DNA of 64,000 bases from Neophaeotheca triangularis (GCA_054600435.1 BAAIJX010000038.1:124001-188000); one strand, 5' to 3'; positions 1-64,000 are shown, numbered from the stretch's first letter. Notes: generated by a model from the sequence alone, not told the origin. A program made the numbers and translations.

Positions 1-993
1 GCAAAGTGTCGGAGAATATGTCTGCGTCGAAGGTTCCGTTTCCATCCGTCTCCTCTGAACGAGACGTCAGAGGCTCACTTGGCGACATGTCTTTTGAGGG
101 ATCGGGTCTCGGAACCGGCGGCCGTGAGAGTGGAGGAAGCGCCGTTGACTCCTGCGCTTGAACCAGCGCAGCTCGGAGCGAGGCTGACAAACAGTCAGCT
201 AGGTACTATATACGTGCGGTCCCGTCACCTTGGCTATTTGTGCAGATACCTGAACTTTCCAGAATAGTCTTGGAGGCGGACTGCAGCTCCACTGCCGCCG
301 GACCAGGGACGCATGTTTCGGAAAGCGTGCGCAGGTCGTTGCTTATCAAAAGCACGAAGAAGAGAGCAGCCGTGTCTCGAAGGCGGCTGTGCTCTACGAC
401 TTCGCCGGGGAGGTCTTTCACAGGCCCTAATTTCATCCCCTTCGAGGGCAGCACGGCAGCTCCGGTGCGGTCATCGACCAGGCATGCGGCCAATGTCAGC
501 GAATGAAGACTAGTCAACGTGAAACAAGACCTACTATCGAGACGACGGAGAGCCCGCGAACCGGCAGTGTGTGCACGAGTGAATTGACTGGTTAGCTCGT
601 CCTCGCCCTCAAGCGCCATTCTGTGACAAAGCACATTTTGGTGCCACCAAACCGAGAACGCCCCGGGCATTGCTCTTGGTACTGGGCGCGGAAGCGATTC
701 CCCCAACGCCGCCGGCGTGAAAAGGACTTCTCTCGCCTTGATCACGCTCGCGTTAGCAGGGCCCAGACATGCTGCCTCTTCGGGTCGAAGCATTGGGCAA
801 AGGTCGTGGATCTGCGTCTCAGGGTCAGTGCATCGCTACTCAGGTCGTCCTACGGGTGTCTTACAATTGTCAATAGATCCGGATCCTGCTTGGCTCCGTG
901 AAGGGAGCGCAAGTCGCTGTCGCTCAGACCATCTCCTTCGATGCGTTCCAGGATTTTGCGCAATTGCGCTAGACTCGGTTTCCCTGTTTCCAT
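1..993 (-). CDS. Orphan multi-exon protein, 3' end runs off the window
   Basis: ATG 993 (METGKPSLAQ...). Intron 864-812 (GTAAGA..CTGAC..CAG) joins in frame to the 206..793 ORF. A further intron near 230-190 (GCTGAC..TCAG) leads to an open frame reaching base 1. Confidence 0.6.
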
Positions 994-1249
994 CGCCAAT
1001 GTCGTACTTACCACATAATGGTGAGCCAGGCGACAACAGAGGCTCCGTGGCTTCGCGACGAGCTTGGAATTAATAATTCGCGCAGTGTCGAGGCAGCACT
1101 TTCCGGAAAAACGCGCAATGTAAAGGGCAAAACACATAAACGGAGTTTTCCAGTAATAGCATGCAGGTGGCAACAAAACGCCACCAACCCCCGCGGCGCC
1201 TCCCCCCTGGTACCTTTGATCGCATACCCTAGTCCCACTAGCCTAGTCT

Positions 1250-3575
1250 CTACTCGTCCCCCGAGGAATCAAGGTCTTCTTCCCCCTCGACTTGCTCCTC
1301 GCCTTCTGTAACTTCTTCTGAACCTTGTAGTGACATATCATCAGGCTCGCTCGACAAACATTCTCCTGTTGCTTCTTGGCCCTCATGTTGGCGCTTGCGC
1401 CGGCGGCGCACCTTCTGGCGGGATTTGCGAGCCTCTTGTCTTGGCCGTTTGCGGCGAGCGTCTATGATCATGGTTAGCAACAGTAGAAACACCTTCATCG
1501 CGCGATGGCTCACATCCGTAATCCCAGGCTGCTTGGTGGACGTGTCTCAAGGTTGTATGGTACGAAGTCGCGTCGAAACTTTTGTTCGCGCTGGTCGATT
1601 GACGATTCACGATGCTGACGGGGCCCGAGGCGTCCAGTACCCTTCGCAGCTCGCGCCAAAGGCTGTGATCTTGCACGCTCAAGACATAGCGTGCAACATT
1701 GACGCCCTCGAGCACGAGAGGATGATCGAGCCGGGCTACGCCGGTCTGTCTGCGTTCGGCAAAAATGGCTGGGCTCTGCTCGGCCGTGTAGTCAAACAAG
1801 TGCCGAGCTTCAACCTTGAGGGCGGGGTCCGGCAGCTGCATATTCTGGCCGCAAGCATAGGAGACAATGAATTCCGCCGGCAATGCAAAGTAGCAACACC
1901 AGGGCCCACCGCCAGCCGTAGTATCGCCTCCGTCCATCAGACTTCCGATAATCATAGGGTAGGGGCTGACTGCGGTTTTGAATGGCGCAGGCTTGCGCCA
2001 ATGAATCGCTTTGAAGATCAACGGGAACGACTGCGGGCTCGCCATCATTCGGCTGGCTTCCATGGTGTGGTTTTGCAGGCGCAGTAGAATGCATCGAACA
2101 TCGCCCCTGCAAAGCTCACGCGAGTATACGTGGAGCGGGAGTTTGCCGCCAAAGTCGTCGTATTGCTGCTTCTGATCATCGGTCCAGCTGTGGGCCACGA
2201 ACACGTGCGTAGCAAGTGGGTGGAACGGGTCTAACGGCAAGACGATACCGTAGCCTTGGTGCCGACTTATTTCATTGAGTTGCGGGCAAAGAGAAGGGAG
2301 GGTGGTTGGAACGGTAATTCGAGCACGCTCAGAGAATTTGATCTCTGCGATAAGGCGTTTGATCCTCCGGCTCTTTGCAGCCAGCATGTCTACCGAAATC
2401 TCATGCGGCTGAACGTTTGCCAAAACGGAAGCGGCTTTTTGTCGCGCAGCGTCGGCATGTTGCCTGATATGTTGAAGGGCCTCGGGGAAAGTGGCGAAAG
2501 TGTGGTCGCTTCGGAACCCCGGAGGAAACGGATCACTAAAGTCCAGGTGATCGCCCCAGTCGTCCCCAACTTCGTCACGCATCACGCAAAGGATTCCCTT
2601 GTCCGAGTCCATCCACAAGACGTGCCAAATGCGCCGCCTTTTCCAGGGAGATCGTGCACCGGGCCCAAGCAATGCACCACCTGCGCCCCCGCCGTCGTAC
2701 TTGTGCTCAACCCTTAGCGTACCAATGTCCGGAAGGCTCATCAGGAAGTCGAAAAAGAGAGGCGCTAAGGGGTTCGGTTGGACTCTCCCGCCTGCATCCT
2801 CAATAAGCGCCCACAATCTTAGGTAGGCCTCGTTCGACGAATTCGAAGTTGGTGAGCCGGTGATGGATGTCACAGCAGAAGATCGAGACCCGTTGACCCT
2901 AAACCCCTCGAGCTCAATACCCGTGGTTGGATTGCGGTAAGCGGTGCCGGCCACTACAGCGTCGGCTATGCTGTTATAAGCGTCTCTGAGGTCCGGTAGA
3001 GAAACCATGAATGGCTGGAACCAGGCTGGTATGCCATTGATAAGCGGTTCAACACCGTGAACCGCACCCCGCGCGCGCTTCCATGCTTGATATGGGAGAA
3101 TGGCGAGGTGATCTGCAACGTTCTCGAAAGCGATGACGATGAGTTCGGCGGGCTGTTCCCCAGAATAGCTCGCGCTGTGGCGGTAGTCCTGTTGGTGGAA
3201 AACCTGGCCCCGTAGGGCGATGTATTTGACGTCGAACGGCACAAAAGAAGCTTTCGGGTGCTCTTGTAGCCAAACGTCCCGATCAAGGAGTCCATGCAAG
3301 GCTATCGGATCGCGGACGGCGCCTGGGGGATAGCATACGAACGCACCATCGACGGCCGCCGACTCAAGTGCTGATAAGTGTCAGTGAGTGCTTGTTACCA
3401 CATGGCTAAGGCGCGTACATCGGATTGCTCCAACACCGGCTGCGCGCAGTTGGTCAAACACCCAGGCTTCGCCTAGCATCGCAGCGATCAAGACAGCAGC
3501 ATGTCCTCTAAGGTGAGAACTTGCTCTGCGGATAACGTCTGTCACGCTAGGGTCTCGGGAATGAAGCGCTTCCAT
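1250..3575 (-). CDS. 741-aa protein with tandem PD-(D/E)XK restriction-endonuclease-like motifs, basic NLS and acidic tail
   Basis: Exons 3575-3419, 3370-1514, 1461-1250. Introns GTACGC..CTGAC..CAG (48 nt) and GTGAGC..GCTAAC..TAG (52 nt) both keep the frame. Motifs GEAWV..VDG..FDVK and NEAY..FDF..VEHK. C-terminus RRKRPR..RRRRKR followed by a D/E-rich tail. Confidence 0.7.
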
Positions 3576-3831
3576 CGAGGGCAGTGTCCTTTGAACGGTG
3601 TCGTTGAGTATGTGCTGCGACGAAGGAGGTTGCTGAGCCGGTGTGCGGGAACCTCCAGCTGGAAGCCAAGCGCGCAACTTGCGGGGTCACGGATTTGCTG
3701 ACGCAGCCTTCGACACGCGTTTACTAACCGCCGGTCACTGGAACAAAAACAGCATAATCAGTAGGACACCCTCACACCCGAAGGGCCTCAGTGCAAGGAG
3801 CATTAAGGTTGTCACGAGCATCTGCAGGCGG

Positions 3832-4917
3832 ATGGCGAACCCCGGTAATGGAGGCCCAGCGGCAAGGAGCGCCGGCTTTCAAGAGTTGGGATCCGAGAGT
3901 GAGCAAGAGCAGGGGACAGACGGGATTTTGCCACAAGGTCAAGAGCCGGAAGCAGTGGAATACCAGATGGCGCTCTTCCTCAGTCTACCAGCCGAGGACC
4001 GCCAGGCGGACCTTTTTCCAGAGCTGGCGGACGGGCGCCTGTTGGATTTAAGGAAGCTGGCGAGCGCATGGCCTTCGTGCTTGGCCTTTGCCAACGGAAG
4101 ATCCCGCACAGTCCTACCCCTCGAGGCCGCTTTCACGCTGTGCGTGAACAGACACGTTGTCAAGCGGGACACTGCTCTAGGTACGTTGGACCTTTGAATA
4201 GGCTCTACGTTGCTGTTTGGTCTTGCTGCTGCGGTCGCTGATGATGCTGAAGGCATGTTGCGCCATTGTCTCAACACGACCACAGGGTTTACGGGCTTCT
4301 TGTTTGCGCGACGTGTTTGGTCGGATCACCAAAAGCGTACATACGACGAATCTACACCCTTCCAGCAGCTGAAGCTGAGCAGTGCGCACGTTCCGTTCCT
4401 GTGGGACAGGTGAGCTTCGTCTGTTCTACGTATGGGCATCCCAGTTGCTGATTACAAAAGACCGAACACCAGAATTTTGAAAGTCAGGGTCACTCACACC
4501 AAGTCCGGCCAGCAAGGCTTGGAACATTTTGCGACACGTATCAACACTGCTAGGCCGCAAACTATCGGCCAGTGGGCCGGTGATAGGTGCCTATTGCTGG
4601 TGTTCATGAGGCGGGGTATGCTTTTGTCCAGCACTAAATCGCTCATGAGGTATAGGCAGGCTGCCACTGGCGCTGTCCGCGTTGAGTTGGAAGACAAGAC
4701 TGATCATTGCAATGTGCGTTTCGTATTCCAGACCAACCACCGCGACTACGATACCTGGGAAAATTCTAATGTGGTGCGATTCGGAGATGGTTGCGAGGAG
4801 CGTTTGCTGTCTGCGATGATTAATGTGTACGACGGTCTCGAAAGCGGTCGAAGTGTGCACGGGGTGGAGTTTGACAGTTGGTCTTGGGTATTTGACCGCC
4901 TTTTTCCTGGGGAGTAG
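3832..4917 (+). CDS. Orphan 3-exon protein divergent from the nuclease-like gene
   Basis: ATG 3832. Introns 4181-4252 (GTACGT..GCTGAT..AAG) and 4410-4460 (GTGAGC..CTGAT..AAG) join three same-frame ORFs. Confidence 0.65.
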
Positions 4918-5173
4918 CTAGACTAATAACGATTGCGGTGGACGTTATCGCTGGCGGTAAAAGATTGTATGTCGTTGAAGTAAAAATTGACGCGCGGGTT
5001 TAGCTCGCACGGGGCCAACCTTGAAGATGTTTTAGCCGACTAGTAGGGCCCTCGGGAGGTACACAACACCTTACCCGTCCGTGTGCCCGTCCTAGCCCGT
5101 CCGTTTCATCGACATCCACTCTCGTGCGGACACTGAATACCTCACGGAAGACATTCTGCTTTTCTGCGTACAG

Positions 5174-5830
5174 TCCGGTCTTGGCGAATCCGAGGGTTCG
5201 TGCATTGATCGAGTTCTTACCCCACCTCAAAGACAGTCTCGAGGAAGTGCGTCGTACAATGGTCAAACATCAAAATCTCACACGATTTAGCAATGTCAAT
5301 GACCTGGAACAAGTCCACAAAGCTAAGCTAATGTTTAAAAACGCTCTCTTACAACAGACTCTTCGGAGCCGAACAAACCTCTCCATCCCTACTCACCATG
5401 TCGAGATTGCATTCGGACTTTCCAATGCCCAAGCCCTCGAGCTACTACACAACCACTCCACTCAAAAAGGAAACAAAGGTCCACCTCTACCATGCACTTG
5501 ACAACCCAACAACGTCGAAAGCGGGCGCGAGAACAATCCATTCGATTTCATTGACTGGCACGAATCTGACCACGTCTTCACTGGGCAAACGAGCCACAAT
5601 CGACGCAGCAACGCACCAACACTGCTGGAGGCGGATGTGAAAGAGAAAACCACCTCAAGACATTGTCATCGCCCGCTATATCAAGGCAGACGCCACTTGC
5701 CCGCCACCACGACGCTACAATCGCTCCATCCATTTCGATCTGTCGAAGCGACACTTTGCTACGTGAGAGCTTCGCAAAGAACGCCGCCAGGCCGAAAGAA
5801 CTTAACAATCTGGGCTGAAGAGCTGAGGTC
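5174..5830 (+). pseudogene. Degraded coding remnant
   Basis: Protein-like stretches in three different frames, broken by TGA/TAA stops. A branch site and acceptor GCTAAT..ACAG end at 5357. Confidence 0.3.
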
Positions 5831-6322
5831 AAGCGATTGGGCATTCGCGACTCGAGGCTTTTCCGGGTGGTTTTTACCGTGGGGATGGGTGTCGGAGCCG
5901 AGACGATAGGGTCACGATCCTGGTACTATCTCTCGAGCAAAGGTGTCAAGAGGGATGCGAAGATTACCACGAAACGTCGACGGGGGGCGAAACAAAGTGA
6001 AAAGCGATTTGGGGAGGAGCAGAGGTGGCTGGCCACCACCTTTGCTCCCCTCCATTTCGCATTCCGCCCACAAAGAGCGCCTTGAGGAGGGGAGTGTTGG
6101 AAGGATGTGGGTGGGGACTAAAAACAAGCCGACAGCGCGGTTCACTACAGTTTGGCGGAAATTGGTGTGGGAGGGGAGGCAGTGTTGTGGGGCTCTATCG
6201 ACCAAAGATGAGCAGGCGAGTGGATTGAAGATGGCTGGACGCAGCCCGCGATAGAGGCGAGGAAGCGGGAGATCCTTTCGTTGTAGATGGATTCCATTTG
6301 TCTGATAATGTAGATAGGGCTG

Positions 6323-6379
6323 CTCCGAGCTCGCGAGACTGAAGTGGCTGGCCACCACCTCAGTCTCGCGAGCTCGGAG
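6323..6379. repeat. Perfect inverted repeat, 20-bp arms with 17-nt spacer
   Basis: CTCCGAGCTCGCGAGACTGA (6323-6342) and its exact reverse complement (6360-6379). Confidence 0.95.
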
Positions 6380-6719
6380 TGTCTACAGATCCGGGGGAAC
6401 AATCATGAAATCGAAGCATTGGAAGTGTGTATACAGCGTGTAGAGGGCGTGTCACGGGATAATGTGGGCAATCCGAGACAGTCAAAGCTCTTCGTTTCCC
6501 ACCGAGCCCAATTCTTCATTCTCAACATGGCTACAAGTCGCTTCGGTGAGAACGAGCAACCGTAAGCGCGCACGCAACCAACGGGGGCCCCGATCACTGC
6601 CTTTGAAATGAACGGCGACGCCGATACAGAAGCCAAGTATGTTACGGCGACATCTGCCCCGTCACTGAGCCCGCCGACAGCTGACACGTCCTACTTGTAG
6701 GCGTTCGCAGCAGAGAATC

Positions 6720-7037
6720 ATGGAACGCAGCGCTTGGTGGCTCTCCTGTCCACTCCGCGCCCTGGCCGCCCTTGTCACAGCCGCATTATACGTCTCCGTG
6801 TCGCACCTGACCTCACGAGTGGCACCTCTCCCTTCGCTCCTAAACCCACCGCTAGAGCGACATTGGACAACAAACGCATGTTCGCTCGGTCTCATCCTTC
6901 TGCTTTATGAAGCAATCGGCGCCCTCTACGTCCGCCTGCTGCGCTGGGCATTTTTGCCGACCGACGCTTTGCTCGCGGAGTACCAGGAGCGTACTACGGG
7001 AAGAAGCGCACTTGAGTTCAGAAGGCATGAGTTTTGA
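6720..7037 (+). CDS. Small protein with two hydrophobic segments
   Basis: ATG-initiated 105-aa ORF with two TM-like stretches. Confidence 0.4.
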   Translation: MERSAWWLSCPLRALAALVTAALYVSVSHLTSRVAPLPSLLNPPLERHWTTNACSLGLILLLYEAIGALYVRLLRWAFLPTDALLAEYQERTTGRSALEFRRHEF

Positions 7038-7226
7038 TGGTCGAGGGTTGGAAGGGAAGCGATATGGATCACGAGGGCGAAAAGGTGTAGGGTGGGGAAG
7101 TGCGCTGGTACCGTGTAGTGTACGAGGCTGGAACACTTGATATTATTATTCAGACATGGGAGGTACTGTAGTGCAGCCAACTGTTGTTATGACGCATCCC
7201 ACGCTCCCGTCCGCCCCAGAAAATCA

Positions 7227-8198
7227 TCACCACAGGGCCCCCTCCATCTCCTCCAGCCCATCGACAGTGCAAACATCCCCCACACTTTCGCGGATCCCAA
7301 GGGACGCTGCCAACAGTTGCATGTTCAGTAGGCAGTGGTCGATACAAGCCTTTGCATTCCTGAGCTCTCTGCCGTTGAGAGATAGAAAGAAAGTTTCCGT
7401 CCGAAGTTCCCCGCCATCATCGTCAGCTTGGACCGCGCCATCTCCACCTCCGCCAGCCGTTTCGTCCACGTTTCCCAGCGCCTCGACGTCGGACAGCGCC
7501 TTGTTCAATGCCTTTGCCAACGCCACTTCACTTTCCGTGAGCCGCGCCTTTGCACGAAGACACCTCTCCTGCCGGAGCCGCAGCTCCTTCGCGTCGTTTG
7601 TGATTTCGCGTACCGTGACTCCGGACTCGGCGGCTTTCTGGACGAATTTGCTCCCGCCGGCGCAGTCTGGGCAACGGTCAACTTTCATGACCGCGCCGAT
7701 GCAGAGTGTTTCCCGGACCGTGTAGAGATGGCGTGAGTCTGCGAGGTAGCGCTGAACCGGGGCTTTCAGGTAAACGGAAACGTGGGCGACGTCTGCGATG
7801 GTGGTCTCGACGTCTTCTAGGAGGTCTCTGTCGGCGGAAAAGTCGAAGCACTGAGTCGGCCCTCCGGTAGGTCTCGTGGATGGTGCCGAGAGGAGCAACG
7901 CGAATACTAGGAGTAGCTTGGCCGCGAGGAGGGAAGAGCGGCGAAGCCAAGCGAACCAGCTAGAGACTCTAGCATAGGTACCTTGGGCGACACCTAGGGC
8001 CTCGTTCTCCTCGAGGCATTCCAAAATCCACATGAAGAGCTGCACCAACCAGGCCAACAGTGAGCGCAGAATTCCGCCCGTACAGAGCAACATCTCGCCA
8101 ACGAGCAGCCAACCGAGCAAGGTGTCGGCAAAACCAGCCCACAGCACACACGTCGCGCAAGCCCACCACACGCAGTAAAGTCGCCATGTTTTGATCAT
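7227..8198 (-). CDS. Orphan protein: N-terminal TM segments, CxxC, coiled coil
   Basis: 323-aa ATG ORF with hydrophobic N-terminus, RCPDC and a heptad-like C-terminal half. Confidence 0.6.
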   Translation of the reverse strand: MIKTWRLYCVWWACATCVLWAGFADTLLGWLLVGEMLLCTGGILRSLLAWLVQLFMWILECLEENEALGVAQGTYARVSSWFAWLRRSSLLAAKLLLVFALLLSAPSTRPTGGPTQCFDFSADRDLLEDVETTIADVAHVSVYLKAPVQRYLADSRHLYTVRETLCIGAVMKVDRCPDCAGGSKFVQKAAESGVTVREITNDAKELRLRQERCLRAKARLTESEVALAKALNKALSDVEALGNVDETAGGGGDGAVQADDDGGELRTETFFLSLNGRELRNAKACIDHCLLNMQLLAASLGIRESVGDVCTVDGLEEMEGALW

Positions 8199-8564
8199 TC
8201 TTTCGTCGAAGCCGATGTGGTGCCCTCAAGTGGTGTAAATGCGAACAGCAACTCGTCTGAGAGCGAGCGAGAATGGCGGCCCCAAGAAAGAGTCGCGTGG
8301 TTTTCACGCAAAGGGGGTTTGGCGGCAAATGCAGCCAGCCGCAAAGCCCCTTGTCTAGAAGAGGATCAGGGGAGACTTTTGTTTGACTTCCGACCGCCCT
8401 TTTTGCGCTCCCGCGTTGATCTCCCAACTCCATCTCAGTCCTGACATGACCGCGCACGCTCGATGAGAACGTCCCCAAAACCCGTCCACATCAATTTACA
8501 TCAACAAGATCCGATACAACATCACCCTACTCCTCAATCGACTCGTACTGAGCCAAACCTCGCA

Positions 8565-9425
8565 ATGGCCGCGAACCGGTACTTCACAGCACAATACGTG
8601 CCAGACACCCGATCCATCCAGATCGGCCATTGCAAGTGTGGCTGCGACGACGCCGCCTTCGCAATCCTCAAAGGCATCGGTGGTGATTTCGACGTTAGCC
8701 AGTGCCGGAACGGCAACAGCAAGTTCACCTCTGTCAAGCTCGCCAAAGACATATCCCATCTGAACCCCGACTATCCAAAGCGCCCCACCAGCAAGAAGTT
8801 GTTGAAGAGCAACATCAGCACCTGGATCTCGTACCGCGAACTCTCGTCGGCCCTTGTGCAAAGCAACGACGTCGATTACCTACGTATGATCAGACCGGCC
8901 GACGACTCCATGGCACTCGTACCTTACCGCGAAGCCACCACGACCGATGACGAGGACGATGGGAACGGCGGCTTCGACACCGTCACCGTCGTGCCGCGTC
9001 CGCCACCGGGACACGTGGAAGCGACGAGAGTCACGGCGTTGCTCCACGTGGCCAAGGAATTCGCCCTTACTAACTGGAAGGCCCTTGCCAAGGACACGGC
9101 CATTCTACTAACAGCCTGGCACCTCCGCGACGGCCAACATTTCGTCACGGTGCTGAACGCCATTCTCCCAAAGTACTACGTCAGCCTTCCGGACTGGCTC
9201 CCTACCGCGACCGCGCTTACAATCGCCACGATGCAGGAGACGCTCACCACGCCGGCGTCTACCAGCATGTACGACATTGTGGCTGGCTCTCGGGGGGGAA
9301 GCCTCTCTCTCCCGGTGCCTCCGCCGCGCCGCAGCCTGCGCATTCGCGAGCCGAGCCCAGGTGCGGAAGAGCGCAGGCGAGCGGTCGCCGCAGCGACCCA
9401 GTTGCGAATTGAGAAAAACTGCTGA
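8565..9425 (+). CDS. Orphan protein, possibly with a degenerate KilA-N/APSES-like region
   Basis: Long ORF with C-ending codon bias, ATG 8565. FTSVKLAK...STWISY weakly resembles KilA-N (NATKLxK...GTW). The CDS is well supported; the domain is speculative. Confidence 0.6.
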   Translation: MAANRYFTAQYVPDTRSIQIGHCKCGCDDAAFAILKGIGGDFDVSQCRNGNSKFTSVKLAKDISHLNPDYPKRPTSKKLLKSNISTWISYRELSSALVQSNDVDYLRMIRPADDSMALVPYREATTTDDEDDGNGGFDTVTVVPRPPPGHVEATRVTALLHVAKEFALTNWKALAKDTAILLTAWHLRDGQHFVTVLNAILPKYYVSLPDWLPTATALTIATMQETLTTPASTSMYDIVAGSRGGSLSLPVPPPRRSLRIREPSPGAEERRRAVAAATQLRIEKNC

Positions 9426-9897
9426 AGAATGATCTCGCTCACGAGGCAGATTGGAGGTTGGAGGGCTGTTGGCTACACAAGTTTAGCTGCCCCTCCGGGC
9501 GTGGCACGCGAGGCTACACGCATTGGGTGTTTTCTGAACTAAGAGCCGGAATGGTGGGTGGGAAGGCTTGTAAATGGACATCATGTTGAGGACGAGTGTG
9601 GTGTCGGGCGGAAGGGTTGACAGCGGAGGCATAGTGTCGGAGCAGATTTTCATTTTTGCACTCAATGTTTTGGTAGCAGTAAGGAACCTTGGACATTCGT
9701 ACTTGATACATGGAAAGTGTGGAGCTTGACAGCCCGAGCCCTGGCCTTGGCCTCGCAACACACAATATGTTGGTATTCAGTAGGTATCCAATGCTATTTC
9801 GATCAACACGAGCGATGCTGCGAACGAGGACGTACCCAGACGGAGGTCCTCCGTCCGGCTCTCGAGCCGTCGATCCATCACCCCCGACCTCCCTGGC

Positions 9898-10468
9898 TTA
9901 GCGGCTATCCAACACCCAGCCGAACCTTGCCCTCCAACTGGCTATCAGCTGCGCCCGACGGTTCCTGGCACCAGAGAAGCCTCGCCCGTTGACTGTGCGT
10001 GAGAACTGGGGGAGCCACTGGAAGGAGTGACACGGGTGGTCGGTAGCCGTGTCGTCGGCGAGGATGGGGTTCGGTATGTCGCCGCAGCGCGGGGGGACAC
10101 CACGGGAGAGTGCGTACTTCAGGACGGGCGGTCCTCCGTTGCTGCCTCGCAGTAGACGCATGATGACGGTGTGAGTTTGCACAGCTCCATTGTCCATGGC
10201 CAAGTGTAGAGTCCCGACTTCGATGTAGCGGTTGCCGTTGACTGGCCCGTCCTCCGCGATGTTGTTGGGCGTGCGAGCGGCGCTACGGACGCCCTGGTCG
10301 TCTGTGGTGAGATCGACGACTTCGGATCCGCGCGTGTCGACAGAAACTGCCGTGCTTGATTCGTTCGCATTGCCGGCTGGAGAGACCTCCGTATTTGGCT
10401 TCGAAGGTTTTAGCACTGATCCACCGTATCTCCGACATGTGACTTACTTTTGGAGTCGAGCCGTCCAT
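9898..10468 (-). CDS. Orphan 2-exon protein with SIM-like VVDLTTDD
   Basis: ATG 10468. Phase-0 intron 10447-10399 (GTAAGT..AAG) joins MDGSTPK to the 9898..10416 ORF. Confidence 0.55.
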
Positions 10469-10854
10469 CGCGTCTTGGGATGGTACTGCCTGTAATTATT
10501 GTTGGGAGCAGGTCCTGATGCGGCAATGATGGCAAACGTTACGTCGACTTCTGACTGCGAAGTCCCTGTAGTTGAGCCAAAGATCGCGTCTTGCGTTATG
10601 TCCGAATGGTGAAGGTGTTGCTCATGTCTCAGCTCGATGTTACTGTTCGACACAATGTGAGTCGCTCCCGCCTAGCCAGCGTGTCGGTTCAGTCATTTAA
10701 ACTCCTTTACCTTCCTACAAGTGGCAGCACACCGACAACCTCTCCCAAAACTTTCTCCACAATCATCCTCCAAAGTCGCTCTCGACAGGACGACGCTCGA
10801 CGGGACTCATCCACAAAACGACCGCCCCAGCCTCATCTGCTCCCTCCAGACACT

Positions 10855-11553
10855 ATGAACGACATGATCCCGGGTCCCAGCAACATCGACGGCAAGGAGG
10901 GAGATGGCTCCAACACTATGCCCACCCCCCCTCCGTCGACGAAGAAACGCCGCATCTCCGACCCCGACCCCGACGAAGACTACGAGGGCGCTCGTAACGC
11001 CAAACGATTCTGCAACACGCTCATGCAGAATAAAGCCATCGGCCGGCTGCTCACCAGGCTGCAAGTCGAGGTCGAAGAGCAGAACGCTCACATCGAACAT
11101 CTCCGCCACATGTATCTCGTACAAGCATGGCCAACCAGCGGGGCTGACGTGGAGATCGTCTTCCAGAACCTGTACTATCCGTACATGGATGATGGGAAAG
11201 AAGCCAAAGACGCCCTTCGAACTGCTTTAGAGTATGTCAGAGCCCGCGCTGAAACTTTGGAAGAGCACCTGAACGACGAGGACTCTGATGAGGAGGAGGA
11301 GGAGGAGGAGGAGGAGGAGGACGCCGAGGAGACTGCACAAGAGGATTTCAAGGAGACTGCCCAGGAGGGTGACGAAGAGACTGTCGCTGAGGGGACTGCT
11401 GGGGCTACTGTTGGAGAGACCGCTGAGGAGGGTGTCGAGAAGACTGCCGCTGAGGAGGACACTGACGAGGCTGCCGAGGACGATGCCGAGGAAGTCCACG
11501 ATACGAAGGCGGATGACGACGGTGACGAGACCGAGACAGACGACGAGTTGTAG
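10855..11553 (+). CDS. Orphan protein with KKRR NLS and long D/E-rich C-terminus
   Basis: ORF 10591..11553, probable ATG 10855, (GAG)n repeat encoding poly-Glu. Confidence 0.7.
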   Translation: MNDMIPGPSNIDGKEGDGSNTMPTPPPSTKKRRISDPDPDEDYEGARNAKRFCNTLMQNKAIGRLLTRLQVEVEEQNAHIEHLRHMYLVQAWPTSGADVEIVFQNLYYPYMDDGKEAKDALRTALEYVRARAETLEEHLNDEDSDEEEEEEEEEEDAEETAQEDFKETAQEGDEETVAEGTAGATVGETAEEGVEKTAAEEDTDEAAEDDAEEVHDTKADDDGDETETDDEL

Positions 11554-12308
11554 GCGTCGAAGAGGCGGATCAAGCTGTGGTGGGAGGTTTGATTTGGCGC
11601 TGACTACGACATGGCCGGAGGAATCAAGCCAAGGGGAGCAGCAGGGCTCGAGTAGCGTTGTGCGTAATTCTGAGCTTTTCTCCCCTCAAGTAGGCTTCAT
11701 CCTTGATGGCTAGGCAAAATGTACTTCCCAGGTTGTTCAAGCATGCCCTTTTCAAATACTTGTCCGGTTGTAGTCGTACCAGTGCCATGGTCGGGCCCGG
11801 GCCGAGCCAGGCCAGGCCAAGCGGAGAATATAAATGTGGCCGAGTGACTTCACCCCTGTTCTACGCAGTACAAACGGGCTGCATTTCGAGCATGGCGGAC
11901 GCCACACAACATAATCCTGCAGACTATGACTTCGCTTCGCCTACCGTAAAGAGCAGCCTTCTTTGGATGGACTTGCAAGCGTGTAGAGAGCCAAAGTCCC
12001 CTGAGGCCATGTTTCATTGAAGCTCGGCTGATGTCTGCAGGTAACCGGCGATTGGGTGCCACTTCCCAGAATCGAGGCCGATTGAAAGAACGGAATGTAT
12101 GAGCCTACGCTTAGTGGTAGTGTTGAGCTATCGTTCGGTTTAATTTGCCCGTTCGGTTTCAAGGTGGTATCGGCCTTCAAGCGGCCTTGCCTTCTGCTTC
12201 TGCGGGCTTTTCAGTAATCATCCAGACCTTTACCTCCTCGCAGCACTCGTAGGTTTAGCTCCAGTACTTCGGGGAGTGCACTCGTGCAACCTCCAGCGAC
12301 TGCCCATC

Positions 12309-13582
12309 ATGTCGCTTGAACAGGTAACTTGCACATGAAAGTACGACGGGAAACGCACTGCTGACGCTTGCCTCAGATCGTTGTGATAGTTCTAGCCGCG
12401 GTGTTGCAAAGGTTCGGCGGTTCGCTCACCCAGTGGCTATCACGCTTCGTGTCCAATCTATTCCGCCGTGCGGACCGGCCTGAAGAAGGTACTGGAGCCG
12501 TCTTGTCCTACCTTTGCTCTTCATACCTTGACCCTACCCAGATGCTCCGCGATTTGGGGCACGCGAACTGCATCCTCTCCGGTCCGATGGCTCTTGGTTT
12601 TCACCTCGGCAATTTCTCTTCGTCCGAAGCCAGCTGGGATTGGTACACCTTCCCCACCGCAGACTGCGTGGGACGCGCACTCACCGCGCTTGCGAATGCA
12701 GGCGTAATTTGGGACGATCTTTGGCAGCCATTGCGGGACATAGCCCGCGCCTCTAGCGGCAGTGTTTTCTACATCCATGTGGACGACGTTGCGGCATTTC
12801 TAGCGCTCGCGCCCGAAGCCCCTCGCGAATATGAGCTGTTGCTTGTTCTGGCGCTTATTGCGAAAGCCTTCCAGCGCCAGCCAGAAAGAGAGCGGGTCAA
12901 TGTCGGTCACACCCTCTTGGTCATTATCCGCGGGGACAGGTCTCTTGGAAGCGGGTCAGCCAGCACCATAACCATGACCGGTCGAACTACGCACAACAAA
13001 ACGAACCGGAAGGTGCGACTCATGTGCGCGCCTGGTCAGTCGCCGATCGAAGTCGTCCTCGCCTTTTACGCCTCATCCATGCAATGCTTCGTTTCCGCGT
13101 ACGGCGCCGGTCACCTATACTACCAGAAAGCCTGCAAGCGAGAAGCGTACCTGTGGTACAACAATCGGCAGCAAATCCAAACGTCCGACAACACAGCTCT
13201 CGCGACGGCCGCCCAGGGATGGAAGTTGTCAGCACCGCCGTCGGCTCCGCCTTACACGGTTCGGACACTCGAGAGCAGTACCACGAGCAGGTTCATGACG
13301 GTCAACGTGGAAGGTGCCGAGGCTGGAGGCGAGCAAGAGCTGAACATTTTGCGCCGAAGGGCCTACGAACGGCTGACCTGGGAGGAGGGTGACGGCGGTA
13401 CTCGCCTGCTCTATTCGGCTTCGACTGCCCTGCGTGATTCACCGGGCCCGTCCGATAGGCGACGCTGCGACAAAGCGGACCGGAGCGAGGATGCGGCGGA
13501 AGGTGAAGATGCCGCCGTTCGAGAGATTGCGCTTGCGCACTCTGTCTTTTTCCATCACGCCTATCAGCCGTCCGAGGTATAG
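12309..13582 (+). CDS. Degenerate nucleotidyltransferase-fold-like fungal protein
   Basis: ATG 12309, intron 12324-12376 (GTAACT..GCTGAC..CAG). ILSGPMALGF..SWDWY matches the ISGSxALxF..DxD pattern; later SPIEVVLAFYASSMQCFVS block. Confidence 0.6.
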
Positions 13583-14004
13583 TGGGTTACAGCTATCGCT
13601 GCTAGTTGGAGTGAGATTCAAGAGGGAAGCAGGAGTCGGAATGTACGCACGATGGGAACGACTTTCTAACCGCAAAGGGATCGAGGCTACGGGGAGTATC
13701 AGGCGAGAGGAGCGGTTGATATATCTATACTACCATTCCAGATGTCGGCAGCACCGTTGGTGCGGTCTGCTTTACTGCAGTGTTTGCAATGACAGCTGAT
13801 TACATCTCCTTCAAGATCGACCAATCGAAGTTGGAGGCCTGGGTTGAAGTGCCTTGTCCCGCTTCGCCGACCCCACCGAGCAATGTTCATTAGAGACAAG
13901 TCAAAAGATATGGCATGATTACTATGGAATACCCGTCCCCAGCCGCAGTTCAGAACGAGACGCTTGGTGGGCCGCTACGTCTCGACGGCAAGGTACGTCT
14001 GGAG

Positions 14005-14088
14005 ATTCCCCGTGCTATTCTCCCGAGCCCGATTTCCCCAACCATCCTATTCCCCGTGCTATTCGAGCCCGATCTCCCCAACCATCCT
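14005..14088 (+). repeat. Tandem duplication, 44-nt and 40-nt copies
   Basis: ATTCCCCGTGCTATT..CGAGCCCGAT.TCCCCAACCATCCT occurs twice, with a 4-nt indel. Confidence 0.85.
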
Positions 14089-14109
14089 ATGAAGGCAGTG
14101 ACGGGAGAT

Positions 14110-14619
14110 CTACTTCCGCTGCGAAACGCCTCGCATCCTTGGGTGACTCTCTAACCATTCTCGTATCTCCTGCTCTTGTTCGTGACCAAAAGCTCCGCTT
14201 TGATGCAGGAGTACGCGAGCGCGATGCATCTCGGCGTGCATCAATTCTTCCCGTTCGGCGGTGATGAGAGCGTCGTCGAAGTCGGCTTGGGTCGCATGCT
14301 CTTGTTCAGAGAAGGCGCGTCTCAGCTCTCGGGTAGCATCAAGGATTGATTGTTGTTGCGGGTTGGTGGCTTGAGCTTCGGTGTCGCGGAGGGGTGGTAT
14401 GACTAGGCGAGCGATGGAAAATTTGTCCTCGGCGCACAATAGCTCGGTGAATCGATCAAGCTGGCTTTTTGGCAGGCTGCGATGGCAGTCGGAGAGGTGT
14501 TCCCACACCAGCTCACAAGCACGCAGCCACTTTGTCCGCCACCCGTGCGCTTTCGTGCCCAGTTGAGTATCGGCGAGGAGTTGTGAAAGTGCCGAGACGG
14601 GAGAGGAAACCGCGGCCAT
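14110..14619 (-). CDS. Orphan helical protein, 169 aa
   Basis: Intronless ATG ORF, divergent from the 14844 gene. Confidence 0.55.
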   Translation of the reverse strand: MAAVSSPVSALSQLLADTQLGTKAHGWRTKWLRACELVWEHLSDCHRSLPKSQLDRFTELLCAEDKFSIARLVIPPLRDTEAQATNPQQQSILDATRELRRAFSEQEHATQADFDDALITAEREELMHAEMHRARVLLHQSGAFGHEQEQEIREWLESHPRMRGVSQRK

Positions 14620-14843
14620 GTTGACGGCGTCGAGAAACGTGACCGACGAGTCACGAGCGGGTTTGGCGGTTTTGTCGCGTACCTCACCGGCTGGTGGCGA
14701 GAGGAGGCTTGGACAGTTAGTTGTCGTGTTTGGCGGCAGGGGTCAAAGCGGCTCAGCTGCACGCAGCTATCCGACGGTCTCGTTCCTACTTAAAAATAAA
14801 GCAACGGTCCCGACAGTGCAACCTCGCGACAGCAACCCACAAC

Positions 14844-15901
14844 ATGGCGCCTCGCCAGCCAAACATACGCACTCTCCCACCTGAATACAGCTTCACGAAG
14901 CCGACTCCACGAGAGCAAATCGATCAAGTAGTGAAGGACCAGCGAGCAGACTACAACACTAGGCCCTTGTCCGAACATGAGACTGCTGTGCTTGCTCTGA
15001 ACGAATGCGCCGCATCCCAGAAGCGTGGATTCTTCTTCCACCTACCGCTCCGAGCTTCTTACACGGCCAAACCTCCAAGCCTCAGTCGTGTCCCTATGGA
15101 GCGAAGGACGCCGGCTCCGCCGTATGGCCCCCTTTACCCCAGCACCTAGCGAATGCAGTGCTGACCGATTGCAGACCCGACTACCCAACCATCATCTACA
15201 CGCCCTTCGTCTGGACCGATTCTGCAGCTACTGCGTTCCACAACGAAACCCATCGCGCCCGCTACCTCAGAGCCAGTGCTTTGATCAATCCCCCTCCAGA
15301 TTACACCCCGCTTTACGGCATCCAGTACGTTGGCGATCGTTTCCAGGTCTTTGCCACAAAAAGCGATTCGCTCATCCTTTTCGCGAGCGCATCCGCTTAT
15401 CATCTCGTCAAGACGTCGACCGCGAAAGGTATATTGGGAGCGAATCCGAGGGACGCGAGGAAGATGGGTTCTGCGGCTTGGCTCTGGAACACGCAAGGTG
15501 GGGACGCATCCTCGACCGCCAGCAAAGAGCGCGCCATGGCCGCATTTGGTTTACCGAATGTGGAAGCGGTTTACCAGGAAGTTATACGCCTCTGCTCGGG
15601 AGAGGGGGGGCTCGAAGAATCGTTCACTGCGGCGCAGCTGCGAGCACTGGTCCCCCGCCCTCAAAGCCAGCCAGCGGCTTTGGTGGGTTCTGGACTGGGT
15701 GCTCGCCCTTCCTCAGATCCGGCGTCGCGGCGTGGTGAACAGCACAAATTTGGGCCTCGGGCGAAAAGGCGGAAGTTGGGAGTTGGCGATGATGCCGGAG
15801 GGGAGGAAGGCGATGCTAGAAGCGAAATGGTAAGCGAAATGGTGAGCGAAATGGTAAGCGAAGCGGATGGAGACGTCCTAAGCCCGAGCGAAGGGTGGTG
15901 A
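14844..15901 (+). CDS. Orphan 2-exon protein with KRRK NLS and (SEMV)3 repeat
   Basis: ATG 14844. Intron 15122-15174 (GTATGG..CTGAC..CAG) joins the 14721 and 15005 ORFs in frame. Confidence 0.7.
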
Positions 15902-15926
15902 CGAAGTGGTCGTCCGGGTGGCGAGC

Positions 15927-16544
15927 TTATTGTCGCCTACAGGCAAGCTGTAGAACGCTAGACCTACGCCTTTGCGTCGCTAGCCCAACAGGTTTGATGG
16001 TGGCTCTGCTGAATGTCCTCAGTCGCTTTGTGCTTGGAGCGGGTGCAGACCTTCGCGCCAGCATACGACCGTACGATTGACACACCGACAGACTAGCAAG
16101 AGTGACTTCAAAGCCAACGCAGTTGCCACCGTCCCTGCCCTCGCCGATCATAAAGTAAAACGTTCCGCCGGGAGTGAGTTTGTGCGGTGACTGTCGTAAG
16201 AGGCGCCAGCCTTTGGTGGATTCATCGGATATCCACGTGCCATTGTTTGATACGTCTGTGAGCGTTATGGACCCAGTGTGATGCTCGAGGTGAATGAGAA
16301 AATGGCAGCTGCTCATCCAGTGCCGATCGGGTAGTTGGAATTCGACAGCCCGCGAGGATCCGAAAGATAGCTGTTTTCGACCGAGGAATAAAGATAAGTC
16401 TAGTCGAGCTGCAAGGCGCGGCGGCCTCGCTGGTGATGGTGTCGCTCGCACGCGCCGGTAGCGGTTTGAACGGAGCTTGAGCGCCTGTTCGGCCAACTCG
16501 GTGAGTGGACTGAAGACGGCAAAGGGCTGCGAGTGCTGTGACAT
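15927..16544 (-). CDS. Stand-alone FHA-domain protein
   Basis: FGSSR..MSSCHFLI..LTDVSNNGTWI matches the FHA G(R)..SxxH..NGT signature. Confidence 0.75.
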   Translation of the reverse strand: MSQHSQPFAVFSPLTELAEQALKLRSNRYRRVRATPSPARPPRLAARLDLSLFLGRKQLSFGSSRAVEFQLPDRHWMSSCHFLIHLEHHTGSITLTDVSNNGTWISDESTKGWRLLRQSPHKLTPGGTFYFMIGEGRDGGNCVGFEVTLASLSVCQSYGRMLARRSAPAPSTKRLRTFSRATIKPVGLATQRRRSSVLQLACRRQ

Positions 16545-16889
16545 TTTGCAGTCGCGAGGAGTGGTTGGCTTTTGCGACGGCGATGCCTCTGGTCGACCGA
16601 TCGTCCGTCATTCGATCCTTAAGCAATGCCATTGCCATATCTCGTTGGCTTCAGGGCTGCTGCTTCGCCCTTTGTCTCGAGGGCCGCTTCGACAGTTTCA
16701 TGACGCCGAGTAGCTCCTGCAAGACATGGTAAAGTCGTGCGACTGTCTCGAACGACCAATCTGCAACTCGAGGTCCCTACACAGAGCATACGCAAGACAT
16801 GGACAGGTGGCAGCGCCTGTCGATGCGTTGACAGATTCCACGTCTACAAGCTTGTATGGGAAAGCATTGGGGCTTTCTCGCAGTCGCTT

Positions 16890-17531
16890 TCACAATACAT
16901 CTCGGAACTTCCGCACAAAGTTCGCCAAGGCCTGAGCATCAACGCTTACTGTGCCCTCCGGATGGGGGACCCGGGTTGCTACACTGTCGCTTACTGCTTT
17001 TTCCAGGGCTTCTAATCGCGAGCTCAGCGCGCTGTCCGCCTCTTGCTGAGATTCTTGCGCGGCGGATATTCCATCCTTGACACTAACGAGCTCTGATACA
17101 AGCCTCTCGACCACAAAGTCGTGCTGCGTCCTCTTGTCGCGCGCTTGACGTTGCTCTGACTGAATCGACTCAAGCTCCCGGAACAGATCCTCCTTGCACT
17201 GTCTTGCTTCTACTGAATGTTCCTTGGCGACTTTTTGGACTTGGACCCGAACGACAGAGCCCAATGCCTCTGGACTTACGCTCTCCTGTTGACGGTCGAT
17301 GACTTCACGCATGCGCTCGTTCTCCTTTTGTAGAGAGTCCCTTTGTCTAGCTAAACTGTCCGCGTTCATTCTCAGCATATTAAACGACTCCCGGAGTGAC
17401 GAATATTTGTCCTTCGACTCTTCCAATGCTTTTCCCAGAGTATCGACACGGTGTTCGAGGTGGATCTTGTCTCCAGGGGAGTCCCATCGATGGAGGCTTG
17501 GGTCCACCGGCCGGGGTGGCGGGGGTGACAT
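16890..17531 (-). CDS. Coiled-coil orphan protein (3' end uncertain)
   Basis: 213-aa ATG ORF with E/K/R/Q-rich heptads. A possible donor GTAAGC at 16949 suggests a further exon. Confidence 0.6.
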   Translation of the reverse strand: MSPPPPRPVDPSLHRWDSPGDKIHLEHRVDTLGKALEESKDKYSSLRESFNMLRMNADSLARQRDSLQKENERMREVIDRQQESVSPEALGSVVRVQVQKVAKEHSVEARQCKEDLFRELESIQSEQRQARDKRTQHDFVVERLVSELVSVKDGISAAQESQQEADSALSSRLEALEKAVSDSVATRVPHPEGTVSVDAQALANFVRKFRDVL

Positions 17532-17907
17532 GGCACGGAGGCTTTACGTATAGGCGCAGCAGAGGGATTTTGGGTCGCGGGATGCCTATGCGTGATGCTT
17601 TGTAATTGTTGCCATTTCCACGCTGTACGATTGAATGAAGTGAACACATGGAAGTACGGGTGTGATTAGAAGTACCCACTGTAGTTTCCGGTACTCGTAT
17701 GCACGGACTGACACCCCGCCGTACATGTGGAAATACTGCCAGGTAGGTACCTGAGGTATCAATGTCTATCTATCGGCTACGACTACAAGGTAACAACGAG
17801 TACAGCCCCAGACCTGAAAACACCAACAAACAATCACAGTAACTCCACCCCACCTCCTCCGCGAGCCCCCGGCATCCCGTCCCCAGTCTGATTCCCCAAA
17901 GCTGACG

Positions 17908-18894
17908 TTAATATCCGTCCCATGGTTCCATGAGCTTGAGCTTGCAGATGTTCGAATTATTAGCAACCTTGCCCCCCACGTCTGACTGGTTTATCGCGTC
18001 GTCTTCTACTGCCTTCTCCTCACTCCTCACACTCGGGTATTCAAATGGGGAGGCCGGCGCCGAATCGGGCATTTCTTCTTCGAGGTTTCGTGGCTGGGTC
18101 GACGCGGTCGAGAAGCCGTGCGTGATCGCCCGCCTTGCTTCTATGCGGCTGCGAATGGAATCGTTCATGAGAGTCTCCAGTGCGCTTACACGGACTCCCA
18201 AGGTGATGAATTGTTCGCGGGACTCCCTTCTAGAGTTTTGAAGCTCCTCCTTCAACTCTCCGAAGCTGGCGACGAGATTACCGAGGAGTTCAGTGGCGCG
18301 GTGTGCCGATTGCTTTTCGTTCTCCATCGAAGTCTGAAGGACTGCGACCGTTCCCTGCATCTCCTTGGTATCTTCTTTGACACTGGCAAGCACAAAAGCC
18401 TGTGACTGAGCTATCTCTACAAGCGTTGACAGCTTGTCCGAGATCGCCAGCCCTCGCTCCTCGCTCTTGTCGGCTCTTGTCTGAATAACCCTAAAGGTCG
18501 CAGCATGCTCTCTGGCTAACTCTTGTTGCATATCGCTCAGATCTTCTTGCAGTCCTCTCTGGAGTGCGCCCAACGACTGCGTGCGCTCGTGCTCGGTAGG
18601 CGTCGGCCCCTCTCCTGATGGCCCGAAATTTCTCGGAGCCTGTTGGCTTGGGCTTGAACTCGGAGAGTGGATGTCTTCGTTGCGCAGCCGTGTTTGGCAG
18701 TCCGGCTTGGGACGATGCGTGCTTCGCTCTTCGAAAAGCTCGTTGCTGGCGTGATTCCGTCTCGGTTGCTCGCCTCGAGGTACCCACGACGCGCTCGACA
18801 ACTTTGTTCGCTGGTAGTCACCGGGCTCCTCGGCTCTTCGAAGGATAGCGGCGTTTATTGTTTCCCGGTTCCTCGGCAACCTACTAGACGACAT
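17908..18894 (-). CDS. Coiled-coil orphan protein
   Basis: Long ORF, probable ATG 18894 (MSSSRLPR), disordered N-terminus followed by a long heptad region. Confidence 0.65.
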   Translation of the reverse strand: MSSSRLPRNRETINAAILRRAEEPGDYQRTKLSSASWVPRGEQPRRNHASNELFEERSTHRPKPDCQTRLRNEDIHSPSSSPSQQAPRNFGPSGEGPTPTEHERTQSLGALQRGLQEDLSDMQQELAREHAATFRVIQTRADKSEERGLAISDKLSTLVEIAQSQAFVLASVKEDTKEMQGTVAVLQTSMENEKQSAHRATELLGNLVASFGELKEELQNSRRESREQFITLGVRVSALETLMNDSIRSRIEARRAITHGFSTASTQPRNLEEEMPDSAPASPFEYPSVRSEEKAVEDDAINQSDVGGKVANNSNICKLKLMEPWDGY

Positions 18895-19668
18895 TTTGAT
18901 GCTGTGGCCGTCGGCGCTGTCGCTGGTATTCGAATATGCTGGAGACTCTGTTGGTGCGGCGCTGGGTTGATATGGTGTAACAAGAGAATGCGCCGTGGTG
19001 CAATAGTGCCGAAGAACGTGCTTGGTCAAAAATCGGATCGCTATCGCAGTGGCAGGCGTTTGGGGGTTTCCAACGGTGGTCTCGGCCACCGTCAATCTCA
19101 GCTGGATACTGATTTGGATACTGATTGACGCAGCCTCGTGGTATCCTCTCACTCGGTCCGAGACAGTTCAGCCGGGTCTCGAGTAAAACCCGAATCGATA
19201 TCTAGACTCGCCATGCTGCCTGCCCGATATCTGCCAGCAGGGACATAAATTGCCGCCACCCCTTCTGTTCGGTCGTTCTCGCCCATCAATACCACTCTAC
19301 TGTCAAATACTGCGATCTCTTTCGAGCACAACACCTATTTCTCACCCTGCGCGAACCTGGTTTTCGCCGGCTGCTACCTCACGCCCACTCCAGTCACCCT
19401 CTCATCACAAGGACCAGCTTTGCGTAAGACCTCTCAAAACCCAGACCGTGGTCTTTTTCCTCTACTTACATTTCCGCAGCCCCCCCTAGGAGTATTCTTT
19501 TTTCACGCGTCCTTCGTGGCTTTTTCGTTGGTCTCAATTCATCGTCAATCGCAACTTCGAGGTAAGCCCTGCGCTTTCGAGTAGCCAATGGCAGTATGCC
19601 TGCGTTCCGTGCTCACATCTCGGCAGGCCCTTTCAGACGCTTCCCCTACCCCACATCCTTCCACCGCC

Positions 19669-21135
19669 ATGCCACACGACAATGACGACCTGTACATCAC
19701 GTTTGGGTACAATTTGAACGGTTTGAAAGTGGCGGAGCTACACGATATTCTGAGCGCCAATTGCATAAGGCTGCCTGCCACATGTGCAAGGCCGGTCAAA
19801 GCCGACCTTCTATATGCCGTGGAGCGCTACTACGCCAAAGAGAGGCTTGCAATGGGCGATGCCCCGACCGACTACTTGAAGCCCAATTTCAATCGATCCG
19901 CATCGCAGTACAAATGGTCGCACATGCGGCAGCTCCTAGCTCAATTCGGCCTCAGGTCGCCGGCAGACTCGTGCACTGCCACAGCTGCCTTTTTCGATCG
20001 CAACCTGCAATACATGCGCGATAACACCCGTCAGCCGACTAAGCCCGCGCCCGCCGCCGGGATCGAGGACCTCACGGCTAATATGGCCAAGCTGCCGATC
20101 TGGGACCCAATGCCTCCGCCAGATGAACGTCCAAGGCAAGCAACTTACGCTACCCCGAGGTGGACAACACCCAAGTCCCCACCTTCCCCGCAGCCTTTCA
20201 CGGACGAACGGTTGTTCGAGCGGGCGCATGATTCACAGTCGACTGCCTTCGAAGCCAGAATGACTTCCAGGCCTGGAGGTGCCCCGAGCTACAACCTGCG
20301 CAGCAGAGCCGATCCACACCGTCGACCGGATCCGGTATTCGCCACGCAGCCCCAGCCCCTGCGCCGCAGTGCCTGGGCCACTACGCACGAGGAAACCTAT
20401 CAGCGACCGGGTGCTTCAATCTTCGAACCATACGGCGAAGGTGTGCACTCCAAGACGGGTGGATTCTCGCTCCTACCACGTGATACTTCAGCAGGGGACT
20501 CGCGCGGCAAAGTCCCTGCTTCACGCGGCTTCCACGAATCTGCCTTTCCACCACCAACACCGATGCCAAAAGCCTACAGTGCTAGAGCCACAGCGCAACG
20601 TGACGTCCACCAGAGTGGGGAGTTCCCGCCGTCGGCAACGCACCATTCCAGCCAGGACCGCGACGAACCGCTGCGTGGTAGGGCTACGGGCAGGAAGCCG
20701 AATGGCGAGCGTGAAGATAGATCACGCCGGCACGGCAGACTGTGCGACATGTTGGAAGCAGGATTTGCCGCAGCCATCAAGTCCATGAAGATGGGCGACT
20801 GCATCGGTATGCTCAAGGTTGTCCACGGCATCTCGGGCGAGGCCAAGGCCTTTCTGTTCGGGCCTGAGTACGCGTCTGGCATGGATGAAAATTACAACGA
20901 CGCCGACATCCAAACCGCCTACAACTCTTGGAGCCAATCGGCATTCCGCCGTACCCCAGAGGAAAGCCAACGTGCGCAGTGCGATATCATCACGCTCCTG
21001 CAGCATTCTGGTTGCGATGCGATCCAGTACGCCGAGGCTGGCGATTCACTCACCATGCTCGGCGTTCTCGATGACTTGCCCCTCCAAGTGGGAGCGCTAG
21101 TCCTCAGGCCAAAGAGAAATGATGCTTGCTATTGA
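19669..21135 (+). CDS. Protein with two N-terminal HeH/LEM-like motifs
   Basis: LKVAELHDILSANCIRLP..KADLL and DYLKPNFN..WSHMRQLLAQFGLRSP resemble the fungal Src1/Heh1 N-terminal HeH motif. No TM segments. Confidence 0.65.
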   Translation: MPHDNDDLYITFGYNLNGLKVAELHDILSANCIRLPATCARPVKADLLYAVERYYAKERLAMGDAPTDYLKPNFNRSASQYKWSHMRQLLAQFGLRSPADSCTATAAFFDRNLQYMRDNTRQPTKPAPAAGIEDLTANMAKLPIWDPMPPPDERPRQATYATPRWTTPKSPPSPQPFTDERLFERAHDSQSTAFEARMTSRPGGAPSYNLRSRADPHRRPDPVFATQPQPLRRSAWATTHEETYQRPGASIFEPYGEGVHSKTGGFSLLPRDTSAGDSRGKVPASRGFHESAFPPPTPMPKAYSARATAQRDVHQSGEFPPSATHHSSQDRDEPLRGRATGRKPNGEREDRSRRHGRLCDMLEAGFAAAIKSMKMGDCIGMLKVVHGISGEAKAFLFGPEYASGMDENYNDADIQTAYNSWSQSAFRRTPEESQRAQCDIITLLQHSGCDAIQYAEAGDSLTMLGVLDDLPLQVGALVLRPKRNDACY

Positions 21136-21347
21136 GAATATGGGGAAAACGCCAGAGTACAAGTGTGGTAGAGGATTTGAGCGGCATCGTGGGCTGCAGG
21201 GCGACATGGTATTGAGGTTTTCGTTTGTCTCGGGCTATAGATGGAGGGGGCTGGAGCGGTACTGTGGTTTACATTGCAAGGAAATGTCGGTTTTTGCTTT
21301 CGGCCAAGGCCGCAGATGGATAGGTGGATGTTGACTACGTTGACTAG

Positions 21348-22184
21348 ATGCTTCCATTATACACATGGTTCGACGCGCCCGTTCCGTTTTGGCCCTATCG
21401 ATTCTCCGCGGAGCACTTCTTCTCTCGTGGGGATGGCGAGCGTGTCATCGATGTGGCACTTTGGGATCGTAACAGCGACGTAGGACAACACTGTGACAAC
21501 ACGCTGGCTGTCAAAACCAAGGACGACCCATCCATCGTTCCTACCATCTGCACCCAACCGCAAGCATCTTCGCGACATTTCAAGGTAAGCGCGCATCCAG
21601 ATGGCCGCTAGAGATTGATCGGCAATTGATCAAGTAGAGCAGTACCACCTCTTGCCCCCGCCGAGCTCGACAGCTTCACGAAGCGGAAACCCGACGTCCC
21701 GCGATACAGTAAGCCCAATCAATGTACTTGGGTGTCGGAGTTGTCCCGGTCGCTAATCGTCGCCCTACGCAGCAGTCTCGAAACCGCTCCAGCTACAAGC
21801 ATGCCGACCCGCGAGGAGTGGGTCTGGGCTTCGCCTGTGCAGAACGAAGATGGCCGCTGGGTCCGTTGCGGCCTTGAGCTTCTCATCACCGTCACTTTCA
21901 CCAACAACTGGGCTGTCAACACTTCGGTCGAGGTCGTTCGCGAGATGAAGATCTTCTTGGACACGAACACCGAAGCCGAGCAGGGACCTCAGCAAACCGA
22001 TCCTCCCACCAGACCCAAGCCCAACGGCGCCGCCAAGAACCAGAAGGAGCCTGCTACGACCGAGGACATCGACCAGGTTGGCTTTTTTGTCAACGAGGAC
22101 GACGAGGAGGAGGCGATGGAGGTGAAGATGGAGACGGCGTCGGATCAGGGCGACAACGGCCGCAAGCTCATCTTTGGCTTCTGA
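21348..22184 (+). CDS. Orphan multi-exon protein
   Basis: Two GTAAGC donors (about 21584 and 21709) with downstream acceptors can link the 21348 and 21732 ORFs. Acidic C-terminus. Confidence 0.5.
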
Positions 22185-22987
22185 TCGCGAGACTCGAAAG
22201 GCGCAGCACCCGGAGAAGATGCCAAGTTACGCCGAGGTCTTTAACCCACGAGGCCCGCGACAAGTGAGCACATGCCAAGGCTCTGACTAGAGACATCTGC
22301 GTAGCAAATCATACACTGTAGCGTCATCATTCCATACCAAAGCCATGGACAGTGTATGTGCGGCTTGCCTACCTCCTTAGTGACGTTCGTGCACCCCAGG
22401 CTTGCTTTCTCCTTTTACACCTCACCATCAAGTTCGCAACAGCTTGGCAAACTCCTTGTCTTTCGCAAGGTACCTAGGTAAAAGCTACACGCCATCCTCT
22501 AGAGCGACGTTCGGCTGGTCGGTACCTGTACCCGAGCAGATTTAGAGGGTCTGTGCGTGCTGAGACAAGCAAACTCCTGGCAACTTTAATCTGACCGCAC
22601 TTTGCGACCGCAATGTCGAACAGCACAACGGACCGCTGCTTCACCGTTCCCCTTAATCTCCCACGCTTTTGTCGTTTCTGAGTCCCTCCAAGCAGGCGCA
22701 AAAAGGAATGAAGCCACGCGCGCTCTACACCGCATCGTTGCCAATTTGCTCGTTTGGGCTCGGCGCCTGCAACCACCCGGCGGCGTCGGCATCGGTTTCT
22801 ACACCATGGTCATCACATCAGCAGCTGTTGCCCAATCAACCGCTTCGGTTCCCTTTCACTAGTCTCAGTCTGGGACCAAGGATCGTCTATAAGCAGCATA
22901 GGCAGTCCGAAAGGCTAGGTAGTTATATCCTCCCATTTCCCGTTCTCGCTTTGCAAACCTTTCCTACAGTTGCACATTGGTGGAAGT

Positions 22988-23789
22988 ATGGCACGGAACA
23001 AACGCAAGTCCACCAACCGTCGTCGCCCTTCCGGCGGAGGCGGAGATGGCACCCAACCCAACGATCCCAACAACCCCAATCCAGCCAACATTCCCGCCAC
23101 CACTACTCTCACCACTGTCAACGATACCGGCTCCAACACCCCTTGCCGCACCAACAATGTCCAGGACGAAGCCAGTGACAGCAAAGACGAACGCCTTGAT
23201 GTGTGGAGTATGGCTGGTGATTACTTCCGTAAACGCTTGACCGTAGGAGCACCCTTTACAGTTGTCCACTGTGCCAAACGCTAACTGCTGTCCAGGTGCT
23301 CCAGAATCTTGCCATGCAGGATGAAATCATGACCGGACTCTCAGAGGTCCTCAGTGCCTTCGCGATGCACGACGCTAGGTTTCTGGCTGAAGACCCCAAC
23401 ACAACAGAATTCACGGTCGGTACACAGTACACTTACCTCCTCAACAGTCTTAGCCTGGCTAACGAAGCTTCAGTTCCTCGAGCAGCTACTTGTGTTGCGC
23501 GAGTTCGCCGAAAAAGCTTCCGAGTGCGAAGTAGCCGTGAGAAGCATATGCCATCGACTTGCTGCTGTGGATCGCATGGCTACGGGGGGCGGGCTATGGC
23601 CTAATGTAAGACCCTAAGACTACCGGGGTTTCAATCACCTGCACACTAACCTTTGCGAAGACCCACAGGATCCTCGGATCTGCAAAGCCAGCACTGCTTG
23701 CAGCACAGGGAGCCCTAGGAGAGTTGGCCATCAGGTTCCAGCACGAGGTCAACATCACGGAGTCCGCGGCGCGTTACCGCGGACTCTAA
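22988..23789 (+). CDS. Orphan 4-exon protein with basic N-terminus
   Basis: ATG 22988 (MARNKRKS). Three short introns with GCTAAC/ACTAAC branch sites. Stop TAA at 23787-23789. Confidence 0.55.
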
Positions 23790-24134
23790 GAAAAGGCGTA
23801 GCAATGACGAGTCCTCGGGACATGGACCTATGGTTTGACGGAGGACGAGGAGTATGGTAATAAGGGTTTGCTTTTCAAGTCTGTCGCTACCGATGAATGT
23901 TCACTGGGGTTTTTGTGCAATCTTGCAGGCATGGCGTTAATCTGACACTTTTTGCCACCCGTTTTCACGCGTCTTCGTTTACTTCGAGCCTGGCCAGCAC
24001 CTCGAGCGTTATAGCCGTGTTACCTTCGACGTAGCGGACACGACCCTCGACACGTAACTTTAAATAAGTACACCCCGCTGATCCTCATTAGGTCTCTTCC
24101 TCATCCTACGACAACCGCAAGTATCACCTCTAGC

Positions 24135-25286
24135 ATGTCAGCCAATCAGCCCAAGCTCTGCGACAAGCAGCGCCCGGAGCAAGGAGCCGACACTACATTC
24201 GCCACGGCCAGGCTCTCGTCGAGCAATCCGCTACCCCCTACTACTACGAACGCGAGCTACATCGATCTGACCGGCGACGTTACTCCGCGATCCACACCTC
24301 CACCTACCGCAAATCGATCATTCGCCGCTCCAGTAACGCCTGTTACGCTAGCAGACTCTATGGCCGGAATCAGAGAAGGAGTCCGCGATCTCCACTCCTA
24401 CCCCTTCACGGGATCGTCAACTACCTCGGACCCCTTTACCTCTACAGACAATCTTGACGAAGAATGCAAAATTGACCTGGCCAAAGGCAAGAGAACGCTA
24501 CCGTCCGTGGATAAGCGCTCATTCGGCTCCTCAATCCTCGCCACTTCTTCGCCACATCTACACGGATGCAATGACGAGGGCGTCTCCGAATGTGCCATGG
24601 CTCCCATCAGGTCCGACTTCGCGTCCATTAGTCCACCACCCATGAACGGCCGCCGAACTCGTCACACCTTCTCCCCTACCTCAAAGCCACGACTGCGCAA
24701 CCTGAACGAGCAAACGACTCCCGCATATGGCGATTCTCTCCTTATCCCTAGCACCCCACCAACCGCATCACCGCGACATTCCCGATCCGATAGTCCTTAC
24801 ACTACCGAGGAGGCCGTCCCCGAACGCCAGAATGGTAGGCTAGGCAAGCGCAAGAGAGATGTGGATAATGGTGGGGCCCTTGCAGCCAAGTTTCTGCGAG
24901 AAGGTGAGGATGGCCGTTGGATGAAGGTGGCAGAGGAAGTCATATCAAGAGTGGACGAGCACGGCGCCATTGTGACGGACGCTTTTGGATGCGCTCTCCA
25001 TCTCAAGGTCGAAATCCAGTTCGCTATCGACAGCATCGACCGCGGAAAGATCGATAAACCCAACTTTTCCATGCGCTATGCGGGGGGCGCTGCCGCGATC
25101 TACCGCGCGGAGACCCTTAGGCCTGCAGCCATTCCCGCATCAGGTTGGGCGGCGAAGCCCGCTGGCCGCAAAGGATGGCAGTGGACTACGGAGCTCGCAG
25201 ATGCCACGAATGCGGACAAATTCACCCCGGCCCAGCGCTTTAGGCGTGCCGTGATGATGTACGGAGAGATGCGAGGTCGCAAATAG
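24135..25286 (+). CDS. Orphan 383-aa protein with SIM-like YIDLTGD and KRKR NLS
   Basis: Intronless ATG ORF: S/T/P-rich N-terminus and a globular-looking C-terminus. Confidence 0.7.
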   Translation: MSANQPKLCDKQRPEQGADTTFATARLSSSNPLPPTTTNASYIDLTGDVTPRSTPPPTANRSFAAPVTPVTLADSMAGIREGVRDLHSYPFTGSSTTSDPFTSTDNLDEECKIDLAKGKRTLPSVDKRSFGSSILATSSPHLHGCNDEGVSECAMAPIRSDFASISPPPMNGRRTRHTFSPTSKPRLRNLNEQTTPAYGDSLLIPSTPPTASPRHSRSDSPYTTEEAVPERQNGRLGKRKRDVDNGGALAAKFLREGEDGRWMKVAEEVISRVDEHGAIVTDAFGCALHLKVEIQFAIDSIDRGKIDKPNFSMRYAGGAAAIYRAETLRPAAIPASGWAAKPAGRKGWQWTTELADATNADKFTPAQRFRRAVMMYGEMRGRK

Positions 25287-25537
25287 TTGAGTGCACGTAG
25301 GGAGGAAGACGACGGAGCGAGGAGAAGGAAGACGCAACGACAAGGGTGAGCAAGCACGGGAAAGGAAGGCGGAGGGCAAGGAGTCAGGATAAACTTACCA
25401 TCATCATCAGTAGAATCGAACACCAGCTTTACTGCCTCTCATCAGAAAAAAAAAACCATGTTCCTGCCTCTATGCCTCAGAAATTGCCAAGAAAAACCTG
25501 AGGCCGCCATGTTTGAGAAAGGGGGTAAGAGATTGGG

Positions 25538-25608
25538 GGTCTAGTGGTATGACGCATCCTTCACATTTTCACCGGATGAGGCCCCGGGTTCGAGACCCGG
25601 CGTGACCT
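25538..25608 (+). tRNA. tRNA-Val(CAC), 5'-truncated (pseudo), with 7-nt intron-like insert
   Basis: D-arm GGTCTAGTGGTATGAC, anticodon stem CATCC/GGATG with loop TT-CAC-A[TTTTCAC]C, T-arm CCGGG-TTCGAGA-CCCGG, 3' acceptor strand CGTGACC. The upstream AGATTGG cannot pair with it and U8 is missing. Confidence 0.8.
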
Positions 25609-26279
25609 AAATCTATCACCCTCTCGCGAATTAGCATCACGATTGGGTACGTTCTTTTTTCTCCAGCGTCAGCCCCACGCTTTCCTTTTTGTTGTCCACC
25701 GACGACGACGTTGAGCTTGCTGTGTGGTGAAGAGGTCGAGATTCATTGCCCTCGGCTTACCCTTGATTCGCGAGGCGTACCATAGGAATGAATACTCAGT
25801 CGGTGCAGACAAGGCCTTGGAAAAACCATGTATTGCATTGTTGGGTAAGGGCGTTTCTGTATGGGCATTGAGCTTCTCAGTGGCATCAGCGGACACGGCA
25901 TTTGATGGATTCCTAAGTATCTGAGAGTTAGGCTGTACCGTCCCCTCGCACGGAAACCGGTCAAGAAATGAAGTAAATGAAAATTTGCACTTGCATCGTA
26001 TGAACATTGTAGTATGGCATTGGTATTGAAGGGCTATTGGCGTCACCTATTGAGAACTTCAAGGTGCATCCTTTGTCCCAATCAATGCTTGTGCGAAGAC
26101 AAGTATTTCGCATAGAGCTCGACGCAATTCGCATCTTTCTGAACCCATCCTTTGCGCCTGACGTGCCATTGTGAACCGTCAGCCTACAAAAGCCACAAGG
26201 AGTCCAAGTCGATGTCGAGAACCATGTCTCGAAATTGCCTGTAGCCCTCTTAAAACATCCTTTTCTCAGACTATTTACC

Positions 26280-27926
26280 TTAACGCCGCCCAAATCTCCC
26301 CCCACCCCTCCCACCCCTAGGCGCGTACCTCTCACCCCCCATGGTCCCGCCGCCGCGGCCAAAACTCCCAAAATCTTGCCCGCCATCCACAAGCCTATCG
26401 CCGTCCTCAAACGTATAGCGCTTGACCTGATCGAGTGGGCCACCGACTTCGGCGCCTCCGGTGTTGAGCCAGTCTTGGCTCGTTTCGCGGTCGAGTTCTT
26501 TGAGTCGGTCTTCGCGAAGGGTCGGGGAGACGGGTTTGAAGTAGATTTTGGGCTTGGAAATGGTCGATTCGAAGAGGGTGTCTAGGTGGGTTGTTGGGGG
26601 CTCGAGGGGGGAGATTGGGTCGTCGGCGGTGGTGGTTGCGGGTGGATTGGTGGTAGTGGTGGTGAGGTTTGAGGGTCTGCGGGCGCCGCGTGGGCCAGAG
26701 GGCGCATTGGGCATGCCTTGGCCTGGACCTGTAGGAATCTCGCGCAGCACAGCGGTGATGAGGTCGGTGTCCGTGGGCGCGGGCTCGTATGTTATTTCCC
26801 AGCGTTTGGCGTCGCGTTTGCTGTGGGTGGCGTCTTGTTCTGTGCTGATCCACTCGCTGACTTTGTCTTCTGGGACGTAATCTACCCAGAGTGGCTTGCG
26901 GGTTTGGTCGGGCCAGAGGTTGCCGTGGAGCTGGGTGCGGACGCTGGCAGCTGCGGCGAGAGAGGTGAAGGTTGCAAAGGCGTGAGTGCGGAGTTGGTCG
27001 AGGTAGAGGTCCTCGAGTTTGCCTTCACCGTTGGCGGTAGAGGCCAGGTAATCGCGGAGTTGCTGCTCTTGAAGCGGGCGAACTAAGTTGCTGATGTAGA
27101 GTGCGCGTGTTTGTGTGTGTACTGAAGGTGGCGCTGCATCCTCCATTTCAGTGTCTTGTTCGTGGGTGGTTGATTGTTCTGTGGTGTCTTGGGTCTGCGC
27201 ATCAGGCTGAGGCCTCTGCATTAGCTTCTTCATTCTGCTGAGATGGCAGCACACTCTTAGAGCGTCTGCCGAGGACTCCAGTCTCACCTGATAGTCCTTC
27301 ATGGCTTCCATGGTGTCGTCGCTGGTACTCATGGGTATGGAAGTCGTGTCCGGTTTTGCGTCAGTCCCAGGAACCTCACCTACCACAGGCGCTGGGGCTT
27401 CCTCGGCAACTTCTTCACTTGATATGTTCTCATGGGGCTTGGCGGCGTCTATGTCAAGCTCATTTACTTCACTGGCGGCATCCTCAGGCTCCATTGGCTT
27501 CACTTCGCTGCTCGCGGCATCCTCTGCAGTCTTGACTTTCTTGGCTTCGGCGGTGCTGGGGCTAGCTGACCGCGACTGGCTCCCTCGCTTCCTCTTGCGT
27601 GATTCTGGCGAAGCTTCCTCAGGGGCCGGGGATCCAACAATTGGGGTCGTGGTTTCGACTGGGTTTTCTGCCTCGGGCGCTGCAGGTTCATCGTCTCTCT
27701 CCTGGCTTACTTCCCCAGCTGCTGTCTCTTGAGCCTCCTCGGCTGGCTCCTCTGTAGCGGTCGCACCGAGTTCTTGCTCTTCGCTTGCCGCAGGTTCAGC
27801 CTTGCTGTCATCTTCCTCAATAGCTTCGACAATCTGAGCTTTGCGCGTGAGACCAGTGCTTGCGATACCGCGGCGCTTCAGTTCCTCGCGCAAGTCCGCG
27901 ACCTTCATCGTGTTATAGTCGGTCAT
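26280..27926 (-). CDS. SAP-domain and RRM protein (Acinus-like)
   Basis: N-terminal SAP (MKVADLREELKRRGI..KAQIV) and ACINUS-type RRM (ALYISNLVRPL..RTHAF..LHG.LWP..KPLWVDY). In-frame intron near 27287-27220. Confidence 0.9.
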   Translation of the reverse strand: MTDYNTMKVADLREELKRRGIASTGLTRKAQIVEAIEEDDSKAEPAASEEQELGATATEEPAEEAQETAAGEVSQERDDEPAAPEAENPVETTTPIVGSPAPEEASPESRKRKRGSQSRSASPSTAEAKKVKTAEDAASSEVKPMEPEDAASEVNELDIDAAKPHENISSEEVAEEAPAPVVGEVPGTDAKPDTTSIPMSTSDDTMEAMKDYQVRLESSADALRVCCHLSRMKKLMQRPQPDAQTQDTTEQSTTHEQDTEMEDAAPPSVHTQTRALYISNLVRPLQEQQLRDYLASTANGEGKLEDLYLDQLRTHAFATFTSLAAAASVRTQLHGNLWPDQTRKPLWVDYVPEDKVSEWISTEQDATHSKRDAKRWEITYEPAPTDTDLITAVLREIPTGPGQGMPNAPSGPRGARRPSNLTTTTTNPPATTTADDPISPLEPPTTHLDTLFESTISKPKIYFKPVSPTLREDRLKELDRETSQDWLNTGGAEVGGPLDQVKRYTFEDGDRLVDGGQDFGSFGRGGGTMGGERYAPRGGRGGGRFGRR

Positions 27927-28517
27927 GTTGTTAGCCGCGCGATTATATTCCCGGAAGAATTAAGATATTGATGTAATATGTTGGAAGTAGAGATGTGCGC
28001 ATCTGCCAATGCTAGGTAAGGTCTCGAGGTCAAGCAAAAGGGCCAAAGTTAGCTCCTCCAAAAAGCTCACAAAGCTGCTGACCTCGGCCGGCGAACCGAA
28101 AATGCATGGACATGGACGTTCTCACCCGCTAGTCCTAGCGCGGCGACGTCAGATGCACGGGATGCAGGCACCGGCTCGTGCCGATAGGGCAACCTCGCAC
28201 TGGAGGTTGCGTGGATGCCACTAGTACTACTGTGCCAGGGTCCCGATACCATGGATACCTTATGTCTCGTGGTACAGCTGGCCGTCTCGTCTTGCGATAA
28301 CAACTCCTCTTCCTCAACTACACACCAAACTGCCGAAGTCATCCTAGGTCTTGCAAGGGGCTAAGGAAAAGCTTCAATCAGATTCCGACTCCCAAACATC
28401 ACAGCCAGGGCGATGCGATAACGATATTCGGCGCATTCAGGGACAATCAATCCCTCGACCGCTGTAACGGCGACAAGCACCATCTGCATACCGTAGACCT
28501 CTTCAAACACCGCAAAG

Positions 28518-29833
28518 ATGAGCAAAATGTGGGAGGTCGACCCGGAGACCCGGAGCAAACTCGTGGCCATCCAAAAGACAAACGAAAACAGCAAATGCGT
28601 TGACTGCGGCGCACCCTCACCGCAATGGGTATGTCCTGCCTTAGCTCAGGGACCCCCTTTCTATTCGCACACACGCAGACCAGCTAACGAATCAACCCGT
28701 AGGCGTCTCCAAAGTTCGGCATCTTTTTCTGCCTCGCCTGCTCCGGCATCCATCGCAGTCTAGGCGTGCACATCTCCTTCGTTCGCTCCGTAACCATGGA
28801 CTCGTTCAAAAACAGCGAAACCGCGCGCATGTCGGCCGGCGGCAACAAACCCTGGAAAGACTTCTTCAACACCCACACCTCCAATACAATGCTCGACCGC
28901 AACTTCGACGACTGCACAATCTCCGAGCGCTACGATAGCGAAGCCGGTGAGGAGTGGAAAGAGCGACTCACCTGTAAAGTCGAGGGAACCGAATACGTAC
29001 CGGGTACTGCAGCGAGCAGCGGCATGCACGCAAAACAAAAAAAGGCCGCGACAGCCACCGACGCCTCCACACCGCCAGCAGGCCCCACCTCCGGCCGCAA
29101 CACCCCCAACCTCTCCCGCGTCTCCTCCCCACCCCAACGCAACGCCTCTCCCTCCCAGAAGTCCCGCAACGAAGCCTACTTCGCCTCCAAAGGTGCCGAG
29201 AATGCCTCTCGCCCGGACGACCTCGCGCCCAACCAAGGTGGTAAATACTCCGGCTTCGGCTCAGAGCCCGCACCCGCTTCCAACTCCTCCTCTCAAGCCT
29301 GGGACCAAGACCCCGTGGCCGCATTGACCAAGGGTTTCGGCTGGCTCTCCAGCACCGTCACTAAACAGGCTGCCAACGTCAACAAATCGTACCTCCAACC
29401 CTCTCTCAAACAAATACAAGACGGCGAGGCTTTTGCGCAAGCTCAACGAGCGGCGCAACAATTTGGGAAGGATGTTACTTACGGGGCCAAAGGGGTGGGG
29501 GAGCAGTTTAACCGTTTTGTGGACCCGGAGCATGCTGGGCAAGGGCAGCGCGATAGTGGAGTGGGGAGTGGGAGTGGCGGACCGGCGTTGTCGGGACGAA
29601 GGGCGCCGGAGCCGGAGAGGAAGGATTTTTGGGACTCTTTTGGCGCTGCGCCTGAAGGGCCGCCGAGGGAGAGGAAGGATTTTTGGGATGAGTTTGCTAA
29701 TGCGGGGGAGGCGAGGCAAGGGGGGTCCAAGGGGGCGAGTAGTATCGGCACTTCGGCTATGAAGACTGGGGGTGGGAGCAGTGGTGGTGGGGCCGCGAGT
29801 AAGAAGGAGGACGATGGGTGGGGGGATTGGTAG
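28518..29833 (+). CDS. gcs1: ArfGAP zinc-finger protein
   Basis: CVDC..PQW/ASPKFGIFFCLACSGIHRSLGVHISFVRS, intron 28629-28702, C-terminal DDGWGDW. Confidence 0.93.
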
Positions 29834-31079
29834 GTTTGGTTGTTGAGGTTTTGAGCATACAATATCCAGAAAATTGCGAGCTGTTCTCCGTCTCTTCTTC
29901 TTCGGGCCCGGATTGCCGGCTATTTGTACCTCCACACTTGATGGGGTGTGGCAGGAAAAGCTCAAATCCGTACTCAAGGCTCATCGGTGACTGCCACCAT
30001 ACCCAGTGTCGAGGATGGCCTTTTTCAGTGGACCTTGCTCGTGCAGCCCTCGAACTAAATTGACATGTCCAATCTCGACGAGGAGTGCTCACAGCAGTGA
30101 ACGTTAGTGCAGTTTGAGTTTGTTCTGCAATCTATTCTTTTCGCTCTTTCTAACTTGTATTTTGCCTCTTACAAGCACAAAGTTAAGGGTATATAATCAA
30201 TTAAGCAATTTCAAGCCCATCGATCAGAATCAATGCCTGGTAAACACCAGCTGAGTGTACGTGCCAAGAAATACCGATTGAGCAGAGAGTTCCCCTCTGA
30301 CACAATCCACAGGGCGCGTACGTTAAGACACCTCACTACCCACTACGGGAAATCAATCTCTGACTCATATTCCAGAGCGGAAGCGCGTAAGTTCAGTGAA
30401 GAGATTCATTATAGCACTAGTTCGAATCCTGACAAATTTCAAGGCCGGGCTCATAACCCGGAGGGCAATGGATCGAAACCATTCTCAGCTACAATTTCTT
30501 TTTGGTGATTTTTTAGACTCGGGTGAGAGTCTTCTGCTTTGTTTTGCATGGATAGCTGGTGTGATGGGAATAGAACGACCTTCTCCACCGCCTCCCTTGG
30601 GGGGAATTTCTTTTTTAACAGGTATGTACGCATAGTCGGGGGGGAGAAGCATGGCAGGGATGGATTTCACTACTTGTATACATGCAGTAAGATGCTTGTA
30701 ATTCTATAAGCTACACGATCAATCGATTCCTATTGATCCCACAAGATGAATACACTTCATCTGCGTCTTCTCTGTCTCCTTTCTCTATCGACTCACACGG
30801 CACGTGTGTTGAAATTGCTCTTTTCTTCCGTGCTTCGGCCAGACTATTATGGAGAGTGGAGACATGTAGTCGGAAGAACTTTATGCATTGCTTTGTGCAC
30901 TGCACAGTCAATGAGGGAGGGGGGCACTTTGTGCAACTTCGACGACAGCTTACCAACCTCAAGTCCTGTGCGTACCTAAGTAGTAGTCCTACCTACCTAA
31001 ATACTGTCCCTATCTTTTGTCGTCCGCAACCACATCACTCACACATTCCATTATACCTTTTATCAAACAAACAATCAAC

Positions 31080-31676
31080 ATGGCAGCGCCCCTCATCCCG
31101 AGCGAATACGGGCAAGTAGCCCTCAGCGATCTGAAACACTCCCCGCGAACCTCCCACCGCTGACAATCACATCCCAGCTATGTCGTCCTTACGACCGCCA
31201 GCACCTTCTTCGTACGGAGACACCTATTCTCCTATCTTTTCGTTCGCAAGCATGACTGACGAGTCCCCTAGGTCGGTCTCTGGCACGGCATCCGCGTGGG
31301 CCAGTTCCGCAAGGCCGCCGGCATAGGCTACCCCACCCCTTATGCGACCGAACAAGACATCGTCGCCGCCAAAGACAGCAACGACAAGAAGGCCATGTAC
31401 CTATTCAACTGCAGTCAGAGAGCTCACGGAAACTGGAATGAGAATCATCCAAGTTTTTGCATCGCCATGCTCATCAGCGGCCTCCAATACCCCCTAGCAA
31501 CGACAGCCATGGGCCTCGGCTGGACATTCTTCAGAATTCTGTTCGCGCTCGGCTACACGGACCCCAACAAGGAAGATGGCAAGGGAAGGTTGCGCGGGGC
31601 ACCGTTCTGGCTCTTCCAGTTCGGGCTCTGGGGGACTACGGTCTGGTCGGGGGTTAAGATGGTTGGCTGGGCTTAG
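31080..31676 (+). CDS. MAPEG family protein (microsomal glutathione S-transferase 3-like)
   Basis: EYGYV and FNCSQRAHGNWNE motifs. Introns 31112-31177 (GC-AG) and 31212-31271. Confidence 0.9.
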
Positions 31677-33744
31677 AGTCGAGGCTTTCTAGGATTGAAG
31701 GGGTTGTCAGGGGTTGTAAGAGATAGGTTTGTAGATTTGGTGTATGTTTCTGCTTTATTGGAGATTCTTTGGCCTTGCTCTTTCGATTGTGGGTCTGAAT
31801 GCTACATACGTGTCCAGCTTTATATGCCCGCTGTGATTGGGGCGGGAGATATGGATGCGTTGGCCTTTGTGTACTGCCTTTCAGCTTACTGGCAAGGTGA
31901 ACTTGCTATCTGAGGGGCTTCGTTGTACTTAAATCGCAGAACGGCTGTGTTTGAGCCTGATCGAGGTCAAATGGTGCTCGCCCATACCACTGACTCGAAA
32001 TCTGGTCAAATTCTCGCCATTTATCAAGCTCAAGACCACAACGACTGCGCAACGGGTCTCGGTCACATCTATTACTTGTCGTGGCGGTCTGCCAAAGAAC
32101 AAGCTCGCTCTCGATCCGGTCCAATTATCACATCTCACCTGTTTCTAGGACCAACGGCGATATAGTGTTTTCGTCTTGTGAGGGCTCATGGACTTCGCAA
32201 CGTCACCTTCGAGCTGGCGAAACGGTCTAGAGATGTCTGCTTGGAAGAAGATTCACGGTCAAGGTAGGCTTATTGACTGCGTCGCCCGGGATATGGCTAA
32301 ATGATACCTACTTGCTCAAGTTTGCCCTGGCGGTAATCCATACTAATATACCGAGCGGTACGATGGGGGTGCTTGAAAGCCTCAACCGGTGACTTTACCT
32401 TGGAACACCACTGAGTACGCAACTGACTTTCTGCTCGATTGACTGAGGCCATCACTTTGCACGAACCAATCGATCTGAGACCACGAAGCTCTGGACTGTG
32501 TTGGAATTTGCATCTTCACGAGGAACACCATACTGTGATGATCGCGCCCTCCGACGACCAGGATACAAACAATCGTTTGGCTCACCGCTCGACACTTGAG
32601 CAAACCGCGGGCGGAATGTCTTGGTCTCAATCGGAACTCGACGAAACACTGCGTAAGGCTTGGGGAAGTTCGTAACAATATTATCTCGAGGCTTTCGGTA
32701 GCATGCAGAAATCGATGGGAGGTTTCAAATTTGGACAGAATGTGCCTAGGAGAGTAGTTTATGGGCGTTTCATGTCTTTGTCAGTCGCCCAGGGCATCGA
32801 ACCCCAAGGATAGAGGAACTGATGCTTTCGGCAGAGTGCAGATCATCGTTCATAAGGCCCGCTATCGAATTGACAACAGTCAGAGCATTGCGCTGAATTT
32901 ATGCCAACGAGGACTGAGGCTACATCGGGAGCTCATGCAATGTCAAAGTCTCCATGCCATCAACGTCGAGTTCAGCCATTGCTCCCGGTATTCTACCTAC
33001 TGCGTGACCGGTCATAAAGACATCTCGATCGTTAGCCAGCCCACCCACCAAGCTGCCTTCATCCTCCAGACGGCAGATCAGTTTGCTGCCGAGCCATCAT
33101 CGTCCACATTCCGGGTAGCTGATCACGGACATCAGAATCTCTCGATCCTAGCCGGCACTGTAGATCGGTCTTAGTACCCCAGCGGAGAGGGCTTACAAAA
33201 AAGGTATACTTGGATTGGAGCCACGACAAAAGCAGGCAACTGAACCTCTGCTTGCCGACTGAGGTCCAACCACTGATTGCTCTCTCGTGCGCCGGAGAAC
33301 CACTGAGGACGAAGCAAGCCCTCCATCGTGGCCCTCACACGGTAGAGCAGCATACAGCTCCTCATAGTCTCTCGGCACCGCAATCTCAAGCACGAATCTC
33401 CAGGGCAGAGGCTCCCTTGCTACCTTGCTTGGCTATGAGCCAGATCTGCAGGCTAATGCTCAAACCGAGTTCAACAAGCAAGAGTGCTGAGACCACATGC
33501 GATAGCTCTATTGTCCACGCTAGGACCCTCCTCGGCGGCCATGACAGTATTACTACGATCTGGAGTTTCGAGTGAGGTTCAAGTGAGGTCTCGCCCCTAG
33601 CCTCAGGCATATCTGCAGGCACGGTCACAACACCTCACTTTATCAGGCTGCTAGGAGTTTAATATTTAACACTTCACCCGTTGAGAGCTTTTACAACACC
33701 CTACCCTCTTATCAGCCTCTCAGCAAGGTAAGAACAGTATCAGC

Positions 33745-35028
33745 ATGGCGCCTCCATCTCCACACAGGAGACTCACCAAGCGCAATAGTGGCTCCCATTC
33801 TCGACGGAACAGTTCAGACCCAGCAGAACCAGCCGCCAGCGGCCTAGTCCAGCCAACTCCAACCTCACCTCACAACCTCACCCCGGCGCCCCTGGCATTC
33901 CCCTCGCATCCCACTATCCCCGCCAAGTCATCTCACACACCATCGCCACTTCGCTCAATATTCAACCGCTTCAAGCTACGAAGCAGCACCAAAGCTGCTG
34001 AAGACACACCAATCCTCACTTCCACCCCTCCATCAGCTTCCCGTGTACCTAGGTTCTCTGAAAAATTCGACGACGGAGTCACGGGAGTACCCTCGGACAC
34101 CACTTATTCACCTTCTCTCGGCAAGGCACTTGCTCGCAAAGCCCAAGACACCTATTCGGAGATGGTTGGTAAAGCCTCCGCCGGCACCTCTTGGTCAAGA
34201 CTAATGCGCAAAAAGGGCGACAACAAGAAGACCGAGAGCAAGGGCGAAGGCGTCCGCCGCCGCGCTATGCTGATTGAACAGCGCGAAGCCGACGAAGCCG
34301 CTCAGCAGACCAGGGTGACCAGAAGCCAGGGACGTCGTGCCGAGCGCGCTTCCGAAAGCACTGGCGAGGATGAAGAGCCCAAGGGCACCAAAGAGCAGTC
34401 CAAAGATTGGCTCGCCATTCCACAGGCCCTGAAGCTGCGCAAGAAGTACAGCACTGGCAGCCGCTCTCCATCGCCACAAGCCACTGAAGGCGCCAGCAAG
34501 GATCAAGATGACGAGACCAACGAAACCACCGAGAACATGACGCCTCGCGCCGCCGGAAAAGCTCCGCCAAAGAACAAAGCCAGCAAATCCCAGGACAATT
34601 CCAGCTCCTCAGTCCTTGCGCGCGACATGGCCAACCTCACCATCAAGACAGTCCCCACCTCTCCCGATCCTCTCGCCCTCAACGCCTCTCCCGCCGAGAC
34701 GCCGACCTCCAACCGCCGCTCTCCCCTAAAGCGCCATCGCACCTCCAAGTCCATCAGCCCAGTCGTGCAAACCCAGAGCGACGCCGAGCTCGCCAACAAC
34801 GCCATCGTGGTCAACCCCCCTCGCATCAACCCCACGGCCCCCATCAGCGAACTCTGGACCTCGCCGCTCAACCACACGTCCCGCCCGATCACTGCCTGGG
34901 GCTGGATGAAGAAGTGGACGTGCTGTACCTGCGCTGCGGAGACTATGGTCGAGCAGAAGGTCTGCGCTAAATTGGATTGTGGCCATGTGAGGTGTGATGA
35001 GTGCAAGTTGATTGTCAACAAGCGCTAG
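33745..35028 (+). CDS. Disordered protein with C-terminal Cys-rich zinc-ribbon-like motif
   Basis: 427-aa ORF ending WTCCTC..C....CGH.RCDEC. Confidence 0.75.
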   Translation: MAPPSPHRRLTKRNSGSHSRRNSSDPAEPAASGLVQPTPTSPHNLTPAPLAFPSHPTIPAKSSHTPSPLRSIFNRFKLRSSTKAAEDTPILTSTPPSASRVPRFSEKFDDGVTGVPSDTTYSPSLGKALARKAQDTYSEMVGKASAGTSWSRLMRKKGDNKKTESKGEGVRRRAMLIEQREADEAAQQTRVTRSQGRRAERASESTGEDEEPKGTKEQSKDWLAIPQALKLRKKYSTGSRSPSPQATEGASKDQDDETNETTENMTPRAAGKAPPKNKASKSQDNSSSSVLARDMANLTIKTVPTSPDPLALNASPAETPTSNRRSPLKRHRTSKSISPVVQTQSDAELANNAIVVNPPRINPTAPISELWTSPLNHTSRPITAWGWMKKWTCCTCAAETMVEQKVCAKLDCGHVRCDECKLIVNKR

Positions 35029-35875
35029 AGCATTGTCTTCGCATGAGGGGAAGGCTCGGTTGCAATACTGGCGGCGTTCGATGGATGAGAAGGCACAATG
35101 TATGCTGCGAACACCATGGGGTTTGAGAGGGCGTTGCGGAGAGAGTTGGGGTTGCTAGTCACGGGTGCTCTGCTCAGTTCAAGCTCTGCTTTGTTGTAGC
35201 ATTCTATAGCTCGCTAAAGAAGACGCTCTATCGATTGATGATTCCCGTCTCCACGCTTTCTGGCTTCAAGTGCCGAATTGGCGTGGTGAGTAGACTCAAG
35301 TCGATGCAGTACCGGCTCCCTGCATTTTGCTCGGGCGTTGTATAGGGGCCAACGTGTAGTCAGATAGAAACAGATATCGAGACTCTTGTGATCGTTAAAG
35401 TGTGGTTGTTATGCGCATGTCTGTCTAGTGCAAGAAGTGAGGTGAGGTTGAAACAAACCCCGCGGTCTGTGCACACGGTGGCTGCCAAGGATGCGCGAAC
35501 TTCACCTCACTTCACCTCACCTCACCTGGCTTCCATGCCGTGTTAACAAACTCAACTAGGCATCAAATCGGACGCAAAATCACCGTGATCGACTTCAGAT
35601 ATTACAATGACCTCGGACAAAAGGGACGAAGTAGTCAGTAGAACACAGCACTGTCGGCACTGATTGATGGATTGTGCTGTCTAAAAACAATAACGCCGAT
35701 AACAATGCAAACTAGGCTGAACTCAACTGAGCAGCAATGAGAACATGCCCCTTCGATGCTCGAGCAGACCGCTGTTGTCGCGGCCGCCGAAACCCGCACC
35801 CACGCCCCGTCTGTGCTCTCTTCACCGTGGATGAAAGCCCCGAAGCTTGATCAGATCTGAGGATGGTGTGCATCT

Positions 35876-36952
35876 CTAAGCACCTTTCCCTTTGCCCTTG
35901 CCGTCGAAGTGCGAGCGCCAGTCCTTCTTGTCACCCCAGCCCGAGCTGCTTGGTCCTCCTCCACGAGTGTCGCGATTGCCGTGCGCGTTTCCGCCGTCGC
36001 CACTGCCGATGTCAACCCCACCCTCCTCGCTGGAGCCCTCACTCTGCCCCGCTTGGCTGCGCGCTGCACGACCCTGAGCGGCGGCAGTAGTACCAGTAGC
36101 CTCCCTGTAGTAGCGAGATGAGGCGACGTCACGCATGCCGATGCCGTCGTTGCCCGAGGGTTCGGCGCCGAATCCGCGGCCACCAGCACCACCATTGACA
36201 GGAGCCATGGGGTGCGATGCCTCTAGAAGATAGTCGAGGGTGGACCTTTGTCCGGCGTTGATGCGATGAACCTCATCACGGATCCAACCAGTTCCGATGG
36301 CGTTGGCCGGGGTGTCAGACAGCGGGGGTCCATGGACGTTGCGGAAAGGGTTGGTCTGCGAGGGCTCGCTCTCACCGACGTGGAGAGGGTGGCCGGTGTA
36401 TCGTGAGTCGTTGCCGAACTTGTTGGCGGGCCAGGTGTTGGGGTGGTAGTGCACAGGTGCCATGCGAGATGGTGGGGCGGCCGTAGTGTTTGCGGCGGTG
36501 GGAGTCGGTGGGGCGGCGGTGGTGGTGCTGGTGGCGCTGTTGTCGGGCGCGTTGGGATTGAACGCGTTGCGAGCGCGTATAAGAGCCTCCGGAGGTTGTG
36601 GGACTCGGGAGCGCTGGTTGGTGCGTCGGCCAGACGCATGGGCCGCGCTGTACGCAGCGCGACCCTCCTCCACACGCTCCCGGGTCCTCACTCTCTCCGC
36701 GCCTCCGCCGTAACGGCCGAAGGCGAACTGGCTGGCCCTGTAGCCGCTGTTTGCCCCGCCGGTCTCCACCGGGATTGACCCCCGGTGGCGGTCGGGGATT
36801 GGGTTCATTGAACCCGCCGACTCGTCGCTTCCGGAGCCCGGCGCCGGAGCCGACACCTGGGCCGACGTGCGGGCCTGGCCGCCGCGCACGTGACCGTGGG
36901 TGCCGGTCCCGGTCTTACCCTGCTGCTCCTGGCCTTTGTTTGGAGCAGACAT
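35876..36952 (-). CDS. Gly/Ala-rich low-complexity orphan protein
   Basis: Long ORF with GC-biased codons from the probable ATG 36952 (MSAPNK). Confidence 0.6.
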   Translation of the reverse strand: MSAPNKGQEQQGKTGTGTHGHVRGGQARTSAQVSAPAPGSGSDESAGSMNPIPDRHRGSIPVETGGANSGYRASQFAFGRYGGGAERVRTRERVEEGRAAYSAAHASGRRTNQRSRVPQPPEALIRARNAFNPNAPDNSATSTTTAAPPTPTAANTTAAPPSRMAPVHYHPNTWPANKFGNDSRYTGHPLHVGESEPSQTNPFRNVHGPPLSDTPANAIGTGWIRDEVHRINAGQRSTLDYLLEASHPMAPVNGGAGGRGFGAEPSGNDGIGMRDVASSRYYREATGTTAAAQGRAARSQAGQSEGSSEEGGVDIGSGDGGNAHGNRDTRGGGPSSSGWGDKKDWRSHFDGKGKGKGA

Positions 36953-38245
36953 GTCTGCCGATTCAATTTGATGAGCATATAAACACTCAAGTTTGGTGAA
37001 CGAAAAAAGTTCGTTCAGCCAATGCGTGCCACCTTTGATGATCTTGGGTAAGGAAGCCATCAGGTGAGGTGGAGGCCACCAGTGGTGAGGGGAAGGGGAG
37101 AGCTCCAGTGTCATTGGAGTGAGTGCTAACCGTTGATGTTGAGTTGTCTGAAGGTGAGTGGTATGCGAGAAGTGTGTATGGTATGCAAGAGGTGAAGGTA
37201 GGTTGATGGTGATGGTATGCGAGGTGCGAGAGATGTTTGGTGTTTCCGGCCAGCTGTGAGTGTGTTTGTTGCTGGAGAGGAAGAGAAGAGGAAGAGGAAG
37301 CAAACAAGAGGGGCAGCCGAAGATATACTTGTTTGCATGTGGCCCAAGCGTTGTTCCCGCGCGGCAACGTGACTCAGCACACTCCTGGAGCTGTGCAAGG
37401 CGGCGAGGTGAGGATGGGGAAGTGTTGTTTTTAAAGTTCACTTGAAGGCTAATGCAGTGAAGCACAAGGGATTCATGGGTGTTCAAGGGTGTTCGGCTAC
37501 AAGCACCTGGGGTTCTCTCACAGCATCAATCCGGTAAGCCCCTTTTCTCCATGCTTACGTTTGGGCCATGAATATCGTGAGCTGCACAATAGAATCTCTG
37601 CTAGGTACGGTGTATGGTAGCACACGAAAGATCCTCACAAGGCCACTCTTCCCCACTAGCCCCCATCTACCACTGTAACAGCAGCATGGCGAGCCAGCTT
37701 CAAATCCCAGCAAAGCAGCCTGTCTAAGCTACTATCGAGAGCGAGATCGCCATGGCCTGCTACCGAGGGGAAGCATAGGTGCTCTTTGCCTTTGAAACAT
37801 AAGTGGGAGGTGAACGCACACAATTCAATGATATTGGCTCCTCAAGTCGAGCTACCAGTGAATACCATTAGCACTATCCGTCCCTTTTCTGAGTAGCTTT
37901 TAGCTGCTTGTACGCAGACGGCAACAGCGTTTCCATTGAACGACTTCCACTACAGAGAAGAGTGCTTGCTGACAGAGGAAAGAAGCTTGCGGTTTTCCGC
38001 CAGATAGTCGTGGAAGCAATTCTAAGATGCTGCGGCTGATGCAGAAGCCTCTGCGTAGAAGTATCGCTTGGTGCGCCCGGTGCTTGTCGGAAAAAGAGTT
38101 TCCAAGGCTCGTCCGCCGCATGGTCGTGTTTCCGGGGCGCTGGGTAGGCGCTGGGAGTCAGAATAACACATTCAAGGTACTTTCGCTACGAACCACGCTC
38201 TTACACAAATCGAACCTTTTCTCCATCTCCTCCCTGATCGCAATC

Positions 38246-39469
38246 ATGTCCGCAAGCAATACCGGTAAACTCAAACACCTCACCTGCTGGTTCTGGTTCC
38301 ACTCAGAGCTCTACACATGCATATACAGTGCTGAAGAGTGCCGCTACTCCCACGAGTACACAGGCAGGGTAGCATTGCCGCCTAACGAGCACGAAGGACA
38401 GATGATAGATTACGCCAACCAGGCTCTCATTACGCGAGTTCAGCATGAGCAAGCCAAGAATCCGAGCACCTTACGACCAGATCTGCAGGTTCTCAAGCAG
38501 GAGTTGACTGATATGTTTCGAGATGTCAAGGAGCTGCGGAAGACGATCCGGGAACGGGGGAAACAAAGCAATGGGACAGGTCAGCCAGCTGCCTCATTCT
38601 CGGAGTTGCAAAGTCGAGCAGGCGAGGGCTCCCTTGAGGAACAAAGCTCTTCATTCTCTCCTGCAAATATGCGTATGGGTAGTTGGAGAAGGCAAGATAG
38701 CCTGCCCCAGCAGCAAACCTCTACTTCTGCCTCCATCTTGATGTCTGCTGCTGGCCAGTCTCAAATGCCTGCATCGCAAAACTTACGAAATCTCGCTTTG
38801 TACGGAACCAGCAGAACCAGCGGAGATCTTGGGGGACTTCAAGCTCTGGAGCGGAGAGTGGCTACTCTCGTGTGCTTTGTTTCAGAGCAGCAAGAGCAGC
38901 AAGAGCAGCAGGTTGAAGATACGATTACCGAGCAGCATGATTCTAGTGAGTCACAGAATGGAGTAGACTTTTTGGCGACTATTAATGCGTCGGTGCAAGG
39001 CTTGCAACTGGACGAGACTTTCGCTTCTAGGGTGCCCGGCACTCGTGCTCGAAACAGCTCTAATCTTCAGCAGCCAGAAACGCAATCTCCCAGGCTCAGT
39101 AGCAACTCCGCCCAATTTCCACCGTCACCTCAACCAGCTCTTGGAAATCCAACCTATGCAAGCACAACCAGCAGCTTCTCCCGGGCAAACCGGACCACGT
39201 CACCGAGTCCAGGTTCAGCATCACGCACACATGAGCAACACATCAACTCAACCCGCAAGAACCGAACATCCAAAGGCCCAACGGGTGCAGGGTCGCTGCA
39301 ACAAGGTAACTACTGGGCGACTCCTCAACGGTCGGCGAACTTCTTGCAGCGGAATTGGAGGGACCTGGGTAGAGGCAGTCAGACAATAGCAGGAGACGGC
39401 GAGGCTAGCGACAACGAGGAGGACGTGATGGAGGAGAACAAGAAGAAAGACACAAGAAATAAAGAGTAG
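38246..39469 (+). CDS. CCCH-type zinc-finger orphan protein
   Basis: TCWFW..C..EECRYSH near the N-terminus; the rest is S/Q-rich. Confidence 0.7.
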   Translation: MSASNTGKLKHLTCWFWFHSELYTCIYSAEECRYSHEYTGRVALPPNEHEGQMIDYANQALITRVQHEQAKNPSTLRPDLQVLKQELTDMFRDVKELRKTIRERGKQSNGTGQPAASFSELQSRAGEGSLEEQSSSFSPANMRMGSWRRQDSLPQQQTSTSASILMSAAGQSQMPASQNLRNLALYGTSRTSGDLGGLQALERRVATLVCFVSEQQEQQEQQVEDTITEQHDSSESQNGVDFLATINASVQGLQLDETFASRVPGTRARNSSNLQQPETQSPRLSSNSAQFPPSPQPALGNPTYASTTSSFSRANRTTSPSPGSASRTHEQHINSTRKNRTSKGPTGAGSLQQGNYWATPQRSANFLQRNWRDLGRGSQTIAGDGEASDNEEDVMEENKKKDTRNKE

Positions 39470-40259
39470 CGTGGGGCTGAGTAGCGTTTCATGGCGCACT
39501 ACACTGTCGTGCCGATCTTCCAGGCCTCCGTGATATAGCCTGGTTTCTGGCGCCTGCGGTTGCTCTTCAGTTGTTTGCTTCGCAGCCGAGTGACGGGGTG
39601 TACTTTTGGGCCCGGAAAGCTAGGAATAGATTGCGTTCGCCGGTCACTTGCGAGTATTCGCCACGTTGGAGTTGGTGCGGAACCACGGCGAGGCTGACTG
39701 CCATCCCCGGCCAGGGAGTATAACGATCTTCGACTCCCCATGACTACCCGGCGGGGCGATGTCACGCGATTTTGTCTGTTTTGGATATGTTCATCAATCA
39801 GTAACTACTGTTTCAAGCCGCCGGATACTGCTTTTCCCTTAAATTCACTTGTGCCCCTGGGTTAGGGGGAAATGCCAAGACTTTACCCACTTCACTTCAC
39901 TTCACTTCACTTGGCTTGACATGGCTTCACTTCAAGAGAAGACACAGTTTGTATCTTCACTTGCCTATAGAAAATGTCAACAACGCTTCACTCGACATCT
40001 CACGCTCTAATAATACCCTCTGTGCAGCTATTGTCGTCGTCTCGTCCCAACCCCCCAGATTTTCCTATTCGCCTATTCTCCCTGCTATTGTCATGGTCCT
40101 GCTATTGTGGGCTTTCCTATATCTTTGGCTCCCTCTCGAGTTTCAACCGTCTTCTCTTGTTCTTCCTCTCCAGTTCCAACACCGTTAACAAAGCGTACGT
40201 CTGCTCTCTCTACCCACTACCATCGATCACATGCTAATACAGTCTGTTTAGATACCAAG

Positions 40260-40383
40260 CAACATTCACAGCAACATCAACACCAACAACGCCACCAATA
40301 CCACCAATACCACCAATACCACCAACACCAACAACACCACCACTACCACCACCACTACCACCACTACCACTACCACTACCACC
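40260..40383 (+). repeat. CAC/CAA/TAC trinucleotide-type low-complexity tract
   Basis: Read directly from the sequence. Confidence 0.85.
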
Positions 40384-41121
40384 ATGCCCGCGCCAGTCAA
40401 AATCTCCGTCCCGGGCAAGAAAGCCACCACCAAGCCCTCCCTCCCGGCCACAGCAGCCACCTACAAGCCGACGGCCGACTCCCCCAACGCGGGGGTAAAG
40501 CCGGCCGCCTCGCCCACGGAGGCAGACACCTGGACGGACCTGGACCTCGAGCTCTTCGGCCCGAACGAGGGTCCCCCTCTCCCCCTCTTCGGTCCGCTGC
40601 TGCCTCCCCGTCCTCCCCCTCCTCCTCCTGGCCCCACCATCCCCACCGTGATGGCCCTCTTCGACAACCCGGCCAGAACGGCCGCCATGCAGAACGGGAA
40701 GAACCCTCCCGGGCGAAAGCCAAAGGGCACGATGAAACGCAAAGCCGCCGCCGCCGACCCCACCACCACCACCACTACTACTACTACTGCCGCCTCGCCA
40801 GCGGCAGTAGTAGAAGCCGCGACGGCCGACGACGCCGTCGCCAGAGCCTCCAAGAGGCTGAAGACCGCCGTGGGCGCTGCTGCCGCTCCGCCGCCGCCGC
40901 CCCCTGCCGCTCCTCCCGGCCCGCAGCTCTGTCTGGGGCCGGCTGTCTATGCGTCGCTGCTTGGCAGCCACCAGGAGGAGTTGGCCGCGCTGCGGAAGGA
41001 GAACGAGGCGCAGGCTGCTGAGATTGCGCGGTTGCGGGCGCGTCTTGCTGTTGGCAGAGCTGTGAGGAGGGTCCCGGGGGTGGAGAAGGGGACGCAGACG
41101 GAGGGGGAGGGGGCGGAGTGA
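40384..41121 (+). CDS. Pro/Ala/Thr-rich orphan with short C-terminal coiled coil
   Basis: 245-aa ATG ORF in a CACCATG context. Confidence 0.6.
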   Translation: MPAPVKISVPGKKATTKPSLPATAATYKPTADSPNAGVKPAASPTEADTWTDLDLELFGPNEGPPLPLFGPLLPPRPPPPPPGPTIPTVMALFDNPARTAAMQNGKNPPGRKPKGTMKRKAAAADPTTTTTTTTTAASPAAVVEAATADDAVARASKRLKTAVGAAAAPPPPPPAAPPGPQLCLGPAVYASLLGSHQEELAALRKENEAQAAEIARLRARLAVGRAVRRVPGVEKGTQTEGEGAE

Positions 41122-42214
41122 GGGGGCGAGGGGGCGAGGGGGCGCGGTGAGGGGGTGGAGGGTGAGGAGATGTGCGTGGTGCTGGGGACGTTGCCTTCGG
41201 GCCTTTTTTGGACGAATCATTTATGTAAATCTTTTTGGAATGTGACGGCATTCTCTCTCTTGAACGTTGTCCACAAGCCTGTAGGCTGTGATCTGTTATT
41301 TGTGAGCTTCATTCGCATTACAGCCTTTCTCCCTTCGGCGCCTTGTACCTACCATCCCTGCAGCTATCCTCCATGAGGCTGCTATGCAACAGTACAAGTA
41401 GGCGCAACTCCCCCAGTCTCCTTGCCCATTCGTCTCTTTAACTTGGCTGAGAAAGGGCATCGTTCGCGCCAGAAGCGTCCAAAAAATCCTCAGCCTATAC
41501 TCGTTGTGTCGTCTTTGACACCACGGCTGGCCTCTCAGCAAAACAACATGGCAGCAGACCTCGACCCAGCACCCACAACAACCGCCCGCCCATGCCCCTC
41601 GTCACGAGTCCTCCCTTGAATTGCCTGGTCACTTAAGACCTCAGGGAAGCCGAGATAGAGCCTCGCCCCCAAAACGTAGCCCCAGCATCTCTACCCAAGT
41701 CCGTCATCTCGCTGCCCTCACCATTATGTCTACCGATCTCGGCAATATGCAACCACGACTCCAATAGGAGGGGCTGCCTACGACGTCCCCTCCCTAGCCG
41801 AGGGAAGCCAATGAAAGCACCGAGAGATAAGCCGGTTGGTCGTTCGAAACGCCGAGAGCCAATGGCTTGCACATGCCATAAGGTTGAGTGGAAGAAGGAC
41901 GTTTTATTTCTCTCTTGTTCTTTAGCCGGATTGGTGAGAAGAGCAGAAGGTGACCTGGAACTTCGGCGAGGTCGGCGTTATTCAGGCTTACAGTTCGTCG
42001 GGGCTTGCAGAGGGAGTGTTAAAAGCTGTGGTGGAGAATGCACAGATTGATTGCTATGTTCCAAGGCGATTTGGTGTTATTCTGTCCGCAGCGGTGGGAT
42101 GGTGGATTTGATCGACGACGGCTGAAGTATAGAGTGGATTACACGCTTACCCGCTTCAATTGGCAGGGGAAGCTGGGTGATATAATGCGACGAGACGCTA
42201 CATCTACCCTACTC

Positions 42215-43441
42215 TTACAAAGGCATACTGCTCAGTCCATTCGCAGCGATCTTCCGCCGCCGACTCCGCTTCCACTCGACCCTTCTCCTCTTCACGCCTG
42301 ACAACGGCGCACCAACGCTCGCAACCCCTTCATCCACCCTCGTACCCCCGTCCCTAGCCACCGCTACTCCCGCCCTCGCAGCCACCGACGGCGGTCTAGT
42401 CTCCACAACGGTCTCCCGACTCTTTGGCTTCACAAGCAGCAAGATAAACATTCCCACAACTAAAAGCAACAATAACAGCAGGATCTTCCGCTTCGTTGTA
42501 CGCTTCTGATACCCCGTAGCGACGCGCAGCTCCTTTTCAGCCTCCTTGGTCTGCTCGGCAGTGCGCTCGACGTTATAATCGATGCGATCGAGCATGCTGC
42601 CCTGGTCGATGACGAGGCTGTTGAGTTCTTGGAACAGCTGCGAGAGGTCGATGACGCCCTGGGCGATCTTCTCGATTTCGCGCTCGCGTTGTTGAATGGC
42701 GGAGTCGGCCATGCCGGTGCGGCGGGCGCGGAGCTGAGATTGCGTTTGTTGTAGAGTCTGCTGCGCGCTGGCTGAGTCGGCTTCGCTGTCGAGCATGGCT
42801 GGGTCGGTGTAGGGGTTTTGGGAGTGGGAGGCGGAGGGGTTGTCGAGGGGCGCGGACATGTTGGAGAGGGAGCGGAGTTTTTTGAGGTAGGCGGATTGTT
42901 TTTTGCGGAATAGGGAACTGGTTTCGGAGACGCGGGTCGCAAGGCTGATTTTGAGGTTGCGGGCCATGGTTGTTTCGGCGTCATTTGAGGAGTTGGCGAG
43001 GCTGTCTATGCGCCGGATGCAGCGTTGACTGGCGGTGAAGTTTCGGGTGATTTCTTGGGTCAGGGCGGAGATGTCGCGCTCTTCGCGCGTTTTGACGCTT
43101 TCGTCGTCGAAGCCCGGGAGGACGTGTTTGGCGTGCATGCTGTCGAGGCGTTTCATTTTTGTTTGGACATCCGAGAGGAGGGAGGAGACTTCGTCTTGGA
43201 TGTCGAGCCAGCGGGGTGGGAGGAGGTCCATTTCTATTACGGCGTCGTTTGGGTTATTGTCGCCGGACATGAGACCGGCGCTTTCGGAGTGGTCATTGTG
43301 CTGGCTACTGTAAGGGTCGTCGGTGAAGCGGGTGGTCTTTTGGCGTTTGGAAGGATGGTGGGTGTAGGATTGACGGTAGCTTATGAAGAGGTTGGTGCGA
43401 TCGCGCCAGGCGCCGATTGATGATGCTGTGTTGGAGGCCAT
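42215..43441 (-). CDS. tlg2: t-SNARE syntaxin Tlg2 / syntaxin-16
   Basis: WRDRTNLFISYRQSY N-peptide, LPPRW, SNARE motif VIDQGSMLDRIDYNVE, C-terminal TM. Confidence 0.95.
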   Translation of the reverse strand: MASNTASSIGAWRDRTNLFISYRQSYTHHPSKRQKTTRFTDDPYSSQHNDHSESAGLMSGDNNPNDAVIEMDLLPPRWLDIQDEVSSLLSDVQTKMKRLDSMHAKHVLPGFDDESVKTREERDISALTQEITRNFTASQRCIRRIDSLANSSNDAETTMARNLKISLATRVSETSSLFRKKQSAYLKKLRSLSNMSAPLDNPSASHSQNPYTDPAMLDSEADSASAQQTLQQTQSQLRARRTGMADSAIQQREREIEKIAQGVIDLSQLFQELNSLVIDQGSMLDRIDYNVERTAEQTKEAEKELRVATGYQKRTTKRKILLLLLLLVVGMFILLLVKPKSRETVVETRPPSVAARAGVAVARDGGTRVDEGVASVGAPLSGVKRRRVEWKRSRRRKIAANGLSSMPL

Positions 43442-44019
43442 GATTTGGAGGGTGGAGGTGCCTGCGAGGTAGGCGTTGTTGGTAGATAGGATAGCATTGC
43501 TCGAGTGTATCTTTATTTCAGGGCCGAGAGACAGTTGACTGGTTGCATGGCTGAACAGGCAGACCACCACCAGTAGTAGTAGTAGTGGTAGTAGTAGTAG
43601 CAGTGGTAAAGTAAAGTGTACGTAGATCACGACATGTCGTCTCTAGTCCAGTACCTGGTACTCCAGCTCTAAGCTAGTGAGCTCCTTGACCTAACCCTAA
43701 CCCTATCTGCTTGCATAGTACCTACTACTCTGGACCCTTGAGCGAGCTGGGCTTGGCATGTGACAGCCCCTCCCCTCCTCCAAGCGTCGTCTCCCGTCTC
43801 CAGAACGGGTAGTCCCGCCAGCTGCCTCACCTCTCCTCTGCCCCTCGCCTAAACAATCCACACCTGACAGGAATCACTCCACAGCAAACACTCCCGTCTC
43901 TCCTCCTACAAACACCCGACTCAGCAGCCAAACACACTACTCCACTCATATACACCGGACACCTCCTCTTCATCGACCCTTCTTCCTGCAAACCCTCCTC
44001 AACAACTCACACTCCAAAT

Positions 44020-45078
<1,059 letters not shown>

Positions 45079-45363
45079 GCTCGCTCGTTTCTTCTTCTCT
45101 TCTATACTGTTGCGACGTGACGGACTCTTCCCTTTTCCCCTCGGCACTGATTCGACCGATCTGGCAGGGGCTTCTGTCCTGAGCGAATGGGGGGCCTGAT
45201 GTGAAGCGAAGCGAAGCGAAGCGAAGCGAAATCGACGAAAGAACCGAATTTTCTCGCGGATCGAAAGCGTGCTGGGCTTGGGCAATGCTGGATCTTCCTG
45301 GGGCGAGCGAGGCTCGACGTTTCTTTCTTCCTTCCTTCGAGCGGAGTGGCTAGGCTAGGCATG

Positions 45364-46020
45364 CTAGGTATGACTATGCGAGCTGGTATTCTTTTGAAAA
45401 AGATATCGACAGTTGTCCGTGTTTGCTGCTTTGAATTTTACACCAGAGGGTGGTGCCGGGGTTTCCCTGGTTCGAGGTAGGAGTATTTCAACTATGTGTC
45501 CATTGCTGCTGGTGATGGCGGCGATGTTGGCATGGTGGGCGGGTTCTTTGGTCTTTGAATCCATTATCTTACCTACGACTCGGAGCTCTGGACCTGAGGT
45601 GTAGCTTGAGTGGAGTTGGGTTTCGTATGCTCCTGTGCACGATTCTTTACTTCGTCTACAACTCGGCTTACTTTTCTGATGCTACTTTTCCGATGCTTCC
45701 TCGGTCACCTAGTTCATTTGTTTTAATTACCCATCTACCTTTCGTCTACCCTTCGTATACTAATCCGTACAGTTACTTCGTGTATGCTTCCTCTACCTCG
45801 TGCAACTTCCCTTGTCTACCCGATGTCTACCTTTTGCACGCTATATCATATACTTACTTCGTCTACACTTCGTCCATACAGTCTCAATAACCTGAAGAAC
45901 GAGGCTGGGGTAGTAAGAGTGGTATCCACGCCCAAAGAACAATTTCAAGAGACTTCCTGTCGCAAAGGTGAAGAGGATACGACCCAGAGAAACCACCGAA
46001 TCCTCATCAGGCTCGTCATG
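45364..46020 (-). pseudogene. Stop-riddled repetitive relic
   Basis: Degenerate TACTTCGTCTAC repeats at 45650-45880; many TAG/TAA on the minus strand. Confidence 0.3.
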
Positions 46021-46153
46021 AGCCGTTCATAAAAGCATGTCAATCGTAACAATATCTCCATACCACGCCTCAAGCCGCCCCATAACACCACCAGCAAAAC
46101 CACTCATACTTCAGATCCCTCCTTAGAGCTAACATCTTACGTCATACCACCCT

Positions 46154-48825
46154 CTACCCCATCAACCCCCCCTCCCCTCCCCACCTAGCCATCCCCCTCC
46201 TAACCTCCCCAACAATACTCCCCGCTTCCTCCCTCCCGCTAGCCTCGAAATCATACCTCTTGGTCTCCTTCTCCCTGTAGACCAACACCCGCACCATCTT
46301 CGGATGCTTGCGACTGACCTTGACCCCGACGACACTACTCATGTGCACGTTCGTGACTTTGCCTTGCGGCGGTCCCGTAGTTTCTTGCGTCGCCGGTAGT
46401 ATTTGCATGTACTCTGGCGAGATTATCAAGGTGCGCGGGTGGGAGGATGTGAAGGAGAGGGGTTGTTTGCGGATGACGTGGTAGCGTTTTCCCGCGTTTT
46501 CGGTCAGGGCGGGTGGGAGGGGGACGTGGGTGCCGGAGACGGGAGCGGCCGGGTGCGTGGTTATGTCTTGGTGGGAAGGTTTGGAAGTGTTGGTCGCGAG
46601 CGGGTGGAGGGTGAAGCCTTTTTTCTTTTTCGTCGGCGTTGTGCCGGTTGTGAGGAGCAGGGGCGCGTTGGGGGAGGTGCTGCCCGGAGAGCCTGCTAGT
46701 CCCAACCCGAACATCGTGTCCCCTCCTGCGAAGCGGCGGCGGGTTAGGTCGAGGTGCAGGCGCTCGCCGAGGGCTTCGACGGTGCGGTCGGCCGGGGCTA
46801 CGGTTTGGGTGCCGCGGACTTTGAGGACGTGGAGGGCTTTGTCGAGGTTTAGGCGTTTGCAGGCTTGGTCGAAGAGCTCGGCTATGTAGGTGTCGGAGGT
46901 GGTGGGGAGGGCGATGATGCTGGTTTGGAAGGATGAGGTGTCTGTGAAGTGGACGGTTACTGTCTTTGATGTGCCGGTGCGGGGTGTACTGTGGACCGCG
47001 GCTTGTTGGGGGATATCGAGGAGGTTGGAGCTGTCTTTGCGAAGGGCCGAAGGGGCGAAGGAAGGCCCGGTGATGGGGTTGCGATTGGGTATGACGCTTG
47101 GTGGAGGACCTTGCGGTGCGCCTTCTGAATCGGTACGTTGCATTGTTGAACCTGTCAGTCCGCGGTTGAGCTCAGGGCGTGGTGTTGGCAATTGCGGTGC
47201 GGCAGGAGAAGGCACGCCCAGTTCGGGGGTAAGCTCTTCGTTTTCCTTGAATTGCTCTTCAGTAGCTCGGACTAGGCCGAATTCATCCCAAGGTTTATCG
47301 CGCATGCGTCGTTGGGGTGGTCGATTGTTGTTGGAAGAGAAGTCTGTAACGGGCTTTGTCCGAACAAGCGCAGGAAAATCCATATCAACCTCTTCATCTT
47401 CTACCATACGCAAAGTCCAGCGGTTGATGTTGGCGTCTTGTTCGGAAAGAGGTGGTTGGTAGTCTTCCTCGTTGTATCGCCAAAGCGCAAGCCCGATAAG
47501 CTCGGCCACTGTCACTGGTGCTCCCTCCTTGGTACGCTTGATCGGCACCTGAAAGGGCTTGGTAGACTTCTCGGAGAAAGGGGCATAAATCTTAATCCAG
47601 AGAGGACTAGCCTCATCCTTTCCGGAAAGCTCAACATAACGTTGAAACGGCTTCTCGCCAGACCCGGCAGTCCCCCTCAGCATCTTTGAAAGCATGCTAA
47701 CAGGTTGCGCAATGCTCATCGGCCGCCCAGGTGGTAGCTTCGGAAGCTTCGGCAGGCTTTCCTTCCCTAGTTTTCGTGGCGAAGAATTGAGAGGCGTGAT
47801 TGGAGGCATCATATTCGCAGGGGGCTTCAATGGAGACGATCGCTCCATGCCATCCGAGACACCAATACCCAACCCAAGCAGCGAGCCAGAAGCATCGGCG
47901 CCCTCAAACTCATCCGACAGGTCGGACGCCTCGCCCACATCGTCATCGTCCAAATCGGAATCACCACCATCTCCATCTTGATCCTCTTCCTCTTGTATTC
48001 TCTCAGCAAGCTGTACGCTCTTGTTCCCCTGCCGCCCATGAGCTCTCCGCTTGAAGTGATTCGCATCCAGTTCAGCATCGCTCGACATTTCACTACTAGT
48101 AGTCGTATCCCTCCTCGCCCTCTGCTTCATAGTCTCGACAGCGCCCAAGCTCCCTCTCCTCAGCCCCTGCGTCTCCAAAGTGGGTGGCCGACTCGGGCTC
48201 GTAACCATCACAGCCGGGCCCTCTTCCCCAACCTGACGACCCGCGTCATTACTCGGCGAAGACCTCGAACGTTCCCTCACAGGCATTTTGCTAAATTTGA
48301 TCTGCTGAGCAGCGCGTTTATCGTCATCGTCACTGTCATCCGAGAGGTCGCTACTATCCTCCTCTTCCAGCTGCTCTTTCCTGCGCCGTCTCTTTTGCTC
48401 GTGAGAGAGTCCCAAAGCTCCAATAGTGTCCTCGCTACCCCTGTGCCCCGTCACCATTCCGCCGCCCGCGACTTCGGCATCATCGTCAGCTAGCGGGAGC
48501 CCGGCGGATCGTTGCGGCGCTTGGAAGTAGTCGGTGGCTATGGAAGCCGTGGGTATGGGCGGGGAGTAGCATCTTTTGCTCGCGGCCACATCTGGTATCC
48601 ATCCAGCGGCGCGAAAGCCCGGATCGTTTAGAACAGAACTGTTGAGGGTTATTAGGCGCTCGCCAACGCCATCCTGGATGTTGTTCAGGTAGCCGAGACG
48701 GAGCTGGTAGACGGCGAAGCTGGCGTTGTTGTCAGCAAACTCATCCCTGGTGTAGCGGTCCATGTCTGTGTTGACGATGGCCTTGAGGAGGGAGCTTCGC
48801 ACTCTTCGTTTGTAAGGAGAGACAT
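46154..48825 (-). CDS. sin1: TORC2 subunit Sin1/Avo1
   Basis: MSLLTNE/DFAVYQLR via intron 48802-48720. CRIM domain (ELIGLALWRY..WTLRMVEDEEVDMDFP) and C-terminal PH (ETKRYDFEA). Confidence 0.93.
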
Positions 48826-49428
48826 GTCGTCGATGCTCGGTGCTGTATGTGCCCTGTTGAGTAGAAGATTGGTGGCCCAGCCCTACCGATATATGTGTGT
48901 ACCCTTAGTCGCGGTGCTGTACGATGTCCATCATTTAGGCGGCACCGTCTCCGAATGGTCAGGATGCAGACGTGTATTATGCATCATTGGATGATTTACC
49001 TTGCCTTAATCCGGCTCTGTCACATGCATATGCGCTGTAAATCGTCATCTTCATGATGGAGGTCAGGGCAAGGTTTAAGTTATGCACGTGCGGCTGCATC
49101 GGCGGGGAAATGCGGATGATCCCGGTGCTAGCGAGTGAGTGAAGTTCAAAACGGCTGCGGCCTACCTAGCAGCCTTACTTCACCCTCCGTGCTGTCCTCC
49201 ATTATTGCTTAGTCGTAGAGTTGCACTTGACTGTGTCTGCTCAACTACTGTTCACGACAACAACAAAGTCATTCCTTATTCTCAATAATCTAATCTGAAC
49301 TCCACCGCCGACCACGACACTACTTACCCAGCCAATTCGGCAATTACCTCTGATCGCCCAAGCAAGCAAGCCATCAAAACCACATCACCTCTTCTGTATC
49401 AACAACACCACCCTTTTCAAACCCAACC

Positions 49429-50850
49429 ATGGCCGACCTCGCTGCCCTCCTCCTGCGCACCACCGCCCGCGCCTTCTACAGCACCGAACACATCCTCGTA
49501 ATCGACGCTCTAATCCTCCACTCCACCCTGCAAGACTCAGACCTCGCACACCTCCTCGGCATGCAAACCAAACACCTCCGCAAACTCTGCGGCAAACTAC
49601 GCGAAGACGGACTATTGTCAGTGCAATCCCGCGCCGAGCGACGGGCAGACGGCACAGGATCATACTACGGCGGAGCACCGGGAGCAGGCGGCCGGGAACG
49701 GTTGACCCACCGGGATTGGTACTACCTGAACTTCCATCGCGCGATCGATAGCATCAAGTTCCGGATTCACAAGCTGAATCGGCGCATAGAGGCTACGGCG
49801 GCACCTACGACGGTGAAGAAGGACTTGTGCTGTCCGCGGTGCAAGAGCGAGTATACCGAGTTGGAGGTGTTGGATAACATCGATTCCTTGACGGGGGGGT
49901 TTATGTGTCATAAATGCGGGCATGAGCTGAAAGATGTGGATGAGAGCACCAGGGCGAATGAGGATGAGGGGATGAAGAGGTTGAATTCGCAACTAGAGAG
50001 GATGCTGGGGTTGATGAAGCGGATTGATGCGACTTCTGTGCCTGAAAATGATTTTGAGATGGCATTGAGTAAGCAGAAACCTATCAAGAGGCCCGAGGAG
50101 CATCCTGGTGCCAGGATGGAGGTTGTTGATTTGCCTGGCGGGCGGGGTAGTTTGCAAAGTGTTAAGGGATTGGAGGTTAAGCCGGAGAAGATTGCGATTA
50201 GTCTGCAGGATGATGAGACGGTTCGGAAAGAGGCGGAGGCGGAAGAGGCAAGAGTCAGGAGAGAGGCAGAAGCGAGGGCGAATGCGTTGCCTGAATGGAT
50301 TAGTAAGAGTACGGTTAGTGGCGATATTACGGCTGTTGGGGCGAAGGAAGAGAGGTTAAGAAGGGAGCGGGAAGCGCATGCAGGGGTTGTTGTGGAAAAG
50401 ACTGAGGAGGACACGAAGGCGGAGGTCAAGGATGCTGCTGGTCAGGACGACGAAATGGAGGCTTATTGGGCAGAGCTGCGGCAAGCGAACGCTGAAGCCG
50501 CGGCGAAGCAGAGGGAGGAGGATGAAGAAGATGAAGAGGAGGACGACGAGGATGAGGCTGATTTTGAGGATGTAGCTGGTCTGGAAACGGCAAATGCTAC
50601 GCCAGCTCTTCCCACGGATGTCTCCAGGGACGAACCTAGCACTGGCGTCAATAGCAGTAATGCCACCGACGACGAGAGGGATGCAAAGAAGCCGAGACTT
50701 GGCGACGCTCCTACATCAGGTGGACAGTCAGCCGATTCAGTGGCTTCTGGCGAGCAAAAGAATGGGACTGCGCCTGTTGAACGCGCAGAAGACACCCCAG
50801 CGGCTAGCGACGAAGATGAGGATGAGCTGCAGTTCGAGGACGTGTCATGA
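49429..50850 (+). CDS. tfa1: TFIIE alpha subunit
   Basis: Winged-helix N-terminus (ARAFY), CPRC..CHKC zinc ribbon, NALPEWI, acidic FEDV tail. Confidence 0.95.
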   Translation: MADLAALLLRTTARAFYSTEHILVIDALILHSTLQDSDLAHLLGMQTKHLRKLCGKLREDGLLSVQSRAERRADGTGSYYGGAPGAGGRERLTHRDWYYLNFHRAIDSIKFRIHKLNRRIEATAAPTTVKKDLCCPRCKSEYTELEVLDNIDSLTGGFMCHKCGHELKDVDESTRANEDEGMKRLNSQLERMLGLMKRIDATSVPENDFEMALSKQKPIKRPEEHPGARMEVVDLPGGRGSLQSVKGLEVKPEKIAISLQDDETVRKEAEAEEARVRREAEARANALPEWISKSTVSGDITAVGAKEERLRREREAHAGVVVEKTEEDTKAEVKDAAGQDDEMEAYWAELRQANAEAAAKQREEDEEDEEEDDEDEADFEDVAGLETANATPALPTDVSRDEPSTGVNSSNATDDERDAKKPRLGDAPTSGGQSADSVASGEQKNGTAPVERAEDTPAASDEDEDELQFEDVS

Positions 50851-51004
50851 GGTGCATAGTAGCCCAGCATTTCGTCATGATTTCCTAATTTGAGCGAGGC
50901 GTCTGGCGTTTTGCAGAAGTTGACTGCCTTATCAAAGATCGCAGCAATGTAACAGTACAATGTTTACAACTGTACAACATCAACATGTTTGTACAACCTC
51001 CCCA

Positions 51005-51850
51005 TCATATCCCAGGCAACCCCGTCCCAACCCTTTGCCTATAACCCACATACTCGTCCCCAAAAAACTGCACCAACGTCCTCTCCTCGCCCTCAATCCT
51101 CTTGCGAAAAAACCCCCACAACACAAACGCATACCCCACCAGACTCAATTTATTCCCAACCAGCATCTGCGTACCCAACGCCCAGTAAAAGAAGCCAAAG
51201 TACGCCGGATGCCTTAGCCACCCATAAACCCCTCGCGTAACCAACACATGCCCCTCGCGATACGTCCGCGCAAGCGTGTGATTGAAATTGGAACCCGCTT
51301 GCGCCATGGCCAGACTCCGGACGCTTTGGCCTACGGCGACGAGCGCGAGACCCAAGAGTATAGTGACCCTGTTACTGGTGTGGTAGAGCAGTTGCCGCGG
51401 GTAAAAGCATGAGAGCACGATCTCGATGGTCGCGACGCAGTGCGCGACGTTGTAGGCGCGGCCGTTGCTGTAGAGGAGGAAACTGGAAGCTCGGGCTGCA
51501 GAGGGGTTGTAGGTGGCCGTTGTGTGGAATTCCAGGTAGTGGAAGGTGCTGAGGCAGGCGAAGAAGGCGGGGAGGCGCCACCAGGGGGTGCGGGAGAGGT
51601 TGTGGGTCAAAAGGAGGCTGGTTGCTAGCGTTAAGCCGAGGAGGAAGGCTTGGAAGGCGATGTGGGAGAGGGAGCGTGGGCCGGTCGGGTCGAGGGTTGG
51701 ATCGAAGGGAATGGGGAGGGAAGAGGAGGAGCGGCGCTTGGGTGGTTGAGTCGGGGAGGAGACTGGCGGTGGTGGTGAGGCGGGAGGGAGATGTGGTTGA
51801 GGTGGTGCCCCGTTCGTTTGCGCGCTGGACGACGCTGAGAGGCGTGCCAT
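51005..51850 (-). CDS. ste14: Isoprenylcysteine carboxyl methyltransferase
   Basis: NFNH..HVLVTRGVYGWLRHPAYFGFFYW..RIEGEE motifs. Confidence 0.95.
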   Translation of the reverse strand: MARLSASSSAQTNGAPPQPHLPPASPPPPVSSPTQPPKRRSSSSLPIPFDPTLDPTGPRSLSHIAFQAFLLGLTLATSLLLTHNLSRTPWWRLPAFFACLSTFHYLEFHTTATYNPSAARASSFLLYSNGRAYNVAHCVATIEIVLSCFYPRQLLYHTSNRVTILLGLALVAVGQSVRSLAMAQAGSNFNHTLARTYREGHVLVTRGVYGWLRHPAYFGFFYWALGTQMLVGNKLSLVGYAFVLWGFFRKRIEGEERTLVQFFGDEYVGYRQRVGTGLPGI

Positions 51851-52177
51851 GGTCGCGGGGCGGCGGTGAAGACGTCGAGGTCAAGGCTGCACTCTCGTGC
51901 AATCACGGTGGTGACTTATAGCATATTGACGAAAGGGGTTGCAGTCGAAGCCGTGGATGTATCGTTCTCCCTGTCGCGTGTTTAGTGCTGACATTCACTT
52001 TGGGGTAGTCGCTGCTGCGTCATTGGTGAGGCTCTGCGGAAAAGTGGGGGCTGCTGCAGGTGCCCGTCTTTCACATGTCAATCTCGATATGTACCTTGCC
52101 TTTGACTGATACCTCACAACAATCTTCTCCTCTTCCCTCTTCCTCTTCAAGACGGCGATTAAAGATCAGAGTCGCTA

Positions 52178-53500
52178 ATGCCGTCCATATCGGACTCGCG
52201 ACAACGCGTCGCGAGCTCACTTCAGCAGCCCATACCCCCAGACGTAGTAGACCACGATTCAATCCTGAACAGCCTCGAAGCGGAAATAGAGAAACATAAC
52301 GAGGCCAAGCGAAGAGCCGAAGATGACCTCCAAGGCCGTCGCAAGAAGAAGCAAGCGCGATACGAAGAGCGCGAGAGCCGCCGCGAGCGCCATGCACAAG
52401 ACTACGGCGACCTGCTCACCCATCCACGCCTTCCACGCAGCCTCCGCTCCAAGCTCGAAACAGGCGAACGCCTAAGCCGCGGCGACAAAGACGACCTGTC
52501 AGACCTCAGACGCTCCGACAACGTGCAAGCCAAATTTGGTCCCTCCGCAACCCAGAGCCGTCCCAGCGGAAAGCGAAAACGGCGAAAACGCAGCCCAAGC
52601 ACACCTGTCTCCCCTGAACCAGGTGAGCCTGCAGCCGCAGCCGCCCACCCATTCCCTCGCGAACCGGAACAAGACACCGCTCCCTCTGACCGCGAAGCTT
52701 TTCGCACAGCTCTCTTCGACGCCCTCGCCGATGAAGAACAGGCCGATTACTGGCAGGCAGCCTATGGACAACCAATCCACGTCTATGAGCGGCCTTCTGT
52801 TCCAAAGGGGCCTAAAGGGGAATTGGAAGAAATGGGCGATGAGGAGTATGCGGCGTTCGTAAGGGAGAAGATGTTCGAGAAGCAGCACCCGGAGGTTGTG
52901 TGGGAGAGGGAGAGGGAGGGGAAGAGGCGGAAAGAGAAGGAGGAGAGGGAGAAAGCAGAGAGGGAGGCCTATGTACGGAAAAAGCGGCAGGAGAGGTGGA
53001 AGCGGGATAGTGGCTGGAAGGGTGGGGAGAATGACGAGGAGAGGGATGACGAGGACGACGCGTGGGATCGCTACGAGCACGCTTTCGCAGGGGAAGTGCC
53101 GATGGAGAGGGAGAGGAGTGGGGTTGATTGGACTGCTTTGTGGAAGACATATCAGGAAATGTGGGACACGCTCAAAGAGCGCGTCAAGACCGGCGAGCCC
53201 GGGGATTTGCAAATGCCATGGCCAACAAGGAAGATCTTGAGTGCTAACAAGAAGGCCTCAAACCCGGATGAAACGGTCACGCATGAAGATGTGCAGACTT
53301 TCATGCGCCAGATGCCTCTCCAAGGTGACGAGTCCAGACCTCGCATACTAAAGTCTGAGCGAGCGCGCTGGCATCCGGATAAGATGGTGCGCGTGCTTGG
53401 TGCGCTTGGTGAAGACAGCGCGAAAGCTGTCGAAGAGGCTGCCAAGACAGTGTATATTGCTATTGACCAGCTTATCGACGAAGAGAAGGCGAAAGGATGA
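52178..53500 (+). CDS. Charged protein with C-terminal RWHPDK (NFKBIL1/J-domain-like) region
   Basis: 440-aa ORF with MPWP..ERARWHPDK and AYGQPIH motifs. Confidence 0.75.
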   Translation: MPSISDSRQRVASSLQQPIPPDVVDHDSILNSLEAEIEKHNEAKRRAEDDLQGRRKKKQARYEERESRRERHAQDYGDLLTHPRLPRSLRSKLETGERLSRGDKDDLSDLRRSDNVQAKFGPSATQSRPSGKRKRRKRSPSTPVSPEPGEPAAAAAHPFPREPEQDTAPSDREAFRTALFDALADEEQADYWQAAYGQPIHVYERPSVPKGPKGELEEMGDEEYAAFVREKMFEKQHPEVVWEREREGKRRKEKEEREKAEREAYVRKKRQERWKRDSGWKGGENDEERDDEDDAWDRYEHAFAGEVPMERERSGVDWTALWKTYQEMWDTLKERVKTGEPGDLQMPWPTRKILSANKKASNPDETVTHEDVQTFMRQMPLQGDESRPRILKSERARWHPDKMVRVLGALGEDSAKAVEEAAKTVYIAIDQLIDEEKAKG

Positions 53501-54672
53501 TGCGTGTGCCTATGTAAGCCGCGACTGTTCAACCGATACACAAACGCCCGAAACGTTTTGATCAATCGGCCGAGAACGAGCGAAAAAAGCCATGGATGCC
53601 GTTCTTGATTCTTTGGCAGCGAGACTTGCCAAATCCAGCACGACAGGCCGCCTTCCAGCGCCAAAACCCCATGACATTGACGCCTTCCACGCCATGTCTC
53701 TACCAACTGAGGTACCTTACTCAAAACAAAAGTCTTTCTAATTGAGTGTAGGAATCTTCGCGATGTTCGCTAGAGGCATTGACGGACCTAGAGTTGCAAA
53801 CCGTAGCGGTGGCCGGCGCTGTTAACATTTTGGTCTTTACCTTAGCTATGACAGCTCTAGCTTAATACAATAGATAAAAAGTCTCGATACACATCCACGT
53901 CTGTCGTATGGGTAGTTTTGGCAGCTGAAGAAAATCGCACCGATCAAGTAGAAGAGCGTACTACTGTGTACCTACTAGTCTCTAGTATATGCACAAAGTC
54001 CATACAGCCCCGTCATCTGTCGATCCGCCCTTGTCCGTATCATCCAGCTTCGCCCGAAAGCACACCAATTCTCCATCCACAACTCAAGAGACCGACAATA
54101 CAGTAGTGCTTTGCTCCACTTCTACACAAAAACGAAGCTTTCCGAACCGCCAGACTCCAAACCATCCACGGCTAACCACGCATCTAGAAACCTACAGTAG
54201 CTCATGCTCAGCCTCACCAAAAGCCGGGTTTATTTCGTAGCCCGCAAGGCTTGCCACGGCGGATGTAATTTGCAAATACTCATCAACCGCCTCGCCTTGT
54301 TCTTCTTCCAGCCAAGTGGCACACGGATCAGAAAGCAACAACAAAGAAAAAAGGCCAGACATCAAGCAAGGGATGAGATTCTTGTGTTTTCCGCCTTAAC
54401 ACGCCTGCCATGGCGTAAACATACAGACTCAACTTCGGGAGGTGGTGGGTTGTGCATTGCGTCTGTGGGGTGCATTACAGGACATTAACTGCATGTCGGT
54501 GTTTTATTATTTGTTGACAACAACCCTGCAAGAGTAAGGTCGTAGGTATATATCCATAGTGAAAGCCCATGTCTTGCGCTGGTACATGTCGGAGTCGTCG
54601 TGATCGTTCATCTCTCTGCATTCCGCTATGTAATCGCTTCGCTCCCCTCCATTCATCGACCATTCATCCACA

Positions 54673-55629
54673 ATGTCCGACCGGAGATACCGCACCGAGC
54701 GCCCGCAATTCCCTCTACCCATTCCTGCTCGCTTTCTGGAACCTCACAAACACCGCTTTCAAGACTGCGAAGACGATGCCGAAGCCCAGTGGAAAACGAA
54801 CCCAGCTACCAAATCCGCACAGCGAACTAGCGTCTGGAAATGGGCGCTTCTACTCTTCGCCGTTTGCGTTCTTCAAGTGGGAGTTTACGGCTTCCTCTCG
54901 TTTCACACCTTGTCTTTGGCGTCGAAATCAAATCGCGCCACTGCTTCGGAAGGCGGCTTTGGGGCGGCATCGTCGGTTATCGCTTCGAGTCCAACGACGG
55001 AAAATATTGCGTCTTCGAGTCCCATCGGAGCGATGGTGCCGCCCTCGTAGAAGGGATCGTATCCCATCGGCGCAATCGTGGGTGATGGTGGCGCCCGGAC
55101 TCCTTCGACCGAGAGAATCGTTTGCGAGACCTCCTGTCTCTTGCGTACCTGGATGGGTTGCCTGGGCGCTCGGCTAGCAGACTCGTCCACAGTGGCGAGA
55201 ATGAACGATCTCCCAGGTCCATTGGTTCGCCATTGCGGAGAGAGCAAGGGACCTGGGTGGTTGGAAGAGAGGGACGTTGGCATCGATGCTGCAGCGCCGA
55301 GTCGCTCGTCGAAGATGCAAGGACGGTGGGTGTCTCACTTCGAACCTCCGGCGTCGATCCCACTTCACGTCTCGGAATGGATCAGGTGGATACCCGTAAC
55401 CTATTGAGTCGGTGTGTTGTCGCAACTCGGAGCGCTTGCATCCCGCAGAAAATCCACGGAGATCGATTTGAGGTCATTTGCCCAATTCATCGAACGCAAG
55501 TCAATCGAGCAAAAACTGCGCATTCACGCTACGCAGCTATTCGAAGGGATGTGCGTCATTCAGGTTCCCGGAAGAGGCTTTAAGCTTGTTTGGAAGCCGC
55601 GGTTCGCAAGGGGAAGAAGGGGCTTGTAA
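54673..55629 (+). pseudogene. Single-TM orphan ORF interrupted by two in-frame stops
   Basis: ORFs 54673..55050, 55078..55407 and 55414..55629 share one frame. Confidence 0.35.
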
Positions 55630-56139
55630 TGAGGGAGCGATATGGTTCTATCGAGAGACGCGTATGTGGGGATAGGATTGACCAAAGTCTCATGACCGAA
55701 GGCTCGAAAAGCATTGTTTTACGCGGTACTTTCCAATTCGAGGCGAAGACGCTTTCCTGGTGCACACTAGGTGCCCTAGTACTTAATGTGTTCTCTGTTC
55801 ATTTTCTGCTGTCGCTTAGATTCTGGCAGATCGAGGAGGTAGGGATATCTGTCAGCGGGGTTACGACTGGTTTCGGACGACAGCTAATGGCCATGGAGCT
55901 CAGGGCGTAGATTCTATGATATGAAGGGTCCTGCGACGGCGCGTCTGCTCCCATTGAAGACCTAACGTTGGCCCAGTTTTCGTCGAAAGGTTACCGTCAT
56001 GCATTTTGGTGTCGTCCTCACAAGCTGGTGTTCTGTTCTGAGCCGAGCGCCCGTAGCGAAGTCGTGCTGCTACGACCAGTGGACTCTTGGTACGGAAAGT
56101 CGATATGGACACCGTCGAACAATCCAGCCAGCTGCCCCC

Positions 56140-56984
56140 TCATGATCGCTTGGCCTCATCTCGTTTGAGAGCATCAAGAGCACCGCTCGTGACTGCTGCA
56201 TTAGTATTACGAGGTACGTCCTTGATATATCTTGCCGGGTTGCCAGCTACGACCGTATAGGGCGCCACGTCCTGGCAAGAAGTCAGTATGCTGGAGGACT
56301 CTCACAGCTCATACATAAACCAAGCCCTGAGAGCGGGGCAGTGAAGAAAGACAAACCTTAGTAACTACAGACCCGGCCCCAACAGTCGCCCCATCTCCAA
56401 TCTTGACCCCAGGGCAAACACAAACACTCCCACAAATCCAGACGTCCTGGCCAACATCAATCTCGCCGCCACCTTCGGGCCCCTGGGTGCCATTTCTGAC
56501 TTCTGGATCCAAAGGATGCGTTCCGGCGTAAAGCGAGACATTTGGCCCGATCAAGGTCCTGGAACCGATGCGTACCTTGCAAGTATCGAGGCAGATGAAG
56601 TTGGCGTTGATGTAGACGTTCTCGCCGAGCTGGAGGTTTGTCCCATAGTCGACGCGGATGGGCGTTTCGATCCAGGGGTAGGAAGATAGTTGGTTCTCGT
56701 CTGTTTCCGGGTCGGAAGCAGGTGGAGGGAGGGGCTGGCGGTTGTTGACGATGCTGAGACAGGATGTCGGTTTTAGTGAAGGAGGGTGAAGGATTGGTTT
56801 GGGCTTTGATTTACTTATTCCACAGTTCGATTTGTTGACGTCGGGGGAGTTCGCCCGCGTTGTTGTAGGCTTGAACGGCTTTGTTGCAACGACGGCGAGC
56901 GGCGATGAGTTCTGGCGTGAATGCATAGTAGAGATCACCACGAAGAGCGCGGGTCTGGTTCTCCGACATTGTGCTCTCATTCAT
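56140..56984 (-). CDS. Maltose/galactoside O-acetyltransferase (hexapeptide repeat)
   Basis: GDLYYAFTPEL, DYGTN..GENVYINAN, GAGSVVTK/DV..VAGNPAR; two introns. Confidence 0.92.
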
Positions 56985-57579
56985 GGTGTACTAGCAGGGG
57001 TAGGAGAAAAAGAAGACTATTAAGCTTGCAACAAAAACTCTTGCTGCTCTGTATTGCTGGGGGAGGAAGATGTTTACACGGCTCAAGTATGGACGTTATA
57101 TACCCAATCTCTTGGCAGCGGTGGAAACACTTGTCAGGTATTTAAGGGGCAGGTAAGGTAGTACTGGCGGTAGTGGTAATGAAGGTTGGTTGTGAGAAGA
57201 CGGGTGACTACATATGGGTATTTAGGTAGGCAGGGATGTTCAACAAGCGGTCCTACCTCTTTCGGACACGCCGCTGTCGGGGAAAGCGACAGCAGCGAAA
57301 AGGCGAGGTAAAGTACAGTGCCTGCGTCTACGCGGCGTTCAAGGTAGCATGGAATGCGGTGATGGTATCGCGTGCCAAACCCAAATGGCTTGAAAAGGAC
57401 ATGGTCAGAATGCTACAAAGATTTGGGTGTACGTATTAGTAGTTCGAGTACAGTAAGAGGTACCTAGGTTGAGGGGTCGCTGTAAGTGAATTGTCAGCCT
57501 CAGGCTGCCAACCTCAATCTCGCACTTCATGTCTCGCCGCACCTTCCCCGATACAACCTTTGACCGACCAAACAACACC

Positions 57580-58779
57580 ATGTCTCTAAAATTCGGATTA
57601 AACATCAAGAAGAAAGGTCCTCAGGCGACGCCCGCTCGGAGACCCAACATTTTAGGCGATGACGACGAGTACGATGGCGGTCAAGATGACAAAGCTGTCG
57701 GCGTCGAGGAGCTTAGCAGCTTCAGCACGAGCGGCGCACCCGAGCCCGCTCCCTCGAGCCCTCCAAAGCGGAAAGTGAAGACTCAGACCGGACCTTCGGG
57801 ACCACTACAACCACCTAGCAGACGTAGGCCTGGCGAGCAGGAAGGGAAAATTGATGCCAGCACGGCGAATGCGCAACGCACAGCCATCAACGAGGCGGAG
57901 CAGCTCGATGCCTTAATCTTCGACTACGACTCCTTTCACGATGCCAAATCAACCGTCAACGAAGCGAAGAAGGAGGCTCAACGTCAGGAAGCTGTAGAAC
58001 GGAAGCCCAAATACATCAACAACCTGCTAGACGCTGCCGCCAAGCGGAAACAGGACCAGCAAATCGCGCGGGAGAAGCTGTTGCAGAAAGAACGTGAGAA
58101 TGAGGGCGACGAATTCGCCGACAAGGAGAAGTTCGTTACCGGTGCCTACAAAGAGCAGCAAGAGGAAACACGGAAGCTTGAAGACGAGCAAAAGCGGAAA
58201 GATGAAGAGGCCGATCGGAAGAGAAGGCAGATGGGAGGTGGCATGCAGAGTCTATATAAAGGCATGATGGAGCAGAACGAGCGACAGCATCAAGAGGCTA
58301 TGGAGGCTGCCAAGCGTGTTGAAGAAGGCGGCGCTGCGTCCAAGAATGCGAAGTCAGAAGAGGACCACAGCAAAACTGATGCTGAGTTGGCTGCGGAGAT
58401 GCGAGCCAAGGGCATCGACGTCGAGCTGAACGAGGAAGGGCAGATTACAGACAAACGTCAGCTACTCTCTGCTGGTCTCAACGTCGCGCCCTCTCGCAAA
58501 GACTCAGATTTGAAGGCGGCCCAGGACCGCAAGGATTTCACAAGACAGACGCATCCGGGCTTCCAGCGCCGCAACAACGATCAAGCGACTCGTGAGCGGC
58601 AAACGAAGATGATGGAAGAGCAACTGGCCGCTTCTGCGAAGAGAGCTCGTGAAGAGGAGGAAGAGGAGAGGGCGAGGGCAGAGAAAGCCGCAAAGAGCCA
58701 GAAGACCAACCAAGACGTTAGCGATGCCAAAGCGAGGTATCTGGCAAGAAAGGCCGCGAAAGAGCGTGGAGAGGCTTGA
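57580..58779 (+). CDS. NSRP1/CCDC55 (DUF2040) coiled-coil protein
   Basis: FDYD..KPKYI..EGDEFADKEKFVTGAYK..AKARYLARK motifs. Confidence 0.88.
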   Translation: MSLKFGLNIKKKGPQATPARRPNILGDDDEYDGGQDDKAVGVEELSSFSTSGAPEPAPSSPPKRKVKTQTGPSGPLQPPSRRRPGEQEGKIDASTANAQRTAINEAEQLDALIFDYDSFHDAKSTVNEAKKEAQRQEAVERKPKYINNLLDAAAKRKQDQQIAREKLLQKERENEGDEFADKEKFVTGAYKEQQEETRKLEDEQKRKDEEADRKRRQMGGGMQSLYKGMMEQNERQHQEAMEAAKRVEEGGAASKNAKSEEDHSKTDAELAAEMRAKGIDVELNEEGQITDKRQLLSAGLNVAPSRKDSDLKAAQDRKDFTRQTHPGFQRRNNDQATRERQTKMMEEQLAASAKRAREEEEEERARAEKAAKSQKTNQDVSDAKARYLARKAAKERGEA

Positions 58780-59873
58780 GCGGGCTGATTGTCAACAACT
58801 AAACCAATAAAAAGGACACCTGTGCAAGGCACCCTATCTAATCTTGCCGTCTGCTACCGAGGCCAAGTACCCCAACACCTACGAGGCTTTTCATCTCTCA
58901 CCCGCCCCCACACTCACCCCTTCATTCTCTCCCCAGCAAAGCTTCCCACCACAGCCATGGGCATCATATCAGGACGGCGGCCATGTCAAACGCAACCATG
59001 ACACGGCCGTATCAATTTTGTGCCCTAGAATAAACGGAGCTGCCCTCGCGCGTTCCATAGCACCTTCTCGTCGCATCTGCTCTATCAAGTGGCATTACTG
59101 TGAACGTTTCGTGCTGACATGCACTTCCGCCGGTCCATTGGTGAGTGGTGCTCTATCTCGACCTGGCCTCGGGAGAGGTGTTGCTGATGGGGTTTTACGC
59201 CGACTCACTTCCTGAGATCATTCTAATCGTATACATGCGTCGTAGCCTCAATATTGCTCGGGCTCTGCTAGCTTCAGCGCTCGAGACACGGGCTGACTGC
59301 GTCACAGGTCCGCAAGGTTCAGGATACTAGCATACAGTATGTCGGGTCCTGTTCTTCATGGCATGCTCTCATCACGGAAGCTATCAGCTTACAGCATTCG
59401 ATATTGTCGACGCAGTGACAAGTCTACAATCTGTAGTGGTGATGGGCAACTTCGCTCTTGCGATAAGAGCCAGAACTAGACCTGCAGTGGTGCGAAAGGG
59501 ATTAGTCTAGCCGCACTTTTGTCGGGAGACGTCGACTATCCTGAATCCGCGTGCCATGAAAGTCGTTGATGGCATATTACAAGTTACGGCTTCAAGGACC
59601 TACATGGAGAGATATAAGACCGTCTAGTAAATATTTCGGCAGGCCTTCGGTAGCACCAGATTTCCCCGCTCCTTCTTCGTCAGCTTGGTAATACATTAGG
59701 TATGTTTGCGCCCTTTTGGATAACACGCAAGATAAAAGCTCGTCCACTGCACGGAGACAAAACATAACAGTCTTCGAGGTTCCAGTGTGTGCTTCCGTTC
59801 CATCCCCATCACGATACCCGTACAAAACTCCCCAGCGTGGTAGAGGCACAGGTCAAAGCCATCCTAGCACAAC

Positions 59874-61052
59874 ATGTCCATCGACGCAAAAGGCACGCCC
59901 ATCTCCGGCGATCTTTCCCAAGAAGCCCGTGATTTAAGAATGCACGGCACGAAACCAGTCGATTTCAGCAAACCGCTCGATCTGTCCGTCTTCCAGGACA
60001 AGACAGCACTTATCACTGGCGGCGTGAGCGGACTCGGCTACGGCATGACTGTCGCTCTTGCCGAGAACGGAGCTTTTGTGGCTATGTGCGATTTGAACGA
60101 GCAAATGGGAAAGGAAGTGGAGATGGAATTGAAGGGGAGGGGGCTCAAGTGCGTAGCCACCAAAATACCTAATCCTCTAACCTCCCCCCAAAAATATATT
60201 GGCCACTTTTAACAAGCAAACCAGCGTCCAATTCATCCCCACAGACGTGACAAACTGGGACTCCCAACTCTCCGCCTTCCGCACCACCCTCGCCGCCTCC
60301 CCAACCCACAGCCTCGACATTGTAATCCCCAGCGCAGGCCTCAGGCAGCACGCAATAACCGACACCACGACCCCGGAAGCAACCGCCAACACCACCGCTC
60401 CCCCTTCCACCCCCTCTCGCCCCAACACCTCAACCCTCGACGTAAACATCACAGGCGTCTACTACACAACCAGCCTCGCGCTGCACCAATTCCACCTCCA
60501 AGCCCCACCCCCAAACTCCCCCCAGCCCGCGGCCTTCCGCCCCCAACTCCTCCTCCTCGCCTCCCTAGCCGCCTACCTCTCCCTCCCGCTCAGCAGCGAC
60601 TACAACGCCAGCAAATTCGCCGTGCGCGGGTTGTGGAAGAGCGTGCGGCACTCGAGCTCGCGGTCGCGCTGGTGCGCGACGCAAGTGAACCTGCTCGCGC
60701 CGACGTACGTGCGGACGCCAATGGTGGGCGAGGGGGACGCGGACGCGTTGGAGCACAAGGGGGTCAGGGTTGCGCGGGTCGGGGATGTGGTGCAGGGCGC
60801 GCTGAGGGCTTTAGGGGACGGGGGGGTTGAAGGTACGTTTTTTTTTTTTTTGAGTTTGCTGGGCTTGGGTTCGGGCGGGATGCGGGTTGCTGACTGTAAG
60901 GTCTTTTTGTTTTAGCTCGCGCTGTTGCGGTTTGTAAGGGGAGGGAGGTGGAGGGGGATATGAATTTTGATTTGTTGGATGATCCGGTGCATTTTGATGG
61001 GGGGAAGGTGTTTTTGGAGATGAGGGAGGAGGGGCGGTTGGGGACGCTTTGA
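59874..61052 (+). CDS. Short-chain dehydrogenase/reductase
   Basis: TGGVSGLG and YNASK motifs; two introns; stop at 61050-61052. Confidence 0.92.
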
Positions 61053-62279
61053 GTGGGTTAGGTTAGGGATTATTGGGGGGGGGTGAGGATGTAAGGGAGG
61101 AATTGGCTGTCGTCTTGCAATGACTTGGTGTTTGAATGAAGCAGCGTTCAGCCAAAGTCTGACCCTAAGAAGGGGTTTAGACCCGGTCTGTAGACACTGT
61201 GGGCTTTCTAGGATAAAGTGCTCGGTGGCACTTCTCTGGCTAGACTGGTACTGACTTGGAAGACACATTGGAGTTTGGACAAAGTGATACAAGCAACAGG
61301 AGGTATTATACATTAGAGATTCACACGAGTCATGCGTTAGACAAGCCATGCCCGCACACGCAAAAGCAACCTTGTCTCTTCCAACCCTGGGACTCTCTCT
61401 CTCTCTTTCTCCTAACGGCAGGCCGCGGAAGGCAAGTGGGCAGGGCAGGGCAGGGCAGGCTGGAACAAGACTCACATTACCATTATTCCAGGTTTCATAC
61501 ATGATCCAATACTGATATGAATCAATCTCAAACCTTGCAATTTGTAGTTAATGCATCACCTCGTTGATAATCATACGACCCACCTACCAGCTACCAGCTA
61601 CCTACCCAACCAAAACCCAATCCTGTCTAGCCGTAGTCCCGATATACCTCTACCAACCCATCTACCCTACCCTACCTAAGGTACTGTACCTACCCCGCGT
61701 ATTGAGACGCCTCGCTCACATTCATTCGAAGCGCAAACAGGACAGGCCAGGGCTAACAAGCTACTACTACTACTACTACTATTCTACTACTATTCTACCC
61801 TACACTACACTAGGTACACTACACTACACACACACACGCACACGCACACGCACATCACACCCTTTACACGCATATACTACTACTACCACTATTACTATTA
61901 CTACTACTCCTCCTCCTCCTCCTCCTCCCTACTCCTCCCTACGCATGCCCGTTTACGTTCAACGGCTGTTCCCGCAGTAATTAGCCGCACGTGTTCCTTG
62001 CAGCAATCTTAAGGGCGACATCATCATCATCAGCATCGTCACCAGGAATCCAACCCACCTGCAACCCAATCCAATCCAATCCAATCCAATCCAAATCCAC
62101 TCCACTCCAATCCAATCCACAGCTTGTTCCCCACGGCTACCAACTCCATCCCTTCCCGCAGCCCGCCGCTCCCTCCCTTCTCCAATTGAAAGCTTCCGCT
62201 GCTTCACCTACCTACCTACCTACCTACCAACAAAGAAACCTCACCGACCTCACTCCCACCTCCCACCTCATCGCTTCTC

Positions 62280-64000
62280 ATGCCATCCCTCGGCTTCCTC
62301 AAGAAGAAGCGGACAAAGGATTCGCAAGGCAACATTGACCACCATCCAGGCTCACCAACTTCCCCGACTGGTGACAAGCACAACAACAACGTCGGTTCTC
62401 CCATCAGCCCCCAGCTTAGCAAGCAGACGACCAACAACAGTGGGCGGGGAGCTTCCGATCATCACCAACAACAGCAGGCGTCGCAACAAATTCAGCAACA
62501 GCAGGAACAACAGCAGCAGCAGCAGCTACAGCAGCTACAAGCTAAATCGCAGCAGGAAGAAGGCAAGCGATCTCAAGAGCATCCCGGCCCTGGGCCAACC
62601 ATTCCAACCAGCCAAAACGCACCTTCAACAACGGTGCCAGCGCCCGAAGAATCGCAGATGAACTCCGGCGGCCAGCAACAGCAGCCGCAGCAGCAGCAGC
62701 AGCAACAATTCCAAAACCAGACAAATCAAAATGTCCCTTCTATCCAAAACATGATGAACGGGCCCGGCTATGGCGGAAACGGCTCCCAGCACGACAGCGC
62801 CTACAGCAGTACCAGCCATCAAGCCAACAACAATGCCACCCCTACCATCAACGCGCCGCAAGCACGCCCATCTTCAAACCCCTACCGCGAGACCAAAGGC
62901 AAGTACACGCTACACGACTTTACGCTATCGCGCACTCTGGGCACGGGTTCCTTTGGTCGCGTCCACCTCGTCCAATCCAAGCACAACCAGCGATTCTACG
63001 CCATCAAAGTGTTGAAAAAGGCGCAAGTGGTGAAGATGAAGCAGGTCGAACATACAAACGACGAGCGAAGAATGCTGCAGAGGTGTAAACACCCCTTCCT
63101 CATCACACTCTGGGGTACCTTTCAGGATGCCAAGAACGTGTACATGGTGATGGATTTTGTCGAAGGCGGTGAGCTGTTCAGTCTGCTGCGGAAATCGCAG
63201 GTGTGTAGATGCGAAACGACCGACCTTGTCCAGCCGTTCAAAAAGCTAATCACAATCGCTTCTCCCAGCGCTTCCCCAACCCCGTTGCCAAGTTCTACGC
63301 AGCCGAAGTCACCCTCGCGCTCGACTACCTTCACAGTCTGCAAATCATCTACCGTGACCTAAAGCCGGAGAATCTGCTCCTCGACCGACATGGACATCTC
63401 AAGATTACTGACTTTGGATTCGCCAAGGAAGTCCCAGACATCACCTGGACGCTCTGCGGAACGCCCGACTACCTAGCACCAGAAGTGGTAAGCTCAAAAG
63501 GCTACAACAAAAGCGTAGACTGGTAAGGAAACCTCGATCCTCCCACCACCCTCTCTCCCACGCTAACCAAACCCCCTTCCCACCCAAAACAGGTGGTCCC
63601 TGGGCATCCTCATCTTCGAAATGCTCTGCGGCTTCACGCCCTTTTGGGACAGCGGCAGCCCTCTCAAAATCTACGAAAACATCCTCAAAGGCCGCGTCAA
63701 ATACCCGCCCTACATCCACCCGGACGCGCAAGACTTGCTCAACAAACTCATCACGCACGACTTGACCAAACGCCTCGGGAACTTGCACGGCGGTAGCAGG
63801 GACGTGATGACGCACCCGTGGTTCGCCGAGGTTACGTGGGAGCGGCTGGCCAAGAAGGATATCGATGCGCCGTATGTGCCGCCAGTGAGGGGGGGTGTGG
63901 GTGATGCCAGTTTGTTTGACAAGTATCCCGAGGAGACGGAGGCTTATGGTAATGAGGGGGTTGATGAGTATGTTTGTCCCCTTTTTTTTTTGTCTCCCCC
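62280..64000 (+). CDS. pkaC1: cAMP-dependent protein kinase catalytic subunit (runs off the window)
   Basis: [41 protein letters not shown]; poly-Q N-terminus; introns at 63201, 63523 and 63969. Confidence 0.97.

Follow-up and report, generated by a model that had tools for sequence, protein, structure and literature searches.

The 64,000-nucleotide stretch of Neophaeotheca triangularis DNA analyzed here (the window; GCA_054600435.1 BAAIJX010000038.1:124001-188000) changes character at a truncated tRNA gene. We assign a probability of roughly 0.55 to the reading that a larger segment of accessory DNA, of which the first 25.5 kb of the window form the right-hand end, was inserted between nucleotides 8 and 9 of a tRNA-Val(CAC) gene. 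The right-hand part of this block, or island, that falls within the window (1-25537; at least 25.5 kb) carries domain-less ORFs and is apparently intron-poor; its left end lies beyond the window. At the junction (25537/25538), the last island base abuts tRNA position 9, the first base of a plus-strand remnant spanning tRNA positions 9-73 (25538-25608).

The identity of the remnant was established by comparison with intact genes. Its first bases (25538-25565) are identical at 28/28 positions to exon 1 (tRNA positions 9-37, including the anticodon CAC) in three tRNA-Val(CAC) genes (L001-L003) that are intact and contain an intron. These genes were retrieved by scanning metagenome contigs for the 28-nt exon; they come from another fungus, share no synteny with the window, and serve only as a positive control, all three being called by ARAGORN with the -i option. 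Following exon 1, we read by eye an anticodon stem (CATCC/GGATG), a T stem (CCGGG/CCCGG) with a B-box-like GGTTCGAGACC in the T arm, and a 3' acceptor strand (CGTGACC); seven extra, intron-like bases lie past position 37. Exon 1 identity, the placement of CAC, the T arm, and the B box together mark the remnant as tRNA-Val(CAC) by descent. The 5' acceptor strand is absent, in agreement with an earlier interpretation made without database searches (hereafter the sequence-only reading), which had described a tRNA-Val lacking its first 8 nucleotides. Judged as a functional tRNA gene, which has a full cloverleaf and a paired acceptor stem, the remnant fails: the seven bases that precede it (AGATTGG) pair with the 3' strand at 3/7 positions, and ARAGORN called no tRNAs across the window, either by default or with -i. 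Rfam returned nothing at gathering level in the window, and its only match at E≤10 was to the tRNA-like mascRNA (E 0.59). The RNA fold of 25530-25610 has a z-score of +0.63 and contains no cloverleaf, as expected for a tRNA body without its 5' strand. Lowering the ARAGORN threshold produced 29 calls window-wide, including a "tRNA-Glu" at 25501-25609, all with implausible introns and therefore set aside as noise. Even when restored, the tRNA would be odd in having a 7-nt intron and a U at position 73.

The junction was examined in sequencing runs comprising the source of the window (X1), another sample under the same organism label (X2), and an air metagenome from another study (X3). A fourth run under the same organism label (X4) matched over only ~300 nt of the ArfGAP gene at <90% identity and is too distant to inform. 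In three runs, drawn from two studies, contigs extend to or across the junction, with X1 record 6 and X3 record 17 crossing 25537/25538. Because X3, a separate study, bridges 23692-26961 (at ~1.2% divergence), the junction is not an assembly artifact. Two further short X3 matches (22106-22144 and 25462-25498; 37-39 nt with 6-7 mismatches) look spurious. The X1 contig is unbroken from 11334 to 29000 with no loose end at the tRNA, and X1 record 1 (25722 nt) reaches ~14.8 kb left of window base 1. At the tRNA, X1 is represented by a single contig, and it has no other copy of the tRNA body of at least 31 nt.

Whereas X1 runs through the tRNA, X2 forks there. Its 18.6-kb island contig (contig 9) stops at 25567, inside the tRNA, and contig 10 (564 nt) starts at 25538 and continues unbroken to 26098. 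The two overlap by 30 bases (25538-25567), the trace of a fork in the 31-mer assembly graph, which is confined to the 5' side of the tRNA body. At base 25538, an X2 contig enters with GGTCGCGT, behind unrelated sequence (...CAAC immediately before GGTCGCGT; ...CAAAACAAGGTCAATTTCCAAC on the loose end). The 22 bases upstream of GGTCGCGT have no match in the window at up to three mismatches. The GGTCGCG of this X2 5' end pairs with the CGTGACC of the remnant at 7/7 positions, one of them G-U (G5-U68), for which we calculate a chance probability of ~(6/16)^7 = 0.001. The sequence-only reading had predicted GGTCACGT or a wobble variant as the missing piece; GGTCGCGT is that wobble variant.

Because GGTCGCGT joins at base 25538, the break falls between tRNA positions 8 and 9. 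That X2 forks with GGTCGCGT while X1 runs unbroken supports an insertion at this point or, at a minimum, a junction that is derived. To that extent, the integration at 8/9 proposed by the sequence-only reading is sustained, with the reservation that the X2 end may belong to a paralogous tRNA. An intact tRNA-Val was also expected at the site in a conspecific genome. Here the tRNA 5' end joined at 25538 agrees with the expectation, but no single contig among those listed for X2 links that end to the Acinus-side flank, which leaves room for a paralogous tRNA-Val(CAC) in X2. Since X1 is unbroken and lacks a loose end, the genomes of this organism do not all carry the second 5' end. Carriage of the block appears to vary within the species, as X2 holds both the junction and a 5'-complete tRNA with other upstream sequence, and we infer that this 5'-complete tRNA is the island-free (empty) allele of the same locus. 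At 25611-25613, two X2 versions overlap, with depths of 82.6 and 62.8 of 145.4. Other depths in X2 offer a further, weak hint, given that depth is not copy number and missing cover is not absence: the flank contigs are short (312-798 nt) with a word depth of 83-110 versus 61.7 for the island contig; and 10833-25537 is covered by one contig only, its island bins having the depth of one contig, which hints that the block is missing from the second X2 version.

These observations bear directly on the possibility that no insertion occurred, with the remnant being a decayed tRNA pseudogene beside fast-evolving, lineage-specific chromosome and the X2 GGTCGCGT contig a paralogous tRNA-Val(CAC). Paralogues of one isoacceptor normally have the acceptor stem and exon 1 in common, and a loose end such as that in X2 is what one of them would produce. 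No mobile-element gene was found in the island, orphan ORFs also occur beyond it, and its composition and codon use are flank-like. GC content barely differs between island and flank (0.562 vs 0.548), CpG observed/expected ratios are about 1.0-1.09 in the island and 0.81-0.99 in the flank, and a search of island composition for an RIP signature was negative. Codon-usage scores have a median of 0.125 in the island versus 0.21-0.26 in the flank, a nonsignificant difference (Mann-Whitney p 0.16). Against this reading, a paralogue sharing 31-mers should break the contig, yet X1, which carries the same organism label and is ~1.5% diverged, has neither a second contig nor a break at the tRNA. X2 contig 10 is likewise unbroken from 25538 into the flank, with the fork on the 5' side only. 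Furthermore, pseudogene decay would not usually remove positions 1-8 exactly and cleanly while sparing the other 65 nt and the intron-like insert. We therefore consider a pseudogene with a paralogue unlikely.

The sequence-only reading had counted about 17 genes with fungal introns; neither point was borne out. Long ORFs (≥180 aa) that have an ATG in frame close to their start number 14, and the frame at 5025-6251 (plus strand) contains two in-frame stops. A strict intron pattern matched twice in the island versus 4.6 ± 2.0 times in shuffles, with neither match joining ORFs; on the core side, several matches abut ORF starts, such as 28629-28702 before the ArfGAP ORF. Database gene models P0001, P0003, and P0004 each lie inside one ORF. 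The claim that the region holds no recognizable housekeeping gene was upheld, with 0/165 six-frame ORFs matching Pfam at E≤0.001. These comprise 31 ORFs of ≥150 aa within 1-25.4 kb, none past the cut-off and one with sub-threshold coiled-coil matches, and 134 ORFs of 75-149 aa. ORF-against-ORF blastp identified no paralogues, and no transposon debris or long repeats were found in the island, where the repeat search gave low-complexity repeats only. The description of the genes as all orphan needs qualification, as one ORF has a weak FHA match and two have distant relatives.

The largest island ORF (1386-3380, minus strand; 665 aa; model P0001, 619 aa) encodes a conserved protein without assigned function. 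Apart from itself, it has one relative, at 37% identity (P0002, whose full-length cluster-mate P0014 has 610 aa). P0001 has no Pfam, PDB, or ESM Atlas match, and its AlphaFold2 model from a 3-row alignment (mean pLDDT 35.1) is too poor for a fold search. A 326-aa ORF (8445-9422, plus strand) differs between X2 and the window at five positions, four of them synonymous, indicative of purifying selection. For the 405-aa ORF at 12365-13579 (plus strand), 5/10 such differences are synonymous; ESM Atlas returned only unnamed fungal clusters for this protein, and PDB only a chance-level match (E 0.86). The weak FHA-domain likeness resides in a 226-aa ORF (15930-16607, minus strand), for which phmmer against PDB retrieved Rad53 FHA1 (E 4e-4, residues 77-132); this ORF has no Pfam match at E≤0.01. 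The 516-aa ORF at 19585-21132 (plus strand; model P0004, 488 aa) shares its N-terminal ~100 aa with a few Dothideomycete proteins. A full HMMER search against 1.84 billion representatives returned P0004 itself and eight others (E 5e-6 to 6e-4), matched at the N-terminus only, and the named matches are from Hortaea, Ramularia, Teratosphaeriaceae, and Cercospora. By these relatives, the host appears to be a Dothideomycete. The last island ORF (24015-25286, plus strand; 423 aa; model P0003, 383 aa) found only itself in the database search; its stop codon (25284-25286) lies 251 bp from the remnant, in keeping with the spacing of ~250 bp given previously. The full-length homologue at 37-39% identity and the 9/15 synonymous differences in two ORFs indicate that the island genes are real.

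To the right of the remnant lie core genes, as the sequence-only reading had stated. The first is an Acinus-like gene (26283-27959, minus strand) with a SAP domain (Pfam E 1.1e-8) and an RSB motif (E 1.6e-4, below the Pfam cut-off), followed by an ArfGAP gene (28703-29830, plus strand; Pfam ArfGap E 2.7e-20) and then, by Pfam, SNARE, Sin1, TFIIE-alpha, ICMT, hexapeptide transferase, NSRP1, SDR, and kinase genes. Pfam-bearing ORFs number 0 in the 25.5-kb island versus 10 in the adjoining 38.4 kb (rough Poisson P ~0.001), a contrast that is partly a sampling effect because orphan genes are also present on the core side, at 33-41 kb. Orphan status itself derives in part from sparse sampling, since the core-side ORF at 35879-37525, which has no Pfam match and whose sole match among 5.8 billion clusters is itself, is equally orphan. 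The contrast nevertheless weighs on a further alternative, a translocation or inversion with one breakpoint within the tRNA gene, under which the 25 kb would be ordinary moved DNA and not a mobile element. Such a rearrangement gives the same anatomy, namely a truncated tRNA along with an intact allele in another genotype; tRNA genes are known as breakpoints in yeasts, and the hallmarks of an element are absent here. A rearrangement merely moves DNA, however, and leaves 25.5 kb devoid of any domain-bearing gene unexplained, and we regard it as distinctly unlikely. An integrated virus-like or otherwise new element that is not a Starship, composed of intron-poor ORFans and attached at a tRNA gene, would fit the all-ORFan content, the apparently single-exon genes, and the attachment point within the tRNA, yet it is highly improbable given that no capsid, polymerase, integrase, or packaging domain was found, that IMG/VR scans with two island proteins yielded no relatives, that GC and codon use are host-like, that the known relatives are fungal proteins, and that X1, unlike bacterial tRNA islands, has no tRNA-body repeat of at least 31 nt.

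The probable explanation is thus a large insertion of accessory DNA, unassigned as to element type, at position 8/9 of the tRNA. Under this model, accessory DNA would have entered between nucleotides 8 and 9 of the tRNA-Val(CAC) gene, removing the 5' acceptor strand and leaving a dead tRNA body beside the Acinus-like gene. A giant cargo-carrying element may have brought in the block by integrating site-specifically, and the leading candidate is a Starship-type element with a putative tyrosine recombinase at its left end, beyond the window. Starships are the main known vehicles for many-gene movement within and between fungal genomes and are known in Dothideomycetes, as with Voyager in Macrophomina. 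Their captain, a DUF3435-type tyrosine recombinase, is usually the first gene at one end, and some transposons, as well as genes with known domains, are usually among their cargo. The size of the block is that of a Starship, with ~14 long ORFs in at least 25.5 kb and the leftward extension of the X1 contig, and the host would lie within Pezizomycotina, judged indirectly from the exclusively Dothideomycete named relatives of P0004. Pfam searches of the 165 ORFs in 1-25.4 kb found no YR recombinase, DUF3435, DUF3723, PLP, FRE, or NLR; the auxiliary genes among these are common in Starships and not strictly defining. The window, which holds only the right end of the block, contains no inverted partner of at least 25 nt for the island terminal sequence. 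More tentatively, the block could be a giant Dothideomycete element that is site-specific for tRNA-Val(CAC) 8/9 and carries only intron-poor, domain-less genes, in which case it would be the first Starship to target a tRNA gene or else represent a new class of integrative element in eukaryotes.

If correct, such an assignment would extend the RNA polymerase III targets of giant fungal elements from 5S rDNA to tRNA genes and draw a closer parallel with the bacterial islands that use tRNA attachment sites. The exact 8/9 break provides a ready site for testing target recognition by a recombinase. The block also offers a compact set of ~14 genes that are real but defy classification, for which there are signs of purifying selection and a single homologue at 37-39% identity. 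Its carriage may vary within the species, which would make it a tractable case for studying accessory-gene function. Were a paralogue or a rearrangement responsible, the locus would amount to ordinary lineage-specific sequence next to a dead tRNA, of little wider interest.

Bacterial genomic islands, ICEs, and prophages resemble the block in choosing a conserved tRNA gene for stable attachment, in the style of tyrosine recombinases. They usually enter at the 3' end and restore the tRNA with a copy that they carry, generating a direct repeat. In the present case, by contrast, the tRNA is broken at its 5' end (8/9) and destroyed; the lack of a second tRNA-body copy in X1 applies to repeats of at least 31 nt, and shorter ones are possible. 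In passages of one report, the authors describing Starships themselves liken target choice to that of bacterial tRNA-integrating elements (PMC9156397). Passages on the Tangerine Starship list DUF3723, PLP, and NLR, whereas the window has no captain, DUF3723, PLP, FRE, NLR, or internal transposons, and the cargo is wholly domain-less. Excerpts of a second report, the starfish paper, place 23% of 222 curated Starship sites in 5S rDNA, with all sites internal, and give 5S rDNA and AT-rich or transposon sequence as the preferred targets (PMC11162782); in the portions of the literature searched, we found no statement of a tRNA gene as a Starship target. The block nonetheless shares with the 5S-rDNA-targeting Starships Voyager, Enterprise, and Arwing its nature as a large gene-carrying segment, apparently variable within a species, that disrupts an RNA polymerase III gene internally, with the difference that the gene targeted here would be a tRNA gene.

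The window is fungal DNA (GC 55-57%, zero Ns) in which a tRNA-like sequence lies at 25538-25608 (+), where an accessory gene block (1-25537, its left end outside the window) gives way to the core side. Read by eye, its arms comprise a D arm (GTCT/TGAC), an anticodon stem (CATCC/GGATG) around 14 bases (TTCACA, TTTTCAC, and C), a T arm (CCGGG-TTCGAGA-CCCGG), and a 3' acceptor strand (CGTGACC, then T); the anticodon CAC takes positions 34-36 and is followed, after position 37, by a 7-nt insert. At the expected place of the 5' acceptor strand stands AGATTGG, which pairs with CGTGACC at 3/7 positions. ARAGORN predicted no tRNA in the whole window, in default and introns-allowed runs alike, and Rfam gave no match in the window at gathering level, its sole match at E<=10 being a tRNA-like mascRNA (E 0.59). 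Scanning metagenome contigs with 25538-25565 as the query retrieved three loci, in each of which ARAGORN -i recognizes a complete tRNA-Val(CAC) gene interrupted at 37/38 by a 28-nt intron. These are another fungus's genes and have nothing else in common with the window; from position 9, their exon 1 is identical to the remnant (28/28), while the preceding acceptor strand differs. Judged by this identity and the unpaired 5' acceptor strand, 25538-25608 is a genuine tRNA-Val(CAC) body, as the sequence-only reading of a tRNA-Val lacking its first 8 nt had proposed. Given that an intact tRNA is necessarily ancestral, the 8/9 junction represents a derived state. The remnant has just 7 extra bases after position 37 (25560-25573) compared with the 28-nt intron of the intact genes, its discriminator position 73 (25608) is T rather than A, and the first T-run of at least 5 lies ~48 nt downstream; even as an intact allele, this tRNA-Val gene may be atypical.

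The two sides of the remnant differ in recognizable domains. Of the 31 stop-to-stop ORFs of at least 150 aa on its left, not one rose above the Pfam cut-off (one had sub-threshold coiled-coil matches), and all 134 ORFs there in the 75-149 aa range lacked a Pfam match at E<=0.001. The 38.4 kb to the right hold 10 ORFs with ordinary Pfam domains (SAP/RSB, ArfGAP, SNARE, Sin1, TFIIE-alpha, ICMT, hexapeptide transferase, NSRP1, SDR, and kinase). At core density, ~6.6 domain ORFs would be expected per 25.5 kb (Poisson P about 0.001 for the block), bearing out the earlier description of a stretch with no recognizable housekeeping gene followed by core genes. Orphan genes are not limited to the block. 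The core side too has a match-free run at 30-41 kb, with long ORFs lacking a Pfam match at 33685-35025, 35879-37525, 37973-39466, and 40014-41220 (within 33000-41300); 35879-37525, taken as a control, also matches only itself in the protein database, so orphan status partly reflects poor sampling of the lineage. Within a core-side ORF, 40257-40385 is a 9-nt-periodic, CAA/CCA-rich coding repeat specifying a low-complexity Q/P/T-rich protein region. Composition and codon use of the block differ little from those of the flank (GC 0.562 vs 0.548; CpG o/e about 1.0-1.09 vs 0.81-0.99; codon score, p 0.16), and no RIP signature was found.

At least some of the block ORFs are real genes. A protein search matched ORF 1386-3380 to a homologue over its full length (37-39% identity), and in two block ORFs 9/15 differences between the window and a second sample under the same organism label (run X2) are synonymous. 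ORF 19585-21132 (+) has a ~100-aa N-terminal domain (residues ~30-147) common to eight uncharacterized proteins, four of them named (Hortaea, Ramularia, Teratosphaeriaceae, and Cercospora) and four unnamed; the named relatives place the host among Dothideomycetes. Of these relatives, 0/8 belong to a Pfam family. The shared region defines a small domain family not previously described; visual inspection shows an LKVAEL...L motif in it that may be akin to SAP/HeH motifs. ORF 15930-16607 (-) bears a weak FHA likeness (Rad53 FHA1, E 4e-4; below Pfam detection), and the last block ORF, 24015-25283, matches itself alone in the protein search. The fungal introns reported by the sequence-only reading were not confirmed, as the strict intron pattern occurs twice in the block vs 4.6 +/- 2.0 times in shuffles and three database gene models each fall inside a single ORF; nor was its exact gene count borne out. 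We found no paralogues among the window ORFs, and the repeat search of the window returned no transposons or long repeats. Convincing ORFs are scarce in 3.4-7.2 kb, where 5025-6251 (+) is open over 409 codons save two in-frame stops (5499-5501 and 5907-5909) and is possibly a decayed gene. This ORF-poor part also contains a 25-nt inverted repeat (6323-6379; 96% complementary, 7-nt loop).

A run search with 20611-30610 as the query found four sequencing runs, whose contigs were compared over 9001-29000. The share of words was 1.00 for the probable source run (X1), 0.50 for X2, 0.25 for an air metagenome of another study (X3), and 0.00 for X4. Contig cover in X1 is unbroken over 11334-29000, X3 spans 23692-26961 across the junction with 38 differences, and an 18.6-kb X2 contig covers 9001-9648 and 10833-25567 with 218 differences, ending at 25567. 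As contigs of these three runs reach or span the site, the junction is genuine and occurs in three runs drawn from two studies. The 1184 bp that the X2 contig omits (9649-10832; joint 9648->10833) hold ORF 9901-10443(-), of 181 aa, and have no obvious terminal repeats at their ends; this is an indel polymorphism within the block.

The next X2 contig (564 nt) runs from 25538 to 26098 and overlaps the 18.6-kb contig by 30 bases. Another X2 record joins the window at 25538, preceded by at least 255 unmatched bases that end ...CAAAACAAGGTCAATTTCCAAC GGTCGCGT. There, GGTCGCG pairs with CGTGACC at 7/7 positions, including one G-U, and U8 comes next; by this pairing, the unmatched end is most probably the missing tRNA start. 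The 22-mer upstream of it is absent from the window. The earlier prediction of a missing 5' piece or wobble variant was thus realized as the wobble variant, lending specific support to the insertion at 8/9; its Starship assignment stays hypothetical. At 25611-25613, two X2 versions overlap at depths of 82.6 and 62.8. Contigs of the X2 flank are short, at 312-798 nt, and their word depths are 83-110 vs 61.7 for the island contig; this hints at two versions of the locus, only one of them with the block, bearing in mind that depth does not measure copy number and missing cover proves nothing. The X2 assembly comprises 124,999 contigs for 32 Mb vs 56,312 for 32.5 Mb in X1. The X2 sample could be a diploid, a heterokaryon, or a mixture; Hortaea, a related black yeast, is known to form diploid hybrids.

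The simplest account, to which we assign a probability of roughly 0.55, is that accessory DNA inserted into the tRNA gene; X2, as a diploid, heterokaryon, or mixture, would then carry a filled and an empty allele. The same loose end could come from a tRNA-Val paralogue in X2; this is unlikely, given that the fork is confined to the 5' side and that X1 shows neither a loose end nor a contig break at the tRNA, and hence no second copy of the tRNA body sharing 31-mers. Slightly less probable is a rearrangement with its breakpoint inside the tRNA, which would produce the same junction but leaves the total lack of domain-bearing genes in the block unexplained. A virus-like or otherwise new element, for which there is no positive support, is very improbable.

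That the block is a giant element which a recombinase directed to the tRNA is possible, if somewhat doubtful. Pfam found no Starship-specific genes in the window (tyrosine recombinase, DUF3723, PLP, FRE, or NLR), and no terminal repeat partner was found within the window; a captain, if any, would be expected at the left end, outside the window. A full-text literature search returned no report of a Starship in a tRNA gene, although supplements, or Figure 5B of PMC11162782 on features near insertion sites, might list a tRNA-associated site; in the searched text of PMC11162782, PMC9156397, PMC13004909, and the Tangerine preprint, tRNA is mentioned only in methods or as a bacterial analogy. We suggest "Starship" for the block as a hypothesis, on indirect grounds: the host class, Dothideomycetes, is one with known Starships; the block is gene-rich and at least 25.5 kb; and several Starship families sit at fixed internal positions of 5S rDNA, also an RNA polymerase III gene, which accounts for 23% of the 222 curated Starship sites in the text of PMC11162782.
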